This document shows positions 1 to 64,000 of a DNA stretch of 64,000 nt, piece by piece (the first letter of the stretch is position 1; every line of letters begins with the position of its first letter). Location: assembly GCA_965221695.1 (NCBI GenBank), contig OZ244905.1, forward strand, positions 416,001-480,000. The letters are read 5' to 3'. The notes under the pieces are model-generated. The model made no database searches, was not told the origin of the DNA, and saw only the letters and a list, made by a program, of their open reading frames with translations. Made by a program: the position numbers and the translations under genes. The stretch is from Gammaproteobacteria bacterium. GTDB taxonomy: Bacteria > Pseudomonadota > Gammaproteobacteria > Eutrophobiales > Eutrophobiaceae.

Positions 1-1
1 C

Positions 2-1318
2 GGTCAATGGACCAGTGATTTTTTTGTGGATAACGACCTGGGATCGCCGCGGCGTTGGCTGGACCGCATCAGTGGATCCTATGCCATCGTGCTGAAAGAT
101 GATTCCTACCATAATGTCTGGGCGAACAGCAAGGCATTGCAACTGGCCGGAATCGGCGCCGGCACGCCGGACCCGGAGGGCGGAAGAATCCAGCGCGAAG
201 CGGATACCCTGAAACCGAATGGAGTCCTGGAAGAAACCGCCACCAGGCTACTCCTTGACCGGGTGCCGCCGTTTACACCCGAACAATTTGACCGCGCCGC
301 AAGAGAACTGCAGAAGTTGCTGCCCGCATACGGGATAACCGGGTTCAAGATCGCCCGCGCACCGGATGCTGTCGCGGAAGCGTTGCTGCGGCTGGACCAT
401 GCAAACGGACTGAAAATGCATGTCAGCCTGGCCTTGCATACGCCCAAAGGCCAGCGCAGCGAACCGTTGGACATCGAACTGCTGGAGGAGAATCGGCGCC
501 GCTTTACTTCTGAACATATCGCTGCGGACAACGTGAAAATCTTTCTCGATGGCGTGCCGACCGCAGCCAGGACCGCAAAAATGCTGGCGCCTTACAAGCC
601 TGGCGCCGGGTTTGACGCAGACTACACCGGCGAACTGTTGCTGGCGCCAGAGTTGCTCGCGGCTGACATTACCGCCCTGGACAAAGCCGGCTTCCGAATT
701 AAGATCCATACCGCAGGTGACGGCTCGGTGCGGGTGGCGCTTGACGCGATCGCACAGGCCCGGCGCAACAATGGCTTTAACGGGCAAGTGCATGAACTCG
801 CGCATGCGGGCTTTATCGATCCCGAAGACATTCCCCGTTTCGCCGCATTACAGGTTGCGCCGGAATTCTCCCCTTTTCTCTGGTTCCCATCGCCAATTAT
901 CGACTCCATCATCAATGCGATCGGCGCGCGCGGTAAATTTTACTGGCCCACACGTGATTTGCTGGATGCCGGCGCGTTCATCGTTACCGGCTCGGACTGG
1001 CCGGCGGCGGTCAAGTCAGCCAATCCATGGCGCGGCATCGAGGCGATGGTGACGCGCCGCCATCCGGACAAGGATGAACCCGGGGCGCTGTGGCCGGAAC
1101 AAGCGATATCTCTTGAGGAAACGTTACGGATTTACACGGTGAATAATGCCGCGGCGTTGGGTTTGGCTGGCCGGACCGGACAACTTAAAACGGGGATGCT
1201 GGCAGACCTGATTGTACTTGACAGGAATTTGTTTGAAATCCCACCGGCGCAAATCAGCGAGACACAAGCGCTGTTGACGCTGTTCGGGGGAGAGATAATA
1301 TATGAGAGAAAGCTCTGA
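2..1318 (+). CDS. Amidohydrolase_3 (YtcJ/NfdA-like) metal-dependent hydrolase, 5'-truncated by window edge
   Basis: Frame is open from position 2 (GQWTSDFFVD...). Motifs KIFLDG, IHTAGD, GSDWP, GMLADLIVLD. Paralogous to 2062..3774. Confidence 0.9.
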   Translation, partial: GQWTSDFFVDNDLGSPRRWLDRISGSYAIVLKDDSYHNVWANSKALQLAGIGAGTPDPEGGRIQREADTLKPNGVLEETATRLLLDRVPPFTPEQFDRAARELQKLLPAYGITGFKIARAPDAVAEALLRLDHANGLKMHVSLALHTPKGQRSEPLDIELLEENRRRFTSEHIAADNVKIFLDGVPTAARTAKMLAPYKPGAGFDADYTGELLLAPELLAADITALDKAGFRIKIHTAGDGSVRVALDAIAQARRNNGFNGQVHELAHAGFIDPEDIPRFAALQVAPEFSPFLWFPSPIIDSIINAIGARGKFYWPTRDLLDAGAFIVTGSDWPAAVKSANPWRGIEAMVTRRHPDKDEPGALWPEQAISLEETLRIYTVNNAAALGLAGRTGQLKTGMLADLIVLDRNLFEIPPAQISETQALLTLFGGEIIYERKL

Positions 1319-1364
1319 CTAAATCAGAGATTACTATGGAAACTCTGACTTAATCAGAGGTTCT
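1308..1364. repeat. Two tandem solo 27-bp palindromes (GGAAACTCTGACTTAATCAGAGGTTCC type)
   Basis: 1308..1334 is degenerate and supplies the TGA stop of the upstream gene. 1338..1364 is flanked by CTAT on both sides. Both match the right end of the 151-bp MITE. Confidence 0.85.
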
Positions 1365-1403
1365 CTATGTAAGTTTTACTGGCTAACCTGCGCCCGGGAT
1401 CCC

Positions 1404-1423
1404 ATTCCCGTGTAAACGGGAAT
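1404..1423. repeat. ATTCCC-N8-GGGAAT REP-like palindrome
   Basis: ATTCCCGTGTAAACGGGAAT. Similar copies at 22061 and 62759. Confidence 0.7.
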
Positions 1424-1491
1424 CCTGTAAGACAACGAGGCGCTCTTTCGAGGGCACAGGTCAGTCAATAAAGTTACCATGTGAGGATACT

Positions 1492-2001
1492 ATGATGGAT
1501 GCCATAGCGTTGAAAGAATTGCAGGCGCCGTTCAAACAGCAATACACTGATGAACCTGCAACGGCCGTCATTACCATGCGCGCAGAAAGCCATTCTGCCG
1601 ATGGTATCGCCTGCAAGGTTGAAACCGGCAGGCAACTGGCGGAAGCCGGCCTGCATCCCGCCGCCGGTGGTGACGGAACCCAGCTTTGTTCCGGAGACAT
1701 GTTGCTGGAAGCGCTGGCTGCGTGCGCCGGCGTAACCCTGAAAGCGGTGGCCACGGCAATGGGCATCAACTTGACCAATGCAAGTGTTTATGCCGAGGGC
1801 GACCTGGATTTTCGCGGCACGCTGGCGGTGGACCGCGCTGCGAAGGTGGGGTTTAAGGACATTCGCTTGCGCTTTGTGCTGGAATCCACTGCGCCGGCAG
1901 AAACCCTGGATAAACTGATCCAACTGACAGAGCGTTATTGCGTCGTGCTGCAAACCCTGAAAGACAGTCCCGGCACGGCTGTAAGCGTCGATTACCACTG
2001 A
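1492..2001 (+). CDS. OsmC/Ohr family protein
   Basis: LLEALAACAG and ERYCVV cysteine motifs; AEGDLDFRG. Confidence 0.85.
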   Translation: MMDAIALKELQAPFKQQYTDEPATAVITMRAESHSADGIACKVETGRQLAEAGLHPAAGGDGTQLCSGDMLLEALAACAGVTLKAVATAMGINLTNASVYAEGDLDFRGTLAVDRAAKVGFKDIRLRFVLESTAPAETLDKLIQLTERYCVVLQTLKDSPGTAVSVDYH

Positions 2002-2061
2002 TTCGATGAGTACGCGAACCTTACATGAGATATTCGTAGATCTGAACTGGAGGGTACAAGA

Positions 2062-3774
2062 ATGCACGGGAGAATCCCGACCTGTCTGCTTGCTGTTGTC
2101 TTAAGCGTATTATGCGGACCTGCCGCTGCCGATGCGCAGGTGGATACCATACTCACCAACGGCCTGATCCATACACTGAACCCGGAACAACCCAAGGCGG
2201 AAGCGCTGGCTATACGCGCCGGCGTGATTGTAGCCGTTGGCGATTCGGAAACCGTTATGTCCCTGGGAGGAGAACAGACCGAAACGGTAGACCTCAACGG
2301 CAAAACCGTGCTGCCCGGCTTCCATGACCTGCATGTGCATCCCTTGTTTGCCGGGGTCAGGCAAACGGAATGTACTATTGCTCAAGGTTCCACCCTGGAA
2401 CAGATTCAACTGGCAGTGCAAACCTGTATCGATAGGGCGAATGCGGGTGGCTGGATCACCGGCGGGCAGTGGGACGCATTCGCGATCGGTGATATCCCGG
2501 ATCGCACGATGCTCGACATGTTTTCACCTGAGAACCCGGTGCTGTTAAGCGATACCAGCGGCCACAGCGCCTGGGCCAATTCCAGGGCGCTGGCTGTCGC
2601 CGGCATCACGGCAGATACGCCGGACCCTGAGGGTGGCATAATTGAACGCGACCGCACCGGTGAACCCACCGGCATCCTGCGGGAATCGGCCATAATGCTG
2701 GTCAGAATGCATGTGCCGCCACCTTCGGATGAAACGCTGCGTAACGCGCTCAACTGGAGCCTTAAACAGATGCTGTCTCATGGCATCACTTCTTTTACGG
2801 AGGCATCAACAGGGTTTGTTGCCGGCATGGCCCGGGAAGCACAACTGTATGCGCAGATGGCTGATGCGGGACAGGTCAAGCAACGGGTCAGGCTGTGTTT
2901 GAACTGGGAACCCGGCAATGCAGAACTCGAAGCGGTGATCGAACAGCGCAACCTGTACGCACGCGACCATGTCGCCACCGATTGCATCAAGATTTTTCTC
3001 GATGGCGTGCCGACCGACAGCCATACCGCAGCGATGCTGGAACCTTATGCCCGCCCGATGGAAGGACGCGCGGATGCAGCAAGTCGCTACGGCATGCTGC
3101 TGGTGGAACAGGATATTCTGAACGAGGCGGTGACCCGGTTTGACCGAATGGGCCTGACCGTAAAGTTCCATGCCGCCGGTGACGCCGCAGTGCGCGCGGG
3201 CTTGAATGCCTTCGAGGCGGCACGTGCCGCCAACGGATTCAGTGGGCAGCTACACGATGTGGGTCATTGTACCTTCGTCGCAAGAGAAGACCTGCCCCGC
3301 GCGCGGACTATCGGGGCGACCTTTGAAGTGTCTCCCTACCTGTGGAGTCCCAGTCCGATCAACGATGATATTTCCAAGGAGGTCGGCGCTGAACGTACAC
3401 GGCGGGTATGGCCGGTACGGGAGATGCTCGAAGCCGATGCGCTGGTGGTCGCGGGCTCGGATTGGGCTGTCGTACCCTCGGTTAACCCGTGGATAGCGGT
3501 TGAGGCGCTGGTCACGCGGGAACTGCCGGGCGGCAGCGACACGAGTTTCGGCAAGGAACAGGCCATTACCCTGGAACAGGCCATCCGGTTGTTTACGGTC
3601 AATGCGGCCAAACACCTGGGCGTGGCGGACCAGCTCGGCCGTATCGAACCCGGCCTGCTGGCCGACTTGATCGTGGTCGACCGTGATCCCTACAGCATCC
3701 CGGTAACGGAATTGCACCAGGTCAGGGTTGAACAGACCATGATCAACGGTGAACAGGTTTACCAGGCAAAATAG
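2062..3774 (+). CDS. Exported amidohydrolase_3 (YtcJ/NfdA-like)
   Basis: N-terminal signal peptide; PGFHDLHVH, KIFLDG, FHAAGD, GSDW motifs. Confidence 0.92.
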   Translation: MHGRIPTCLLAVVLSVLCGPAAADAQVDTILTNGLIHTLNPEQPKAEALAIRAGVIVAVGDSETVMSLGGEQTETVDLNGKTVLPGFHDLHVHPLFAGVRQTECTIAQGSTLEQIQLAVQTCIDRANAGGWITGGQWDAFAIGDIPDRTMLDMFSPENPVLLSDTSGHSAWANSRALAVAGITADTPDPEGGIIERDRTGEPTGILRESAIMLVRMHVPPPSDETLRNALNWSLKQMLSHGITSFTEASTGFVAGMAREAQLYAQMADAGQVKQRVRLCLNWEPGNAELEAVIEQRNLYARDHVATDCIKIFLDGVPTDSHTAAMLEPYARPMEGRADAASRYGMLLVEQDILNEAVTRFDRMGLTVKFHAAGDAAVRAGLNAFEAARAANGFSGQLHDVGHCTFVAREDLPRARTIGATFEVSPYLWSPSPINDDISKEVGAERTRRVWPVREMLEADALVVAGSDWAVVPSVNPWIAVEALVTRELPGGSDTSFGKEQAITLEQAIRLFTVNAAKHLGVADQLGRIEPGLLADLIVVDRDPYSIPVTELHQVRVEQTMINGEQVYQAK

Positions 3775-3829
3775 ATAGCGCCCACCCTGGGGGTGATATC
3801 CGCTGCGCTCCCTGAGAGGGGGCGCCTGT

Positions 3830-3937
3830 GCTGGCGACCAGTACGACTTTCAAACCCGATTGAACAAGCCTGTTGCTGATTACCTGCCCCATCTCGCCGG
3901 TGGCGCCGACTATAACAGCCATTCCCGGCTCTTGCAT
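3830..3937 (-). pseudogene. N-terminal fragment of an SDR oxidoreductase
   Basis: RBS-preceded MQEPGMAVIVGATGEMGQVISNRLVQSGLKVVLVA (Rossmann GxxGxxG), after which similarity is lost. Confidence 0.65.
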
Positions 3938-3950
3938 AGGCCTCTCCTCT

Positions 3951-4877
3951 TCAGGTATATGCCTCCATAAAACTCTGCGGCACATGGTGAGTCTGAGCAA
4001 AAGCCGCCTCTCCGAGGTTGTCCATGGTCCAAGTCAGGGTGGGATAATCCGGATACCATGTATAACCTTCGCAGAAAATTTCGTTGCGATTGCCCGAAGG
4101 ATCGAAGAAATACACCGTTTTGACCCGCGTGACGCCATGACGATCCATCATTTCCACAGGGATGTGGTATTTGCCAATGAGATCCGAGGCATGCACATGA
4201 TCCTGAACGGAATCAAGGCGAAATGACACATGATGCAATAGTCCGGGTTCCGGTTGCTGTACAAATGCGACATCGTGCGCTCTGGTCGAACAGGACATGA
4301 ACATCAGAACCGGCGTGCCATCATCAGTCACGATCTGCTCCGACAATCCAAAGCCTAGTATCTCGGTAAACAGCCTGGCGTTCTGTTCAATGTCCGGACC
4401 TGCGATCAAGCAGTGGTCCAGGCCATTAATGCGAAAGCCGCGACAAACGCCTTCATCGGGGATGACACCCGGGTTCACCGTGCCAAGAGTATTTCCGACG
4501 TATTCTTTCTCGGCAAACAGGTGCATTTCCTGCCCGGTGGGTAACTGAAGTCTCAGGCGCCGTCCCGATTTTGGATAAACGCCGGCTGCCACCTCTTCGA
4601 CATCAATACCGAAATCATTGATCCTGATTTTCAGTTCATCCAGTGTTGCATCGTTCCGGACCTTAAACGCCAGGTGATCAAGCCCCGGCCTGTCGCTTGT
4701 GCGCAAGATCACGCTGTGGTGGTCTTTTTCATCCCACGCCTTGTAGTAAACCAGGCCATTATCATCGACCAGGGTCTCGAGCAACCCCATGTGCTCACCG
4801 TAATGTTTCCTGGACTCATCCATGTCCATTACCCGCAACTGAACTTCCGCCAAACGCAATACACCATTCATGGACAT
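3951..4877 (-). CDS. xylE: Catechol 2,3-dioxygenase (extradiol, XylE family)
   Basis: YYKAWDEKDHHS, DHCL, AHDVAF, HHVSF, RHG and YFFDPSGNRNE; metal ligands present. Confidence 0.9.
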   Translation of the reverse strand: MSMNGVLRLAEVQLRVMDMDESRKHYGEHMGLLETLVDDNGLVYYKAWDEKDHHSVILRTSDRPGLDHLAFKVRNDATLDELKIRINDFGIDVEEVAAGVYPKSGRRLRLQLPTGQEMHLFAEKEYVGNTLGTVNPGVIPDEGVCRGFRINGLDHCLIAGPDIEQNARLFTEILGFGLSEQIVTDDGTPVLMFMSCSTRAHDVAFVQQPEPGLLHHVSFRLDSVQDHVHASDLIGKYHIPVEMMDRHGVTRVKTVYFFDPSGNRNEIFCEGYTWYPDYPTLTWTMDNLGEAAFAQTHHVPQSFMEAYT

Positions 4878-4909
4878 AGGCGCCTCCTCTCTTTGCTGTT
4901 TCTGATTTA

Positions 4910-4936
4910 GGAAACTCTGATTAAGTCAGAGCTTCC
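4910..4936. repeat. Solo 27-bp palindrome of the 151-bp MITE family (reverse orientation)
   Basis: GGAAACTCTGATTAAGTCAGAGCTTCC. Confidence 0.85.
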
Positions 4937-4952
4937 ATTATACATTCAACTG

Positions 4953-5342
4953 TTACTCACCAATCGTTGCGCGTGCGGGCATCAGGTACCAGAGGATAGC
5001 CGCAACGATGAACAATGCCGGCACATCACCGACAAGATTCGACCGTTCGGAAACATCCACGATGGCATGAAGCAACATGATGCCGCCATGTACGATATTC
5101 GACCAAACGGTGAACCAGATTAGGCTGGTATGCTCCAAGGGATTTTTTGCCGCCAGTATGAGAAACACTCCCAGAGTGGCGTACACGCCCATGATCATCT
5201 GTTCATACTCCGGTTGCCTGGGCAGCCAGGTCCAGCCTGAGGCCTCGAACCCCATCATCAGAACAGGGACTCCGACCAGATAAATAACCCCGATGACATA
5301 TAACGCGCTACTCAAATACTTCAGTTTATCTTCTCGTTGCAT
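4953..5342 (-). CDS. Small membrane protein (DUF6632-like)
   Basis: About four hydrophobic segments; YEQMIMGVYATLGVFL...SLIWFTVWS..HG motif. Confidence 0.65.
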   Translation of the reverse strand: MQREDKLKYLSSALYVIGVIYLVGVPVLMMGFEASGWTWLPRQPEYEQMIMGVYATLGVFLILAAKNPLEHTSLIWFTVWSNIVHGGIMLLHAIVDVSERSNLVGDVPALFIVAAILWYLMPARATIGE

Positions 5343-5431
5343 AACTGCCTCCGCTTGTTTTACCAGATTACCGATAATTTATACTTTGACTGGAGACTGA
5401 AGACAAGCCGCCGCCGGCTTAATCCGTCTTG

Positions 5432-5509
5432 CCAGTTATTTTCCTACAAATATTGCTCCAAGGAAATGAGTCAGGGGTACTTGCTGCGTAGCTTCTCCAC
5501 GTCGACGCT
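5432..5509 (-). pseudogene. 3'-end remnant of an NmrA-family paralog
   Basis: 78 bp aligning with 9459..9536. Translation SVDVEKLRSKYP*LISLEQYL*ENNW has two nonsense codons. Confidence 0.8.
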
Positions 5510-5521
5510 AATGATGCTATG

Positions 5522-6736
5522 TTATTTTACAGTCTTATCATAACCGGGAAGGCTCAAGGTTACCGCAGACGAAATGAGGATGACCAGCACAGCATACATC
5601 AATACCTCCCGGTATGACCCGTAGTTCTCAAAAGCCAGGCCGAACGCGTAAGGGCCCAGTGACGTGCCGACAAGAAAAGATACAAACAGGATACCGTAAA
5701 TCCTGCCGAAATTGGCGACCCCGAAGTAGCGACTGGTCAGGTAGGCCAGCATATCGATCTCAGCTCCCAGGCTCAAACCCACACAGAGCGCCGCAAAAAA
5801 GGCGAGAGAATTTACCGCGCCGGACGCGAGCACACCCACACCGATAGCGCTGATCAGAAAACAGGTAACGGCGACCCGTCTGGCATCAAAGCGATCGATC
5901 AAATACCCGATGAAAATACGCGAGCACACGATGGCAATGCCCAGGGTAGACTGTACCAACGCGGCATCGGCCGTGGTCATACCGCGATCGGACATCATCG
6001 GCGCCAGGTGTGCCAACACACCGTACAAGCCGAATGACAACAGGCTGAAGATCAGAAACAACTGCCATAACAAGCGTGATTTCAGCATCGGAACGATTTC
6101 CATGGAACTCTTTTCATGATGTATCCCGCGCGCCCCTGCCCTACCCTGTGCTGCCGGCGCATCGCGCAGGAAAAAATACACCAGCGGCACGGTCACAATC
6201 AGCGTAATTACCGCCAGGAAGAGATAACCACCGCGCCAGCCATGGGTATCGATAACATACTGAATGAGTGGTGGAACATAGGCAAACCCCATGCCGCTGC
6301 CGCCCATCGCGATCCCGATTGCCAGGCCGCGCCGGTTGTCGAACCAGGTGGTAATGGTGCGCAGGTAAGGCAACGCATTGGCGCCGGCGCCCAGGCAACC
6401 CATCAGGATATAGAGGAGAAACAGTTTCCAAAGGGTGTCGACGAACAGTGCAGGCAACGCAAGCAGTGCGGCAAAGACCAGGATGGAGGGCAATAACACC
6501 TTCCTGGAGCCAAAGCGGTCCACCAGCCGGCCGATAACGGGGATACTGAGCGCCAATGCGATAGTGAAGTACGTTGCCGCCAGGCTCACTTGGCTGCGAT
6601 CCCAACCGAATTCTTCACCAAACGGTTTGATAAACAGTGCGAGGGCGCCGAATGCAAACTGACCCGGACCGGTGGACATCGCAACCGCCGCCACCGCCAC
6701 GATCCACCAGCCGCGATAGGTTATGCGGTTTTCCAC
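5522..6736 (-). CDS. MFS transporter
   Basis: About 12 TM segments; GRLVDRFGSRK motif A. Confidence 0.9.
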   Translation of the reverse strand: MENRITYRGWWIVAVAAVAMSTGPGQFAFGALALFIKPFGEEFGWDRSQVSLAATYFTIALALSIPVIGRLVDRFGSRKVLLPSILVFAALLALPALFVDTLWKLFLLYILMGCLGAGANALPYLRTITTWFDNRRGLAIGIAMGGSGMGFAYVPPLIQYVIDTHGWRGGYLFLAVITLIVTVPLVYFFLRDAPAAQGRAGARGIHHEKSSMEIVPMLKSRLLWQLFLIFSLLSFGLYGVLAHLAPMMSDRGMTTADAALVQSTLGIAIVCSRIFIGYLIDRFDARRVAVTCFLISAIGVGVLASGAVNSLAFFAALCVGLSLGAEIDMLAYLTSRYFGVANFGRIYGILFVSFLVGTSLGPYAFGLAFENYGSYREVLMYAVLVILISSAVTLSLPGYDKTVK

Positions 6737-6835
6737 AGTAGGGTTAAGTACGTTATTATAGGAGACTCATGTATGGTGAGAAGATCCACAGTTAGTGCAG
6801 TTTAAGTTCTGTAGCTGACGCTGTCCAATAGCAAA

Positions 6836-8143
6836 ATGACAGACAGGTATGACAATGCCCGGCTTCGCTCGCTGATTCGCCCGGATTGTGTCCATAAAGA
6901 TGTCTATATAGACCCGGCAATATTCAGGCTGGAACTGCAACATATATTTTCCCGTTGCTGGCAATACCTGTGCCATCAGAGTCAGTTACCCAACTCCGGA
7001 GACTACCTGACCACCGATATTGCCGGAAATCCCATTATCGTTATCCGTCACGAAGACAACAGCATCAAGGTCTTGCACAATCGTTGTGCCCACAGGGGCG
7101 CGAAGGTGCTGGAACGCAGGCAAGGTCACACAAGAACATTGACTTGCAGCTATCACGGTTGGCGCTACGGGACCGACGGCGAGTTGCTTTCGATACCTTG
7201 CCGAGACAATTACCGGGATACGGATGTTGAGATTAACCGGAATGATTACAGGCTGTCTGAGATAAGGTCGGAAAGTTACCGCGGTTTCATTTTTGCGAAC
7301 CTGGCCCAGGATACTCCCGGTCTGATGGACTACCTGGGCAACGCCCGGCGCGCCTTGGACAACATGGTGGACCGGTCGCCGGAAGGAGAGATAGAAGCGG
7401 TAACAGGTTCGTTCAGGGTATTGTACCGAAATAACTGGAAGATATACCTGGAGAACCTTCACGATGGCATGCACCCGTTGCACGTACACCGGTCATCGAT
7501 CGATGCAAGTCGGACACAAATTGACCGAATCGCGAACACATCTGAGAAAACTGTTCCCCTCGCCCTACAACTGGTACAGGCAAACGACCAGGATTATCAG
7601 CAGATGGAAGAGCTGGAGGTTACCTGTTATGAATACGGCCACAGTGATATGCGCGGGTTCCGCAATCCTGATACTCTCAGCGACCCGGCCTACCGGGAAT
7701 ATGTGGACCGGCACCGGGCTAGTTATGGCAAACAGCGATCCACCCAAATCCTGAACATGAACCTGCACAACGTCAACTTCTATCCGGGTGCCTCTGCCCA
7801 CCCGCGCTTCCTGCAGTTGCGGGTGATCAAACCGCTGGCGGCAGACAGGACAGCCATTGAGATTAACGTGTTCCGCTGGAACGGCGCGCCGGAAGAAATC
7901 AACCGGAGAAATATCATCTATGCCAATACCGTTCATTCTCCCTCCTCGCTCATCAAGCCCGATGACCTGGAGGCCTACCGCCGCGTGCAGGAAGGATTGC
8001 GCGCAACCGGGAGTGAATGGGTCAGCCAGCATAGCCGCTTTGACCCGGATGCAGACAATGTCTCACCGCAGACCGCACTGAGCGAGCAATACATCCGCAA
8101 CCAGTACCGGGCCTGGCTGGCCTGTATGTGCCGGGAAACATGA
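6836..8143 (+). CDS. Aromatic ring-hydroxylating Rieske oxygenase alpha subunit
   Basis: CAH...CSYH Rieske motif; NWK..ENLHDGMH...H mononuclear Fe site. Confidence 0.92.
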   Translation: MTDRYDNARLRSLIRPDCVHKDVYIDPAIFRLELQHIFSRCWQYLCHQSQLPNSGDYLTTDIAGNPIIVIRHEDNSIKVLHNRCAHRGAKVLERRQGHTRTLTCSYHGWRYGTDGELLSIPCRDNYRDTDVEINRNDYRLSEIRSESYRGFIFANLAQDTPGLMDYLGNARRALDNMVDRSPEGEIEAVTGSFRVLYRNNWKIYLENLHDGMHPLHVHRSSIDASRTQIDRIANTSEKTVPLALQLVQANDQDYQQMEELEVTCYEYGHSDMRGFRNPDTLSDPAYREYVDRHRASYGKQRSTQILNMNLHNVNFYPGASAHPRFLQLRVIKPLAADRTAIEINVFRWNGAPEEINRRNIIYANTVHSPSSLIKPDDLEAYRRVQEGLRATGSEWVSQHSRFDPDADNVSPQTALSEQYIRNQYRAWLACMCRET

Positions 8144-8655
8144 TAATTACCGACCACATCAAACTGGGAACGCTGACTGAGACTGACCTGCGTGCGCTGG
8201 AACTGTTGCTGTACCGGGAAACGGAATACCTGGATCAGACCCGTTACGATGACTGGTTGGCGTTGTTCACCGACGATTGCCGATACTGGGTACCTGCAAC
8301 AAAAGGCCAGACAGACCCCGTCAACGAACTTTCCCTGTTCTATGAGGACCGCGACCTGATGGAAATGCGCATTGCCAGGCTGCGTCATCCGCGGGCACAT
8401 TCCCTGGATAATCCCGTGACCACGAGTCATGTCACCGGTGACAAGATGATTGAAGATATCGATGCCGCTTCAGGCCAGATAATCGTCACCACACGGTTCC
8501 AGATGACAGAACACCAACGGGGCAAACAACGCCTGTTCGCCGGTACCTACCGTTACTGTTTACGCCGGGTAGATAAGGATTTTAAAATCAGTCTCAAGCG
8601 AGTGGACTTGATCAACTGCGACGCCTGCCACGAATCTTTGCAGGTGTTCATATGA
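8140..8655 (+). CDS. Ring-hydroxylating dioxygenase beta subunit
   Basis: LYRETEYLD..YDDWLALF...YWVP and KRVDL motifs; ATGA overlap with the alpha gene. Confidence 0.9.
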   Translation: MIITDHIKLGTLTETDLRALELLLYRETEYLDQTRYDDWLALFTDDCRYWVPATKGQTDPVNELSLFYEDRDLMEMRIARLRHPRAHSLDNPVTTSHVTGDKMIEDIDAASGQIIVTTRFQMTEHQRGKQRLFAGTYRYCLRRVDKDFKISLKRVDLINCDACHESLQVFI

Positions 8656-8678
8656 GCCAACTCTTACAGGTTATCTGA

Positions 8679-8753
8679 ATGCCCCCGGAACTCTCTCCCG
8701 ATAATACCGCGCTACTGATCGTGGATATGAGCCTGGACTTCGCTTCATTGTAA
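8679..8753 (+). pseudogene. N-terminal fragment of an isochorismatase/cysteine hydrolase
   Basis: MPPELSPDNTALLIVDM, then a stop at the edge of the long repeat. Confidence 0.5.
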
Positions 8754-9422
8754 AAACTATCCCTCAAATGGGCTGGCGGAGGCGAGCCAAGCAAACTCAG
8801 GCGCAATAATTTTCACAAAATGTGAGTTTTCTCACAATTTCGCCAATTTTTTGCTTGTCAACGTTTTGCGCGCCGGTAAGATCGTACCTATCCGAACGCA
8901 ATGTGCGACAGACGGCCCGCCGATAGTATAGAGGTGTACAAAATTGCGGGATACCGGCAGCATAACGTTCGGACGTTTGCTTGTGCTGTGCCACAAGCGC
9001 CCCTACTTGCCGTACATGGCCTGATTGGTTATCCAGGCCGCGTTAAGGATAACCTGGCGCCAGGGGGAAGGCGGTGTCTCCAATCCACGCTACATCGCTC
9101 CGCCTCCCCCTGGCAGGGGTTTAACCCGAAAATCTCACCAATTCGCTTGCCAGCATCGGATAGATGTTTGCTGTGAATGAGTTATGGTAATCTATCAAGT
9201 ATGTTGCCATTACACACTGCGCTTGATGCGTCCTCGCTGGTCTTTTTTGCGTTAGCGGGCACATGCTCCCTCAACCAGAAGAACCACTATGCTTTCGGTC
9301 GCGAGCACCCGCTAACACAAAAAATCCTCAGCGATCATCGCATCAATTGGTGAGATTTCCGGGTTAACCGCTGACGCATGCAGATTTACAGCGCTAAGCA
9401 GGGAAACTTCGGCTACAGCCTG
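8753..9422. repeat. Long structured non-coding repeat, copy 1 (interrupted by a 239-bp MITE)
   Basis: 8753..9124 is near-identical to 11593..11965. Similarity resumes at 9368..9422 versus 11966..12053, with a ~34-bp deletion in this copy. Confidence 0.92.
9125..9363. mobile_element. 239-bp MITE with 19-bp TIRs and TTAA target duplication
   Basis: CCCGAAAATCTCACCAATT ... AATTGGTGAGATTTCCGGG. TTAA at 9121 and 9364. The empty site (single TTAA, 11962) is present in repeat copy 2. Confidence 0.92.
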
Positions 9423-9455
9423 CGCTCCCAGGGTTAATGCCAAAGCCTTTCCGAC

Positions 9456-10436
9456 TCACCAGTTATTTTCCTGTAAATATTGCTCCAGGGAAATAAGCCA
9501 GGGATGCTTGCTGCGCAGCGCTTCCACATCGACGCTGTAGCCTGTGTTTTCAAACCATTTCTCCATAATCGTCATTTCTTCGCCCTGTTGCGCTTCATAC
9601 TCATCCCATGGTATCTGAACATAAGTGATAGCGTTGCCGGTAATCCGAGAAAAAGTGCCGGCAATTTCCTGCTGGGTGGATGTATCACCGGCAATATCCA
9701 GTGAAACACCCAGCCACTGATCCGGATTATCGAATGCTTCGGCAGCGAAGCGTCCGATATCCTTCACCGCGATGTGCTGATGGGGTGTGTCCGCTGATAA
9801 TGGCCCGTAAATAAACCCGTTTTCAATCTCGGCGCGGGAATATTCCCAGTTCTCCATGAACGAGACGGGGCGGATAATCGTATAAGGCAGTTGTATGGCT
9901 TGAATATGTTTTTCAATCTCATACTTGCTGTCAAAATGGGGAATACCGGTGTTTTTATCTGCGTTGGCAACCGATGAATAGACAAAATGCTCCACGCCCG
10001 CTTGCATCGCGGCGTCGGCAAAATTCATCCCCTGCCTGATCTCTGCCTGCTTGCCATGTTCCCAGAAATTCTGCACGGAAAAGACGCCATAAGCCCCTTG
10101 CACTGCCTGGTGCAATGTTGTCATATCATCGAAATCACCCTTCACCATCTCAACTCCAAGATCAGCAAGACGGCGCGCCCGGTCGCTGTCAGGGTTACGG
10201 GTCAACCCCCGCACCTGATAACCGCGGGATAATAATTCCCTTGCCACCGCTCCCCCCTGCCTGCCGGTAGCGCCGGACACCAGGATGAGCTTATCCGAAT
10301 TTGCATGCTCCGCGCCAGGTTGTGCAGATGTGCCGACCTCGTTGCTTTGTTCGCAGGCCACCAGGGAGAATAATGCAAGCAGGCAACCAAGCAGCCTGCA
10401 CATACGATAGTTCAGGGAGTTTTTCATTTGATTCAT
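9456..10436 (-). CDS. NmrA/HSCARG-family NAD(P)-binding protein with lipoprotein-like signal
   Basis: ILVSGATGRQGG, HFVYSS, PHFDSK; N-terminal hydrophobic stretch ending LVAC. Confidence 0.88.
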   Translation of the reverse strand: MNQMKNSLNYRMCRLLGCLLALFSLVACEQSNEVGTSAQPGAEHANSDKLILVSGATGRQGGAVARELLSRGYQVRGLTRNPDSDRARRLADLGVEMVKGDFDDMTTLHQAVQGAYGVFSVQNFWEHGKQAEIRQGMNFADAAMQAGVEHFVYSSVANADKNTGIPHFDSKYEIEKHIQAIQLPYTIIRPVSFMENWEYSRAEIENGFIYGPLSADTPHQHIAVKDIGRFAAEAFDNPDQWLGVSLDIAGDTSTQQEIAGTFSRITGNAITYVQIPWDEYEAQQGEEMTIMEKWFENTGYSVDVEALRSKHPWLISLEQYLQENNW

Positions 10437-10852
10437 ATGTTGTGGATAGTCGGTGGCGCCCAGTTTTCGATACGCAGACCTGGCACACGTTTAAACTCAT
10501 CAGTGTTATTGGTAACCAAGACAAGACCTGAAGCGCGGGCATGGCCGGCAATCATTTGATCATACGGTCCGATTGGTGTTCCTGCTTGGGCCAATTCAGC
10601 TCGAACTTGCCCAAAATGTAACGCAGCCACATCATCAAATGGCAAGACTTCCAGTCTTGCAGTGATGCCTTCTATATCATTCAGATTACGTTCCGGTTGA
10701 GATGATTTTTCTGCGCCATAAATTAATTCACCGAGCGTCACCGTGGAAATCGCCATCTGTCCTGAATGACGTTTAAATGTCTCTCTCACTCTTGCTGGTC
10801 GGTTCTTGATGGTGTAAATTACAATGTTGGTATCCAGCATGAATTTGAGCAC
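10433..10852 (-). CDS. vapC: VapC PIN-domain toxin
   Basis: MLKFMLDTNIVIY..., PIGPYDQMIAGHA, LVTNN; closely resembles enteric tRNA-fMet-cleaving VapC. Confidence 0.95.
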   Translation of the reverse strand: MLKFMLDTNIVIYTIKNRPARVRETFKRHSGQMAISTVTLGELIYGAEKSSQPERNLNDIEGITARLEVLPFDDVAALHFGQVRAELAQAGTPIGPYDQMIAGHARASGLVLVTNNTDEFKRVPGLRIENWAPPTIHNI

Positions 10853-11082
10853 TATAATGGTTCTCTCCTTTGTTGTGTCGGTTGTTCCCTCTCTGACATA
10901 AAATCATCCGATACCCCTGGCCCATTAAACCAATGATCCCAGCTTTCACCGGCGGGCGTGATCAGCCGCGCATTGCCCAGCTTTACAATATCCACCTTTT
11001 TCACCGAGGCAGGTAATGCAACAGGCTTGGGAAGTCGAATAGCTTGACTTTGATTACTTTTGAAAACCGTAGATTGTTCCAT
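10852..11082 (-). CDS. vapB: VapB (AbrB-fold) antitoxin
   Basis: MEQSTVFKSNQSQAIRLPK...SWDHWF...SDDFMSEREQP; RBS GGAG. Start trimmed from the ORF track, whose extension runs into the MITE. Confidence 0.93.
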   Translation of the reverse strand: MEQSTVFKSNQSQAIRLPKPVALPASVKKVDIVKLGNARLITPAGESWDHWFNGPGVSDDFMSEREQPTQQRREPL

Positions 11083-11103
11083 TGAATTCTCCGCATATAT
11101 TAA

Positions 11104-11254
11104 GGAAACTCTGAACAAGTCCATCCTGGACTTGTCAGAGTACGAAAAACAAAAATGCGATTTTTGTTTTCCTCACAATATCAATGCCTTACAGTCATTG
11201 ATATTGACGATACATCCTTGTACCGTAGGAACCTCTGACTTAATCAGAGGTTCC
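11104..11254. mobile_element. 151-bp MITE, copy A
   Basis: TIR GGAAACTCTGA/TCAGAGGTTCC, TTAA on both flanks, five internal hairpins. Same length as copies at 39952 and 55098. Confidence 0.92.
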
Positions 11255-11380
11255 TTAAGATGATAAATCATAGCTTCAATCTTGGATATGTCAATTGTAT
11301 ATCCCATAAATTCATGTGTTTGCACGAACCTAAGTTCGCCAACATTGCATCTTGCCCAGATATTTCTCAAGCACTGCCCA

Positions 11381-11461
11381 TGCTTTGTCCAGATCATAAA
11401 CCTTCTGCAGGTTCAAGCGTTGTTCAGGCCCGGTTCCAAAATAACGACCTAAATGCAACGC
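11381..11461 (-). pseudogene. HigA antitoxin C-terminal remnant
   Basis: ALHLGRYFGTGPEQRLNLQKVYDLDKA resembles the HigA motif ALRLxRYFGTxxxFWLNLQxxYDL. No intact N-terminus. Confidence 0.7.
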
Positions 11462-11592
11462 ATGAAGGCAGCTATCAATTCTATTCTGAATGCAAAACAA
11501 AACCAGATAATATTTGTCAAATCTGAGGCAAAAAATAGATGATTAATAGGACTGGCTGCACAATGAGATTCGATTTTTGTTCCTGTACTGTG

Positions 11593-12053
11593 AAAACTAC
11601 CCCTGAAATGGGCTGGCGGAGGCGAGCCAAGCAAACTCAGGCGCTATTTTTTTCACAAAATGTGAGTTTTCTCACAATTTTGCCAATTATTTGCTTGTCA
11701 ACGTTTTGCGCGCCGGTAAGATCGTACCTATCCGAACGCAATGTGCGACAGACGGCCCGCCGATAGTATAGAGGTGTGCATAATTGCGGGATACCGGCAG
11801 CATAACGTTCGGACGTTAGCTTGTGCTGTGCCACAAGCGCCCCTACCATGCCGTACATGGCCTGATTGGCTATCCAGGCCGCGTTAAGGATAACCTGGCG
11901 CCAGGGGGAAGGCGGTGTCTCCTATCCACGCTACATCGCTCCGCCTCCCCCTGGCAGGGGTTTAAGCGCTGGCGCATGCAGATTTACTGGTCTGCCGGAT
12001 ATAATGACCCCAAAGATACACAGCGCTACGCGGGAAACTTCGGCGACAGCCTG
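11593..12053. repeat. Long structured non-coding repeat, copy 2 (~460 bp, uninterrupted)
   Basis: Direct repeat of 8753..9422 with many inverted repeats. Confidence 0.92.
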
Positions 12054-12089
12054 GGCATCTGAATTTCAGTTGGACGAAGGGTCAATGGG

Positions 12090-12383
12090 CTATGATTCGG
12101 TAACATACCCCCATGCCTTGAATTGTTCCTGTAAATCAGGGTCATCCTTGAAGACAAGAAAAAACAGGTATTCAGGCGCCAAATCCAACTTATCAGACCA
12201 AACCACAGCATTATTCTTTACTTGAAATTTTCGGAATAGTGATTTTTCTTTCAGCTTGGAAAATACAGGTCTTTTATCACTGAATATTGTTGATTCAAGG
12301 TTTGCCGTGCCGGTTTTACCATTGCTGAAAACCAGATGAATAGAGTAATCACCTAAATATTCTGCTCGCTCAACCTCTAACAT
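12090..12383 (-). CDS. DUF2442 family antitoxin-like protein
   Basis: AEYLGDYSIHLVFSNG...VVWSDKLDLAPEYL. Confidence 0.85.
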   Translation of the reverse strand: MLEVERAEYLGDYSIHLVFSNGKTGTANLESTIFSDKRPVFSKLKEKSLFRKFQVKNNAVVWSDKLDLAPEYLFFLVFKDDPDLQEQFKAWGYVTES

Positions 12384-12445
12384 TGATGCCTTGTAATCGT
12401 TGAATACTGCGTGAAAGTGGGGGGGTTATGATCATTGAAATACAT
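12384..12445 (-). pseudogene. DUF4160 toxin-like remnant
   Basis: MYFNDHN/PPHFHAVFNDYKA with a 1-nt frameshift in a G7 run; the rest of the gene is deleted. Confidence 0.8.
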
Positions 12446-12511
12446 TTTGAATTTCCAGCAACTCGTCCTTCAGAAACTCTCCCGGGTGGATTGGCTCTCT
12501 GACCATGTTGT

Positions 12512-13696
12512 TCACCTCATTTTGGCCCCCAGCCGAACATCCCGGCTGAAGAATGAGATCCCATTGTTTTTCCTGTAAAGCCTGCGCTTTTCATCCAGAA
12601 GTTTCAATGTGTCTTTATCCTCATAGTACCAGTACATCCAGCCATTGCAGCTTTCGGTGTTATTCAGCAGCGCGCCTATTTTGTGTATTGAGCCGGTACC
12701 TATGCTGTTCTCTATTTTCCCATCGGGTAAAACAATGGCTGAACAGGTTTTGTCTTTAGTGTATAGACACTGGTTTTCCCGTATATACCTGGCTTCCACA
12801 AGCTGTTGCATACTGACCCGTTGTAATCTTTTTGGTGGGGGCTCCACTAACCGAATATTTTGAAACAGGTCAGCGTTGATGGATTTTAACCTGTTTTCTG
12901 CAATGTCTACGTAGCGCGGCTCCTGCTCTATGCCGATACTCCGCCTGTTCAGTTTTTTTGCCACTGCACAAGTGGTGCCACTGCCCAGAAACGGGTCCAG
13001 CACCAGGTCATCTTCATTGCTGCTGGACAGGATTACTCTTTGTAGTAATGCCTCAGGCTTCTGTGTTGAATGGGCTTTTTTGCCGTATCCATCCTTAATG
13101 CGTTCAGCTCCGGTACACAGGGGAATACGCCAGACAGAGGTCATCTGTTTGCCGTCATTAAGCTGTTTCATGACCTGGTGGTTGAAAGTATATTGCTTTT
13201 GTTTCTCCGACTTTTTCGCCCAGATCAAGGTTTCCGTTGCATTCGTGAAGCGCACTCCTCTGAAGTTCGGCATGGGATTGATTTTGTGCCACTGCACATC
13301 ATTGAGGATCCAGTAGCCCAGGTCCATCATGATCTTTCCCACCCGGAAAATATTATGATAAGAACCGATCACCCAGATCGCGCCATCGTCGGCCAATACT
13401 CGCCGGCAGGCGCTCAGCCATTGCCGAGTGAACTCATCGTAGTTCTCGAAAGAAGAGAACTGATCCCAAGCATCGTCGACACCATCTACCAAGGTTTGGT
13501 TGGGCCTGTATAACTCCTGTTTGAGCTGCAGGTTGTACGGTGGGTCGGCAAAAATGAGGTTGACCGATTTCTCCGGCAATTCATGCAGTATTTCAATACA
13601 GTTGCCGGTGTATATACGATAGTCTGAACTACCGAAGTCGCTATTCAGACTCGATAATTTCTCTTGCATGGGAACGGTCACAGTCTCAGCGCTCAT
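12512..13696 (-). CDS. ccrM: CcrM/M.HinfI-like beta-class N6-adenine DNA methyltransferase
   Basis: IFADPPYNLQL, WVIGSYHNIFRVG, NPMPNFRG.RFTNA.ETLIWA, HSTQKPE, DPFLGSGTT, plus the CcrM C-terminal domain GSIHKIGA...CNGW.YW. Confidence 0.85.
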   Translation of the reverse strand: MSAETVTVPMQEKLSSLNSDFGSSDYRIYTGNCIEILHELPEKSVNLIFADPPYNLQLKQELYRPNQTLVDGVDDAWDQFSSFENYDEFTRQWLSACRRVLADDGAIWVIGSYHNIFRVGKIMMDLGYWILNDVQWHKINPMPNFRGVRFTNATETLIWAKKSEKQKQYTFNHQVMKQLNDGKQMTSVWRIPLCTGAERIKDGYGKKAHSTQKPEALLQRVILSSSNEDDLVLDPFLGSGTTCAVAKKLNRRSIGIEQEPRYVDIAENRLKSINADLFQNIRLVEPPPKRLQRVSMQQLVEARYIRENQCLYTKDKTCSAIVLPDGKIENSIGTGSIHKIGALLNNTESCNGWMYWYYEDKDTLKLLDEKRRLYRKNNGISFFSRDVRLGAKMR

Positions 13697-13699
13697 AAT

Positions 13700-14077
13700 T
13701 TATTTGTACTCAGACACATTCGGTTCGCTTATTCCCTCCAAAGCCGGGTATGTCAACGCGCGTTCAATGGATTGTTTGACAAATTCATTCAAGTTCAGGT
13801 TTTTCTCTTTTGCAACGGTGAGAGCCTGTCGGTGCAACGCCGGACCGATACGCACATTAAAAGAGCCTTTGCACGGCTTGATTGGCTCTCTTCCAGCCTC
13901 TCTGCAATCAAGCAGGTAATCTTCAACAGCTTGTTCAAATGCCTGTTCCAACTCCGGCATATTTTGCCCCTCGTATGTGACCAACGGCTCAATAAACTCC
14001 AATTTGCCATATAAACATTTATCTTCAACACTGGCCTCTATCGAACCGTAAAACCCTTTGTATTTGAATAAGCTCAT
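13700..14077 (-). CDS. hicB: HicB antitoxin
   Basis: YKGFYGSIE...AVEDYL..C...KPCKGSFNVRI.PALH. Confidence 0.92.
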   Translation of the reverse strand: MSLFKYKGFYGSIEASVEDKCLYGKLEFIEPLVTYEGQNMPELEQAFEQAVEDYLLDCREAGREPIKPCKGSFNVRIGPALHRQALTVAKEKNLNLNEFVKQSIERALTYPALEGISEPNVSEYK

Positions 14078-14322
14078 AATAATTCCGCATCTTTCAGTTT
14101 GATCAGCACCAATCTCTGCACATACTTTTTTATCTCATTTCCCGGGTGCGGACGATGCAGGTTAATGATATGTTCCTGATTTCCATTATCGAATTTCACC
14201 CTTGATCCTTTACCTTGTATTTCTTTATAACCCAAAGATATCAACAAGGTTCTCAACTCCTGCCAGCTAATCGACTTTTTGTCATCCAATAACTTGGATT
14301 TCAACTTCTCCCTTCTGCTCAT
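14074..14322 (-). CDS. hicA: HicA toxin
   Basis: MSRREKL..., GSRVKF, LHRPHPG; ATGA overlap with hicB. Confidence 0.9.
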   Translation of the reverse strand: MSRREKLKSKLLDDKKSISWQELRTLLISLGYKEIQGKGSRVKFDNGNQEHIINLHRPHPGNEIKKYVQRLVLIKLKDAELL

Positions 14323-14539
14323 CAAGACATTATAGAGCGGCAGATGCGTAATGCAACTATTTTGTAGTCGCAATTCGGGATTGGGATTTACATGCTCAAA
14401 ATTTGGAGAATAACAGCTATAATTTAGTTAATCTCCGGCAAATTGTGAAACGACTGGCGATTGTCAGGGATGGCAGGTCTTGAATTCATAAATGTAGCTA
14501 TTGTAACAATAGTATTGACACTATATATTGTTGTTAACT

Positions 14540-15016
14540 ATGGAAATTGACAAACATTATCTGCGCATCGCATTCAAGGAGGCAGTGAACGCCCGCGCAC
14601 GCGGCAACCATGCGTTTGGGGCGTTGCTGGTGGATGCTGACGGTAAGCCGGCCCTGGCGGCGAAGAACTCGGTGGTCACTGATAGCGATGTCACCGCTCA
14701 TGCTGAGATTAACCTGATCCGGGCTGCATCCAAGAAATTCAAGCCTGAACAGTTAATGGGGTTTACCCTTTATGCCAGCGCCGAGCCTTGCCCAATGTGC
14801 GCTGGCGCAATTGTATGGGCGAATATTCGCCGGGTTGTTTTTGGACTGGGGATGGAAGACATTTACCGGCTTTTGGGTGGCGTCCCCGACGCCCCTGGGC
14901 TTCGAATGCGCGCGCTTGATGTGTTCGCCGCAGCCCCCTGGCCGGTGGAAGTGGTCGGCCCCTTGCTTGAAGACGAGGCTCGTGAAGTGTTTGTACAGGA
15001 GCCGAACTCTGCTTGA
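14540..15016 (+). CDS. Zinc-dependent nucleoside/guanine deaminase family protein
   Basis: FGALLV, HAE, EPCPMC motifs. Confidence 0.88.
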   Translation: MEIDKHYLRIAFKEAVNARARGNHAFGALLVDADGKPALAAKNSVVTDSDVTAHAEINLIRAASKKFKPEQLMGFTLYASAEPCPMCAGAIVWANIRRVVFGLGMEDIYRLLGGVPDAPGLRMRALDVFAAAPWPVEVVGPLLEDEAREVFVQEPNSA

Positions 15017-15026
15017 GGCCAGGAAC

Positions 15027-18000
15027 TTACATACTGCGCCGGTACTGCCCGCCGGTGGCAAAGAAGGCGTCGGTCAATTGGCCCAGGGAACAATAGCGTA
15101 CCGCGTCCATGAGTTCCGCAAACACGTTGTCGTTATTGATCACCGCATCGCGGATGCGTTCCAGGGCGCGTGCCGCTTCGTCCCTGTTCCTGTCTTCAAA
15201 ATCCTGCAAACGCGTTAACTGGCTTTGCTTTTCTTCGTCTGTTGAACGGCTCAACATGGCAACGGAATGTTCATTCTCGTCCGGATTCAGGAATGTATTC
15301 ACGCCGATAATGGGGTAACTGCCGTCGTGCTTCCTGTGCTCGTAATACAAGGATTCATCCTGTATTTTACCTCTCTGGTAACCGGTCTCCATCGCGCCAA
15401 GCACGCCGCCGCGCTCGGAGATGCGCTCGAATTCCCGTAGCACCGCCTGTTCCACCAGGTCGGTCAGTTCCTCAATGATAAACGAACCCTGGCTGGGATT
15501 CTCGTTCATCGCCAGGCCCCATTCCTTGTTGATGATCAACTGGATCGCCAAAGCGCGCCGCACCGAATCTTCGGTGGGCGTGGTCACTGCTTCATCAAAC
15601 GCATTGGTATGCAAGCTGTTGCAGTTGTCGTAGACGGCAATCAGGGCTTGCAAGGTGGTGCGAATATCGTTGAACGCCATCTCCCGGGCATGCAGGGAGC
15701 GTCCGGAGGTCTGGATATGATACTTGAGCCGCTGGCTGCGTTCATCCGCGCCGTACCGGTCCCGCATCGCGACGGCCCAGATACGCCGGGCTACGCGGCC
15801 GAGCACCGTGTACTCCGGGTCCATGCCGTTGGAGAAGAAAAATGACAGGTTGGGGGCGAAATCATCGATATGCATCCCACGGGCAAGGTAGGCTTCGACG
15901 AAGGTAAATCCATTGGCCAGGGTGAAGGCAAGCTGTGAAATCGGGTTCGCGCCGGCTTCAGCGATGTGATAACCGGAAATCGACACCGAATAAAAGTTGC
16001 GGATGTTATTGTCGATGAAGTACTGCTGAATATCTCCCATCATGCGCAGGCTGAATTCAGTGGAAAAAATACAGGTATTCTGGCCCTGGTCTTCCTTCAG
16101 GATATCGGCCTGCACGGTGCCGCGCACATTCTCCAACGCCTGCGTTCTGATGCGGGCGGATTCTTCTGCATCCGGTTCCCGGTCATGTTCCTGTCTGAAT
16201 TTCCGCACCTGCTGGTCGATCGCAGTGTTCAGGAAGAAGGCCAGGATGGCAGGCGCCGGACCGTTGATGGTCATGGAAACGGAGGTATCGGGATCACACA
16301 GGTCAAAGCCTTCATACAAGGCTTCCATGTCATCAAGCGTGGCGATGGATACGCCTGAATTGCCGACCTTGCCGTAGATATCCGGCCGCTCGTCCGGGTT
16401 GAACCCGTATAAGGTCACTGAATCAAACGCGGTTGAGAGGCGCTTGGCGCCGGAATGTTCAGACAGCTTCCTGAAGCGCCGGTTGGTCCTGAATGCGTCT
16501 CCTTCCCCGGCAAACATCCGGGTCGGGTCTTCATTCTCCCGCTTGAACGGGAACACGCCGGCCGTATAAGGGAAATATCCGGGGAGGTTTTCCCGCATCA
16601 GCCAACCCAGCAGTTCGCCATGGTCCGAATAGCGCGGCAGAACAACCCTGGGGATCACGGTTCCGGAGAGCGTCGTGTACGTGGTTTGTGTCCGGAACTC
16701 CCGGTCCCGTACCTTTGTAACAAATTCGTCAGCCTGGTACTGGCCGCTGAGTTCAGGCCAACTATCCAGCAGTTCCTTGCAGCGCGGGTCAAGGCTTTCT
16801 TCTTTCTGTGCGGCCAGACGCGCCAGTTGTTCGCCGGTAGTCGGCTCAACACCGTTGCCTTCGGACTGCAACAGCGCCAGGCTCGCGCGCAGTTGCTGCG
16901 CCTCCCGCGCAATGCCCACCTGCTGGTCTACATGCTGGTGGTAGTCTCGAACGGCGGTGGCAATTTCACCCAGGTAACCCTGGCGCTGTGGCGGAATAAT
17001 AACAGCGCGTTCCCTAGAGGTCTTGTCTGTCACAACAGCCAGGGCGCTCTCGAATTCCGGCAGCCCCTTGTACCTGAGAGCAGGCAACAGTCCCTGGTAT
17101 AAAGCAGTCACCCCGGCATTATTGTATTTTGCGGCAATGGTGCCGTAAACAGGCATATCATCCGGGGCTACTGTGAACTGCTCGCGGTTGCGTTGCAATT
17201 GCTTGGCGACATCCCGGCGAGCGTCCTCGGCGCCCTTGCGATCAAACTTGTTGATAGCCACAGCCTCGGCAAAATCCAGCATATCGATTTTTTCCAGTTG
17301 GCTGGCAGCGCCGAACTCAGGCGTCATCACGTATAAGGGGACATCAACCAGGGAAACAATACCGGCATCCCCCTGTCCAATTCCAGGTGTCTCGACGATA
17401 ACCAGTTCAAATCCGGCCAATTTCACAGCGTTTATGATATCCGGCAGGTATTCCGGAATTTCCTTTGCCGCGTTACGGGTGGCCAGGGAACGCATGAATA
17501 TCGTTTCATGGTAAATCGAGTTCATACGGATGCGGTCACCCAATAACGCGCCACCGGTCTTCCTGCGGGTAGGATCAATCGCCAGCACTGCGATTCTCAG
17601 GCTATCCCGACTGTCCAGGCGAAACCGCAGGATGATTTCATCGGTAAGCGATGATTTGCCGGCGCCACCTGTGCCGGTAATACCCAATACGGGCGTACGG
17701 ATACTCTTTGCTGAGACTTGGCGGTCCAGTTCTGCGCCCAGTTCACGGGTGTAACGGTTGTTTTCAATCGCACTGATCACCCTGGACAGGATAATTTCAT
17801 CTCCGTTCAACAACTCATCCGGTGTAACGGGATGCGCGGTGCAGGTAGCTGCACTGCTCGCATTGAGCATGTCGTCAATCATTCCTTGCAATCCCAGGTT
17901 ATGCCCGTCTTCAGGTGAATAGATGCGCTGTACACCGTAATCCTGCAATTCACGTATCTCATCCGGAATAATCACACCACCACCGCCACCGAATACCTTG

Positions 18001-18290
18001 ATATGCCCGGCGCCGTGCTCCCGAAGCATATCCACCATGTATTTGAAATATTCCACGTGTCCGCCCTGGTACGAGCTGACGGCAATACCTTGTACGTCTT
18101 CCTGCAGGGCTGTTCTTACAATCTCGTACACGGAACGGTTATGTCCCAGGTGGATTACCTCGGCCCCGGACTGCTGCAGGATACGCCTGATGATATTGAT
18201 GGATGCGTCGTGACCGTCAAACAGGCTGGCCGCAGTGACAAAGCGCGGTGCCGTCACAGACTGTTTGGTTTCAGATGTGGTAGTCGCCAT
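15027..18290 (-). CDS. icmF: Fused isobutyryl-CoA mutase/GTPase IcmF
   Basis: B12 motif DGHDAS, P-loop GTGGAGKSS, mutase domain RMFAGEG (Phe specificity residue). Confidence 0.96.
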
Positions 18291-18324
18291 TGTTATTTGC
18301 AATATGAGCTTGGATACATTATAA

Positions 18325-18345
18325 TTACGTTTACGTAAACGTCAA
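18325..18345. promoter_or_regulatory. LiuR-type operator
   Basis: Perfect palindrome ACGTTTACGTAAACGT (18327..18342) between divergent icmF and the MerR regulator. Confidence 0.8.
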
Positions 18346-18375
18346 TCAATATTCTTGAGAATCATCAGTTACATC

Positions 18376-18804
18376 ATGTCTATAGATACAGATAAAGTCG
18401 ATATTTCAGTTAGTTACAGGCGTAAATTGTATTCAATTTCAGATATGTCTAAAGAGTTCGACATCACCACCCGCACCATCCGGTTCTACGAAGACGCCGG
18501 TTTGTTGAGTCCGCTCAGAGAAGGACGCAGGCGTTATTATTCCGTCAGGGACCGCACTCGACTGAAGTTGATATTGCGTGGCAAGCGCCTGGGATTTTCC
18601 CTGAATGAGATAGGAGAGATGTTCCGGTTGTATGATTCAGAGCCAGGCGAGGTTGCACAGTTGAATCACATACTGGACAAGATAACGGATAAGATGAACC
18701 TGCTGGAGAGACAACTGGAAGACATACGGATCGTCATGCAGGAATTACAGGAATTCAAACAGCAATGCCGGCAACGACTGGAACAGATGACACCAGATAA
18801 ATAG
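18376..18804 (+). CDS. liuR: MerR-family regulator LiuR
   Basis: EFDITTRTIRFYED.GLL.P.R...RDRTRLKLILRGKRLGFSL. Confidence 0.85.
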   Translation: MSIDTDKVDISVSYRRKLYSISDMSKEFDITTRTIRFYEDAGLLSPLREGRRRYYSVRDRTRLKLILRGKRLGFSLNEIGEMFRLYDSEPGEVAQLNHILDKITDKMNLLERQLEDIRIVMQELQEFKQQCRQRLEQMTPDK

Positions 18805-18870
18805 TATAATCAGTCTTAATCCAAGTCAAATAAAGTCAGAGTTTGCTTAAATTAATGCGTTCAACCAGTT

Positions 18871-20490
18871 ATGAAAGCGAATAATTACAACATGCAGAAC
18901 TACCAGGAAACATACGCTGCGTTTCAATGGGAGCGTCCGAAAAAATACAATTTCGCGCGTGATGTGATCGATCGTTGGGACCCTGAAATGACCGCGCTGT
19001 TTTGGGTGGATGATACGGGCGCCGAAATCACCAGGAGTTTTGGTGATATCAGCGACGCATCGAAACGGTTATGCAACGTGCTGACTGCGGCCGGTGTCCG
19101 CAGAGGTGATACGGTGATCGTGATGCTGCCCAGGGTCATACCCTGGTGGGAAACCTTTACCGCCACCTTGCGTATGGGCGCAGTGATATCGCCGGGCACC
19201 GTGCAGCTCTCGGAAAAAGACCTGGAATACCGGATTAACGCGTCGAAGGCCACTTGCGTGATTACCGACAGCGCCAACGCCGGTAAGGTGGAGGCAGTAG
19301 CTGACCGCTGCCCTACCCTGATCGCGCGTATTGTCACAGACGGACGGCGAGAAGGCTGGATCGACTATCAAGAGGCCGTTTCACTCGCAGCGTCCGTGTT
19401 TGAGACCGCCGATACGGCAGCGGAGGATGAGGCCATTTGTTATTTCACTTCAGGCACTACCGGTTATCCCAAGATGTGCATCCATACCCACAGTTACGCG
19501 ATAGGACACAGGATAACCGGTGAATTGTGGCTGGACTTGAAACCTGACGATTTGCACTGGAATGTCAGCGATACCGGCTGGGGCAAGGCCGCATACAGCA
19601 GTTACTTCGGTCCCTGGTTATGCGGCGCGACGTTGTTTATCCATCATACGACCGGGTTCAACGCGCAACGCACCCTGGAACTGCTGGAAAAGTATCCGGT
19701 TACCACATTTTGCGGCGCGCCGACCATTTACCGCCTGCTGGTACTGGAGGATCTCGACCGTTACGATTTCACGACGCTGCGGCATTGCACCGGGGCTGGC
19801 GAACCACTTAACCCTGAAATCATCGAAACCTGGAACAAAGCGACCGGCCTGACAATCCGCGACGGTTACGGGCAAACTGAGTCCGTGATTCTCTGCGCAA
19901 GCTTCCCCTGCCTCGAACCCAGGCCCGGTTCCATGGGCATGCCGTCGCCGGGTGTCGACCTGCAAGTAATCAATGATGCCGGAGATATCCTGGCAGCACA
20001 CGAGGAAGGAGACATCGCCGTGCGTATCCGGCCTGAGGCGCCCCAGGGATTTTTCCGCGAGTACCGCAACGATCCCGAACGCACCGCGGCAACGCGTCGG
20101 GACGACTGGTACGTGACCGGCGATCGCGCCTACCGCGATGAAGACGGTTATTTCTGGTTCGTGAGCCGCGCGGATGACGTGATCCTGTCGGCGGGCTACC
20201 GCATCGGTCCTTTCGAGGTGGAGAGCGCATTGATCGAACATCCTGCGGTCGCAGAGTCGGCGGTCGTCTCCAGTCCGGACCAGACCCGGGGTGAAGTGGT
20301 CAAGGCTTTCGTGATCCTGGCTCCCGGCCACAACGCATCCAGCGAGCTGAAGCAGGAACTCCAGGAGCATGTAAAACAGGTTACCGCGCCCTACAAGTAC
20401 CCGCGCAGGATCGAGTTTGTCGATTCCCTGCCCAAGACCGTCAGCGGCAAGATCCGCCGGGTGGAACTCCGTGAGCGGGAATGGGGTTGA
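18871..20490 (+). CDS. Short/medium-chain acyl-CoA synthetase (ACSM-like)
   Basis: YFTSGTTGYPK, GYGQTE, TGD, LPKTVSGK. Confidence 0.92.
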   Translation: MKANNYNMQNYQETYAAFQWERPKKYNFARDVIDRWDPEMTALFWVDDTGAEITRSFGDISDASKRLCNVLTAAGVRRGDTVIVMLPRVIPWWETFTATLRMGAVISPGTVQLSEKDLEYRINASKATCVITDSANAGKVEAVADRCPTLIARIVTDGRREGWIDYQEAVSLAASVFETADTAAEDEAICYFTSGTTGYPKMCIHTHSYAIGHRITGELWLDLKPDDLHWNVSDTGWGKAAYSSYFGPWLCGATLFIHHTTGFNAQRTLELLEKYPVTTFCGAPTIYRLLVLEDLDRYDFTTLRHCTGAGEPLNPEIIETWNKATGLTIRDGYGQTESVILCASFPCLEPRPGSMGMPSPGVDLQVINDAGDILAAHEEGDIAVRIRPEAPQGFFREYRNDPERTAATRRDDWYVTGDRAYRDEDGYFWFVSRADDVILSAGYRIGPFEVESALIEHPAVAESAVVSSPDQTRGEVVKAFVILAPGHNASSELKQELQEHVKQVTAPYKYPRRIEFVDSLPKTVSGKIRRVELREREWG

Positions 20491-21978
20491 ATGCGAGCTG
20501 ATACGATAGATGAGGTGGCGCCGGCAACCAGACAGGCGCTGATCAGCGGGCTGCGGGAAATTCTGCCCCATGAATGCGTGATTATTGATGAGGCGGCGTT
20601 ACGCGCCTACGAGACAGACGCCCTCAGCGCGTACCGGCAGCCGCCGATGCTGGCCGTGTTGCCGGAAACGACAGCACAGGTCGCAGACGTGCTGAAATTG
20701 TGCAACAACCTGAATGTCAAGGTAGTGCCCAGGGGCGCCGGCACCTCCTTGTCCGGCGGCGCCCTGCCTCTTGCGGATGGCATTGTTCTTGGCCTGGGCA
20801 AGTTCAACAGGATTCTCGAAGTGGATTTCGATAACCGTTGCGTGGTCGCCCAATCAGGTGTGACCAACCTGGCGATCACCGAAGCTGTCGCCCACAGGGG
20901 GTTTTACTACGCCCCGGACCCATCGAGTCAGATCGTCTGTACCATCGGCGGGAACGTCAGTGAAAATTCAGGCGGCGTGCATTGCCTGAAGTACGGGCTG
21001 ACGACGAATAACGTGATGGGGCTGGAAATGGTCACCATCGAAGGAGAGATCCTCCGCCTGGGAGGCAAATACCTGGATCCGGAAGGGTATGACCTGCTCG
21101 GCATCGTTACCGGGTCCGAAGGATTGCTGGGGGTGATCACGGAAGTAACGGTCAGGATCATACGGGAACCGCAGTCGGCCCGGGCCATGCTGATCGGTTT
21201 TCCCGACAATGAAAATGCCGGAGAGTGCGTAGCCGGTATCATCAGCGCCGGCATCATTCCCGCCGGCATAGAGATGATGGATGAATTTGCGATCAAGGCC
21301 GCAGAGGACTTTGTTCATGCCGGCTATCCGGTGCACTGCCCTGCCCTGGTGCTTACGGAACTGGACGGTCCCGAGGCTGAGGTGACTGAGTTGGTAGAAC
21401 AGGTCCGGCATATTGCCGAAGACTGCGGGGCGAACTTCATCAGGGTAAGCGAATCCGAAGAGGAACGCGCGCGTATCTGGGCCGGCAGGAAGGCGGCTTT
21501 CCCGGCATTGGGAGACATATCGCCCGATTACTATTGCATGGATGGCACCATACCCCGACGCGAACTTGCCCATGTGCTGACCCGGATACGGGAACTGTCG
21601 GACCACTACGGCCTGCGTGTCGCCAATGTGTTCCACGCCGGCGACGGCAACCTGCACCCGCTGATCCTGTTCGATGCAAATGACCGCGTAGAACTGGAAA
21701 AAGCCGAACAGTTCGGCGCAGATATCCTGCGCCTGTGTGTTCAGGTCGGCGGTGTGCTCAGCGGCGAACATGGCATCGGTGTCGAGAAACGGGAGCTGAT
21801 GCCCACGATGTTCAATGAGCAAGACCTGCAACAGCAACAGCGGGTCAAGTGCGCGTTTGACCCGGCGGGCCGGCTCAACCCCGGCAAGGTCTTCCCGGTA
21901 CTCCACCGTTGTGCGGAACTCGGAAAGCTGCATGTGCACAAGGGTAATATTCCTTTTCCTGACATACCCAGGTTTTGA
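20491..21978 (+). CDS. glcD: Glycolate oxidase subunit GlcD
   Basis: PRGAGTSLSGG, PDPSSQ, HAGDGNLHP, GEHGIG. Confidence 0.93.
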   Translation: MRADTIDEVAPATRQALISGLREILPHECVIIDEAALRAYETDALSAYRQPPMLAVLPETTAQVADVLKLCNNLNVKVVPRGAGTSLSGGALPLADGIVLGLGKFNRILEVDFDNRCVVAQSGVTNLAITEAVAHRGFYYAPDPSSQIVCTIGGNVSENSGGVHCLKYGLTTNNVMGLEMVTIEGEILRLGGKYLDPEGYDLLGIVTGSEGLLGVITEVTVRIIREPQSARAMLIGFPDNENAGECVAGIISAGIIPAGIEMMDEFAIKAAEDFVHAGYPVHCPALVLTELDGPEAEVTELVEQVRHIAEDCGANFIRVSESEEERARIWAGRKAAFPALGDISPDYYCMDGTIPRRELAHVLTRIRELSDHYGLRVANVFHAGDGNLHPLILFDANDRVELEKAEQFGADILRLCVQVGGVLSGEHGIGVEKRELMPTMFNEQDLQQQQRVKCAFDPAGRLNPGKVFPVLHRCAELGKLHVHKGNIPFPDIPRF

Positions 21979-22060
21979 TTATTTACCTGCTGATGACCAG
22001 AACTCTGTACGCCCCGATCGCCCGTAAATTTTGGCACAGACCAGGGCAGTCCCCCGTACC

Positions 22061-22080
22061 ACTCCCGCGGAAGCGGGAGT
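22061..22080. repeat. ATTCCC-N8-GGGAAT-type palindrome (compensated variant)
   Basis: ACTCCCGCGGAAGCGGGAGT followed by CCAG. Confidence 0.7.
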
Positions 22081-22120
22081 CCAGTCTAATACTGTGTCGC
22101 CTGCAAGGCGAACCTTACAG

Positions 22121-23344
22121 ATGAACGAGCATTTCTATCCGGAAACAGAACAACAGGCTCATGATCTGGTGCGCTGGGTTGTTGCCGAGGATAAAACCAT
22201 CTCGATCCAGGGAAAAAATACCAAGCAGGGCTTCGGTTTGCAGGTCAATGCGGATTGTGTGATGGGCATGGAAAGACTTTCCGGGATACTGGAATACCAC
22301 CCTGAAGAACTGGTCATGACCGCCCTGCCCGGCACCCCGCTGGCCGAGATAACCGGCGCGTTGTCAAAACATAACCAGTACCTGGCCTTTGAGCCACCAG
22401 CATTGAACAGGATGTACCATGTCGATGACGAAGGCACTATAGGTGGCGTTTTCATCGGCAACCTGGCCGGTCCGCGCCGGTTCAAGACGGGCGGCGCACG
22501 GGATCATATCCTCGGGGTCAGGGCGATCAACGGGCGCGGAGAGATATGGAAATCCGGCGGCAAGGTGATCAAGAACGTCAGCGGTTACGACATGAGCAAA
22601 CTGCTTGCCGGCTCCTGGGGCACCTTGTCAGTAGTCACAGAACTGACGTTCAAGGTTCTGCCGGCGCCGGCGGTATCACGCAGTCTTGCCGTATGGGGGT
22701 TGTCGGCACGCCTGGGGTCGGCCTTGCTGGCGCAGGCAATTTCCACACCCTGTGAGCCATCCGGACTGGCATATCTCCCCGCTGAGACGCTGAGCACAAC
22801 CGGGAAAGATGATATATCCAAACCCGGCGAGTCCCTGACACTGATCCGGCTGGAAGGAACGGAACTGTCCGTCAACGAACGCATGCAATCCATCAGGAAA
22901 TGGCTTCCCGGCCCCAGTCAGTACAGCATTTTCGAACAAGCAGAGTCGCTATCAGCGTGGGAATGGATCGGCGATGCAAGACTGCTGGCCGATCAAAAAC
23001 GGACTCCATCCATCATGAAGATTTCACTCCCCCCGGCATCTGCGTGGAATTTGACCCGCTTCATCGATGAATTGAACGGATGTCTATGGTACCTGGACGC
23101 AGCCGGTGGCTGGATATGGGTGGGTATCTGCCATGCCGGCGGGGAGGACAAACTGCAAACCATCAGGCGGGAAGTCAACACCCTGGGCGGCGCTGCTATC
23201 TTGTATCGCGCCCCTGAGGCCATGAAGCAACGTACCGGCATCTATTCCTTCGCGGACTCATCCGTCAAACGCATGAACGGAAAAATAAAGGCCGGTTTTG
23301 ATCCGGGCAATATCTTCAACCCGGGCAGACTCCATGCGCACTGA
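22121..23344 (+). CDS. glcE: Glycolate oxidase FAD subunit GlcE
   Basis: YHPEELV, GPRR, GGKVIKNVSGYDMSKL, FDPGNIFNPGR. Confidence 0.9.
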   Translation: MNEHFYPETEQQAHDLVRWVVAEDKTISIQGKNTKQGFGLQVNADCVMGMERLSGILEYHPEELVMTALPGTPLAEITGALSKHNQYLAFEPPALNRMYHVDDEGTIGGVFIGNLAGPRRFKTGGARDHILGVRAINGRGEIWKSGGKVIKNVSGYDMSKLLAGSWGTLSVVTELTFKVLPAPAVSRSLAVWGLSARLGSALLAQAISTPCEPSGLAYLPAETLSTTGKDDISKPGESLTLIRLEGTELSVNERMQSIRKWLPGPSQYSIFEQAESLSAWEWIGDARLLADQKRTPSIMKISLPPASAWNLTRFIDELNGCLWYLDAAGGWIWVGICHAGGEDKLQTIRREVNTLGGAAILYRAPEAMKQRTGIYSFADSSVKRMNGKIKAGFDPGNIFNPGRLHAH

Positions 23345-24599
23345 ATTCTCGGCAACGCAACTGGCAGACCCCGTACTGGATGAAGCCAACAGCATCCTGC
23401 GCAAATGCGTGCACTGTGGATTTTGCAACGCCACCTGCCCTACCTTCAAGCTGATAGGCGATGAACTGGATGGGCCGCGCGGGCGCATCTACCTGCTGAA
23501 AAACCTGCTGGAACAGCAAGCGGAGCCCTCTGCAGAAGTCGTGAAACACATAGACCGCTGCCTATCGTGCCTGTCCTGTATGTCTACCTGCCCTTCCGGT
23601 GTGAATTACAAGCGCCTGGTGGATACGGGGCGCGGGTATATCGAGGAAAAATTCAGCCGCCCGCTCCCGGACAGGCTATTGCGCAAACTGCTGGTCTCAA
23701 CCCTGCCCTACCCGAACCGGTTCCGCCTGCTGTTTAACCTGTCCCGGTTGCTTTTACCCCTCCGGCGACTGCTGCCAACGCGGCTTCGTAGCGCGGTGAA
23801 TCTTCGCCCTCCGGCCGCGACCAGGAACAGCAACCGGACTGAAGGCCCAGACAGCGCCGCTAACGCAGTCGGCCTGATCGGCGGTTGTGTGCAGCAGGTA
23901 ATGGGCCGTCACATCAATTCTGCCAGCGCGCGCGTGCTGGAACGGCACGGCTGGCGTGTGCACCTGCTCACGGAACCGGCCTGTTGCGGCGCAGTCGAAC
24001 ACCACCTCGGCAAGACTGCTCTGGCGCACCGCCGTTTCAGAAACAACATCGCCGATTGGCTGAGGCAAATTGATGAACTGGGCCTACAAGCGTTGATCGT
24101 CAATGCATCCGGCTGCGGCACCATGATCAAGGACTACGGGTACCTGTTCCGGCACGATGCGGAACTGGCCGCCGGCGCGGAAAAAATCAGCGCCATGACC
24201 CGTGACATCACGGAATTCCTGCCCGTTCAGCACAGCGCCAACGGTAATGGTGAGCACGCACAGGTCCGCATCGCCTACCAAAGTCCCTGTTCCATGCAAC
24301 ATGGCCAGAAGATTGACCGGCAACCCATGACCCTGCTGGAACAAGCCGGCTTCACGGTGCGGGAACTCCCAGAGAAATACATGTGCTGCGGCTCTGCCGG
24401 CGCCTATAATATCCTGCAACCGGACATTGCAACGGAACTCGGCCAAAGAAAGGCCGCGCATATCGATCAAGCAAACGTGGACGCAGTCGCCAGCGGTAAC
24501 CTGGCCTGCATGATGCACCTGCGCCAGTTCACCAATGTTCCCTTTGTACATACTGTGGAACTGCTCGATTGGGCGACAGGAGGCCCGAAACCGTTTTAG
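23334..24599 (+). CDS. glcF: Glycolate oxidase Fe-S subunit GlcF
   Basis: CVHCGFCNATCP, CLSCLSCMSTCP, two CCG domains. Confidence 0.93.
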   Translation: MRTEFSATQLADPVLDEANSILRKCVHCGFCNATCPTFKLIGDELDGPRGRIYLLKNLLEQQAEPSAEVVKHIDRCLSCLSCMSTCPSGVNYKRLVDTGRGYIEEKFSRPLPDRLLRKLLVSTLPYPNRFRLLFNLSRLLLPLRRLLPTRLRSAVNLRPPAATRNSNRTEGPDSAANAVGLIGGCVQQVMGRHINSASARVLERHGWRVHLLTEPACCGAVEHHLGKTALAHRRFRNNIADWLRQIDELGLQALIVNASGCGTMIKDYGYLFRHDAELAAGAEKISAMTRDITEFLPVQHSANGNGEHAQVRIAYQSPCSMQHGQKIDRQPMTLLEQAGFTVRELPEKYMCCGSAGAYNILQPDIATELGQRKAAHIDQANVDAVASGNLACMMHLRQFTNVPFVHTVELLDWATGGPKPF

Positions 24600-24630
24600 G
24601 GATCCTCTGGGAGATTAAGTCAGAGCTTCC
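24600..24630. repeat. Degenerate solo palindrome of the 151-bp MITE family
   Basis: GGATCCTCTGGGAGATTAAGTCAGAGCTTCC followed by TTAA. Confidence 0.7.
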
Positions 24631-25005
24631 TTAAGCCCCCCATCGCGGGCAGTGCCCCCTGCCCATTGATGTAAATGGTGCCCAGGGCCGGACTTGAAAG
24701 TAAGCCATAACTAATTGTTTAGTAGGTTCTTTTATAAGCTATTGGTTCTTAATACCGCCATATATACCGACAACGTTATAAGTAGGATTTGAGCCTTAAC
24801 CAAATTTTTTGATCCGAGTCCTTTTGCTCAGATAAAAGGGTGTAAAGAATGTGAAGCCCGCCCGAACAGCCCCATAGATGGGAGCTAAAAGCCAGAAATT
24901 CTCAAATAACGTTTAGCTAGAGACTATACGTTTCAGGTCAGATGCAAATTTAACGAGCTTAGAGTTTGAACCGCCCCGGGAATCCCGGAGACTCGTTAGT
25001 TTGAG

Positions 25006-26225
<1,220 letters not shown>

Positions 26226-26889
26226 TGCTCCATCCTCTCAAGAAATGGAGCCTCCGGCAAATCCGGGGCGGTTCAGTTTACACTTTCAATATCAGTTACT
26301 AATTCCTCATATTGCCCATATTTCTGTTGTAATTCTTGGGGAGTGATACCAGTTTTGTCTTGCTCGTCATACCACGCCCTGAATTTTGCTTGCCATTCTG
26401 TCAGGTGGGGACGAAGTCCATCGTTCAAAACATTTAAGGCGACGTCTGTCAGATGCTCAATGCTTCCTTTATCTACACCATGCAGTTTCTCTACAGGAAT
26501 GTCTCTTATCAGCTCTCGAACAACTCCAAATAGTGTGTACCAAGAGTCGTACACCTGAACTATTACATCTTTTTCACGCTCAAATGGTAGTGCTGCTTTG
26601 CGAGTCACCAGCTCAGTCCAAATTTGATGGGCTATCAGTTTTTCTTGATAATTTGCGGTGATCTCAACAGTGCCTGTATTGAATGGCATATTTATGGTAA
26701 TGGTACCGGCTTGACGATTTCGCACTTTCCGAAAAAAAATCCACCAAACTATGCCGATAACGATCAATATAATTGCCACTGCAACCAAGCTGATGGTGAT
26801 ATTTAAGTCCAGGCCATCAATATTTATTGCAAGTAAATTAATGTCTAGCAAGTAGGGTAAATTTTTACCAGACTCTATCCCTTTAGCGT

Positions 26890-27483
26890 TCAATGAGTTA
26901 CTCCACAAACATCACACTTACGATTATAACTCCACATATCTCCAGGATTAGAAATCAAATTTGATCTAGTCGCTCTGGAAACGAATGCATCCTCAATCCA
27001 AGATCTGAGCTCCTGAGCGCTAGATGGGTATTTATAGCAACGCGCATAACAGCCACTGTTCGTATCATGCCAGTTAAGAGCCAAGCGCTCAGGTATATAT
27101 GCTCTACCGTAAGTGCTTGGCAACCCGATACCTATTAATCCGTGTGGCAATTGGCCGCCTAAACCGCCTCGTTGTAAAGATGCCTTAATTTCCCAGTCCA
27201 CATATCTCCTGCTATGGGTGCAAGTTCCTATCAAAACTATCATCACCGTAGAGTGGCCAAAATGCCGACTTCGAATAGCCTGCATGACGTAATTAGGGTT
27301 AGTGCTATTGATAATATCAGTTCCATAGCTCTGATAGGAATTAAGCATCACCGGAGTAAAGACATGCCTGAAGTCGTTGACGAAGTTGTCGACTTCAATC
27401 TGATCACCGTGGTAGTAAGAAATAAAGCAATTGCGCTTTGTTATCTGAAGGCCAGACAAACCGCTGTTGAGTAGTCCAGCCAC
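26890..27483 (-). CDS. TIR-like domain protein (Thoeris ThsB / MTH538-DUF1863 type)
   Basis: CFISYYH, STVMIVLIG..THSRRYVDWEIKASL with catalytic Glu. GTG start after GGAG. C-terminal CxxC..H. Confidence 0.88.
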   Translation of the reverse strand: MAGLLNSGLSGLQITKRNCFISYYHGDQIEVDNFVNDFRHVFTPVMLNSYQSYGTDIINSTNPNYVMQAIRSRHFGHSTVMIVLIGTCTHSRRYVDWEIKASLQRGGLGGQLPHGLIGIGLPSTYGRAYIPERLALNWHDTNSGCYARCYKYPSSAQELRSWIEDAFVSRATRSNLISNPGDMWSYNRKCDVCGVTH

Positions 27484-27564
27484 AATAGTCTCCAATAGTA
27501 ATTTTTCTGTTAACAGGAATCGACTTCTCCAGAATATGGGGACAAACGGGCAAAATTACAACAG

Positions 27565-27583
27565 TGAACCGCCCCGGATTTGC
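27565..27583 (+). mobile_element. Isolated IS3 left-end fragment
   Basis: TGAACCGCCCCGGATTTGC is identical to the reverse complement of 26257..26275. Confidence 0.85.
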
Positions 27584-28033
27584 AGTCAGATTCAAACTTC
27601 AGAGAGCTTATTCCCCATAGGCATTTTATACCTGTATCTGAATATACATGGGAACGAGGTGGTGTCGATTACTCAATTGAAAATACCTTATCAATTTATC
27701 TACCAGCCAAAGAACTTATCGACGAACTAGGATTAAAAAGATCCTAATAATTTTGGTAGCTGGTGCTCAGGCCAGCAAGAAGTCTTTGTCGATCCGAGCC
27801 TAAATGAATATGGTCCCAGCTACGCTTTGATACGTGAAAGTGTGTTGAAAGAGTGGATGGCAAAACATGGGCTGCAAATTATCTGGTTAATTGGGGGGGA
27901 AAAGCAGTTATTCCCGTCAAACTTAGACCCAAGTGGATTTTTTGGGAGGCTAACATTTAACGGTGTTTATAGGTTGGAAAACGATCGTCCAGTAGGAAAC
28001 TTATATTTTGAAATAGATAAACGTGTGAATTGA
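27584..28033 (+). pseudogene. C-terminal remnant of a large Avs2/STAND-type ATPase gene
   Basis: EYTWERGGVDYSIENTLSIYLPAKELI, a frameshift, then VFVDPSLNEYGPSYALIRE...IIWLIGGEKQ. Recalled resemblance to Avs2 C-termini, not verified. Confidence 0.55.
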
Positions 28034-28168
28034 CTGCAATTTTTGAATGGGAATATAGAAGAACAGAATAGAATGTGCACACGAGAATTAGTTTTGCGGA
28101 AAAATACCTTATAAATAATTGCTTACGAGTTCTTATAGGATAATACTGGAACCAGATAAACGGATGTA

Positions 28169-28255
28169 TGGTGCCCAGGGCCGGACTCGAACCGGCACGG
28201 AGTTTCCTCCGAGGGATTTTAAGTCCCTTGTGTCTACCAATTTCACCACCCGGGC
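28169..28255 (-). tRNA. tRNA-Leu(TAA)
   Basis: GCCCGGGTGGTGAAATTGGTAGACAC...CT-TAA-AA...GGTTCGAGTCC...CCA; long variable arm. Confidence 0.97.
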
Positions 28256-28363
28256 TTGGATCGGGAAAGAATAATACCCATTTCAGTTAATTCTGACATG
28301 TTCGGCAGGCTGGGGTAGAAATCCTACCCCGCTTTTTCGGCTCCATCAAGCCTCCACGTCATA

Positions 28364-29518
28364 TCATTCAACCAGTTGCTCCATAAAAGCCCCCAGGTTA
28401 CAGGATAACAACCGCCCATCTCCATGTGAGTGGCGGGTTTGCGAAATCAGAAAACGTCTTGATGAATTTATCATATCAGCCACTCTGTTCAGCTTAGCCA
28501 TATCATTCGGGCCAGGCGAGGCGGTAAGTTTAATTTCAATTGCCCATAGTTCTGAGCCAAAATCAAGCGCCAGGTCAAGCTCATGCTGATCGCTGGTCCT
28601 GAAATAATACGCATCGCAGTGTTTTTTCTGGGCCGGCAAGACCCCCAGAACTTGTTCAATAACATAGCCTTCCCAACTGGCGCCAACCCATGGCCGGGAA
28701 AGCAATGAACGGTCATCGGACACATTCATCAAGGCGTGGAGCAAACCACTGTCCCGCCAGTATATTTTGGGACTCTTTATCAGGCGTTTCCTGATATTTG
28801 CCTGGTATGGTTGAAGGCGGCGGATCAGGAAGCCTCCCACCAGGTAATCAAGATAGCTGTTTACCGTATGGTATGAAAGTCCCAGGCTTTTACCCAATTG
28901 CGAAGCGTTCCACACCTGCCCGTGTGACGCCGCCAGCATGCGCAACAGGCGGCCAGTCACCTGTGGACTGGCAGGCAATCCCCATAGTGGTAAATCCCTT
29001 TGACTCAAGAGGCTGAGGTAGTCCAACTGCCATTGGGGGTACTGCCGTGCTTCAAGGACGCCGCCGTCGGGATACCCGCCGTAAAGCCAGTGTCGCTTGC
29101 GCGAAACTCCGGCAGTCAACTCGGTAAACAAAAACGGTGTTAATTCGATGAGAGACAGCCGACCGGCAAGTGATTCCGAAACCTGAAGCATAAGTGTCGG
29201 TGATACAGAACCCAGCAGCAGGAAACGCCCCATACGTTTACGGTCCTGATCGATCGCGCCGCGCAGACGTGCAAATATCCCCGGCCATGATTGTGCCTCA
29301 TCCAGGATGACCAGCTTATTCCCTGTCACCAGACTTTCCCATTCGAGGTCGAGACGAAGACGCTCGGCTTCCTGCTCCAGATCGAAATAATTCCCCCCCA
29401 ATTCCTGCGCCAGGGTTGTCTTACCGGACTGGCGCGGACCTATCAGCGCCACGGCCGGATACATTTCCAGGCGCTCCAGCAAGCGGGGTTTTATTTTTCG
29501 ATTGATCATATCTTGCAT
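28364..29518 (-). CDS. AAA_14 ATPase with DUF4143 C-terminal domain
   Basis: GPRQSGKTT, ILDEAQ, ESLAGR, KSPKIYWRDSG, ELD...AIEIK. Confidence 0.9.
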   Translation of the reverse strand: MQDMINRKIKPRLLERLEMYPAVALIGPRQSGKTTLAQELGGNYFDLEQEAERLRLDLEWESLVTGNKLVILDEAQSWPGIFARLRGAIDQDRKRMGRFLLLGSVSPTLMLQVSESLAGRLSLIELTPFLFTELTAGVSRKRHWLYGGYPDGGVLEARQYPQWQLDYLSLLSQRDLPLWGLPASPQVTGRLLRMLAASHGQVWNASQLGKSLGLSYHTVNSYLDYLVGGFLIRRLQPYQANIRKRLIKSPKIYWRDSGLLHALMNVSDDRSLLSRPWVGASWEGYVIEQVLGVLPAQKKHCDAYYFRTSDQHELDLALDFGSELWAIEIKLTASPGPNDMAKLNRVADMINSSRRFLISQTRHSHGDGRLLSCNLGAFMEQLVE

Positions 29519-29732
29519 TATAGAAATCTATTTCTAATTTGCAAGGATAACCATGTAAAGGAACCTCTGAGGATTAAACGGAAGATTGAAACTGATACAA
29601 CTCTTTCCAGGAACCCATTGTCAGCCATTATGGTATCATCACTATGCTTTCATTCGCAGGCATGCATAGGGACAACAAATTCTGCGCGATCATTGCATCC
29701 ACAGGCGTCATATCCGTATTAGAAAAATTAAG

Positions 29733-30506
29733 ATGAGTTTCACCAGCAGTGACCTCTCTGTCGAAATCAGGGAACAGGTTTTGTATGTAACGATCAATCG
29801 TCCTGAAAAGCGTAATGCGCTGAGCCGCGCAACCCTGAAAGAAATTGGTCATGTGTTTGATCATCATCAATCAAATGATTCCATACTGGTTGCGGTATTG
29901 ACGGGAGCCGGTGAAAAGAGTTTTGCTGCGGGCGGTGATCTCAAAGATTTGGACTCTGTCCGCACGCGCGAACTGACTGTTGACATGGTCGATACAGGTA
30001 AAACAGCGTTGGATGCCATTCGTAATTTCTGTGTGCCCGTTGTCGCGGCCATCAACGGTACGGCATTGGGTGGCGGCGCGGAGTTGGCCATGGCTTGTGA
30101 TTACCGGGTTGCGGCTGAAACGGCAAAAATTGGCTTTGTCCAGGGAAAACTCAATATCACCACGGCCTGGGGCGGCGGCGCCGATTTAATCGAACGAATT
30201 GGCTCAGCCCCGGCATTACGTCTGCTTGCCGATTGCAGGATTCTCGACGCCAAAGCTGCGCTGGAACTGGGCGTTATCGATGCCTGTTGCCGAAACGGCG
30301 AATCGCTCGATGCTTGCCTGGAAGATTTTATCTTGCCTCTGCTGGCGCGCAGCACAACCGTGATGCGCAGCTACAAAGCGTTGAGAAACCGGGCGCGCAA
30401 CGTGTTTACGCAGCCATTACGCGAACTTGAAACAAACAACTTCATTGAATCCTGGTTGCACGATGAACACTGGCAGGCGGCAGCCAATATCCTGAAAAAA
30501 AAGTGA
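29733..30506 (+). CDS. Enoyl-CoA hydratase/isomerase family protein
   Basis: NRPEKRNAL, FAAGGDL, GGGAELAMACD. Confidence 0.9.
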   Translation: MSFTSSDLSVEIREQVLYVTINRPEKRNALSRATLKEIGHVFDHHQSNDSILVAVLTGAGEKSFAAGGDLKDLDSVRTRELTVDMVDTGKTALDAIRNFCVPVVAAINGTALGGGAELAMACDYRVAAETAKIGFVQGKLNITTAWGGGADLIERIGSAPALRLLADCRILDAKAALELGVIDACCRNGESLDACLEDFILPLLARSTTVMRSYKALRNRARNVFTQPLRELETNNFIESWLHDEHWQAAANILKKK

Positions 30507-32143
30507 TGCAAATCAACATGCGAACCGATACGAAAAGGGCAAAACCATTGCCTCCCGAGCCGGGGAAAAACCTGACTGCGATAACCGGAGAAGAAACGCC
30601 GGCCCTGGTAACGGATGACATGATTGACAGCAGTAAAATAGGAATGCCGGGCGAATATCCCTATACAAGAGGCATTTTTCAGGATGGCTACCGCGGGCGA
30701 TTGTGGACATTCCGGCAGTATTCCGGGTTTGGTACCGCGGAGGAAACCAATGAACGCTACCGATTCTTGCTGGACAGGGGTTCGACCGGCTTGTCCGTGG
30801 CGTTGGATTTGCCGACCCAATGCGGCTACGACCCGGATGACGTGATGGCCACCGGCGAAATAGGCAAAGTCGGCGTCTCACTGTCCAACCTGGCGGACGC
30901 GGAAATAGTCTTCGACGGCATCGACCTGAGCAAAATATCGACCTCTTTTACCATCAACAGTACGGCGGCTATTATCTATGCCATGTACCTGGCGGTCGCC
31001 GATAAGAAAAATACGCCGCGCAGTGCGCTGACCGGGACGATACAAAACGACATCCTGAAAGAATACGCCGCACGCGGCACATGGATATTCCCGGTGCGGC
31101 CTTCCATGCGTCTCATCGCGGATTCTATACTTTATGCCAATGAACAAACACCCCGGTTCAACCCGATAAGCATTGCCGGCGCGCATATGCGGGATGCGGG
31201 CGTGAATGAAACTGAAGAGTTGGGCTTTACATTGGCTAACGGCCTGGCGTATGTTGATGAATTGGTCAGACGCGGCGCCGATCCAAACAAATTTGCCCGA
31301 AGGTTGAGTTTCTTCTTTTATGTGCACATGGGCTTTTTTGAAGAGATTGCCAAGTTTCGCGCAGGCAGAAGGCTGTGGGCAAGATTGCTCAGAGAGCGTT
31401 ATGGCATCACGGACCCGAAAGCGCTGATGTTCCGCTTCGGTGTAGTCTGTGGCGGGTCCTCCCTCAGCGCGTCACAACCGTATAATAATATCGCCCGGGT
31501 GGCTCTGGAAAACATGTCCGCCGTATTCGGCGGCGCACAATCGGTATTTACCTGCGCCTACGATGAAGCCTTTCAGATCCCAACGGAATTCAGTGCCGAG
31601 ACCGCATTGAGGACGCAGCAGATAGTTGCGTATGAAACCGGGATAACAAAATCAGTGGATCCGCTTGGCGGCAGTTATTACGTGGAATGGCTGACAGACC
31701 GCATGGAAGAGCAAGCGGAACATATCATCAAAGAACTGGAGGAGTACGGCGGTGTGGAGAAAGCCATCGAAGAGGGATTCATACAATCCAGAATTGCCGA
31801 GAGTGCGCACCAGCGCAAGGTCCGGAAAGATCGCGGAGAAGATGTGGTAGTCGGCGAGAATTATTACCGCAGCGAGAATGAGGCCAATGATTTCGGTGAA
31901 ATTTTTCAACTGGACAGCCAGGCTACCGACAAGATCATTAGCAGGCTCAATGCGATAAGAGACCAACGTGACAATGCCGAAGTACGCAAGACGTTACGAA
32001 AACTTGAAGATTGTGCGGCCACTGAAGGCGAAAACCTGATGCCGTATATCGTTGATTGCTGCCATGCCTATGCCACGGTCGGTGAAATGGTATCGAGTCT
32101 CAAGCAACAATGGGGTGAATTCAGAGAGCCTATACGGCTTTAA
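30503..32143 (+). CDS. B12-dependent acyl-CoA mutase, large (substrate-binding) subunit
   Basis: PGEYPYTRG, RQYSGFG, GTIQNDILKE, DPLGGSYYVE. Confidence 0.93.
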   Translation: MMQINMRTDTKRAKPLPPEPGKNLTAITGEETPALVTDDMIDSSKIGMPGEYPYTRGIFQDGYRGRLWTFRQYSGFGTAEETNERYRFLLDRGSTGLSVALDLPTQCGYDPDDVMATGEIGKVGVSLSNLADAEIVFDGIDLSKISTSFTINSTAAIIYAMYLAVADKKNTPRSALTGTIQNDILKEYAARGTWIFPVRPSMRLIADSILYANEQTPRFNPISIAGAHMRDAGVNETEELGFTLANGLAYVDELVRRGADPNKFARRLSFFFYVHMGFFEEIAKFRAGRRLWARLLRERYGITDPKALMFRFGVVCGGSSLSASQPYNNIARVALENMSAVFGGAQSVFTCAYDEAFQIPTEFSAETALRTQQIVAYETGITKSVDPLGGSYYVEWLTDRMEEQAEHIIKELEEYGGVEKAIEEGFIQSRIAESAHQRKVRKDRGEDVVVGENYYRSENEANDFGEIFQLDSQATDKIISRLNAIRDQRDNAEVRKTLRKLEDCAATEGENLMPYIVDCCHAYATVGEMVSSLKQQWGEFREPIRL

Positions 32144-32169
32144 TTCAGCAGATATGGGAACAATACGAT

Positions 32170-32565
32170 ATGTCGATTAAGGGCAAAAGAATACTGGTGG
32201 GAAAACCCGGGTTGGATGGGCATGATGTCGGCGCAAAGGTGATTGCGTTGACATTACGCGATGCCGGCGCCGATGTCATCTATACGGGCCTGCGAAAAAC
32301 ACCGGATTATATTGCCAGAACCGCCGTGGACGAAGATGTGGACGTGGTGGGACTGAGTATTTTGAGCGGCAGTCATAAGGAACTGGTCAAGGCGACCAGG
32401 GAAAAGCTCGACGAGCTTGGCGCCGCGTATATCCAAATTTTTGTCGGTGGTACCATTCCTGTTCAGGATTACGACGAACTGAAACAATATGGCGTAGCGG
32501 CGATATTTACCGCGGAAATGCCGCTGGATGACATCGTTGCAAAAATCGATCAGTTATTGGGATGA
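32170..32565 (+). CDS. Acyl-CoA mutase small cobalamin-binding subunit
   Basis: KPGLDGHDVG (DxHxxG), GLSILSG, VGG. Confidence 0.93.
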   Translation: MSIKGKRILVGKPGLDGHDVGAKVIALTLRDAGADVIYTGLRKTPDYIARTAVDEDVDVVGLSILSGSHKELVKATREKLDELGAAYIQIFVGGTIPVQDYDELKQYGVAAIFTAEMPLDDIVAKIDQLLG

Positions 32566-32628
32566 ACGTTTCAACAGGCCGGACAGGGCCACTGTCACAG
32601 CGCCGAAACTGCCAGAAAGTTCATATGT

Positions 32629-33849
32629 TCAGTGCCCCCAAAGCTCTGTCGCTCGTGCAAGTTCCAGTTTTGCAATAGTATGTAAATGTACTTCGTCAGG
32701 CCCGTCAAAAATCCGCATTCCCCGCACCATTGCAAATTGGTGAGCCAAACCGAAGTCGTCGCTTACGCCGCCCCCGCCATGAACCTGGATTGCGCGGTCA
32801 AATACATTTTGCGCCATGTTAGGACCTAAAACCTTGATCATTGCGATTTCCGACCTTGCCGTCTTATTTCCGACGGTGTCCATCATATACGCGGCTTTGA
32901 GGCAAAGAAGCCGTGCTTGTTCAATCTCAATGCGAGAATGTGCAATCGCCTGACGCACCGAACCCTGCTCAGCAAGAGACTTGCCGAATGCAACGCGCGA
33001 TTTTGCACGAGCAATCATTGACTCCAGGGCGCGTTCAGCCTGGCCGATAACACGCATACAATGATGGATTCGCCCAGGGCCGAGGCGCCCTTGCGCAATT
33101 TCAAATCCGCGCCCCTCTCCCAGAATCATATTTTCTTTTGGCACACGAACATTATTGAAATCGACTTCCCAATGACCGAAGGGAGCGTGATCATAGCCAA
33201 ATACCGTCAACGGTCTAATTATCTTGACGCCTTCCGTATCAGTCGGAACCAGTATCATCGACTGTTGCTGGCGCCTAGGCGCTGACGGGTCGGTTTTCCC
33301 CATCACGATGAAGATTTTGCAGCGCTTGTCACCCGCGCTGGATGACCACCACTTACGTCCATTGATGACATAATCATCACCGTCGCGCTTTATCTCAGTT
33401 TTAATATTTGTCGCATCGGATGATGCCACAGCCGGCTCGGTCATCGCGAAACAGGAACGAATTTCACCTGCAAGAAGGGGCTTAAGCCACTGTTTCTTCT
33501 GAGCGGTATCGCCATACCGGTCGAGCACTTCCATATTACCCGTGTCCGGGGCCGAGCAGTTGAAAACCTCCGGGCCAATCCAGGAGCGCCCCATGATTTC
33601 GCACAGCGGCGCATATTCGACATTGGTGAGTCCGGCGCCGAAGTCACTTTCAGGCAAAAACAGATTCCACAGGCCATGCGCCTTCGCCTTTTCCTTCAAC
33701 TCTTCCAGGATGGGAGGAATGTCCCAGCGATCTGCCTGAGCAAGATGTTGCTCGGTGAAAATTCGTTCGCCCGGATACACATATTCATCCATGAACTCGG
33801 AAACCTGCTTTATGAGTTTATTGGTCTTTTCTGAATGTTCAAAATACAT
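32629..33849 (-). CDS. Acyl-CoA dehydrogenase (ACAD10/11-like)
   Basis: [40 protein letters not shown]. Confidence 0.93.
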
Positions 33850-33975
33850 AGCTCTCTCGTTGCCGAAAAGGATTTATCGTTAAGCCGTCGCCCGGAGCGC
33901 GGACGTCCCGTCTGCAAGCAGGCCGATCGCCTGCGGTCTCAGGAGTTGACAGCCCGCTGTTTTAAAGAAGAAAAC

Positions 33976-34049
33976 TGGAGGCTGGGGTCGGAATCGAACC
34001 GGCGTCGACGGCTTTGCAGGCCGCTGCATAACCACTCTGCCACCCAGCC
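33976..34049 (-). tRNA. tRNA-Cys(GCA)
   Basis: GGCTGGGTGGCAGAGTGG...CT-GCA-AA...GGTTCGATTCC...CCA. Confidence 0.97.
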
Positions 34050-34151
34050 AGGGATATACCCGAAATCGTTAAGATCAAACATCCACCCGATGCCCACAAA
34101 CTTGCCTGCGGGCGATCCGGGCAGTGTCCGGTCATGAACAATAAACAAGAA

Positions 34152-34182
34152 CAAACAAAAACCCCGGGGCCAGCCCGGGGTT
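34152..34182 (-). terminator. Intrinsic terminator-like hairpin between tRNA-Gly and tRNA-Cys
   Basis: AACCCCGGG/CCCGGGGTT stem followed by a U-rich tract on the minus strand. Confidence 0.6.
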
Positions 34183-34204
34183 ATCCCTGCTCAGGGTATC
34201 TGTT

Positions 34205-34280
<76 letters not shown>

Positions 34281-34377
34281 GCTGGTCATTCATGTATTAC
34301 CCTTCCCTGGTGCAATTCAAATATCTTCCCGGACCGTACTTGAATTGTAACGCCATTCTGGAAGATTTCAAGCGCGT

Positions 34378-34998
34378 TTACGCCGGCAACATGCCCTCGG
34401 TTACGATAAAGTGGATGATCGCATCCAGGCCCTCGCCGGTCTTAAGATTGGAGAAGATAAACGGCTTATCACGGCGCATCCTGCGGGCATCCCGATCCAT
34501 GACCTCAAGCGAAGCGCCGACGCTGGCAGCCAGGTCGATCTTATTGATGATCAGTAAATCGGAACGGGTGATCCCCGGCCCACCCTTGCGCGGAATTTTA
34601 TCTCCGGCTGCCACATCAATTACATACAGTGTCAGATCAGAGAGTTCCGGGCTGAACGTGGCGCTGAGGTTATCGCCTCCGCTTTCGACAAATACCAGGT
34701 CCAGTTTGCGATGCCGTTGCTGCAACGTATCAATGGCTGCGAGGTTCATCGATGCGTCCTCGCGAATGGCCGTGTGTGGGCAACCGCCGGTTTCAACGCC
34801 GATGATCCGGTTTGCCGCCAACGCATTGTGACGAGTCAGAAACTCCGCATCCTCATGAGTATAGATATCGTTGGTAACGACGCCAATGTCATAGCGGTCG
34901 CGCAGCGCCTGGCATAAAGCCTTCAACAGTGCGGTCTTCCCGGAACCGACTGGCCCGCCAACGCCTACCCTCAATGCGTGTTTTGTCATCATTGTCAT
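34378..34998 (-). CDS. ureG: Urease accessory GTPase UreG
   Basis: [27 protein letters not shown]. Confidence 0.96.
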
Positions 34999-34999
34999 C

Positions 35000-35680
35000 T
35001 CAGGACCTGAATAATCGGCTGTACTGCTGCTCGTGCCAGCTACTGGCCAACGCCAGGGCCGGCAGGGAACTGCCAATCTCGTCATCGGCAAGCTCTCTGG
35101 CTTTAGCGACGGTTGCCGGCAACTGTGGCATCAGGTCGCTCAACAACCGCTGGGCTGCGGTCTGCCCCAGCGCCATCAATCGGGTTGCCGCGCTGACCTG
35201 GTTTTCCAACCAACTCCAAAGGTAGCCATGGCACGCAAGTTCCGGAGTGATGCGCCAATGTGCGGCCAGCATCGCAAAGCTGGTGATGAACGTTGTCCCG
35301 CTCGGCGTTTGCCAGGGCAGCGCGATATTCAAAGCCGGCGCCAGACGCAACAGGGCCGCGCCCATTGCCATTTCTGCCGCGCGCAGTTCAGTCGTATCCC
35401 GACAGCTCAGAATCCAGGCATCCCAGCGGCGCAGGTCACCGGTGTCCTGGCGTTTGGCCGCATCCACCTGGCGCAGCAGTAACGGCGCGTCAACTCGCGC
35501 CTGCCCCTCGCTCAACTGCAATGACAACCAGTCCTGCAGTGTTGCGTGGTCCTGCAACCAACCCTGTTCCACTGCCGCTTCGAGACCTTGGGAGAAGGAG
35601 TAGCCGCCTACCGGCAAGGCGGCGCTGCTCAATTGCAGCAGGCGCAACAAGGCGTTGTCAGTAATGCTAATGGTGGGCAT
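35000..35680 (-). CDS. ureF: Urease accessory protein UreF
   Basis: [20 protein letters not shown] ... [11 protein letters not shown]. Confidence 0.95.
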
Positions 35681-36113
35681 GACCGCCACCGCTGTACGCG
35701 CCCGGCTCAGGCTCGAAAACCGCTTTCTGCTGAATGACTTCCAGGCCCATTTCCACCAACATTTGTTCAAGCACGTGTTCGCGAACCATGCGCAGCCAGC
35801 GTTTCCCGACTTGCAATCGGACATGCCGATTGCCAAGGTGATAGCAGGCGCGGGCGAATAAAGACCAATCGCCGGCGCGCGCCAGGGTGACGGGTTCTAT
35901 AGCGCCGGCGACCACCAAATCTCGGCCACAGACGCTACGCAGCCCCTGGCCAATGCCCAGGACATTGCCGCGTTCGAGGAAAACGCGCACCTCAGTGCCA
36001 TCGGCCAGAAAGGTTTTAAACCTGCCTTTTTCCCTTTGCAGGTGATCAAGAGGCAATTCCTCGGCGCCGGAACCGGATTGAAGATGGGGCAAACGTTCGT
36101 ACACTTCCAGCAT
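35667..36113 (-). CDS. ureE: Urease accessory protein UreE
   Basis: YHLGNRH, FEPEPGAY, His-rich tail. Confidence 0.95.
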   Translation of the reverse strand: MLEVYERLPHLQSGSGAEELPLDHLQREKGRFKTFLADGTEVRVFLERGNVLGIGQGLRSVCGRDLVVAGAIEPVTLARAGDWSLFARACYHLGNRHVRLQVGKRWLRMVREHVLEQMLVEMGLEVIQQKAVFEPEPGAYSGGGHAHH

Positions 36114-36121
36114 GGTTCGTG

Positions 36122-37825
36122 TTAAAACAGGTTGTATAACTGTGCCAGCGGCAATACCTCAGCCGGTTCACAGGTCAGCAACTCGCCGTCAGCCCGCACT
36201 TCATATGTTTGCGGGTCTACCGTAACAGCCGGCATCCAAGTGTTATGTATCATATCAGCCTTGGTCACAGAACGGCAGTCCTGGCAGGCTGCCAGTCGTC
36301 GTCCCAGCCGCAATCGCTCTGCCACGCCTGCTTCCATTGCAGCGCCACTGACAAATGTGACCGATATATTGCGCGGCGCGGCGCCAAAAGCGCCGAACAT
36401 ATTTCTGTAATGCACTGGTTGTGGCGTTGGAATCGACGCGTTGGGATCGCCCATGGCCGCTGCCGCAATACACCCCCCCTTGATAATCAACGAGGGCTTG
36501 ACGCCGAAAAAAGCGGGTTTCCACAATACCAGGTCGGCAAGCTTGCCTACCTCGACAGAACCAATCTCGCGGGCGATACCGTGAGTGATTGCCGGATTGA
36601 TCGTGTACTTGGCTATATAGCGGCGGGCGCGCAGGTTGTCGTTTTGTTCGGTGTCCCCTTCGAGCGGGCCGCGCTGCAGCTTCATCTTGTGCGCGGTTTG
36701 CCAGGTGCGGGTAATCACCTCGCCCACCCGTCCCATGGCCTGGGAATCCGAAGCGATCATGCTGAATGCGCCAAGATCATGGAAAATATCTTCCGCAGCG
36801 ATGGTTTCCTTGCGAATCCGGGAATCGGCAAAAGCCACATCTTCAGGTATGGCAGCGTCCAGATGATGGCAAACCATCAACATATCCAGGTGTTCGTCCA
36901 CCGTGTTACGGGTATAGGGCCGGGTTGGGTTTGTGGACGACGGCAGTACGTTAGGCTCGCCGCAGGCGCGGATAATATCCGGCGCATGGCCGCCGCCGGC
37001 GCCTTCGGTGTGGTAGGTATGAATAGTCCGCCCCTTGAATGCGGCCAGGGTATCGTCCACAAAGCCGGATTCGTTCAACGTATCGGTATGAATGGCAACC
37101 TGGACATCGAAACGCTCGGCAACATTCAGGCAAGTATCTATTGCCGCGGGTGTCGTGCCCCAGTCTTCGTGCAATTTCAAGCCGCAGGCTCCGGCTGTCA
37201 ATTGTTCTTCCAAAGCCAAGGGCAGACTGGCGTTGCCCTTGCCAAGAAAGCCGAAATTCATCGGCATATCATCAGTGGCCTGCAACATCTTGCCGATATG
37301 CCAGGGGCCTGGCGTGCAAGTGGTTGCTTTCGTACCGGTAGCCGGCCCGGTGCCGCCGCCCAGCATGGTCGTCACACCGGACATCAGCGCTTCCTCCACC
37401 TGCTGTGGGCAGATAAAGTGGATGTGCGCGTCTATGCCGCCGGCGGTCAATATCTGCCCTTCGCCGGCGATGATTTCAGTGCCCGGACCGATCAATACGT
37501 TTATATTGTCCTGTATGTCCGGGTTGCCGGCCTTGCCGATGGCGCTGATGCGCCCTTGCCTGATGCCGAGATCGGCTTTGACGATGCCCCAGTGATCCAG
37601 GATCAGCGCGTTGGTGATGACCGTATCCACACATTCTCTGCCGCCGCGTTGGCTCTGGCCCATTCCGTCGCGAATCACCTTGCCACCGCCAAACTTGACC
37701 TCCTCTCCGTAGTGGGTAAAGTCTTTTTCCACCTCTATGATCAGCGCGGTGTCGCCCAACCGCACCCGATCACCGGTAGTCGGACCAAACATGGCTGCGT
37801 AAGACTGTCTGTCAATTGTGCTCAT
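36122..37825 (-). CDS. ureC: Urease alpha subunit
   Basis: GPTTGD, DAHIH, KLHEDWG, MVCHHL. Confidence 0.98.
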
Positions 37826-37871
37826 GGTTCATCCTTATCTGCGAAAAGTCTCCTGGGTCTCCTACTGGCAT

Positions 37872-38210
37872 TCAGGGGTCAGTATCCGGCGCAGCATCCA
37901 GCGCGCCCATGATTTCTCCGCGGAACCCATAGACCTTACGGGCGCTGGTGTAGGCCACCAGCTCCACCTCCCGGTCCTGGCCCGGTTCAAATCGGACCGC
38001 TGTGCCGGAGACAATATTCAAACGAAATCCCCAAGTCTTCTCCCGGTCAAACAGCAAGGCGGAGTTGGTTTCAAAGAAATGGTAGTGGGAACCGACCTGC
38101 ACCGGACGGTCGCCGCTGTTTTTGACGACCAAGGTCAGGATTTCACGTCCCTCGTTCAAGCTGATTTCACCTTCAGCGACGAGGATTTCACCGGGAATCA
38201 TATTCTTCAA
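37872..38210 (-). CDS. ureB: Urease beta subunit
   Basis: [27 protein letters not shown]. Confidence 0.96.
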
Positions 38211-38509
38211 CCAATAGGATCATGCACCGTGACCAATTTAGTGCCGTCAGGAAAAGTGGCTTCCACCTGGACCTCGCGAATCAGTTCCGCCACGCCGTCC
38301 ATCACCTGGTCGGCACGCAGAACCTGTTTGCCATAATTCATCAATTCGGCGACTGTTTTCCCATCCCTTGCGCCTTCCATGATTTCCAGTGTCAGGTAAG
38401 CGACGGCTTCCGGGTAATTGAGCTTGAGGCCCCTGTTCAAGCGGCGTTCCGCGAGCAAAGCGGCGGTAAAGACCAGCAGTTTATCTTTCTCTCTTGGTAA
38501 TAATTCCAT
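38207..38509 (-). CDS. ureA: Urease gamma subunit
   Basis: [31 protein letters not shown]. Confidence 0.97.
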
Positions 38510-38523
38510 GTTTTGTTGTTGTT

Positions 38524-39372
38524 TTATGTAAACCAGATGCGCGGCGCGCAAGCGGCCCGACCCAGTAGCGGCGACCGTAGGCAGCGCCACCAGGCAGTAT
38601 ACAGTTTGCGCGCATTGGACGCGCTATCGCCGAGATAGCGTCCTATCAGGAAATCGTCCAGCCAGCTCAGCGCTACGCACTGCTCCGTCACGGTCTCGCG
38701 CAGTAATTGTAACAGGGGCACGCGTTTTTCGACAGCATAAGGTCCGGCCAGAAAGATACCGGTAACAGGTTCGCCGCGCAGACTTGCCGGACCATCCAGC
38801 ATCAACGCGCGGTTATCATCATCCAGGCAAAACGCCTCGGTAAACACCGGTTCTCCCTCCCGTATAACACAATAACGTTGTTTGAAACGTCCGCTGTTAA
38901 AACGTTGCTGGCTTGCAGGCAAGCCGAAACATGTCAATTCCCAACCGATAAAACGGCTGTCCCGGTCCAATTCTACGGTTGTCTCGAGTTCAACCCAGGC
39001 GCCGTCAAATACGATGGTTTCCAGTGGAAACCATTCAAGCGCAGCGCCGGCATCAAGTCGCAGGCAGACGCGCTGGCGTTGTAGCGGATTGTTTTCTCGC
39101 GCGCGGTACACCCGGGTGGCGCCTGGCGTGGTAATCAAAGCGCCACAGGCAGCGGAGATATCGACGCTGACATTCAGACTATCGCCCGAGACGATGCCGC
39201 CAGGCGGATGCAACAGGTACAGGTGAGGGTGCTCTTTGCCTTCCGGATAAAAGGGTTTTTGCACATAAAGGGGGCCATTGTGCGCGCAACGCGCCAGGCG
39301 CGTCCTGCCGGCTTCGGCGCGCAGGTTCAATTCGACGTTTGCAGGCCAACCCTGCCCGAAGACTGATTTCAT
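38524..39372 (-). CDS. ureD: Urease accessory protein UreD
   Basis: [29 protein letters not shown]; ATGA overlap with pgsA. Confidence 0.93.
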
Positions 39373-39923
39373 ATATTTTCTTTCAGTTTTGGCCATGCGC
39401 TGGCCAGGTATTGACACATTGATATCAGGGTCAAGATCGCAGCGACATACAACAGGACCAACCCCACCCCATAGACGGGCACGCTGTAAAGCGTGTCATG
39501 GTATATCAACAATGGCAACGCGGCCATCTGGGCGATGGTCTTTATCTTGCCATAGATGGACACAGCCACATTACTGCGCGCGCCCAGTTCCGCCATCCAC
39601 TCCCGCAAGGCCGAGACCGCGATCTCCCTGCCGATGATCACCGCGGCAGGCAAGGACAGCAGGATGCCGGGATTGCGTTCCACCAGCAGCACCAGCGCGA
39701 CCGCCACCATAAGCTTGTCGGCGACGGGGTCGAGAAACGCACCGAGTTTGGAGGTCTGTTGCAGTTTGCGCGCCAGGAAACCGTCCAGCAGGTCAGTGAA
39801 TGCAGCAACGACAAAGACAATGCAGGCCGCTTCATTGCTCCAGTTGAACGGCAGGTAGAACGCGACGACAAAAACGGGTATCAACCCGATGCGAAAAAGT
39901 GTAAGAATATTTGGTAAGTTCAT
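39369..39923 (-). CDS. pgsA: CDP-diacylglycerol--glycerol-3-phosphate 3-phosphatidyltransferase
   Basis: MNLPNILT, DLLDGFLAR...GAFLDPVADK. Confidence 0.96.
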   Translation of the reverse strand: MNLPNILTLFRIGLIPVFVVAFYLPFNWSNEAACIVFVVAAFTDLLDGFLARKLQQTSKLGAFLDPVADKLMVAVALVLLVERNPGILLSLPAAVIIGREIAVSALREWMAELGARSNVAVSIYGKIKTIAQMAALPLLIYHDTLYSVPVYGVGLVLLYVAAILTLISMCQYLASAWPKLKENI

Positions 39924-39951
39924 CTCGTAATACAATGATTTATATATATTA

Positions 39952-40102
39952 GTAAGCTCTGAACAAGTCCATCCAGGACTTGTCAGAGCACGCAAAACAA
40001 AAATGCAATTTTTGTTTTGCTCTCAAATTTAATGACTGATCGTCATTGAATTTGGCGACACATCCCTGTATCGCAGGAAACTCTGACTTAATCAGAGTTT
40101 CC
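39952..40102. mobile_element. 151-bp MITE, copy B
   Basis: Same length and hairpin order as copy A; ATTA on both flanks. Confidence 0.9.
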
Positions 40103-40158
40103 ATTATTAATACAGTAATCTGATGTGCAGCAAAAGCGGAACTTCGAGTTTGCGTAGT

Positions 40159-41988
40159 TTATTTGTCTCCATGGAATGACGCATAGATTTTTTGAGCCAG
40201 ATTGTTGCTGATTCCTGGCGCGCGGGCAAGCTCTTCTATACCGGCCCTGGAAACACCCTGGAGTCCGCCAAAGTAACGGATAAGGTCGCGGCGCCGTTTT
40301 GCGCCTACACCTTCCACCTCTTCCAGCATGGATTTTGTGCGTTTCTGGTTTCGTTGCCGCCTGTGGCCAGTGATAGCAAACCGGTGGGCTTCATCACGGA
40401 TTTCCTGGATCAGGTGCAGCGCCGATGAACCCGGCGGCAGGCTCATTTCGCTTTTTCCGTCGGATAACACCAGCCGTTCCATCCCGGGCTTTCTCGCCCT
40501 GCCCTTGGCCACACCGAGTAACAGTAATTCGTCAAGCTGCAGTTCTTCCGCCACGGTCCTGACGGAGTTGATCTGACCTTTACCACCATCAATCAGGACC
40601 AGGTCAGGGAGCTTCCCCTCCTCCTTTTTTATGCGCGCATAACGCCGGCTGAATGCCTGAGACAGCGCCGCGTAATCATCACCGGCGGGAATGTCCCTGA
40701 TATTGAACTTGCGATAGTCGGTTTTGACCGCGCCTTCGTGGTTGAATACCACACAGGAGGCGACCGTTGCTTCACCGCTTGAGTGGCTGACGTCAAAGCA
40801 TTCTATCCGTTCCACCGGCTCGTTCAAGCGCAGCACACCCTGCAATTTTTCGAACCGGGACAGGTAACTGTCCCTGGATGAAAGACGCGTCTTCAACGCT
40901 ATTTCCGCATTGTTCAATGCCATTTCCACCCATTTTCTTCTCTCGCTCCTGTGGTTATGCTTGATCCTGACAGTTTTTCCTCTCCTCTCACTCAGCAGGA
41001 CAGTCAACGCTTCCGCATCCGCAACCTGGTGGCTTACCAGGATTTCGCCCGGCGCCGGCCGGTTGCGGGTACCTGCAAGGTAAAACTGGGCCAGGAACGC
41101 ATTGAGTACCTGATCTTCACTCAATTCACCGGTATGGGTCGGAAAAAAAGCCGTGTTACCCAGGTTCAGTCCACCGCGTATGAAAAAGACCTGCACGCAG
41201 GCATACCCGCTCTGCATATGGCAGGCGACGATATCGAGTTCCCCCTTGGGTGCGCTGATATACTGGCTTTCCTGAATTTTCCTCAGGCTGACGATCTGGT
41301 CGCGATACTGCGCAGCACGTTCATAGTCTAACTTGTCCGCCGCCGCCTGCATGGGCCTTGTCAATTCGCGGATCACCTCCTCGTTGCGCCCTTCGAGGAA
41401 CATGACCGTATGTTTCACATCTTCCCGGTAAGTTTCGGGGCCTACCAGTTCCACACATGGCGCGGTGCAACGCTTGATCTGGTATTGCAGGCAGGGCCGG
41501 GAACGGTTGTTGAAAAAATTGTCATCGCACTGCCGGATCTTGAACAGCTTCTGGGTAAGGTTCAGGGTGCGGCGGGCTGACCTGGCGCTGGGGTAAGGAC
41601 CGAAGTACTGTCCCGCCCCCGACTTGGCGCCGCGGTAGAAACTCAACCTGGGAAATTCACTGTCTGTGGATAAATAGAGATACGGGTAGCTTTTGTCATC
41701 CCGTAACACCACGTTATAACGGGGTTTATGCCGTTTTATCAGGTTGCTCTCAAGCAACAAGGCCTCGGCTTCGGTACGCGTAACCGTAACATTGATATCC
41801 CGGATCTGCTTGACCAGCGCCCGGGTTTTGGGAGATTCCGGCTTCTTACCGAAATAGCTAGCGACCCTTTTTTTCAGGTCCCTCGCTTTGCCCACGTAAA
41901 TCAGCGTTCCATCTCCATCAAGCATTTGGTAGACACCCGGATGGTGGGTCATCCTCTCCAGAGATGTTTTATAGTCAAAACTGTTCAT
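40159..41988 (-). CDS. uvrC: Excinuclease ABC subunit C
   Basis: GIY-YIG PGVY...YVGKA, IECFDVSH, LIDGGKGQ, RDEAHRFA, HhH tail. Confidence 0.97.
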   Translation of the reverse strand: MNSFDYKTSLERMTHHPGVYQMLDGDGTLIYVGKARDLKKRVASYFGKKPESPKTRALVKQIRDINVTVTRTEAEALLLESNLIKRHKPRYNVVLRDDKSYPYLYLSTDSEFPRLSFYRGAKSGAGQYFGPYPSARSARRTLNLTQKLFKIRQCDDNFFNNRSRPCLQYQIKRCTAPCVELVGPETYREDVKHTVMFLEGRNEEVIRELTRPMQAAADKLDYERAAQYRDQIVSLRKIQESQYISAPKGELDIVACHMQSGYACVQVFFIRGGLNLGNTAFFPTHTGELSEDQVLNAFLAQFYLAGTRNRPAPGEILVSHQVADAEALTVLLSERRGKTVRIKHNHRSERRKWVEMALNNAEIALKTRLSSRDSYLSRFEKLQGVLRLNEPVERIECFDVSHSSGEATVASCVVFNHEGAVKTDYRKFNIRDIPAGDDYAALSQAFSRRYARIKKEEGKLPDLVLIDGGKGQINSVRTVAEELQLDELLLLGVAKGRARKPGMERLVLSDGKSEMSLPPGSSALHLIQEIRDEAHRFAITGHRRQRNQKRTKSMLEEVEGVGAKRRRDLIRYFGGLQGVSRAGIEELARAPGISNNLAQKIYASFHGDK

Positions 41989-42406
41989 TATGCGCGGAGA
42001 AATTCGGGCTATGCGTCTTTGTTATCAGGAATAATAAGGTTAATTCTCCATGACTTATCGATTTCAAACGGGCTGAAACCCCGAAAATTGTTTATGGATA
42101 AATTCGATAACATCTGCTCTTGCTCGACACGACCAGAATACATATGTTGGTAGATCATACACGAAAACGGTCAGACGGACGCTTCCTTGAGCGTAAATTC
42201 GGTGGGTTTGTCGCTATCATAGACGCCGCCATAGAATTGCTAAGTCATTAGCATCAAAACGATTAATGGAATAAAATCAACCTGATATAGCTACAGGTCT
42301 GGACCGCGAAGGTGTTTATAAATTGGTGTTTGGATTTTGTGATTGGCCTGTTATCGTTTACCATCGGATTTATAGTTCTTTGGAAGGTTGCGGGGAGGAA
42401 CAGCGC

Positions 42407-43579
42407 ATGCCCCTGACACATAGCCAATTTCTGACACCGGAACATTTCGCCAAACTCAGCCTGCCTCTGGAAGAGGCGTATAACTTGCCCCAGGCTGCGT
42501 ATGTCTCTGATCAGATTTTCAAACTGGAAGCGGAACATTTGTTTCTATCGCACTGGGTCAACGTGGCTCACGTCAGTCAAATCCCGAAGCCCGGTGATTA
42601 TCTGTGTGTCGATGTATTTGACTATCCCCTGGTACTGACACGCGACCTGAATAATGACATTCATCTGATATCCCGAGTCTGCCAGCACAAAGGAACACTG
42701 GTTGCCGCGGGCAGCGGCAACGCAAAACTGTTTGTCTGTCCTTTTCATGCCTGGTCCTATGAACTTGATGGCAGACTGAAAGCGGCGCCGTTGATGGATA
42801 AGGTCAAAAACTTTGATCGGAAGAACTGCCAACTGAAGAAAATGCGCGTCGAGATCTGGGAAGGATTCATATTCGTCAATATAAGCGGCGATGCAGAACC
42901 GCTACATCCCCAGTTGGCAGGTTTACAAGAATTACTGGCGAACTGGCACATGGCCGATTTGGTTCCGGCACACGAGGCATTTTATTATGACCAGCGCCAG
43001 AACTGGAAAATCAATTCGGAATCATTTCTTGAGGCTTATCATCATCTTGGGGCCCATGTCAAAACGTTTCAGCCCACCTACCCTGCAGCCAACTCTTACC
43101 CCATCGCAAGCTCGGGCGCCTATTCGGTCCTCAGCTTTGGTCCGGCGCAGGCTGTATCGGCGACCAATATCGACGGCGGCACGGACCTGCCGTTTATTGA
43201 AACACTTACTGAGGCTGAACGACTGGAACCCATGGTGGCATTCGTCTGGCCTAACCTGCTACTGGGAATAGGCGCAGACATGGTTGCGTATTACCGGTTA
43301 ATGCCCACCAGCGCCGAAAGTCACGACCTGTGGCTGAATGACCTGATGCCACGCAATGTTGTAGAAGACCCGAAACTTGAAAAGGTAATCAGTGATCGCG
43401 CAAAATGGGCCAGATCCGTGCATGAAAGTGACGACATGCCCGCTTTTGAGCGTTGCCACGCCGGTATCCGCAGCCCGTTTTATGAACAAGGCAGATTGTC
43501 TGCCCCTTACGAACGTTGCATCTGGGAATTCAACCAGTGGTGGGCAGAGCGATTGGGTGAGCGAACTATACAACGATAG
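42407..43579 (+). CDS. Rieske oxygenase alpha subunit (choline monooxygenase/CntA-like group)
   Basis: CQH...CPFH; NWK..ESFLEAYHH...H; RBS GGAGG. Confidence 0.9.
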   Translation: MPLTHSQFLTPEHFAKLSLPLEEAYNLPQAAYVSDQIFKLEAEHLFLSHWVNVAHVSQIPKPGDYLCVDVFDYPLVLTRDLNNDIHLISRVCQHKGTLVAAGSGNAKLFVCPFHAWSYELDGRLKAAPLMDKVKNFDRKNCQLKKMRVEIWEGFIFVNISGDAEPLHPQLAGLQELLANWHMADLVPAHEAFYYDQRQNWKINSESFLEAYHHLGAHVKTFQPTYPAANSYPIASSGAYSVLSFGPAQAVSATNIDGGTDLPFIETLTEAERLEPMVAFVWPNLLLGIGADMVAYYRLMPTSAESHDLWLNDLMPRNVVEDPKLEKVISDRAKWARSVHESDDMPAFERCHAGIRSPFYEQGRLSAPYERCIWEFNQWWAERLGERTIQR

Positions 43580-43589
43580 AAATGACTAT

Positions 43590-43680
43590 TGGCGGAGAGG
43601 GTGGGATTCGAACCCACGAAGGGCTATCAACCCTTGCCGGTTTTCAAGACCGGTGCATTCAACCGCTCTGCCACCTCTCC
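43590..43680 (-). tRNA. tRNA-Ser(TGA)
   Basis: GGAGAGGTGGCAGAGCGG...CT-TGA-AA...long variable arm...GGTTCGAATCC...CCA. Confidence 0.97.
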
Positions 43681-43732
43681 GTTTCGAGTTGTCGCTCCCT
43701 CATCAGCTCATCAAGTTTGTACGCACCGGTTC

Positions 43733-43838
43733 CCGGCGCACTGCGACCTACCTCCCTGTAGGTCGCCCCTACGGGGCCAGCTTCGCTGTCCAAATTTGTT
43801 CCAGACAAATTTGTCAACCGCTCTGCCACCTCTCCGTT
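43733..43838 (-). repeat. Duplicated tRNA-Ser 5' fragment containing a 72-bp multi-hairpin insert
   Basis: 43814..43838 equals 43659..43683. 43733..43741 resembles 43650..43658. Insert spans 43742..43813. Confidence 0.85.
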
Positions 43839-43934
43839 CGGTAGAGGCGCCATATTTTAAGCGCGATGTCTTGAAAAGCAACTTTTTTACCCATAATATG
43901 TCATAAGTATCATGATAATCATCGGAGGTTTGAA

Positions 43935-44606
43935 ATGAGCACACAGTATGCAGTCGCTCGGCCCGCTCCAGCAACGCTGGCCACTAACAAGCTGATACGC
44001 AACACATACATCCTGCTGTCCATGACCCTACTGTTCAGCGCTTTGATGGCGGCTGTCTCTATCGCCATGAATCTGCCGAGCATGGGACTGCTGATTACCC
44101 TGGGTGGGTATTTCGGATTGTTATTCCTGACATCTGCGTTGAGGAACAGCGTCTGGGGCCTGGGCGCGATCTTCGCTCTCACCGGTTTCATGGGCCTTAC
44201 ATTAGGGCCATTCCTGAACGCATATCTACAGTTCTTCAGCAATGGCGGGCAACTGGTGATGCTGGCGTTGGGCGGCACCGGCGTGATCTTTCTTGGCCTG
44301 TCCGGTTATGCGCTGACTACCCGCAAGGATTTCAGTTTCATGGGCGGGTTCCTCATGGTGGGTATCCTGGTAGGTTTCCTGATGGGAATCTGCGCTGTTG
44401 TCTTCAGCATACCTGCTATGGCGCTGGCGGTTTCGGCCATTTTCATCCTGCTGATGTCCGGGATGATACTCTACCAGACCAGCGAGATGATCCACAGTGG
44501 AGAGACCAACTACATCATGGCAACGATCACTCTTTATGTTGCCATCTACAACCTGTTCACCAGCCTGCTTCACATTCTGGCCGCTTTCGCTGGTCAGGAG
44601 CGGTAA
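43935..44606 (+). CDS. yccA: Bax inhibitor-1/YccA family membrane protein
   Basis: NKLIRNTY.LLS, RKDFSF, ETNYI.AT; divergent from tRNA-Ser as in other Gammaproteobacteria. Confidence 0.93.
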   Translation: MSTQYAVARPAPATLATNKLIRNTYILLSMTLLFSALMAAVSIAMNLPSMGLLITLGGYFGLLFLTSALRNSVWGLGAIFALTGFMGLTLGPFLNAYLQFFSNGGQLVMLALGGTGVIFLGLSGYALTTRKDFSFMGGFLMVGILVGFLMGICAVVFSIPAMALAVSAIFILLMSGMILYQTSEMIHSGETNYIMATITLYVAIYNLFTSLLHILAAFAGQER

Positions 44607-44621
44607 GCGCTCAGTGTGAAT

Positions 44622-44651
44622 CCGGCCGGTGTGGCATGCCGCACCGGCCGG
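44622..44651. terminator. GC-rich hairpin between convergent genes
   Basis: CCGGCCGGTGTGGC-AT-GCCGCACCGGCCGG. Confidence 0.65.
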
Positions 44652-44677
44652 TTATGTTATCGGTACCGTGCCTTCTG

Positions 44678-45097
44678 TTATACGAGTTGAGCCTGAGAAA
44701 GCACTATGTCGGAAACCGAACCGGTAGCCTTCAGCAATTCCTGTAGTTTATCTATGCTGGGCAGAGTTTTTCCCTGCTCATAGCGGGCATAAGCAGTCTT
44801 GGATGTTGACCCGAGACGATCGGCTACATCTTGAACCGTGAGCTTGCTTAACTGTCTTTTTCGTTTAAGCAACAAACCAATCATCACTTTATTATCATTC
44901 GAACCAACCTCAAGAAGCCCGTCTTTGGAGCATTCGACACAGACCTCAAACCCTTTTTTATCGACCAGGCTAATAAACAGGTCTTCGACCATCAGCAGTA
45001 GTTCTTTTTTCGTTCGACCCTGCGTCATCAGTTCGAGAAACGGAATATCCGCCAACCAAAATGCGCCGTCTTTAAAGGCTTTACCTTGAAATTTCAT
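44678..45097 (-). CDS. HicB-like antitoxin with C-terminal XRE HTH
   Basis: WLADIPFLELMTQGRT (HicB-like N-terminus); LTVQDVADRLG...YARYEQG..PS (HTH). Confidence 0.8.
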   Translation of the reverse strand: MKFQGKAFKDGAFWLADIPFLELMTQGRTKKELLLMVEDLFISLVDKKGFEVCVECSKDGLLEVGSNDNKVMIGLLLKRKRQLSKLTVQDVADRLGSTSKTAYARYEQGKTLPSIDKLQELLKATGSVSDIVLSQAQLV

Positions 45098-45177
45098 TGT
45101 TTTGCCCGTTTCAAAATAGTACTGGCCAGAAGCTCATTAATTTCTGTGTGCCGAGGTATGGCCTCCTGCCGTTCACC
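45094..45177 (-). pseudogene. HicA toxin C-terminal remnant
   Basis: GERQEAIPRHTEINELLASTILKRAKQ* with ATGA overlap onto the antitoxin. The 5' part is replaced by the end of the LLM gene. Confidence 0.78.
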
Positions 45178-46217
45178 TACAGCAACTCCTCCGCCAGCAG
45201 GCGTAGCGCTTCAACCGATGCGCCGGAGGCGAGCAAGCAACCGACATCCCCACGTTTACCGGCTTCCTTCCAGCGCGACAGGCGCTCCCTGATCCGCTCG
45301 GGCGGGCCGACCAGGGACACGTCATCCACCAGGCTGTCGGGCACCGCGGCGATCGCTTCGGGTTTTCTGCCGTCCAGGAACAGCTCCTGGATTGTTGCGG
45401 CAGCAGCTTCATAGCCCAATTGCCCGGCATAGTCATTGTAAAAATTCCTGTTCTTAGCGCCCATGCCGCCGATATACAAGGCCAGTTCCTGTTTTACCAC
45501 GTTACGGCATTGTTCGAGATCTTCACCCATGCTGATGCGTACAAACGGCGCCACATCAAATTCCGCCTTGTTCTTGCCGTTCCCCGCCGCAGCAAACCCG
45601 GCTTCAATGGCTGGGGCAAACAAATCATATCTGTCCGGGTTCATCCATATCGGAAAAAATCCGTCCGCCAGTTCCGCAGCCAGACTGATGCCGCCCGGGG
45701 TAATAGCGGCAGTATAAATCTTCATGTTCGGATCGCCATGCAGAATACTTTTCAGGGGTCTGCCCAGCCCCGTGCTGTTTTCGCCCCGGTAAGGCAACTG
45801 GTAATGGTAACCGTCATACTGCACCGGCGCTTCCCGGGCAAACACCTGGCGCACGATATCGATGTATTCGCGCAGGCGCGTCAAGGGTTTGGCATAGGTC
45901 GTCCCATACCAGCCTTCCACCACCTGCGGGCCGGAGGGACCCAGGCCCAGGATAAAGCGCCCGCCGGACAGGCTCTGTAACGTCATCGCGCTCATTGCCG
46001 CCGAGGTCGGCGCGCGGGCAGGCGCCTGCATGATGGCGGTCCCCACCTTGATGCGAGAGGTTCTTGCCAGTATCCAGGCCGCCGGAGTCAACGCGTCAGA
46101 ACCGTAGGCTTCCGCAGTCCACACCGAATCAAACCCAAGCCGTTCTGCCTCAAGGATTTCATCCATGGGCAGTTTCAGTTCGCTTTGTGAATAGCCAATG
46201 GCCAGTCCGAGTTTCAA
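45177..46217 (-). CDS. LLM-class putative F420-dependent oxidoreductase
   Basis: WTAEAYGSD, LGLGPSGPQVVEGWYG, ALYIGGMG..NFY; TTG start after GAGG. Confidence 0.88.
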   Translation of the reverse strand: MKLGLAIGYSQSELKLPMDEILEAERLGFDSVWTAEAYGSDALTPAAWILARTSRIKVGTAIMQAPARAPTSAAMSAMTLQSLSGGRFILGLGPSGPQVVEGWYGTTYAKPLTRLREYIDIVRQVFAREAPVQYDGYHYQLPYRGENSTGLGRPLKSILHGDPNMKIYTAAITPGGISLAAELADGFFPIWMNPDRYDLFAPAIEAGFAAAGNGKNKAEFDVAPFVRISMGEDLEQCRNVVKQELALYIGGMGAKNRNFYNDYAGQLGYEAAAATIQELFLDGRKPEAIAAVPDSLVDDVSLVGPPERIRERLSRWKEAGKRGDVGCLLASGASVEALRLLAEELL

Positions 46218-46500
46218 CGGAGCGTCCTCATTTCCGATTTGAAAAAGACAGAATAATAGACCGAACAGCGGGATGTTGCACGTCTTGCGCAATAATTTGC
46301 CTGTCTACCCGTTTCCCGCAACGGCATACAAACTGGTTTTTTTATCTCATTGCATGTGTTAATATTAGCTCCGTTTTTGCAATGATGGTCGTAATCTGCC
46401 ATCACACACCATGTAGAAACGCCGGATTCCGGATGCTGAGGAGAACAGACCCGGCGTTTTAATACCTGACGTCAACAAACCTGCCAGAGGGGTTTTTTTT

Positions 46501-47628
<1,128 letters not shown>

Positions 47629-47644
47629 CGCTGAGGAACCATCA

Positions 47645-47935
47645 ATGGAAGCCGTATATCTCACATTCATCCTGGTCCTGTCCATATTCCTGGGCTTTGA
47701 ACTGATCAGTAAAGTACCGGCCACCCTGCACACACCGCTGATGTCCGGGGCCAACGCCATCTCCGGCATCACCCTGGTGGGCGCGCTGACCTCCGCCGGC
47801 GCCGGCAGCGCCGAAATGGCGACCCTGCTCGGCACCCTGGGCGTGACCTTCGCCTCCATCAACGTGGTCGGCGGTTACATGGTGACCAACCGCATGTTGT
47901 CGATGTTCAAGAAGAAGGAAGGTGGCGATCAATGA
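47645..47935 (+). CDS. pntAB: NAD(P) transhydrogenase alpha2
   Basis: LHTPLMSGANAISG, VTNRML.MF. Confidence 0.95.
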   Translation: MEAVYLTFILVLSIFLGFELISKVPATLHTPLMSGANAISGITLVGALTSAGAGSAEMATLLGTLGVTFASINVVGGYMVTNRMLSMFKKKEGGDQ

Positions 47936-49296
47936 GTAATGCACTGCTGATTAACCTGTCTTACGTCGCTTCGGCCGTGCTGTTCATCTTCGGCCTGAAG
48001 ATGCTCAGTTCGCCGGCTACCGCGCGCAACGGCAACCTGGTCTCCGCACTGGGCATGCTGCTTGCCATCGTCGTGACGTTGCTGGACCATTCCATCGTCG
48101 ATTTTCGCTGGATTGCCTTGGGCCTGGTCTTGGGCGGCATCATCGGCGCGCTGGCCGCGCGGCTTGTGGCAATGACCGCAATGCCGGAAATGGTGGCCAT
48201 ATTCAACGGCTTTGGCGGCATCGCCAGCCTGTTCGTTGGCTGGGCCGCGCTGCATTCCGGCGCAATCTCGACCTTCACCGTCGTGACTATCTTCCTGTCC
48301 ATACTTATCGGCGGCCTGACCTTCACCGGCAGCCTTATCGCATTCGGAAAACTGAGCGAGTCAATACCCGGTCGACCCTACATCTTCGCCGGACAGCGCA
48401 CGTTCAACAGCTTGTTGCTGACGGCCATCGTTGTCGTCGGCGTCATGTTCTGTATTGACCCCTCGAACACCACCTTGCTGTATGCGCTGATAGCGCTGTC
48501 GTTCCTGTTCGGCGTCATGGCGGTGATTCCCATCGGCGGCGCTGACATGCCCGTGGTGATATCCCTGCTCAACAGCTATTCCGGCCTGGCCGCATGTGCC
48601 GCGGGGTTTGCCATCAACAACAACATCCTGATCGTTGCCGGCTCCCTGGTGGGCGCAACCGGTATCATCCTGACCAATATCATGTGCAAGGCCATGAATC
48701 GCTCGCTGGCCAACGTACTGTTCAGCGGTTTCGGCGCGGTAAAGACAGCCCTGGCCAAGGTGGAGGGCGAGGTCAAGCCCATCACGCCGGACGATGCGTA
48801 TTACATCCTGGAGGCGGCCAGCAGTGTCGTCGTCGTGCCCGGCTACGGCATGGCTGTGGCCCAGGCCCAGCATGTAGTGAAGGAACTGCAGGAATTGCTG
48901 GAACATAACGGCGCAGAAGTCAGTTACGCGATTCACCCGGTGGCCGGCCGCATGCCCGGACACATGAACGTGCTGCTGGCGGAAGCGGATGTGCCCTACG
49001 ACCTGCTGATCGAGATGGAAGATATCAACCCGCGCATGGAGATGATGGATGTCGCCATCGTCATCGGCGCCAACGACGTGGTCAACCCCGCGGCCCGGGA
49101 GATGGAAGAAAGCCCGATATACGGCATGCCCATCATCAACGTGGACTACGCGAAGACGGTATTCGTACTCAAGCGCTCGATGGCAGCCGGCTTTGCCGGC
49201 GTGGACAACCCACTGTTCTTCGGCGAAAACACCCGCATGCTATTCGGAGACGCGAAGGAATCCATCGGCGCCCTGGTACGGGAGTTCAGTTCGTAA
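47932..49296 (+). CDS. pntB: NAD(P) transhydrogenase beta
   Basis: IGGADMPVVISLLNSYSG, HPVAGRMPGHMN, GANDVVNP. Confidence 0.96.
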   Translation: MSNALLINLSYVASAVLFIFGLKMLSSPATARNGNLVSALGMLLAIVVTLLDHSIVDFRWIALGLVLGGIIGALAARLVAMTAMPEMVAIFNGFGGIASLFVGWAALHSGAISTFTVVTIFLSILIGGLTFTGSLIAFGKLSESIPGRPYIFAGQRTFNSLLLTAIVVVGVMFCIDPSNTTLLYALIALSFLFGVMAVIPIGGADMPVVISLLNSYSGLAACAAGFAINNNILIVAGSLVGATGIILTNIMCKAMNRSLANVLFSGFGAVKTALAKVEGEVKPITPDDAYYILEAASSVVVVPGYGMAVAQAQHVVKELQELLEHNGAEVSYAIHPVAGRMPGHMNVLLAEADVPYDLLIEMEDINPRMEMMDVAIVIGANDVVNPAAREMEESPIYGMPIINVDYAKTVFVLKRSMAAGFAGVDNPLFFGENTRMLFGDAKESIGALVREFSS

Positions 49297-49324
49297 TTAC
49301 AAATCGGGTTGAAACTGGCGGTTG

Positions 49325-50599
<1,275 letters not shown>

Positions 50600-50625
50600 T
50601 CAGTTATCGGGACAGATACATACCA

Positions 50626-51936
50626 TCACTGCCCTTTGTTTTTCCTGTCCAGCGCCCGCAGACGCTCCAGTTTCTCTGCAATTTGTGTCTCAAGACCCCG
50701 GTTTGTCGGATAATAGTACCGGCGTTCCGTCATGCCCTCGGGGAAATAGTTCTCGCCTGCCGCATAAGCCTCCGGTTCATCGTGGGCATAGCGGTACTGC
50801 TTGCCGTACCCCAGTTCCTTCATCAGCCGTGTCGGCGCATTGCGCAGGTGTACCGGCACTTCCGCCGATGCGGTGGTCTTCACGTCCTCCATTACCGTAT
50901 TATACGCTTTGTACACTGCGTTGCTCTTTGGCGCGCATGCGAGGTAAACGATGGCCTGGGCAATCGCCAGCTCCCCTTCAGGCGAACCCAGTCGCTCCTG
51001 GGTCTCCCACGCGTCCAGGGCCAGGCGCAGTCCCCTGGGGTCTGCATTGCCTATGTCTTCAGAGGCCATGCGCACCACGCGCCTGGCAATATACAGGGGG
51101 TCGCAGCCTCCATCAAGCATACGCGCAAACCAGTACAAGGCCGCATCCGGGGCCGAACCGCGCACGGACTTGTGCAACGCGGAGATCTGCTCGTAAAATA
51201 CCTCTCCCCCCTTGTCGAAACGCCGGTAGCCGGCGCCGCTGATCACTTCGCTCACCAGCTCATCGGTGACCTGTTGCGCGGATGCCAGGTCTGCGGCAAC
51301 CTCCAACAGGTTGAGCGCGCGCCTGGCGTCGCCGTCGGCGCTGGATACCAGGAGTTGCAGCGCTTCGTCGGTGATCTCAAGGTTTTTGTCGCCCAGTCCA
51401 CGCTGCCGGTCCTGCAATCCCTCTATGACTACCTGCTTCAGGTGCGCCACACTGAGCGGTTTCAGCACATAGACACGCACCCTGGACAACAGTGCGTTGT
51501 TCAGTTCGAACGACGGGTTCTCGGTGGTGGCGCCGACGAAGGTGATGGTGCCGTCCTCCACATGCGGCAGGAACGCATCCTGTTGCGACTTGTTGAAGCG
51601 GTGTGCTTCATCGATGAACAGAACAGTGTCCTTTTGGTACATATCCCGGTACTGGCGCGCCTTTTCTATGGCCGCACGGATCTCCTTAACGCCGCTCAAC
51701 ACCGCGGAGAGGGTCAGGAATTGCGCACTGCAGGAACTGGTTACCAGGCGGGCAAGCGTGGTTTTACCCGTTCCGGGCGCGCCCCAGAATACCATGGAGT
51801 GCAACTGGCCCTGTTCAATGGCGCGGCGCAGCGGCTTACCCGGTCCGATAAGGTGTTCCTGCCCGGCAAACCCGTCCAGGGTTTCCGGCCGCATTCGATC
51901 CGCCAGGGGGCGATATTCGTTACTGGCAGAAGCCAC
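50626..51936 (-). CDS. rarA: Replication-associated recombination protein A
   Basis: [34 protein letters not shown]. Confidence 0.96.
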
Positions 51937-51945
51937 GACTCCGGG

Positions 51946-52560
51946 CTAGTTCTCTTGTCTTGCGTCGATGACTTCCATTTCGTCTGTGGGTATAAACGTA
52001 AACAGCGCCTGGTCCAATTCCGGGTTGCGCACCACATTTTCAAAGGAGATCAGCAGGGTCTGCCCCAGGTTATCGAACAGCGTCATGCCCCCCAGCTCAT
52101 CGCCCAGGAACAGCAGGCGTAGCAGGCGGTAGTGGGGTTCAGGGTTCCTCGGGATCAAATCCACCCATACACTGCCATCCTGATCTTCCAGTTGCCTGAT
52201 GGTGAAATACTCGTCCAGGTCTGTATCGCCGTCGAAAATAAGCGCCGGGGTATCCTCTATGGACTCAGATACATCACTGATGGTGACCTGCTCCAGGTCC
52301 GCCTCGTAAATCCACAGGTTGGCGCCGTCGCTGATGATTTTCTGGACATACGGTTCACGATAGAACCAGTAAAACATACCGGGACGGCGCAGACGCAGCG
52401 CTCCCCGGGACGATTCCAGCGCCTCGCCGGATGAGTCGAGCAGCACTTGTCGAAAATCCGCCGAGAAGGTATCCAGATCATCGAGAAATACATCCAGCGG
52501 GTTAGCGGCCGCCGCATTCACTGCCAGGGATAGGAGTATTGCGCAAATATTACGCATCAT
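51946..52560 (-). CDS. lolA: Outer-membrane lipoprotein carrier LolA
   Basis: Signal peptide, SADFRQ, RPG.F.W, DLEQVT; ftsK-lolA-rarA synteny. Confidence 0.92.
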   Translation of the reverse strand: MMRNICAILLSLAVNAAAANPLDVFLDDLDTFSADFRQVLLDSSGEALESSRGALRLRRPGMFYWFYREPYVQKIISDGANLWIYEADLEQVTISDVSESIEDTPALIFDGDTDLDEYFTIRQLEDQDGSVWVDLIPRNPEPHYRLLRLLFLGDELGGMTLFDNLGQTLLISFENVVRNPELDQALFTFIPTDEMEVIDARQEN

Positions 52561-52566
52561 ATACGT

Positions 52567-54909
52567 TCAATCCACTGGCGGTGGCGGTCCCGCCAGTATT
52601 TCCCGGCTGCCGTTGGCTTCCAGTGGGCCTACCAGGCCGCTGGCCTCCATTTCTTCGACGAGCCGGGCCGCGCGGTTATAGCCGATCTTGAGCCTGCGCT
52701 GGATATAGGAAATGGATGTCTTGCGGGTTTCGGTAACGATCCTCACCGCCTCGTCATAAAGCGGGTCGGCATCGTCCGGGCTGGTCTCAAGCCCCGGTAT
52801 CGGCGCCGCCCCGCCATTATTCGGGTCCAGGGTGATGTTATCCAGGTAGTTCGGACCGCCGCGGCTCTTCACGTTCTCGACGACCTTGTGCACCTCGTGG
52901 TCATCGACAAACGCGCCGTGTACCCGGATCGGCACGCTGGTGCCCGGCGGCAGGAACAGCATGTCGCCGTGCCCGAGCAGGTTCTCTGCGCCCATCTGAT
53001 CAAGTATCGTGCGCGAATCCACCTTGGAGGAAACCTGGAATGCGATACGGCAAGGAATATTGGCCTTGATCAGTCCAGTGATGACATCCACGGACGGACG
53101 TTGCGTGGCCAGGATCAGGTGGATGCCGGAAGCACGGGCCTTCTGCGCCAACCTGGCAATGAGTTCTTCCACTTTTTTGCCGACCGTCATCATCATATCC
53201 GCCAACTCGTCAATCAGGATGACGATAAAAGGGAGTTCTTCCAACTCCGGCGCGTTATCCTCGTCATCTATCGGCGTGTGGAACGGGTCCTTCAACGGCT
53301 GGCCGCGGCCGGCCGCTTCATGAATTTTCTTGTTATAACCATTGATATTGCGCACACCCAGCGCCGCCATCAGCCGGTAACGGCGTTCCATCTCGGAGAC
53401 GCACCAGCGCAGCGCGTTTGCCGCTTCCTTCATATCCGTGACGACCGGCGTCAATAAGTGCGGGATGCCTTCGTAAACGGATAACTCGAGCATCTTCGGG
53501 TCGATCATGATCAAGCGGATTTTTTTCGGGGGAGACTTATACAACAGGCTCAGGATCATCGCGTTGATTGCAACGGACTTGCCCGACCCGGTTGTGCCGG
53601 CAACCAGCAGGTGCGGCATGCGGCTCAGGTCCATGACCACGGGATGACCACTGATGTCCTTGCCTAGCGCCAGGGCTGTAGCCGAATGGAGCTCCTCGTA
53701 CTCCTTGGAACCCAGTATTTCACTCAAGGTGACCAGTTCGCGGGTGGTATTGGGTATTTCCAGTCCGATCACAGATTTGCCCGGGATCACATCGACCACG
53801 CGCACGCTGATTACCGACAACGACCTGGCCAGGTCCGTGGCAAGATTGCTGATCTGGCTGCCTTTTACGCCCGGCGCCGGTTGCAGTTCAAATCGTGTAA
53901 TCACCGGACCGGGATTGACGGCCACCACCTCCACCTGGATATTGAAGTCAAGCAGCTTCAGTTCCACCTGGCGCGACATGGCCTCCAGGGTCGCTTCCGA
54001 ATACCTGCCCTGGGACGGTCGGGGCTTGTCAAGCAGGTTCAACGGCGGCAAGGCCGCATCCGGCGGTATTTCGAACAGTGGTTCCTGCTTTTCCGCCTCG
54101 GCGCGGGCGCTGGATTCCACCTTGCTGACAACGCGTTCGATACGCGGCGGTGGCCTGTCTCTGATTTTTTTTTGTTGATTTCTCACCACCTCAGCGCGTT
54201 GTTTCTTAGTGGTGTGATAATTAATAAACTGAATTAAGTTAGAAGTATAATATACTGTTTTTTCTATTATTCTTAATGTCATATATCCGGTTTTTTCGAT
54301 CAGCCACAGCCATGACATTCCGGTGTAAAGCGTCAGACCAGCCAATACCATGGCTAGCATCAGCAGCGCGCTGCCGGCATGGCCAAGCGCCGCAAGCAAA
54401 AACTTACCGAAGGCAATGCCTAGTATTCCGCCAGCGCCGCTGACCTGATCTGGCAAGTGCGCAGGTAGATGCGCTCCGCTGTGCCCTTGCAACCAGGCCA
54501 GCGCGCACGCGCCAGAGAACAGGAGGACAAATCCGAATGTTCGCAACCCGATCAGAACACGGGTGACTGGCATACCACCCTGGCGCGATTTGAATACGCG
54601 CCATCCATCAAAGATGATTACCAGGGGGAGCAGGTATCCCGGATAACCGAACAGGTAAAGCAGGATATTGGCAATATAGGCGCCTGCCCGTCCTCCTTCA
54701 TTATGCACTTCGGCAATATTGACTGCTTGCGTCCAGCCTGGATCGGCGGGATTATAGGTCAATAACGACAGCGCTATGAACAACGCGCTGGCTATCACGA
54801 AGATAAAGCTGATTTCTTTGATGTAGCGTACAACCTCTATCTTAGAAACCGTGCCGGATTGTTTTTTTCTCGATGCCTGCTTCACGTTGTAATCGGGTCG
54901 AAATGACAC
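52567..54909 (-). CDS. ftsK: DNA translocase FtsK
   Basis: N-terminal TMs, [15 protein letters not shown], gamma domain IGYNRAARL. Confidence 0.97.
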
Positions 54910-55097
54910 ATCCTTATTGAATTTGGCTATACATCTCTGGACCTAGTATTTAACCAGAGGTTCCTGCGATTAATATTAAGTGGTATTGCCAAAAAAGAAA
55001 AGAGGCGATGCTGAAGCCAGTTTTTTCCTGGGAGCGCGGGTGTCTCGCTTGCATCAGACTATCGGACCGGCTCCCGAGCCCTCAAGAATATAATTAA

Positions 55098-55248
55098 GGA
55101 AGCTCTGAACAAGTCCATTCCGGACTTGTCAGAGCACGCACAACAAAAATGCGATTTTCGTCGTGCTCACACAATCAATGACTTATCGTCATTGATTGTG
55201 GCGTTACTTCCCTGTATCGCAGGAAACTCTGACTTAATCAGAGTTTCC
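55098..55248. mobile_element. 151-bp MITE, copy C
   Basis: TIR GGAAGCTCTGA/TCAGAGTTTCC, TTAA on both flanks. Confidence 0.92.
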
Positions 55249-55407
55249 TTAACGAATATCTGGCGTTTAAACAGCATAGAGGGAGCAAGGATACAACAGT
55301 ATGCGATTGTGCTGTCGCCTCGTGCGCATGCTCATTTTATTATTGACTGGAATTATCTCCCATTGTTACAATCTGTTTCTTATAAAGAAAAAAAGTGGGG
55401 TGTAGTA

Positions 55408-57870
55408 ATGGGTATTTTCAGGACATTCGATAATGGGAGCTACCGGGCTGTTTTACTCCCGAAACGTTATCTTACGGCGGCAATCCTTGCGCTGCCGTTC
55501 ATATTGCAACCGGCCAGTTTCACATTTGCCCAGGAGAGCGGCATCGACGCGCTGATGGAAGAAATAACCGTTACTGCCAGGAAACGCGAAGAGGGCTTGC
55601 AGGATACCCCGATTGCGGTCTCTGTGTTCAGCGGCGAGAGCCTTGAGGCGCGCGGTGTTCAGCGGATTGATGAAATCGCCGGGCTGACGCCGAACATGTC
55701 GTTCGACAATATCAACACCAACGGTGGCGGCGGTAATAGCGCGGCCGTGTTCCTGCGTGGCGTCGGCCAACGCGACTTTCTGCCTTCCGCCGACCCCGGA
55801 GTGGGTATCTACGTGGACGGGGTATATTACGCCCGTAGCATTGGTTCGGTACTGGACATCATCGATATCGAGCGTGTCGAAGTCCTGCGCGGCCCGCAGG
55901 GCACGCTGTTCGGCCGTAATACCACGGGTGGCGCTATCGCGATCCACACCCAGAAGCCCCATGAAGAATTCGAGGGTAAGGTGCGGATTAGAATGGGCAT
56001 CGACGACCGGCTTGACTTGCTCGGCAAGGTCAATGTGCCGCTCAGCGACAACCTTTACATGAATGCGACCGTCGCCAAGTTCGACCAGGACGGTTTCGTG
56101 GTAAACCCACTCGATGGCATGGATACCGGGGACGATGACACCTTCGCCGTTCGCAGCGCGTTGCGCTGGCAAGCGAATAATAACATTGAGGTTAATATCA
56201 GCGGCGACTACTCCCGTGACCGGGAAAACGGTCAGGCGCGCGTGATAACGGAAAACCCCAATCGCGTTGTTGACTTAATACCAGGAAACCAGAATGTCTT
56301 CAACCATAATGTCTTACTGGGCGCCAATTCGCCGTTTAATCCGGCTAATGGCGGCGCTGGTCTGGGTAACCCGGGCACGCCTTTTCCCAGGAGCTTCAGT
56401 AACTGTGACGCGACACCCGCTAACGTCGCTGGGACCCATCCGGATTGCGCTAATGCCAGCAATATAGCCCTCGGACAGAATACAGGCACCATGCCGACCT
56501 TCTCCAACCATGATATCTACGGTTTTTCCGGAACGATCGACTGGCAGATCTCGGAGAATCTGGAAATCAAGTCCATCACCGCCTACCGTAATGTCGACAG
56601 CACATTTGCGCACGATGGCGACAATACCCCTTACTACCTGTCCTGGGTAAGAGACGAGATATATAAACAAGAGCAGTTTACCCAGGAAATACACTTGCAG
56701 GGCACGGGATTTAATGACCGCTTCCAGTGGATACTTGGCGGCTTCTATTTCACGGAAGACGGTAACAACTACAACCCGGTGGATTTTGCTCCTGTAGATA
56801 TAGAAAGCGGCGGTAAGTTCGACCATGAGAGCATCGCGGGTTTTGCCCAAGGCACGTTTGACGTAACGGACAAGCTACATATTACCGCTGGCATACGCTA
56901 CACTGACGATACCAAGGATTTCATAGTCACTAGTGACGGAACGTATAGCACAACTGGTAATTACTTTACCATGGGCGCGACCAGTGACGTGGTAAATATT
57001 CAGTCTATGACGATTGCGTTTTTTCCACCTGGATTTTTGCGAAAGCTGGTATCAGATGGCACCTACACCCTGAAAGCCGACGACTGGACCCCTATGGTGA
57101 ATATTGCTTACGACTGGAACGACAATCTCATGACTTACTTCACCTACTCGGAAGGTTTCAAGAGTGGCGGCGTACAACAACGCAATGCTGGGATATTCAC
57201 CGAAGGTGCGCCTGTTTATGATCCGGAATTTGTCGAGTCCTTTGAACTCGGCTTCAAATTCAGCACGCCTGATGGTCGCTTTGTCCTGAATGCAGCCGCG
57301 TTCTATGCCGACTATACGGACATTCAACTGGAAACCCTGGCACCCGATGGCATCGCCCCACAGCTTGACAATGCCGGCGAGGGCGAGATAAAAGGGTTCG
57401 AACTGGAATCACGCTGGTCGCCTCTTGACACCTGGTTTTTAGAAGTGGCTCTCGGTCATCTTGATGCGGTGATCACGGAATCCGACCCCAGCGTGGTCAA
57501 CGAAGGCGGCCCTGACAAGGGCGACAGGTTGCCGCAGGTGCCGCGCTGGTCGCTGGCCGCCTCGCTCATCAAGGAATTCGGCCTGGGCGATATGGGCACG
57601 CTTATCGCACGCCTGGATTATAGCTACCGTACCAAGGTGTTTTTTGACCCGGCCAACGACCCGGGCAGTGTTATGCAATCCCATGGCCTGATGAATGCCA
57701 GTGTGGGTTGGGACAGCGCCAATGACAAGTTTTCGCTGATCTTCCATGCGAACAATATCTTCGACAAGCGCCGCATAATCTACACGGAACTTTCAGGGTC
57801 GGCACGTACGCAGAACGATGTACTGGCCCGTGATTTTGCCTGGTACCTGACCGGCGAATACCGCTTCTGA
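55408..57870 (+). CDS. TonB-dependent receptor
   Basis: EEITVTARKREE TonB box, RVEVLRGPQGTLFGRN plug motif, C-terminal YRF. Start trimmed because the ORF-track extension crosses the MITE. Confidence 0.93.
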   Translation: MGIFRTFDNGSYRAVLLPKRYLTAAILALPFILQPASFTFAQESGIDALMEEITVTARKREEGLQDTPIAVSVFSGESLEARGVQRIDEIAGLTPNMSFDNINTNGGGGNSAAVFLRGVGQRDFLPSADPGVGIYVDGVYYARSIGSVLDIIDIERVEVLRGPQGTLFGRNTTGGAIAIHTQKPHEEFEGKVRIRMGIDDRLDLLGKVNVPLSDNLYMNATVAKFDQDGFVVNPLDGMDTGDDDTFAVRSALRWQANNNIEVNISGDYSRDRENGQARVITENPNRVVDLIPGNQNVFNHNVLLGANSPFNPANGGAGLGNPGTPFPRSFSNCDATPANVAGTHPDCANASNIALGQNTGTMPTFSNHDIYGFSGTIDWQISENLEIKSITAYRNVDSTFAHDGDNTPYYLSWVRDEIYKQEQFTQEIHLQGTGFNDRFQWILGGFYFTEDGNNYNPVDFAPVDIESGGKFDHESIAGFAQGTFDVTDKLHITAGIRYTDDTKDFIVTSDGTYSTTGNYFTMGATSDVVNIQSMTIAFFPPGFLRKLVSDGTYTLKADDWTPMVNIAYDWNDNLMTYFTYSEGFKSGGVQQRNAGIFTEGAPVYDPEFVESFELGFKFSTPDGRFVLNAAAFYADYTDIQLETLAPDGIAPQLDNAGEGEIKGFELESRWSPLDTWFLEVALGHLDAVITESDPSVVNEGGPDKGDRLPQVPRWSLAASLIKEFGLGDMGTLIARLDYSYRTKVFFDPANDPGSVMQSHGLMNASVGWDSANDKFSLIFHANNIFDKRRIIYTELSGSARTQNDVLARDFAWYLTGEYRF

Positions 57871-57887
57871 GGAAATCGAATTATTCC

Positions 57888-57932
57888 ATCCCGGATATCC
57901 CGCTTAATACAGGATTAGGCGATGTCCGGGAT
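57888..57932. terminator. Hairpin between convergent genes
   Basis: ATCCCGGATATC ... GATGTCCGGGAT. Confidence 0.55.
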
Positions 57933-57971
57933 CAATCGGAAGATATCATCGCCATCGGTGGGATATTCGGG

Positions 57972-58457
57972 TTATATCGGCAAAGGCGAAAGCATGCTGA
58001 GCTGTCGGGTCTTTAGCACGACCCGGCGGCTGAGCAATTTCCAGGTATCCGTATCTCTTTCCCAGCAATCGTCATATCGGCCCACTGCATAACAGGACGT
58101 AACGCCTTGCTGATCGGTATGGTACAACGCGAAGCTGCTGGATGTATGCGCGCCGGGTTCGTCTACTTGCATCACATCCACTGATATTACCCGGGTTTGC
58201 TCCACTTCGGCAATCTCCCATTCATGTTCCGGCATCGCGTTAATGCGATCGCTTAATTGCGACCGCTGACATTGCATCCAGATCATGGGTTCGGGTAGTT
58301 CGGGCGCGCGGGTTATAATCGTATACATGCCCTCTTCCTTGTAGAGATCCAGGTAGGCAGGAAAGTTATGGTCGTCCAGAAAACGGGCGGAGGCGTGAAT
58401 CAGGCGATCCAATTCAAGTTGCGTGCCAGCCTCCACGGATGTCGCAGCTCTATTCAT
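57972..58457 (-). CDS. Rieske oxygenase beta subunit (MsmB-like/NTF2 fold)
   Basis: SARFLDD..F..YLDL, VGRYDD, RRVVLKTRQL; coupled to the alpha gene. Confidence 0.8.
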   Translation of the reverse strand: MNRAATSVEAGTQLELDRLIHASARFLDDHNFPAYLDLYKEEGMYTIITRAPELPEPMIWMQCQRSQLSDRINAMPEHEWEIAEVEQTRVISVDVMQVDEPGAHTSSSFALYHTDQQGVTSCYAVGRYDDCWERDTDTWKLLSRRVVLKTRQLSMLSPLPI

Positions 58458-59664
58458 GTCCGGCGTTGAGATCGTGCGCTTGATAACCCGTGAGGCGGCT
58501 CCACTCTTTATAGAAGTTGCGCAGAGAGGAATCGCTCATTGGCCCGTCTTCCTCCCGTGCGATAATACTGTAGCGGCTGCTGCCGTTCTCCATGTTGCGC
58601 ATCTGCGCCTGAACCGCCCAAACGTCTTCCGCCAGGTTGATGCCGGTGGGTCCCCACACCTGGTTATGGTGGCGCACGCGCAAGGCGCGCGCCGCATCGG
58701 TGTCCCCTGCCAGGCCCAGGCCCCGGCATTCTAGCAAAGTGCGCGTCGGCGACAAGGGCATGATCGAATCGATCCGGGCCACGGTGGAACGGCAGTTCAG
58801 CAACATGTCCGGAAACAGGTTGATCACCACGTGCCCATTCGGCGCCATGCCGGGCATCATATCGGACTCACGTTGTTCATACTTCAGGTTTCCATAACTG
58901 ATACTGGCATGATCGAAGCTGACATGGCCCCGTTGGTGACAACGCCATTGCCGCTTCCGGTACTCTTGCTGGGCAACGCCGGTGGTGCGGTTCAACAGGT
59001 GTAACAGCTCGTGATAGCCCTCGTAGTTCGTTTCGACGAACAGTTTCCAGTTGGCCTGAATTTCCGTTCGATGCAGGTGGAACACTTCAAGATCGGCGAG
59101 TCCGAACGGCGTGCGTATAGCCTCGATAACGGCTTCTCCCAGGTACTCGCGCAGGGAACATGCCTCGTCATCCAGACATATAAAAACGAGATCAAACAGC
59201 GTTTCCACACGCACGGCTTTCAGGTTGGTATCTTCTTTTTGGACGGATGAGTCCCGGTATCCCGACGGCCGGGAAATTCCCGCACATTGGCCTTTTTCGT
59301 CATAACTCCACAAATGGTAAAAACAAGTCATGCGCCCTTGTTCCAAAGCGCCGCGCGTTTTGCGGATGACCCGGGCGCCCCGATGCGCACAACTGTTGTA
59401 AAAGGCCCGTAATTCCCGGTCTTTTCCCCTCACCAGGATCAATTCATGGCCAGCCACTTGCGCAAGGCGGAAATCGTGCGGGTTGGGAAGCTCAGAAGCA
59501 TGGCAGATGAAACGCCAGGTTCGGGACAGGACCGCGCGTGTTTCCGTTTCAAACACCTTTGGATTGGTGTAAATACGGTTATCCAGATAGTGTGTCGGCG
59601 GCAACTCCGGCCGGTTGCGACTATCCAACCTGGATCGCATCTTTTCCAGGGTTCCGGTCGTCAT
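58450..59664 (-). CDS. Rieske oxygenase alpha subunit, methanesulfonate monooxygenase MsmA-like clade
   Basis: HYLDNRIYT, CAH-x19-CFYH, ETNYEGYH, HHNQVWGPTG.NLAED. Confidence 0.8.
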   Translation of the reverse strand: MTTGTLEKMRSRLDSRNRPELPPTHYLDNRIYTNPKVFETETRAVLSRTWRFICHASELPNPHDFRLAQVAGHELILVRGKDRELRAFYNSCAHRGARVIRKTRGALEQGRMTCFYHLWSYDEKGQCAGISRPSGYRDSSVQKEDTNLKAVRVETLFDLVFICLDDEACSLREYLGEAVIEAIRTPFGLADLEVFHLHRTEIQANWKLFVETNYEGYHELLHLLNRTTGVAQQEYRKRQWRCHQRGHVSFDHASISYGNLKYEQRESDMMPGMAPNGHVVINLFPDMLLNCRSTVARIDSIMPLSPTRTLLECRGLGLAGDTDAARALRVRHHNQVWGPTGINLAEDVWAVQAQMRNMENGSSRYSIIAREEDGPMSDSSLRNFYKEWSRLTGYQAHDLNAGHE

Positions 59665-59767
59665 CAGATGATAATTTACTGTCAGTTGGTTAAACGCCAG
59701 CCGATATCTTATACCCTGTTTGCCTCCGGCCGTGATTTAACCTGTGTGTGCTATATTGGGTTATCTC

Positions 59768-60814
59768 ATGTTTCCCGTCTATCTTATCAAATTGCTGCTG
59801 TTGTCTTCCATCCTGGCGCTGCCCGCCTGCGGCTCGCAATCGGATATTGAAATCATTCGGGCTGTAAGCATGTTGCCCAGACAGACCGACTATACCAGAG
59901 ATTTCGAACAGTGGATAAACCAGGTCAACAAGGCGGGCAAGGGCAAATTCAGGATAATCTTCGTTGGCGGGCCGGAGGCGTTGCCAACGTTTGAGCAGGC
60001 CGATGCCGTCAGGTCCGGCGTAGTGCACATGGTGTACGGCCCGGCAACCTACTACATGGGTCTGCTGCCGGAGGTCGAAGCTATGTTTGCCAGTAATGTG
60101 CTTCCTTGGGAAACCCGCGCCAACGGCGCGATTGAATTGATGGACAGGATACACCAGGAGAAACTGGGGGCGCGTTACCTGGCCCGCGCCGCGTTCATTG
60201 AATTTCACGTGTTCACCCGGGAGCGTCCGGTAATCAATGCCGAGGGAATGCCGGAACTGCGCGGGTGGAGTATCCGCGGCGGCCCGGTATGGCGGGATTT
60301 TATCAGTAGCCTTGGCGCCCGGTTCGTCAATGTTGCCGCGCCGGACATCTATATGGCCCTGGAGCGCAACATGATCCAGGGGATAGGCTGGCCAATCGTC
60401 GGTCTGCAGGATTCCTCCTGGCACCAGCACCTCGAATATCGCATTGATCCTGGCGTGTTTTCCAGCGATATGGGTATCATCTTCAACCAGGCGCGTTGGG
60501 CGCAGCTCCCGAAGGAGGTTCGCGACACACTGCTGGCCGCCGCGATAGAGTATGAAACAGACAGTTACCGGCGTTTCGAACAGCTTACCCGGGAGCAGGA
60601 TGCGCGTCTTCGGGCACTGGGTATGAAGGTGATTGAACTCGATGGAGACGGCGAAAGGAAATACCGCAAACTTGCCCACGACGTAATCTGGAATCGTCTG
60701 CAGGTCCGCTCGCCCGAATACTACGGGAAACTGCGAAACGGTTTTTATCGGGAAATGGAATCAGGTAAGCAACGCGTGAATCCTGGTGAAATACAAACCG
60801 GCCATGAACGATAA
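59768..60814 (+). CDS. dctP: TRAP transporter substrate-binding protein (DctP family, lipoprotein-like signal)
   Basis: GGPEA, DAVRSGVV, DIYMALERN; LPAC lipobox. Confidence 0.85.
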   Translation: MFPVYLIKLLLLSSILALPACGSQSDIEIIRAVSMLPRQTDYTRDFEQWINQVNKAGKGKFRIIFVGGPEALPTFEQADAVRSGVVHMVYGPATYYMGLLPEVEAMFASNVLPWETRANGAIELMDRIHQEKLGARYLARAAFIEFHVFTRERPVINAEGMPELRGWSIRGGPVWRDFISSLGARFVNVAAPDIYMALERNMIQGIGWPIVGLQDSSWHQHLEYRIDPGVFSSDMGIIFNQARWAQLPKEVRDTLLAAAIEYETDSYRRFEQLTREQDARLRALGMKVIELDGDGERKYRKLAHDVIWNRLQVRSPEYYGKLRNGFYREMESGKQRVNPGEIQTGHER

Positions 60815-61313
60815 ACCACAAGGCATCTACGAACAGGTTCTGTTCGGACTTTTTGCGACCGGCGCGATCATTCTTGCCACGGTAACGCTGCTGATTCTCT
60901 ATGACGTGATTGCGCGTCTGACCGGTCTGCCGGCATTCCCTCATACCCTGGCATACACGGAATATGGCCTGTATTACCTCACCCTGCTCGGCGCGCCCTG
61001 GCTGGCGCGGACAAAACGCCATATCTATATACAACTGCTGAGCGCGATGATATCGCCCTCCCTAAGGCCACTGATCTTCCGGCTGAGCTACCTGATTTGC
61101 GCGCTTACTTGCGCCGTTATCTGTTATTACGCCGGCTTGGTCACGTTTGAGACCTGGCTCCGGGGCGATGAGGAAGTGCGCTCATTCGATATGCCGCGCT
61201 GGCTGGTATTCATCGTTATGCCCATCACGTTCTCGTTGTTGAGCATCGAATTCTGCCGTTATCTGTTGGGCTTTGACAATATGTACGATGCCGAGATCGG
61301 GGTTAAAGAATGA
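60804..61313 (+). CDS. dctQ: TRAP transporter small permease
   Basis: Four TMs; DVIAR, GAPW...HI. Confidence 0.85.
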   Translation: MNDKPQGIYEQVLFGLFATGAIILATVTLLILYDVIARLTGLPAFPHTLAYTEYGLYYLTLLGAPWLARTKRHIYIQLLSAMISPSLRPLIFRLSYLICALTCAVICYYAGLVTFETWLRGDEEVRSFDMPRWLVFIVMPITFSLLSIEFCRYLLGFDNMYDAEIGVKE

Positions 61314-61338
61314 CACTCTATCCTGGGAAATCGGGCAA

Positions 61339-62664
61339 ATGTCGCTGATCTGGTTCGCCGCGTTCGCGCTGATGCTTGGCATCACGATTTTCCTGATTGC
61401 GTTGGGAATACCGGTCGCGTTCGCGTTCCTGGGCGCCGACCTGATCGGCGTAATGCTGTTTATGGGAGGCGATGCCGGACTGGCGCAACTGGTCCGCAAC
61501 GCAGCAAACGCGTTGACCCGGTTCTCCCTGGTTCCGGTTCCGCTGTTCCTGATCATGGGAGAGATGTTTTTTCATTCCGGACTGGGCTTCAGGGCATTCA
61601 ACGCGCTGGACAAGTTGTTCGGACGCCTGCCGGGACGGTTGTCATTCATTACTGTCGGCGGCGGGACCATGTTCGCCGCGCTGTCCGGTTCGAGCATGGC
61701 CTCCACGGCGCTGCTGGGAACCCTGATGGTCCCGGAAATGAAAAAACGCGGTTACAAAAACCGCCTGTCAATCGGGCCGATATTGGGCACTGGCGGTCTG
61801 GCCATACTCATACCGCCCTCAGCGCTGGCCGTTCTGTTGGGCAGCCTGGCCTATATCGATATCGGTATGCTGCTCATCGCCGGAATTGTCCCGGGGCTGG
61901 CGCTGGCGCTGCTGTATGGGATTTACATCATCATCAGCATCCGTATCGATCCGGAGTCGGCCCCGGCATACGAAGTGACGGAAATACCTTTTAAAATGAA
62001 GTTGCTGTTGGTCGCCAGAGACGTGTTGCCAATGGGCTTCATCGTCTTCCTGGTAGTCGGCATGATCATCCTGGGCTGGGCAACTCCCACCGAGTCGGCA
62101 GCCTGCGGCGTAGCCGGGGTAATGCTACTGGCCGCCTGCTTTCGCTGTCTTTCCGTTGACGTGATCACGAAATCATTCCTGGGCGCCACCCGGGTTACGG
62201 TCATGATGTTCATGATCATTCTCGGCGCGACGACATTCAGCAAGGCGTTGGCCTTTTCCGGCGCCACCACCGGCCTGGTGGAGTGGGTTAGCGCGCTGAC
62301 ACTGACGCCCATCGCAGCATTGCTCATCATGTTCGTTGTGATGTTAATGCTGGGGGCCTTTATGGAGCAGTTATCAATGATGATGCTGACCCTGCCCGTG
62401 TTTGTCCCCCTGGCCCATTTTTTCGGTTTCGATATGATCTGGTTCGGCGTGATCGTGCTGCTGGCCCTGGAAATGAGCCTGACCATGCCGCCGATGGGTC
62501 TGCTGTTGTTCGTAATGAAAGGCGTTGCGCCGCCCGGCACACGCATGCAGGACATCTGGCTGGCCGCCCTGCCTTTTATGGGATGCTCGGCGTTATTATT
62601 GTTGTTACTGCTGCTGTACCCCGACATCGCGCTGTGGCTGCCGGAACTCAGCAAACCCGGTTAG
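61339..62664 (+). CDS. dctM: TRAP transporter large permease
   Basis: VPLFLIMGE, SGSSMAS, LIPPS, ATPTESA, TMPPMG. Confidence 0.92.
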   Translation: MSLIWFAAFALMLGITIFLIALGIPVAFAFLGADLIGVMLFMGGDAGLAQLVRNAANALTRFSLVPVPLFLIMGEMFFHSGLGFRAFNALDKLFGRLPGRLSFITVGGGTMFAALSGSSMASTALLGTLMVPEMKKRGYKNRLSIGPILGTGGLAILIPPSALAVLLGSLAYIDIGMLLIAGIVPGLALALLYGIYIIISIRIDPESAPAYEVTEIPFKMKLLLVARDVLPMGFIVFLVVGMIILGWATPTESAACGVAGVMLLAACFRCLSVDVITKSFLGATRVTVMMFMIILGATTFSKALAFSGATTGLVEWVSALTLTPIAALLIMFVVMLMLGAFMEQLSMMMLTLPVFVPLAHFFGFDMIWFGVIVLLALEMSLTMPPMGLLLFVMKGVAPPGTRMQDIWLAALPFMGCSALLLLLLLLYPDIALWLPELSKPG

Positions 62665-62758
62665 CGGGATCGCAGTCTTGCTCAGATATTAATCCAGCCA
62701 AAACGTCCTGAGCAAGGCAGACCTATTGTCCTTTATAAGGCGTTTTGTTGCGTACTGG

Positions 62759-62778
62759 ATTCCCGTTTCCACGGGAAT
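62759..62778. repeat. ATTCCC-N8-GGGAAT REP-like palindrome
   Basis: CTGG-ATTCCCGTTTCCACGGGAAT between convergent genes. Confidence 0.7.
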
Positions 62779-62800
62779 GGTATACCAGTACTCTTTCAAC

Positions 62801-63598
62801 TTAACCAGGGGTTTCTGATAATTGCGCCACTTTATCTGTCTTCTGCTCCGCGCCGATGGCCGCGTAGCCGCTGTCAACGGGCACATCAGCGCCGTTGATG
62901 CCGGACGCGGCGTCTGAACACAGGAACACCACGGTTCGGGCGACCTCTTCCGGGTCCACTGCGCGGCCGGACAGGTGAAAATCTCCGGCAACCCGGTCTG
63001 CTTTGGCCCGGTCATTACCGGTCATGTCGCGAATAACGTTCGACCAGACCCAGCCGGGGGAGACGCAGTTGACGCGTATATTGTCCTCGGCCAGTAGCAG
63101 CGCTTCATTCCGGGTCGCGCCCATGATCGCCGCCTTCGAGGCGCCATACAGAAGACGCCCTGGCTGCGCTCGCTTCCCGCTGATGCTGGCAAAGTTCACG
63201 ATCGCGCCGCCACCGCGCCGGCGCATGTGCGGCGCCACTTTTTGCACGAATATGGCTCCGCTTATCAGGTTCACGTCCAGGGCCTGGCGCCATTCGTCAC
63301 GGGTCGAAGCAATGCCGTTGTCCAAGTAAGTGCAGGCGACGTTGACCAGATAATCAATACCGCCCCAGGTATTGAGCGTTTGTTCTATGACCGCATCGAT
63401 TTGGGCATCGTCAGTAATGTCAGCATGGATAAACCTGAGTCCGTTTCCTGCCTCCTCTTCCAGTTCACGTCCGCCTGCTTCATCGATGTCACAGACCGTC
63501 ACCTGTGCGCCGGCTTTGATGAATTCATGGGCAACCTTTCTGCCGATCAGGGTTGCGCCGCCCGGCACAAGGGCGACTTTGCCATTGAGATCTATCAT
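62801..63598 (-). CDS. SDR oxidoreductase (IifB-like subfamily)
   Basis: GGATLIG, NVACTYLD, YGASK, SPGWVWS. Confidence 0.85.
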   Translation of the reverse strand: MIDLNGKVALVPGGATLIGRKVAHEFIKAGAQVTVCDIDEAGGRELEEEAGNGLRFIHADITDDAQIDAVIEQTLNTWGGIDYLVNVACTYLDNGIASTRDEWRQALDVNLISGAIFVQKVAPHMRRRGGGAIVNFASISGKRAQPGRLLYGASKAAIMGATRNEALLLAEDNIRVNCVSPGWVWSNVIRDMTGNDRAKADRVAGDFHLSGRAVDPEEVARTVVFLCSDAASGINGADVPVDSGYAAIGAEQKTDKVAQLSETPG

Positions 63599-64000
63599 AA
63601 TGCTTTTACCTCCTGGGCTATGATTTTAATGCCTTCTCTGACTACATCGTCATGCATCGAATAAGTAATACGTATGCACTCGTTTTTATGCGCCCAGGAA
63701 TCACCGTCCAGCCCCGGGAAGAAATATTGTCCGGGGATGATCAGCACACCCCGCTGCTTCAGGCGGTGGTACAGTTCCAGACTGCTGACCGGCAGGCCGG
63801 GAAACCACAGCCAGAGGAAGATCGCTCCCTCCGCTTTATGTATGTAGTAATCAATGCCCGCCAGTTCCTCGTGCAGCAACGCAGTGGCCCGTTGCGCCTT
63901 CGCTTGGTAATAAGGCCGTATCAGTGATTTGCTGATTTCAGTCACTTTGCCGGATCGAACCAAGTCGTATGCCAGGGCCGGGCCGACACTCTCCGGCGCC
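63595..64000 (-). CDS. avtA: Valine--pyruvate transaminase, C-terminal part
   Basis: HKAEGAIFLWLWF, GVLIIPG.YFFPGL, ECIR; 5' end lies beyond the window. Confidence 0.85.
   Translation of the reverse strand, partial: APESVGPALAYDLVRSGKVTEISKSLIRPYYQAKAQRATALLHEELAGIDYYIHKAEGAIFLWLWFPGLPVSSLELYHRLKQRGVLIIPGQYFFPGLDGDSWAHKNECIRITYSMHDDVVREGIKIIAQEVKAL

Follow-up and report, generated by a model that had tools for sequence, protein, structure and literature searches.

The three repeats found in the window, i.e. the whole 64,000-nucleotide stretch of DNA analysed here (positions 416,001 to 480,000 of contig OZ244905.1, assembly GCA_965221695.1), are almost certainly copies of a non-autonomous transposon (MITE), and they belong to a family which, in this uncultured gammaproteobacterial genus, is abundant and has lately been active. 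Judging from sequence and predicted folding, there is in our view about an even chance that this IS5-group MITE carries real CsrA-binding hairpins that are selectively maintained on one of its strands, referred to below as the GGA strand.

The positions of the three copies (A, B and C), their hairpins and their neighbours are shown in Table 1. The first-pass annotation had described three copies of exactly 151 bp with 11-bp terminal inverted repeats and 4-bp duplications (TTAA, ATTA and TTAA), and all of these were recovered where it had placed them. The copies have a mean column identity of 90% (elements plus 10-bp flanks) and their ends read GGAA(A/G)CTCTGA ... TCAGAG(G/T)TTCC, copy B starting with GTAA. 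All three lie upstream of minus-strand genes (vapB, pgsA-ureD and ftsK), as had been claimed; this holds within the window but not genome-wide. Between the vapB start and copy A, at its left end, there are 21 nt, and copy C is situated between ftsK (minus strand) and a TonB-dependent receptor gene (plus strand).

Table 1. Positions of the MITE copies, their GGA-loop hairpins, solo palindromes and neighbouring features in the window.
Feature	Position	Strand	Remarks
MITE copy A	11104..11254	+	type 1, left end GGAAAC; 151 bp; flanks TTAA/TTAA
MITE copy B	39952..40102	+	type 2; 151 bp; flanks ATTA/ATTA
MITE copy C	55098..55248	+	type 2 variant; 151 bp; flanks TTAA/TTAA
Hairpin H4', copy A	11208..11225	-	stem closes on loop AGGA; reads GUACAAGGAUGU
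Hairpin H4', copies B and C	40056-40073 (B), 55202-55219 (C)	-	corresponding position
Hairpin H1', copy A	11108..11141	-	loop AGGAU (CAGGAUG)
Hairpin H1', copies B and C	39956-39989 (B), 55102-55135 (C)	-	corresponding position
vapC, PIN-domain	10433-10852	-	Pfam; copy A upstream of vapB and vapC
vapB	10852-11082	-	MazE/AbrB-type Pfam match weak (22.5 bits, below cut-off)
Sigma-70-like promoter TTGACA-16-TATGAT	11267..11294	-	consensus match only, 11/12
ureD	38524-39396		after pgsA, minus strand; Pfam
pgsA (CDP-alcohol phosphatidyltransferase)	39369..39935	-	Pfam; 16 nt from copy B
uvrC	40159-41988	-	Pfam; upstream of pgsA, copy B between uvrC and pgsA
ftsK	52567..54909	-	Pfam; start 188 nt from left end of copy C
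Pair of neighbouring solo 27-bp family palindromes	1308-1334 and 1338-1364		same unit as hairpin H5
Third solo 27-bp palindrome	4910-4936		same unit as hairpin H5

In the 3.54-Mb genome, nhmmer gave 209 family matches at E<1e-3, 87 of them near full length and 66 of these 87 exactly 151 bp. The family is non-coding and multi-copy, and none of the near-full copies falls inside a called gene (gene calls, here and in the context and orientation counts below, come from our own crude caller). Identical 4-bp flanks were found at 63 of the 87 copies (TTAA 32, CTAA 7, TTAG 7, CTAG 2), and a YTAR flank was present on the left of 57 and on the right of 58 of the 87. Two loci that are filled in relatives (L074 and L046) are empty in this genome, with a single TTAA or CTAA, and a relative without copy B exists as well, since a contig of run X2 joins position 39923 to 40159 via 29 other letters. 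The family also has minimal forms of 27 bp and 42 bp. The solo 27-bp unit consists of both ends back to back and is identical to the unit of hairpin H5; with 135 such palindromic units outside full copies, it is more numerous in the genome than the full copies themselves.

Mobilisation by the IS5 group, which had been suggested from the ends and the TA-rich targets, is well supported by the 4-bp YTAR duplication, the empty sites, an IS5-like end and an IS of a congener with the same first 11 bases. YTAR is given as the target of IS5 in PMC5009759, and the left end of the MITE is identical in 15 of 19 bases to the end of E. coli IS5, read from NC_000913.3. The IS in the congener (G001) is an IS5-type element of 1149 bp flanked by TTAA/TTAA, which encodes an intact 313-aa transposase (PF01609+PF05598) and whose ends start with GGAAGCTCTGA and GGAAACTCTGA, the first 11 bases being those of the MITE ends. 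Candidate partner ISs in congeners are intact at locus L149 and broken at L151, L152 and L096. A search of the window's own genome for an IS5 with matching ends found none, PF01609, PF13586 and PF13359 transposases were undetectable there, and only a truncated DUF772 relic with ends different from those of the MITE was present. An IS5-type DDE transposase would move the MITE in trans, with insertion at YTAR and duplication of 4 bp.

The five hairpins with compensatory changes proposed from the three copies are real and covary in an alignment of 76 copies. Pairing was found in 93.5% of cells versus 86.0% in shuffles, two-sided changes were seen in 33 of 59 pairs versus 17.1 in shuffles, and the observed values were reached in 0 of 500 shuffles; when partners were slid by 1-3 columns as a control, 33-45% of cells paired. 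On the minus strand of the window, which is the GGA strand, positions 11212-11223, 40060-40071 and 55206-55217 read GUACAAGGAUGU, AUACAGGGAUGU and AUACAGGGAAGU, exactly as first quoted, and a second GGA loop is present in all three copies (CCAGGAUGG in A, CCUGGAUGG in B and CCGGAAUGG in C). The SELEX consensus of CsrA is RUACARGGAUGU, the GGA of which lies in the loop of a hairpin (PMC4347634), and that of RsmE is (A/U)CANGGANG(U/A) (PMC6849547). Both minus-strand hairpins appear to display GGA in the loop within a CsrA/RsmE recognition sequence, and the motif, situated in a predicted hairpin loop, agrees with the consensus exactly. As modelled, H4' follows the pattern ACA-N-GGA-N-GU within a 6-7-bp stem and H1' the pattern C-N-GGA-U-G.

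This motif is widely kept. Among the 87 near-full copies, the exact 12-mer RUACARGGAUGU was found in 78, ACANGGANGU in 82 and, in H1', CNGGANG in 79, while beyond this genome ACANGGANG is kept in 64 of 70 unique copies. Exact matches to RUACARGGAUGU number 103 in the genome, where ~1.3 are expected, an excess that chance cannot explain; 99 of the 103 lie within family matches, and the family supplies about 96% of the genome's matches to the consensus. The genome has one csrA gene (PF02599, 89-90 bits) with the canonical N-terminal 52 residues, and each of the 5 other genomes with the MITE that were examined has csrA too.

The hairpins might nevertheless belong to a purely selfish IS5-group MITE, with DNA palindromes derived from nested or duplicated ends, a coincidental CsrA match and no role at the RNA level, a reading that we consider rather unlikely. 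Covariation in hairpins can arise by template switching in DNA palindromes, and either this process or the needs of transposition would then keep the symmetry. In its favour, the ends themselves are palindromic, as seen in H5 and in the 27-bp and 42-bp minimal forms, and H1 overlaps a terminal region that resembles the E. coli IS5 end. Template switching, however, leaves loops uncorrected, and the GGA loops, TCC on the other strand, are clearly more conserved than the remainder of the element. On a parsimony tree of the 151 columns for 147 unique copies from several genera, which are related and not independent, the TCC columns changed 1, 3 and 3 times in the H4 loop (N position, 14) and 1, 5 and 4 times in the H1 loop (N position, 20), compared with 5-22 for most other unpaired columns and means of 7.8 in unpaired and 5.4 in paired columns. 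ACA, GGA and G were held while the two N positions drifted, and the conserved and free positions match ACA-N-GGA-N-G exactly. The chance expectation of the 12-mer per genome, given above, also speaks against coincidence. In the stems, mismatches that form G·U when read on the GGA strand had 145 origins and those that do so on the opposite strand 98 (p=0.003), an asymmetry that favours one strand contrary to the background, since unpaired columns had the opposite substitution spectrum (192:154 versus 30:107, Fisher p=1e-11). CATCC/GGATG was absent near the ends of the candidate partner IS in congeners, from which it seems that the transposase can do without the motif. H1 lies within the terminal 40 bp, so transposase binding could account for the conservation of H1. 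That selection and not chance keeps the CsrA sites is, on this sequence record, a tenable proposition of somewhat less than even probability.

The orientation of the copies does not add to this case. Orientation bias was one of the checks that the first-pass annotation had proposed. In co-directional (tandem) intergenic regions only 13 of 42 copies had the GGA strand in gene sense and 29 were antisense, and loci of other genomes, after removal of sites shared with this genome, gave 13 sense versus 20 antisense. Across the family there is no systematic placement of the GGA strand in sense orientation in gene leaders, and this absence of enrichment fits a selfish element. The CsrA reading of the first-pass annotation is supported in part, by csrA, the conservation of the GGA loops and the exact loop motif; orientation gives it no support. 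With the copies divided post hoc, after the data had been seen, into 52 type-1 and 35 type-2 copies, the bias was limited to type 1 (4 sense versus 23 antisense), type 2 being unbiased (9 versus 6).

This distribution would also suit an effect on the host exerted by the forward strand. In that case the dominant type-1 subfamily would provide a mobile promoter directed outward, its structured RNA would stabilise mRNA as in other structured bacterial MITEs, and the GGA loops would be incidental. A forward-strand TTGA(A/T)(A/T)-N17-TATCGT directed out of the right end was found in 48 of the 52 type-1 copies and in 6 of the 35 type-2 copies, and the promoter scan of a master copy agrees, with 9/12 matches. 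Of the 52 type-1 copies, 40 have their right end directed at the beginning of a gene (p=1e-4), compared with only 19 of 35 type-2 copies; the distribution over replication strands (44:43) shows no bias that could explain this. However, this site is only a 9/12 consensus match, unconserved across subfamilies or genera, the comparison of types depends on the post hoc split, and neither the conservation of the loops nor the opposite strand's G·U asymmetry is explained. Such a role is distinctly unlikely as an explanation of the family. The outward promoter and the binding of CsrA are compatible with each other.

If the hairpins do act through CsrA, RNA of the GGA strand, whenever transcribed, should bind the canonical CsrA of this genome, and depending on the context this binding would either bring the gene downstream under the control of CsrA or titrate the protein. 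Of the candidate cases, the vapBC leader with copy A is the clearest. Only copy A, among the three, has a promoter-like site positioned to transcribe the GGA strand. This site lies just upstream of the copy, which is placed between the site and the ribosome-binding site of vapB and fills the vapBC leader; a transcript starting there would cross the entire GGA strand of copy A into vapB.

The dispersed CsrA sponge that had been offered as the other possible function fared poorly. For each copy to be a stand-alone sRNA gene of the CsrB/RsmZ type, a sponge that brings a promoter and a terminator of its own, is very improbable, even though one strand has two hairpins with GGA in the loop, UUUCCUU follows the last hairpin H1' in type 1, the consensus sites total 99 and RsmY, RsmZ and CsrB were not found in this genome with Rfam. 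Known CsrA sponges carry many GGA sites, whereas only two loop GGAs, both in good sites, are present per 151-nt unit. The promoter scan found no promoter-like site for the GGA strand inside the element, and a terminator scan scored none on that strand. The GacA/UvrY box occurred twice in the genome with 1 mismatch allowed, and in no case beside a copy. No Rfam Csr/Rsm family matched the element significantly, the RsmV match covering 17 nt with 11.9 bits and E=0.15 (gathering score 100). Lastly, the chance that the family consists of REP/BIME-like repeats mobilised by a tyrosine transposase of the RAYT type, and not of a DDE-transposase MITE, is next to negligible: its copies are abundant, palindromic and intergenic and its 27-bp units outnumber full copies, but terminal inverted repeats, the 4-bp YTAR duplication and precise empty sites, none of which is known from REPs, are those of cut-and-paste IS5-type insertion, and congeners have an IS5-type IS with matching ends.

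The evolution of CsrA regulons is generally pictured as the gain of single sites, one leader at a time. Should the MITE indeed carry CsrA-binding hairpins, a transposon with a ready, consensus-grade site would offer a way of moving genes into or out of a global post-transcriptional regulon in one step, and a burst of copies could alter the amount of free regulator. A further step may be envisaged but is rather unlikely, namely that the high affinity of the GGA strand for CsrA is the reason for the persistence of the family across genera. As a mobile CsrA-binding module dispersed over the genome, the MITE could then, with each transposition, bring a gene such as vapBC under Csr control or change the pool of free CsrA, and bursts of the transposon would rewire a global post-transcriptional regulon. 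Even if binding proved irrelevant, the family remains useful as a well-defined, recently active IS5-group MITE of an uncultured lineage, whose partner IS can be traced, which offers empty sites and deletion derivatives, and whose orientation bias is specific to one subfamily. Among the matches listed in the literature searched, no paper connected MITEs with CsrA, a search for both together giving only the Rfam 12 paper, and a term search of the text of a 2024 review of prokaryotic MITEs (PMC10969869) gave 0 occurrences of 'CsrA', 'RNA-binding' and 'Hfq'.

With CsrB, CsrC, RsmX-Y-Z and RsmV the element shares GGA in hairpin loops and the A(N)GGA context; its H4' fits both RUACARGGAUGU and (A/U)CANGGANG(U/A), and it has the non-significant 17-nt resemblance to an RsmV stem-loop. 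It differs from them in having two good sites instead of many, in being mobile and multi-copy, and in that neither a promoter of its own nor a GacA box was found in the scans and no Rfam family was reached. Compared with E. coli IS5 and the IS5-group ISs, the MITE has ends that begin with GGAA, most end bases (15/19) and the 4-bp YTAR duplication in common, and its congener partner encodes a DDE_Tnp_1 + DUF772 transposase, but the MITE is without coding capacity and its interior, with five covarying hairpins, is unrelated to the IS.

Structured bacterial MITEs include the Correia elements of Neisseria and the enterobacterial ERIC/IRU elements (PMC2229807, PMC3184786). In Coxiella burnetii, QMITE1 and QMITE2 give rise to small RNAs according to PMC10969869, whose passage on them states no link to CsrA. 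They resemble the present family as gammaproteobacterial MITEs that possibly contribute a function at the RNA level, although they belong to another sequence family. Correia and ERIC/IRU elements are 100-150 bp long and intergenic, their RNA is highly folded, their contexts depend on orientation and they may have outward promoters. The present family is similar in size, intergenic location, RNA folding, orientation and outward promoter-like site, but differs in its ends, its sequence and its target (YTAR versus TA), and it carries an exact CsrA consensus hairpin.

The three window copies of the 151-bp MITE lie exactly where the first-pass annotation had placed them (Table), their flanking 4-bp repeats are as it described, and the minus-strand 12-mers it quoted are right to the base. 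The copies begin and end as GGAA(A/G)CTCTGA ... TCAGAG(G/T)TTCC. With a profile built from these copies, 209 family matches at E<1e-3 were obtained in the own genome, a single contig of 3,539,060 bp with 55% G+C that holds the window as bases 416001-480000. Near-full-length copies numbered 87, divided 43 to 44 between the strands; 66 of them were exactly 151 bp long. According to a crude home-made heuristic gene caller (2925 genes, 89% coding), none of the 87 is inside a called gene; 30 are located between divergent, 15 between convergent and 42 between co-directional genes. The genome also carries 135 solo 27-bp palindromes, formed by two MITE ends back to back, and four 42-bp minimal forms. 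At one site a 27-bp unit in the own genome corresponds to a full element in a relative, which suggests a deletion between direct repeats of the end sequence inside the element. A 363-aa gene between two full copies in inverted orientation (L003) has the same layout at locus L086, a composite-transposon-like arrangement common to the own genome and a relative. Near copy C, a short stretch resembling the H3-H4 part may be a MITE relic or a chance match.

The family was detected in 20 of the 22 other species of the genus, in one of the two other genera of its family and, within the class, in 3 of the 16 other families that were sampled. When GTDB representatives were scanned for the pattern, at least 69 loci came up, all in uncultured MAGs and nearly all labelled Gammaproteobacteria.

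We regard it as settled that the family is an IS5-group MITE, and the mobilisation proposed in the first-pass annotation is well supported. Identical 4-bp flanks were found in 63 of the 87 copies (TTAA 32, CTAA 7, TTAG 7, CTAG 2, the rest others), and YTAR, described together with a 4-bp duplication as the documented IS5 target (PMC5009759), fits the left flank of 57/87 and the right flank of 58/87 copies. At loci L074 and L046 the relatives carry an insertion where the own genome has a clean empty site with TTAA or CTAA once, and copy B is absent from a contig of sequencing run X2. A search for runs covering this region turned up two, both of contigs and neither of RNA. The left end shares 15 of 19 bases with the end of E. 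coli IS5 (NC_000913.3).

The search for an IS5 with matching ends succeeded in congeners but not in the own genome. There, the transposase families PF01609, PF13586 and PF13359 gave no matches, and the only PF05598 (DUF772) match is a truncated relic with ends unlike those of the MITE. End-like 16-mer pairs 0.5-3.5 kb apart proved to be ordinary genes between MITEs or chance matches, and repeats longer than 500 bp in a self-BLAST have different ends. No PF01609 match was obtained in any of four copy-rich genomes (the own genome G000 together with G002, G008 and G013), and 29 of 30 PF01609 loci of relatives are without matching ends. Locus L149 of genome G001 holds a 1149-bp IS with TTAA on both flanks and an intact 313-aa transposase (PF01609 plus PF05598), whose ends start GGAAGCTCTGA and GGAAACTCTGA, both variants of the MITE left end. 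Broken copies of this IS were found in G014 (L151) and G022 (L152 and L096). Judging from these ends, the L149-type IS of congeners is likely to be the partner of the MITE. Loci with only the left end, recovered by scanning contigs of other genomes, were rejected as parent IS, being minimal forms or other elements with hairpin H1. Loci L056 and L061 contain a different element, in which the first ~35 bases (hairpin H1) are as in the MITE and are followed by G+C-rich hairpins; in L061 these are followed by an ORF of IS630 type and by the beginning of one like IS5/IS1182. This arrangement suggests modular exchange of end modules.

Several other repeats were observed. A second abundant family, made of G+C-rich palindromic units (CCACTCCCGCGGAAGCGGGAGTCCAG... 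and GGATTCCCGC...GCGGGAATGGGA), gave about 140 BLAST matches in the own genome with a 73-bp window query. A 1.3-kb IS of the window, present in three copies in the own genome, contains an ALIL frameshift pseudoknot, as is characteristic of IS3-family elements. A 376-bp direct repeat brackets a 2.8-kb segment with a 326-aa ORF, vapBC and copy A, and this segment may have arisen by duplication or insertion as a unit. Two long, internally repetitive regions with many repeats >500 bp at >=85% identity resemble giant genes that contain repeats, and the 5_ureB_sRNA match in the urease region may reflect conserved ureB coding sequence rather than a real sRNA.

Table. Coordinates of MITE copies and other features in the window and on C1, the single contig of the own genome (G000)
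Feature	Location	Strand	Remarks
MITE copy A	window 11104-11254		151 bp; TTAA flanks
MITE copy B	window 39952-40102		151 bp; ATTA flanks
MITE copy C	window 55098-55248		151 bp; TTAA flanks
Sigma-70-like site	window 11294 to 11267	minus	11/12 matches; upstream of copy A
H3-H4-like stretch	window 54902-54939		38 bp, 82% identical; at ftsK start, ~160 bp left of copy C; below nhmmer threshold
Solo 27-bp palindromes	window 1308-1334, 1338-1364, 4910-4936		
363-aa gene between MITEs	C1:47098-48507 (L003)		
Truncated IS5-family transposase N-terminus (DUF772)	C1:2871239-2871460 (L007 1279-1887)	minus	62-64 bits; without DDE domain or MITE-like ends
Second repeat family	window 22040-22112, 1396-1429, 62753-62786		
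Second repeat family	C1, around 1226021, 1525611, 1605951, 2317661		
1.3-kb IS	window 24967-26275		39-bp inverted ends; ALIL pseudoknot RF01497, 102 bits
1.3-kb IS, further copies	C1:187833 and C1:2302879		
376-bp direct repeat	window 8749-9124 and 11589-11965		96% identical
Internally repetitive regions	C1:1.037-1.107 Mb and 1.934-1.961 Mb		
5_ureB_sRNA (Rfam)	window 37390-37675		134 bits
Inverted motif array	C1:1395220-1395530 (L148 520-830)		divergent intergenic region

The claim of five hairpins with compensatory changes was borne out in a GGA-strand alignment of 76 copies, 3 from the window and 73 unique ones from other genomes, from which two with long insertions were excluded. The five-helix structure was supplied by hand, the consensus produced by RNAalifold itself on alignment A2 being fragmentary. 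In these related copies, whose cell and site counts are not independent events and whose columns were fitted to a model from the three window copies, 93.5% of cells were paired versus 86.0% in shuffles, 33 of 59 pairs had changed on both sides versus 17.1, and the covariation score was 0.227 versus 0.099; none of 500 shuffles reached any of the three values. Pairing was only 33-45% when the partners were slid as a control, and stems H2, H3 and H4 were wholly rewritten between genera with pairing retained. Covariation in a DNA palindrome is, by itself, no proof of a role as RNA.

A single canonical csrA was confirmed in the own genome. It encodes 91 aa, of which the N-terminal 52 residues are canonical, and is situated downstream of an aspartate-kinase-like gene with a tRNA gene beyond it; five further genomes with the MITE, four of which belong to other genera, were tested and all had csrA. 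The exact SELEX 12-mer occurs in 78 of the 87 own-genome copies and ACANGGANGU in 82, while the H1' loop reads CNGGANG in 79, 70 of these being CAGGAUG. Among 70 unique copies of other genomes, ACANGGANG is kept in 64 and GGA in the H1' loop in 69. The own genome holds 103 exact 12-mers, 99 of them within family matches, against about 1.3 expected by composition. When changes were counted by parsimony for 147 unique copies, with a tree built from only the 151 columns, 1, 3 and 3 changes fell on those bases of the H4 loop that are complementary to GGA, 0, 0 and 2 on the C, T and G flanking them, and 12 and 14 on the two N positions; in H1 the loop had 1, 5 and 4, and the N position had 20. The means were 7.8 for unpaired columns (most others 5-22) and 5.4 for paired ones. 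The GGA loops are thus more conserved than unpaired columns at large, and the pattern of conserved and drifting columns fits the CsrA motif. Stem mismatches would give G·U on the GGA strand 145 times and on the other strand 98 times (p=0.003), and the substitution spectrum leans in opposite directions in stems (192:154) and unpaired columns (30:107; Fisher p=1e-11). As far as the sequences tell, this asymmetry points to a strand of selection that agrees with the GGA strand.

Orientation gave no support to a CsrA reading. The three window copies do lie upstream of minus-strand genes, as the first-pass annotation had remarked, but they just happen to share the GGA-sense orientation: among the 42 copies in co-directional regions of the own genome, 13 have the GGA strand in gene sense and 29 in antisense (p=0.02); with strict gene calls the numbers were 9 versus 19, and at loci of other genomes, once sites shared with the own genome were removed, 13 versus 20. 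Replication-strand bias was ruled out as the cause by a ratio of 44:43. After a post hoc split into type 1 (left end GGAAAC, 52 copies) and type 2 (35 copies), the bias was confined to type 1, with tandem counts of 4 sense versus 23 antisense and the right end toward the gene start in 40/52 (p=1e-4). Type 2 had tandem counts of 9 versus 6, with the right end toward a gene start in 19/35 and the left end in 22/35. Since both subfamilies have GGA loops, these are not the cause of the bias. A promoter-like TTGATA-17-TATCGT on the forward strand, directed outward through the right end, was present in 48/52 type-1 and 6/35 type-2 copies and was confirmed by a promoter scan at 9/12 matches. This suggests a second, non-exclusive effect of type 1, as a promoter that acts outward on the other strand. 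The family is no device aimed at gene leaders.

The proposal that the copies act as a dispersed sponge is unconvincing for single copies. Each has only two good GGA sites, a promoter and terminator scan scored neither on the GGA strand, and Rfam at gathering scores found nothing on the copies. The one hint came from a permissive Rfam scan, where among rows at chance level H4' resembled an RsmV stem-loop over 17 nt (E=0.15). Canonical sponges were also sought in the own genome: RsmZ, RsmY and CsrB had no Rfam matches, and a GacA-type box (at most one mismatch) gave two matches, both irrelevant and none near the copies. This search took in GGA-dense intergenic windows as well, which yielded the second repeat family and a region where ACAGGAT/CATGGATG motifs are repeated in an inverted arrangement. 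Each half of this array has 8 GGA in 120 nt, and the array lacks both a terminator and any match in Rfam. It might represent an RNA of the Csr type, two leaders under CsrA control or an operator array.

Copy A at vapBC is the best single case for a CsrA test. It is located between a sigma-70-like site and the vapB ribosome-binding site, so that the GGA strand of the MITE, in its full length, would form the vapBC leader. Because the consensus is matched exactly and its structural context is right, we infer that canonical CsrA would very probably bind GGA-strand RNA in vitro. It is plausible, though unproven, that selection for CsrA binding maintains the motif and that the motif is of importance to the cell; we hold this view only tentatively. 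Judged by sequence and predicted hairpin context, H4' is a textbook CsrA site: in the SELEX consensus RUACARGGAUGU, ACA and GGA are described as invariant, with GGA in a hairpin loop (PMC4347634), and the structure-based consensus given for RsmE is (A/U)CANGGANG(U/A) (PMC6849547).
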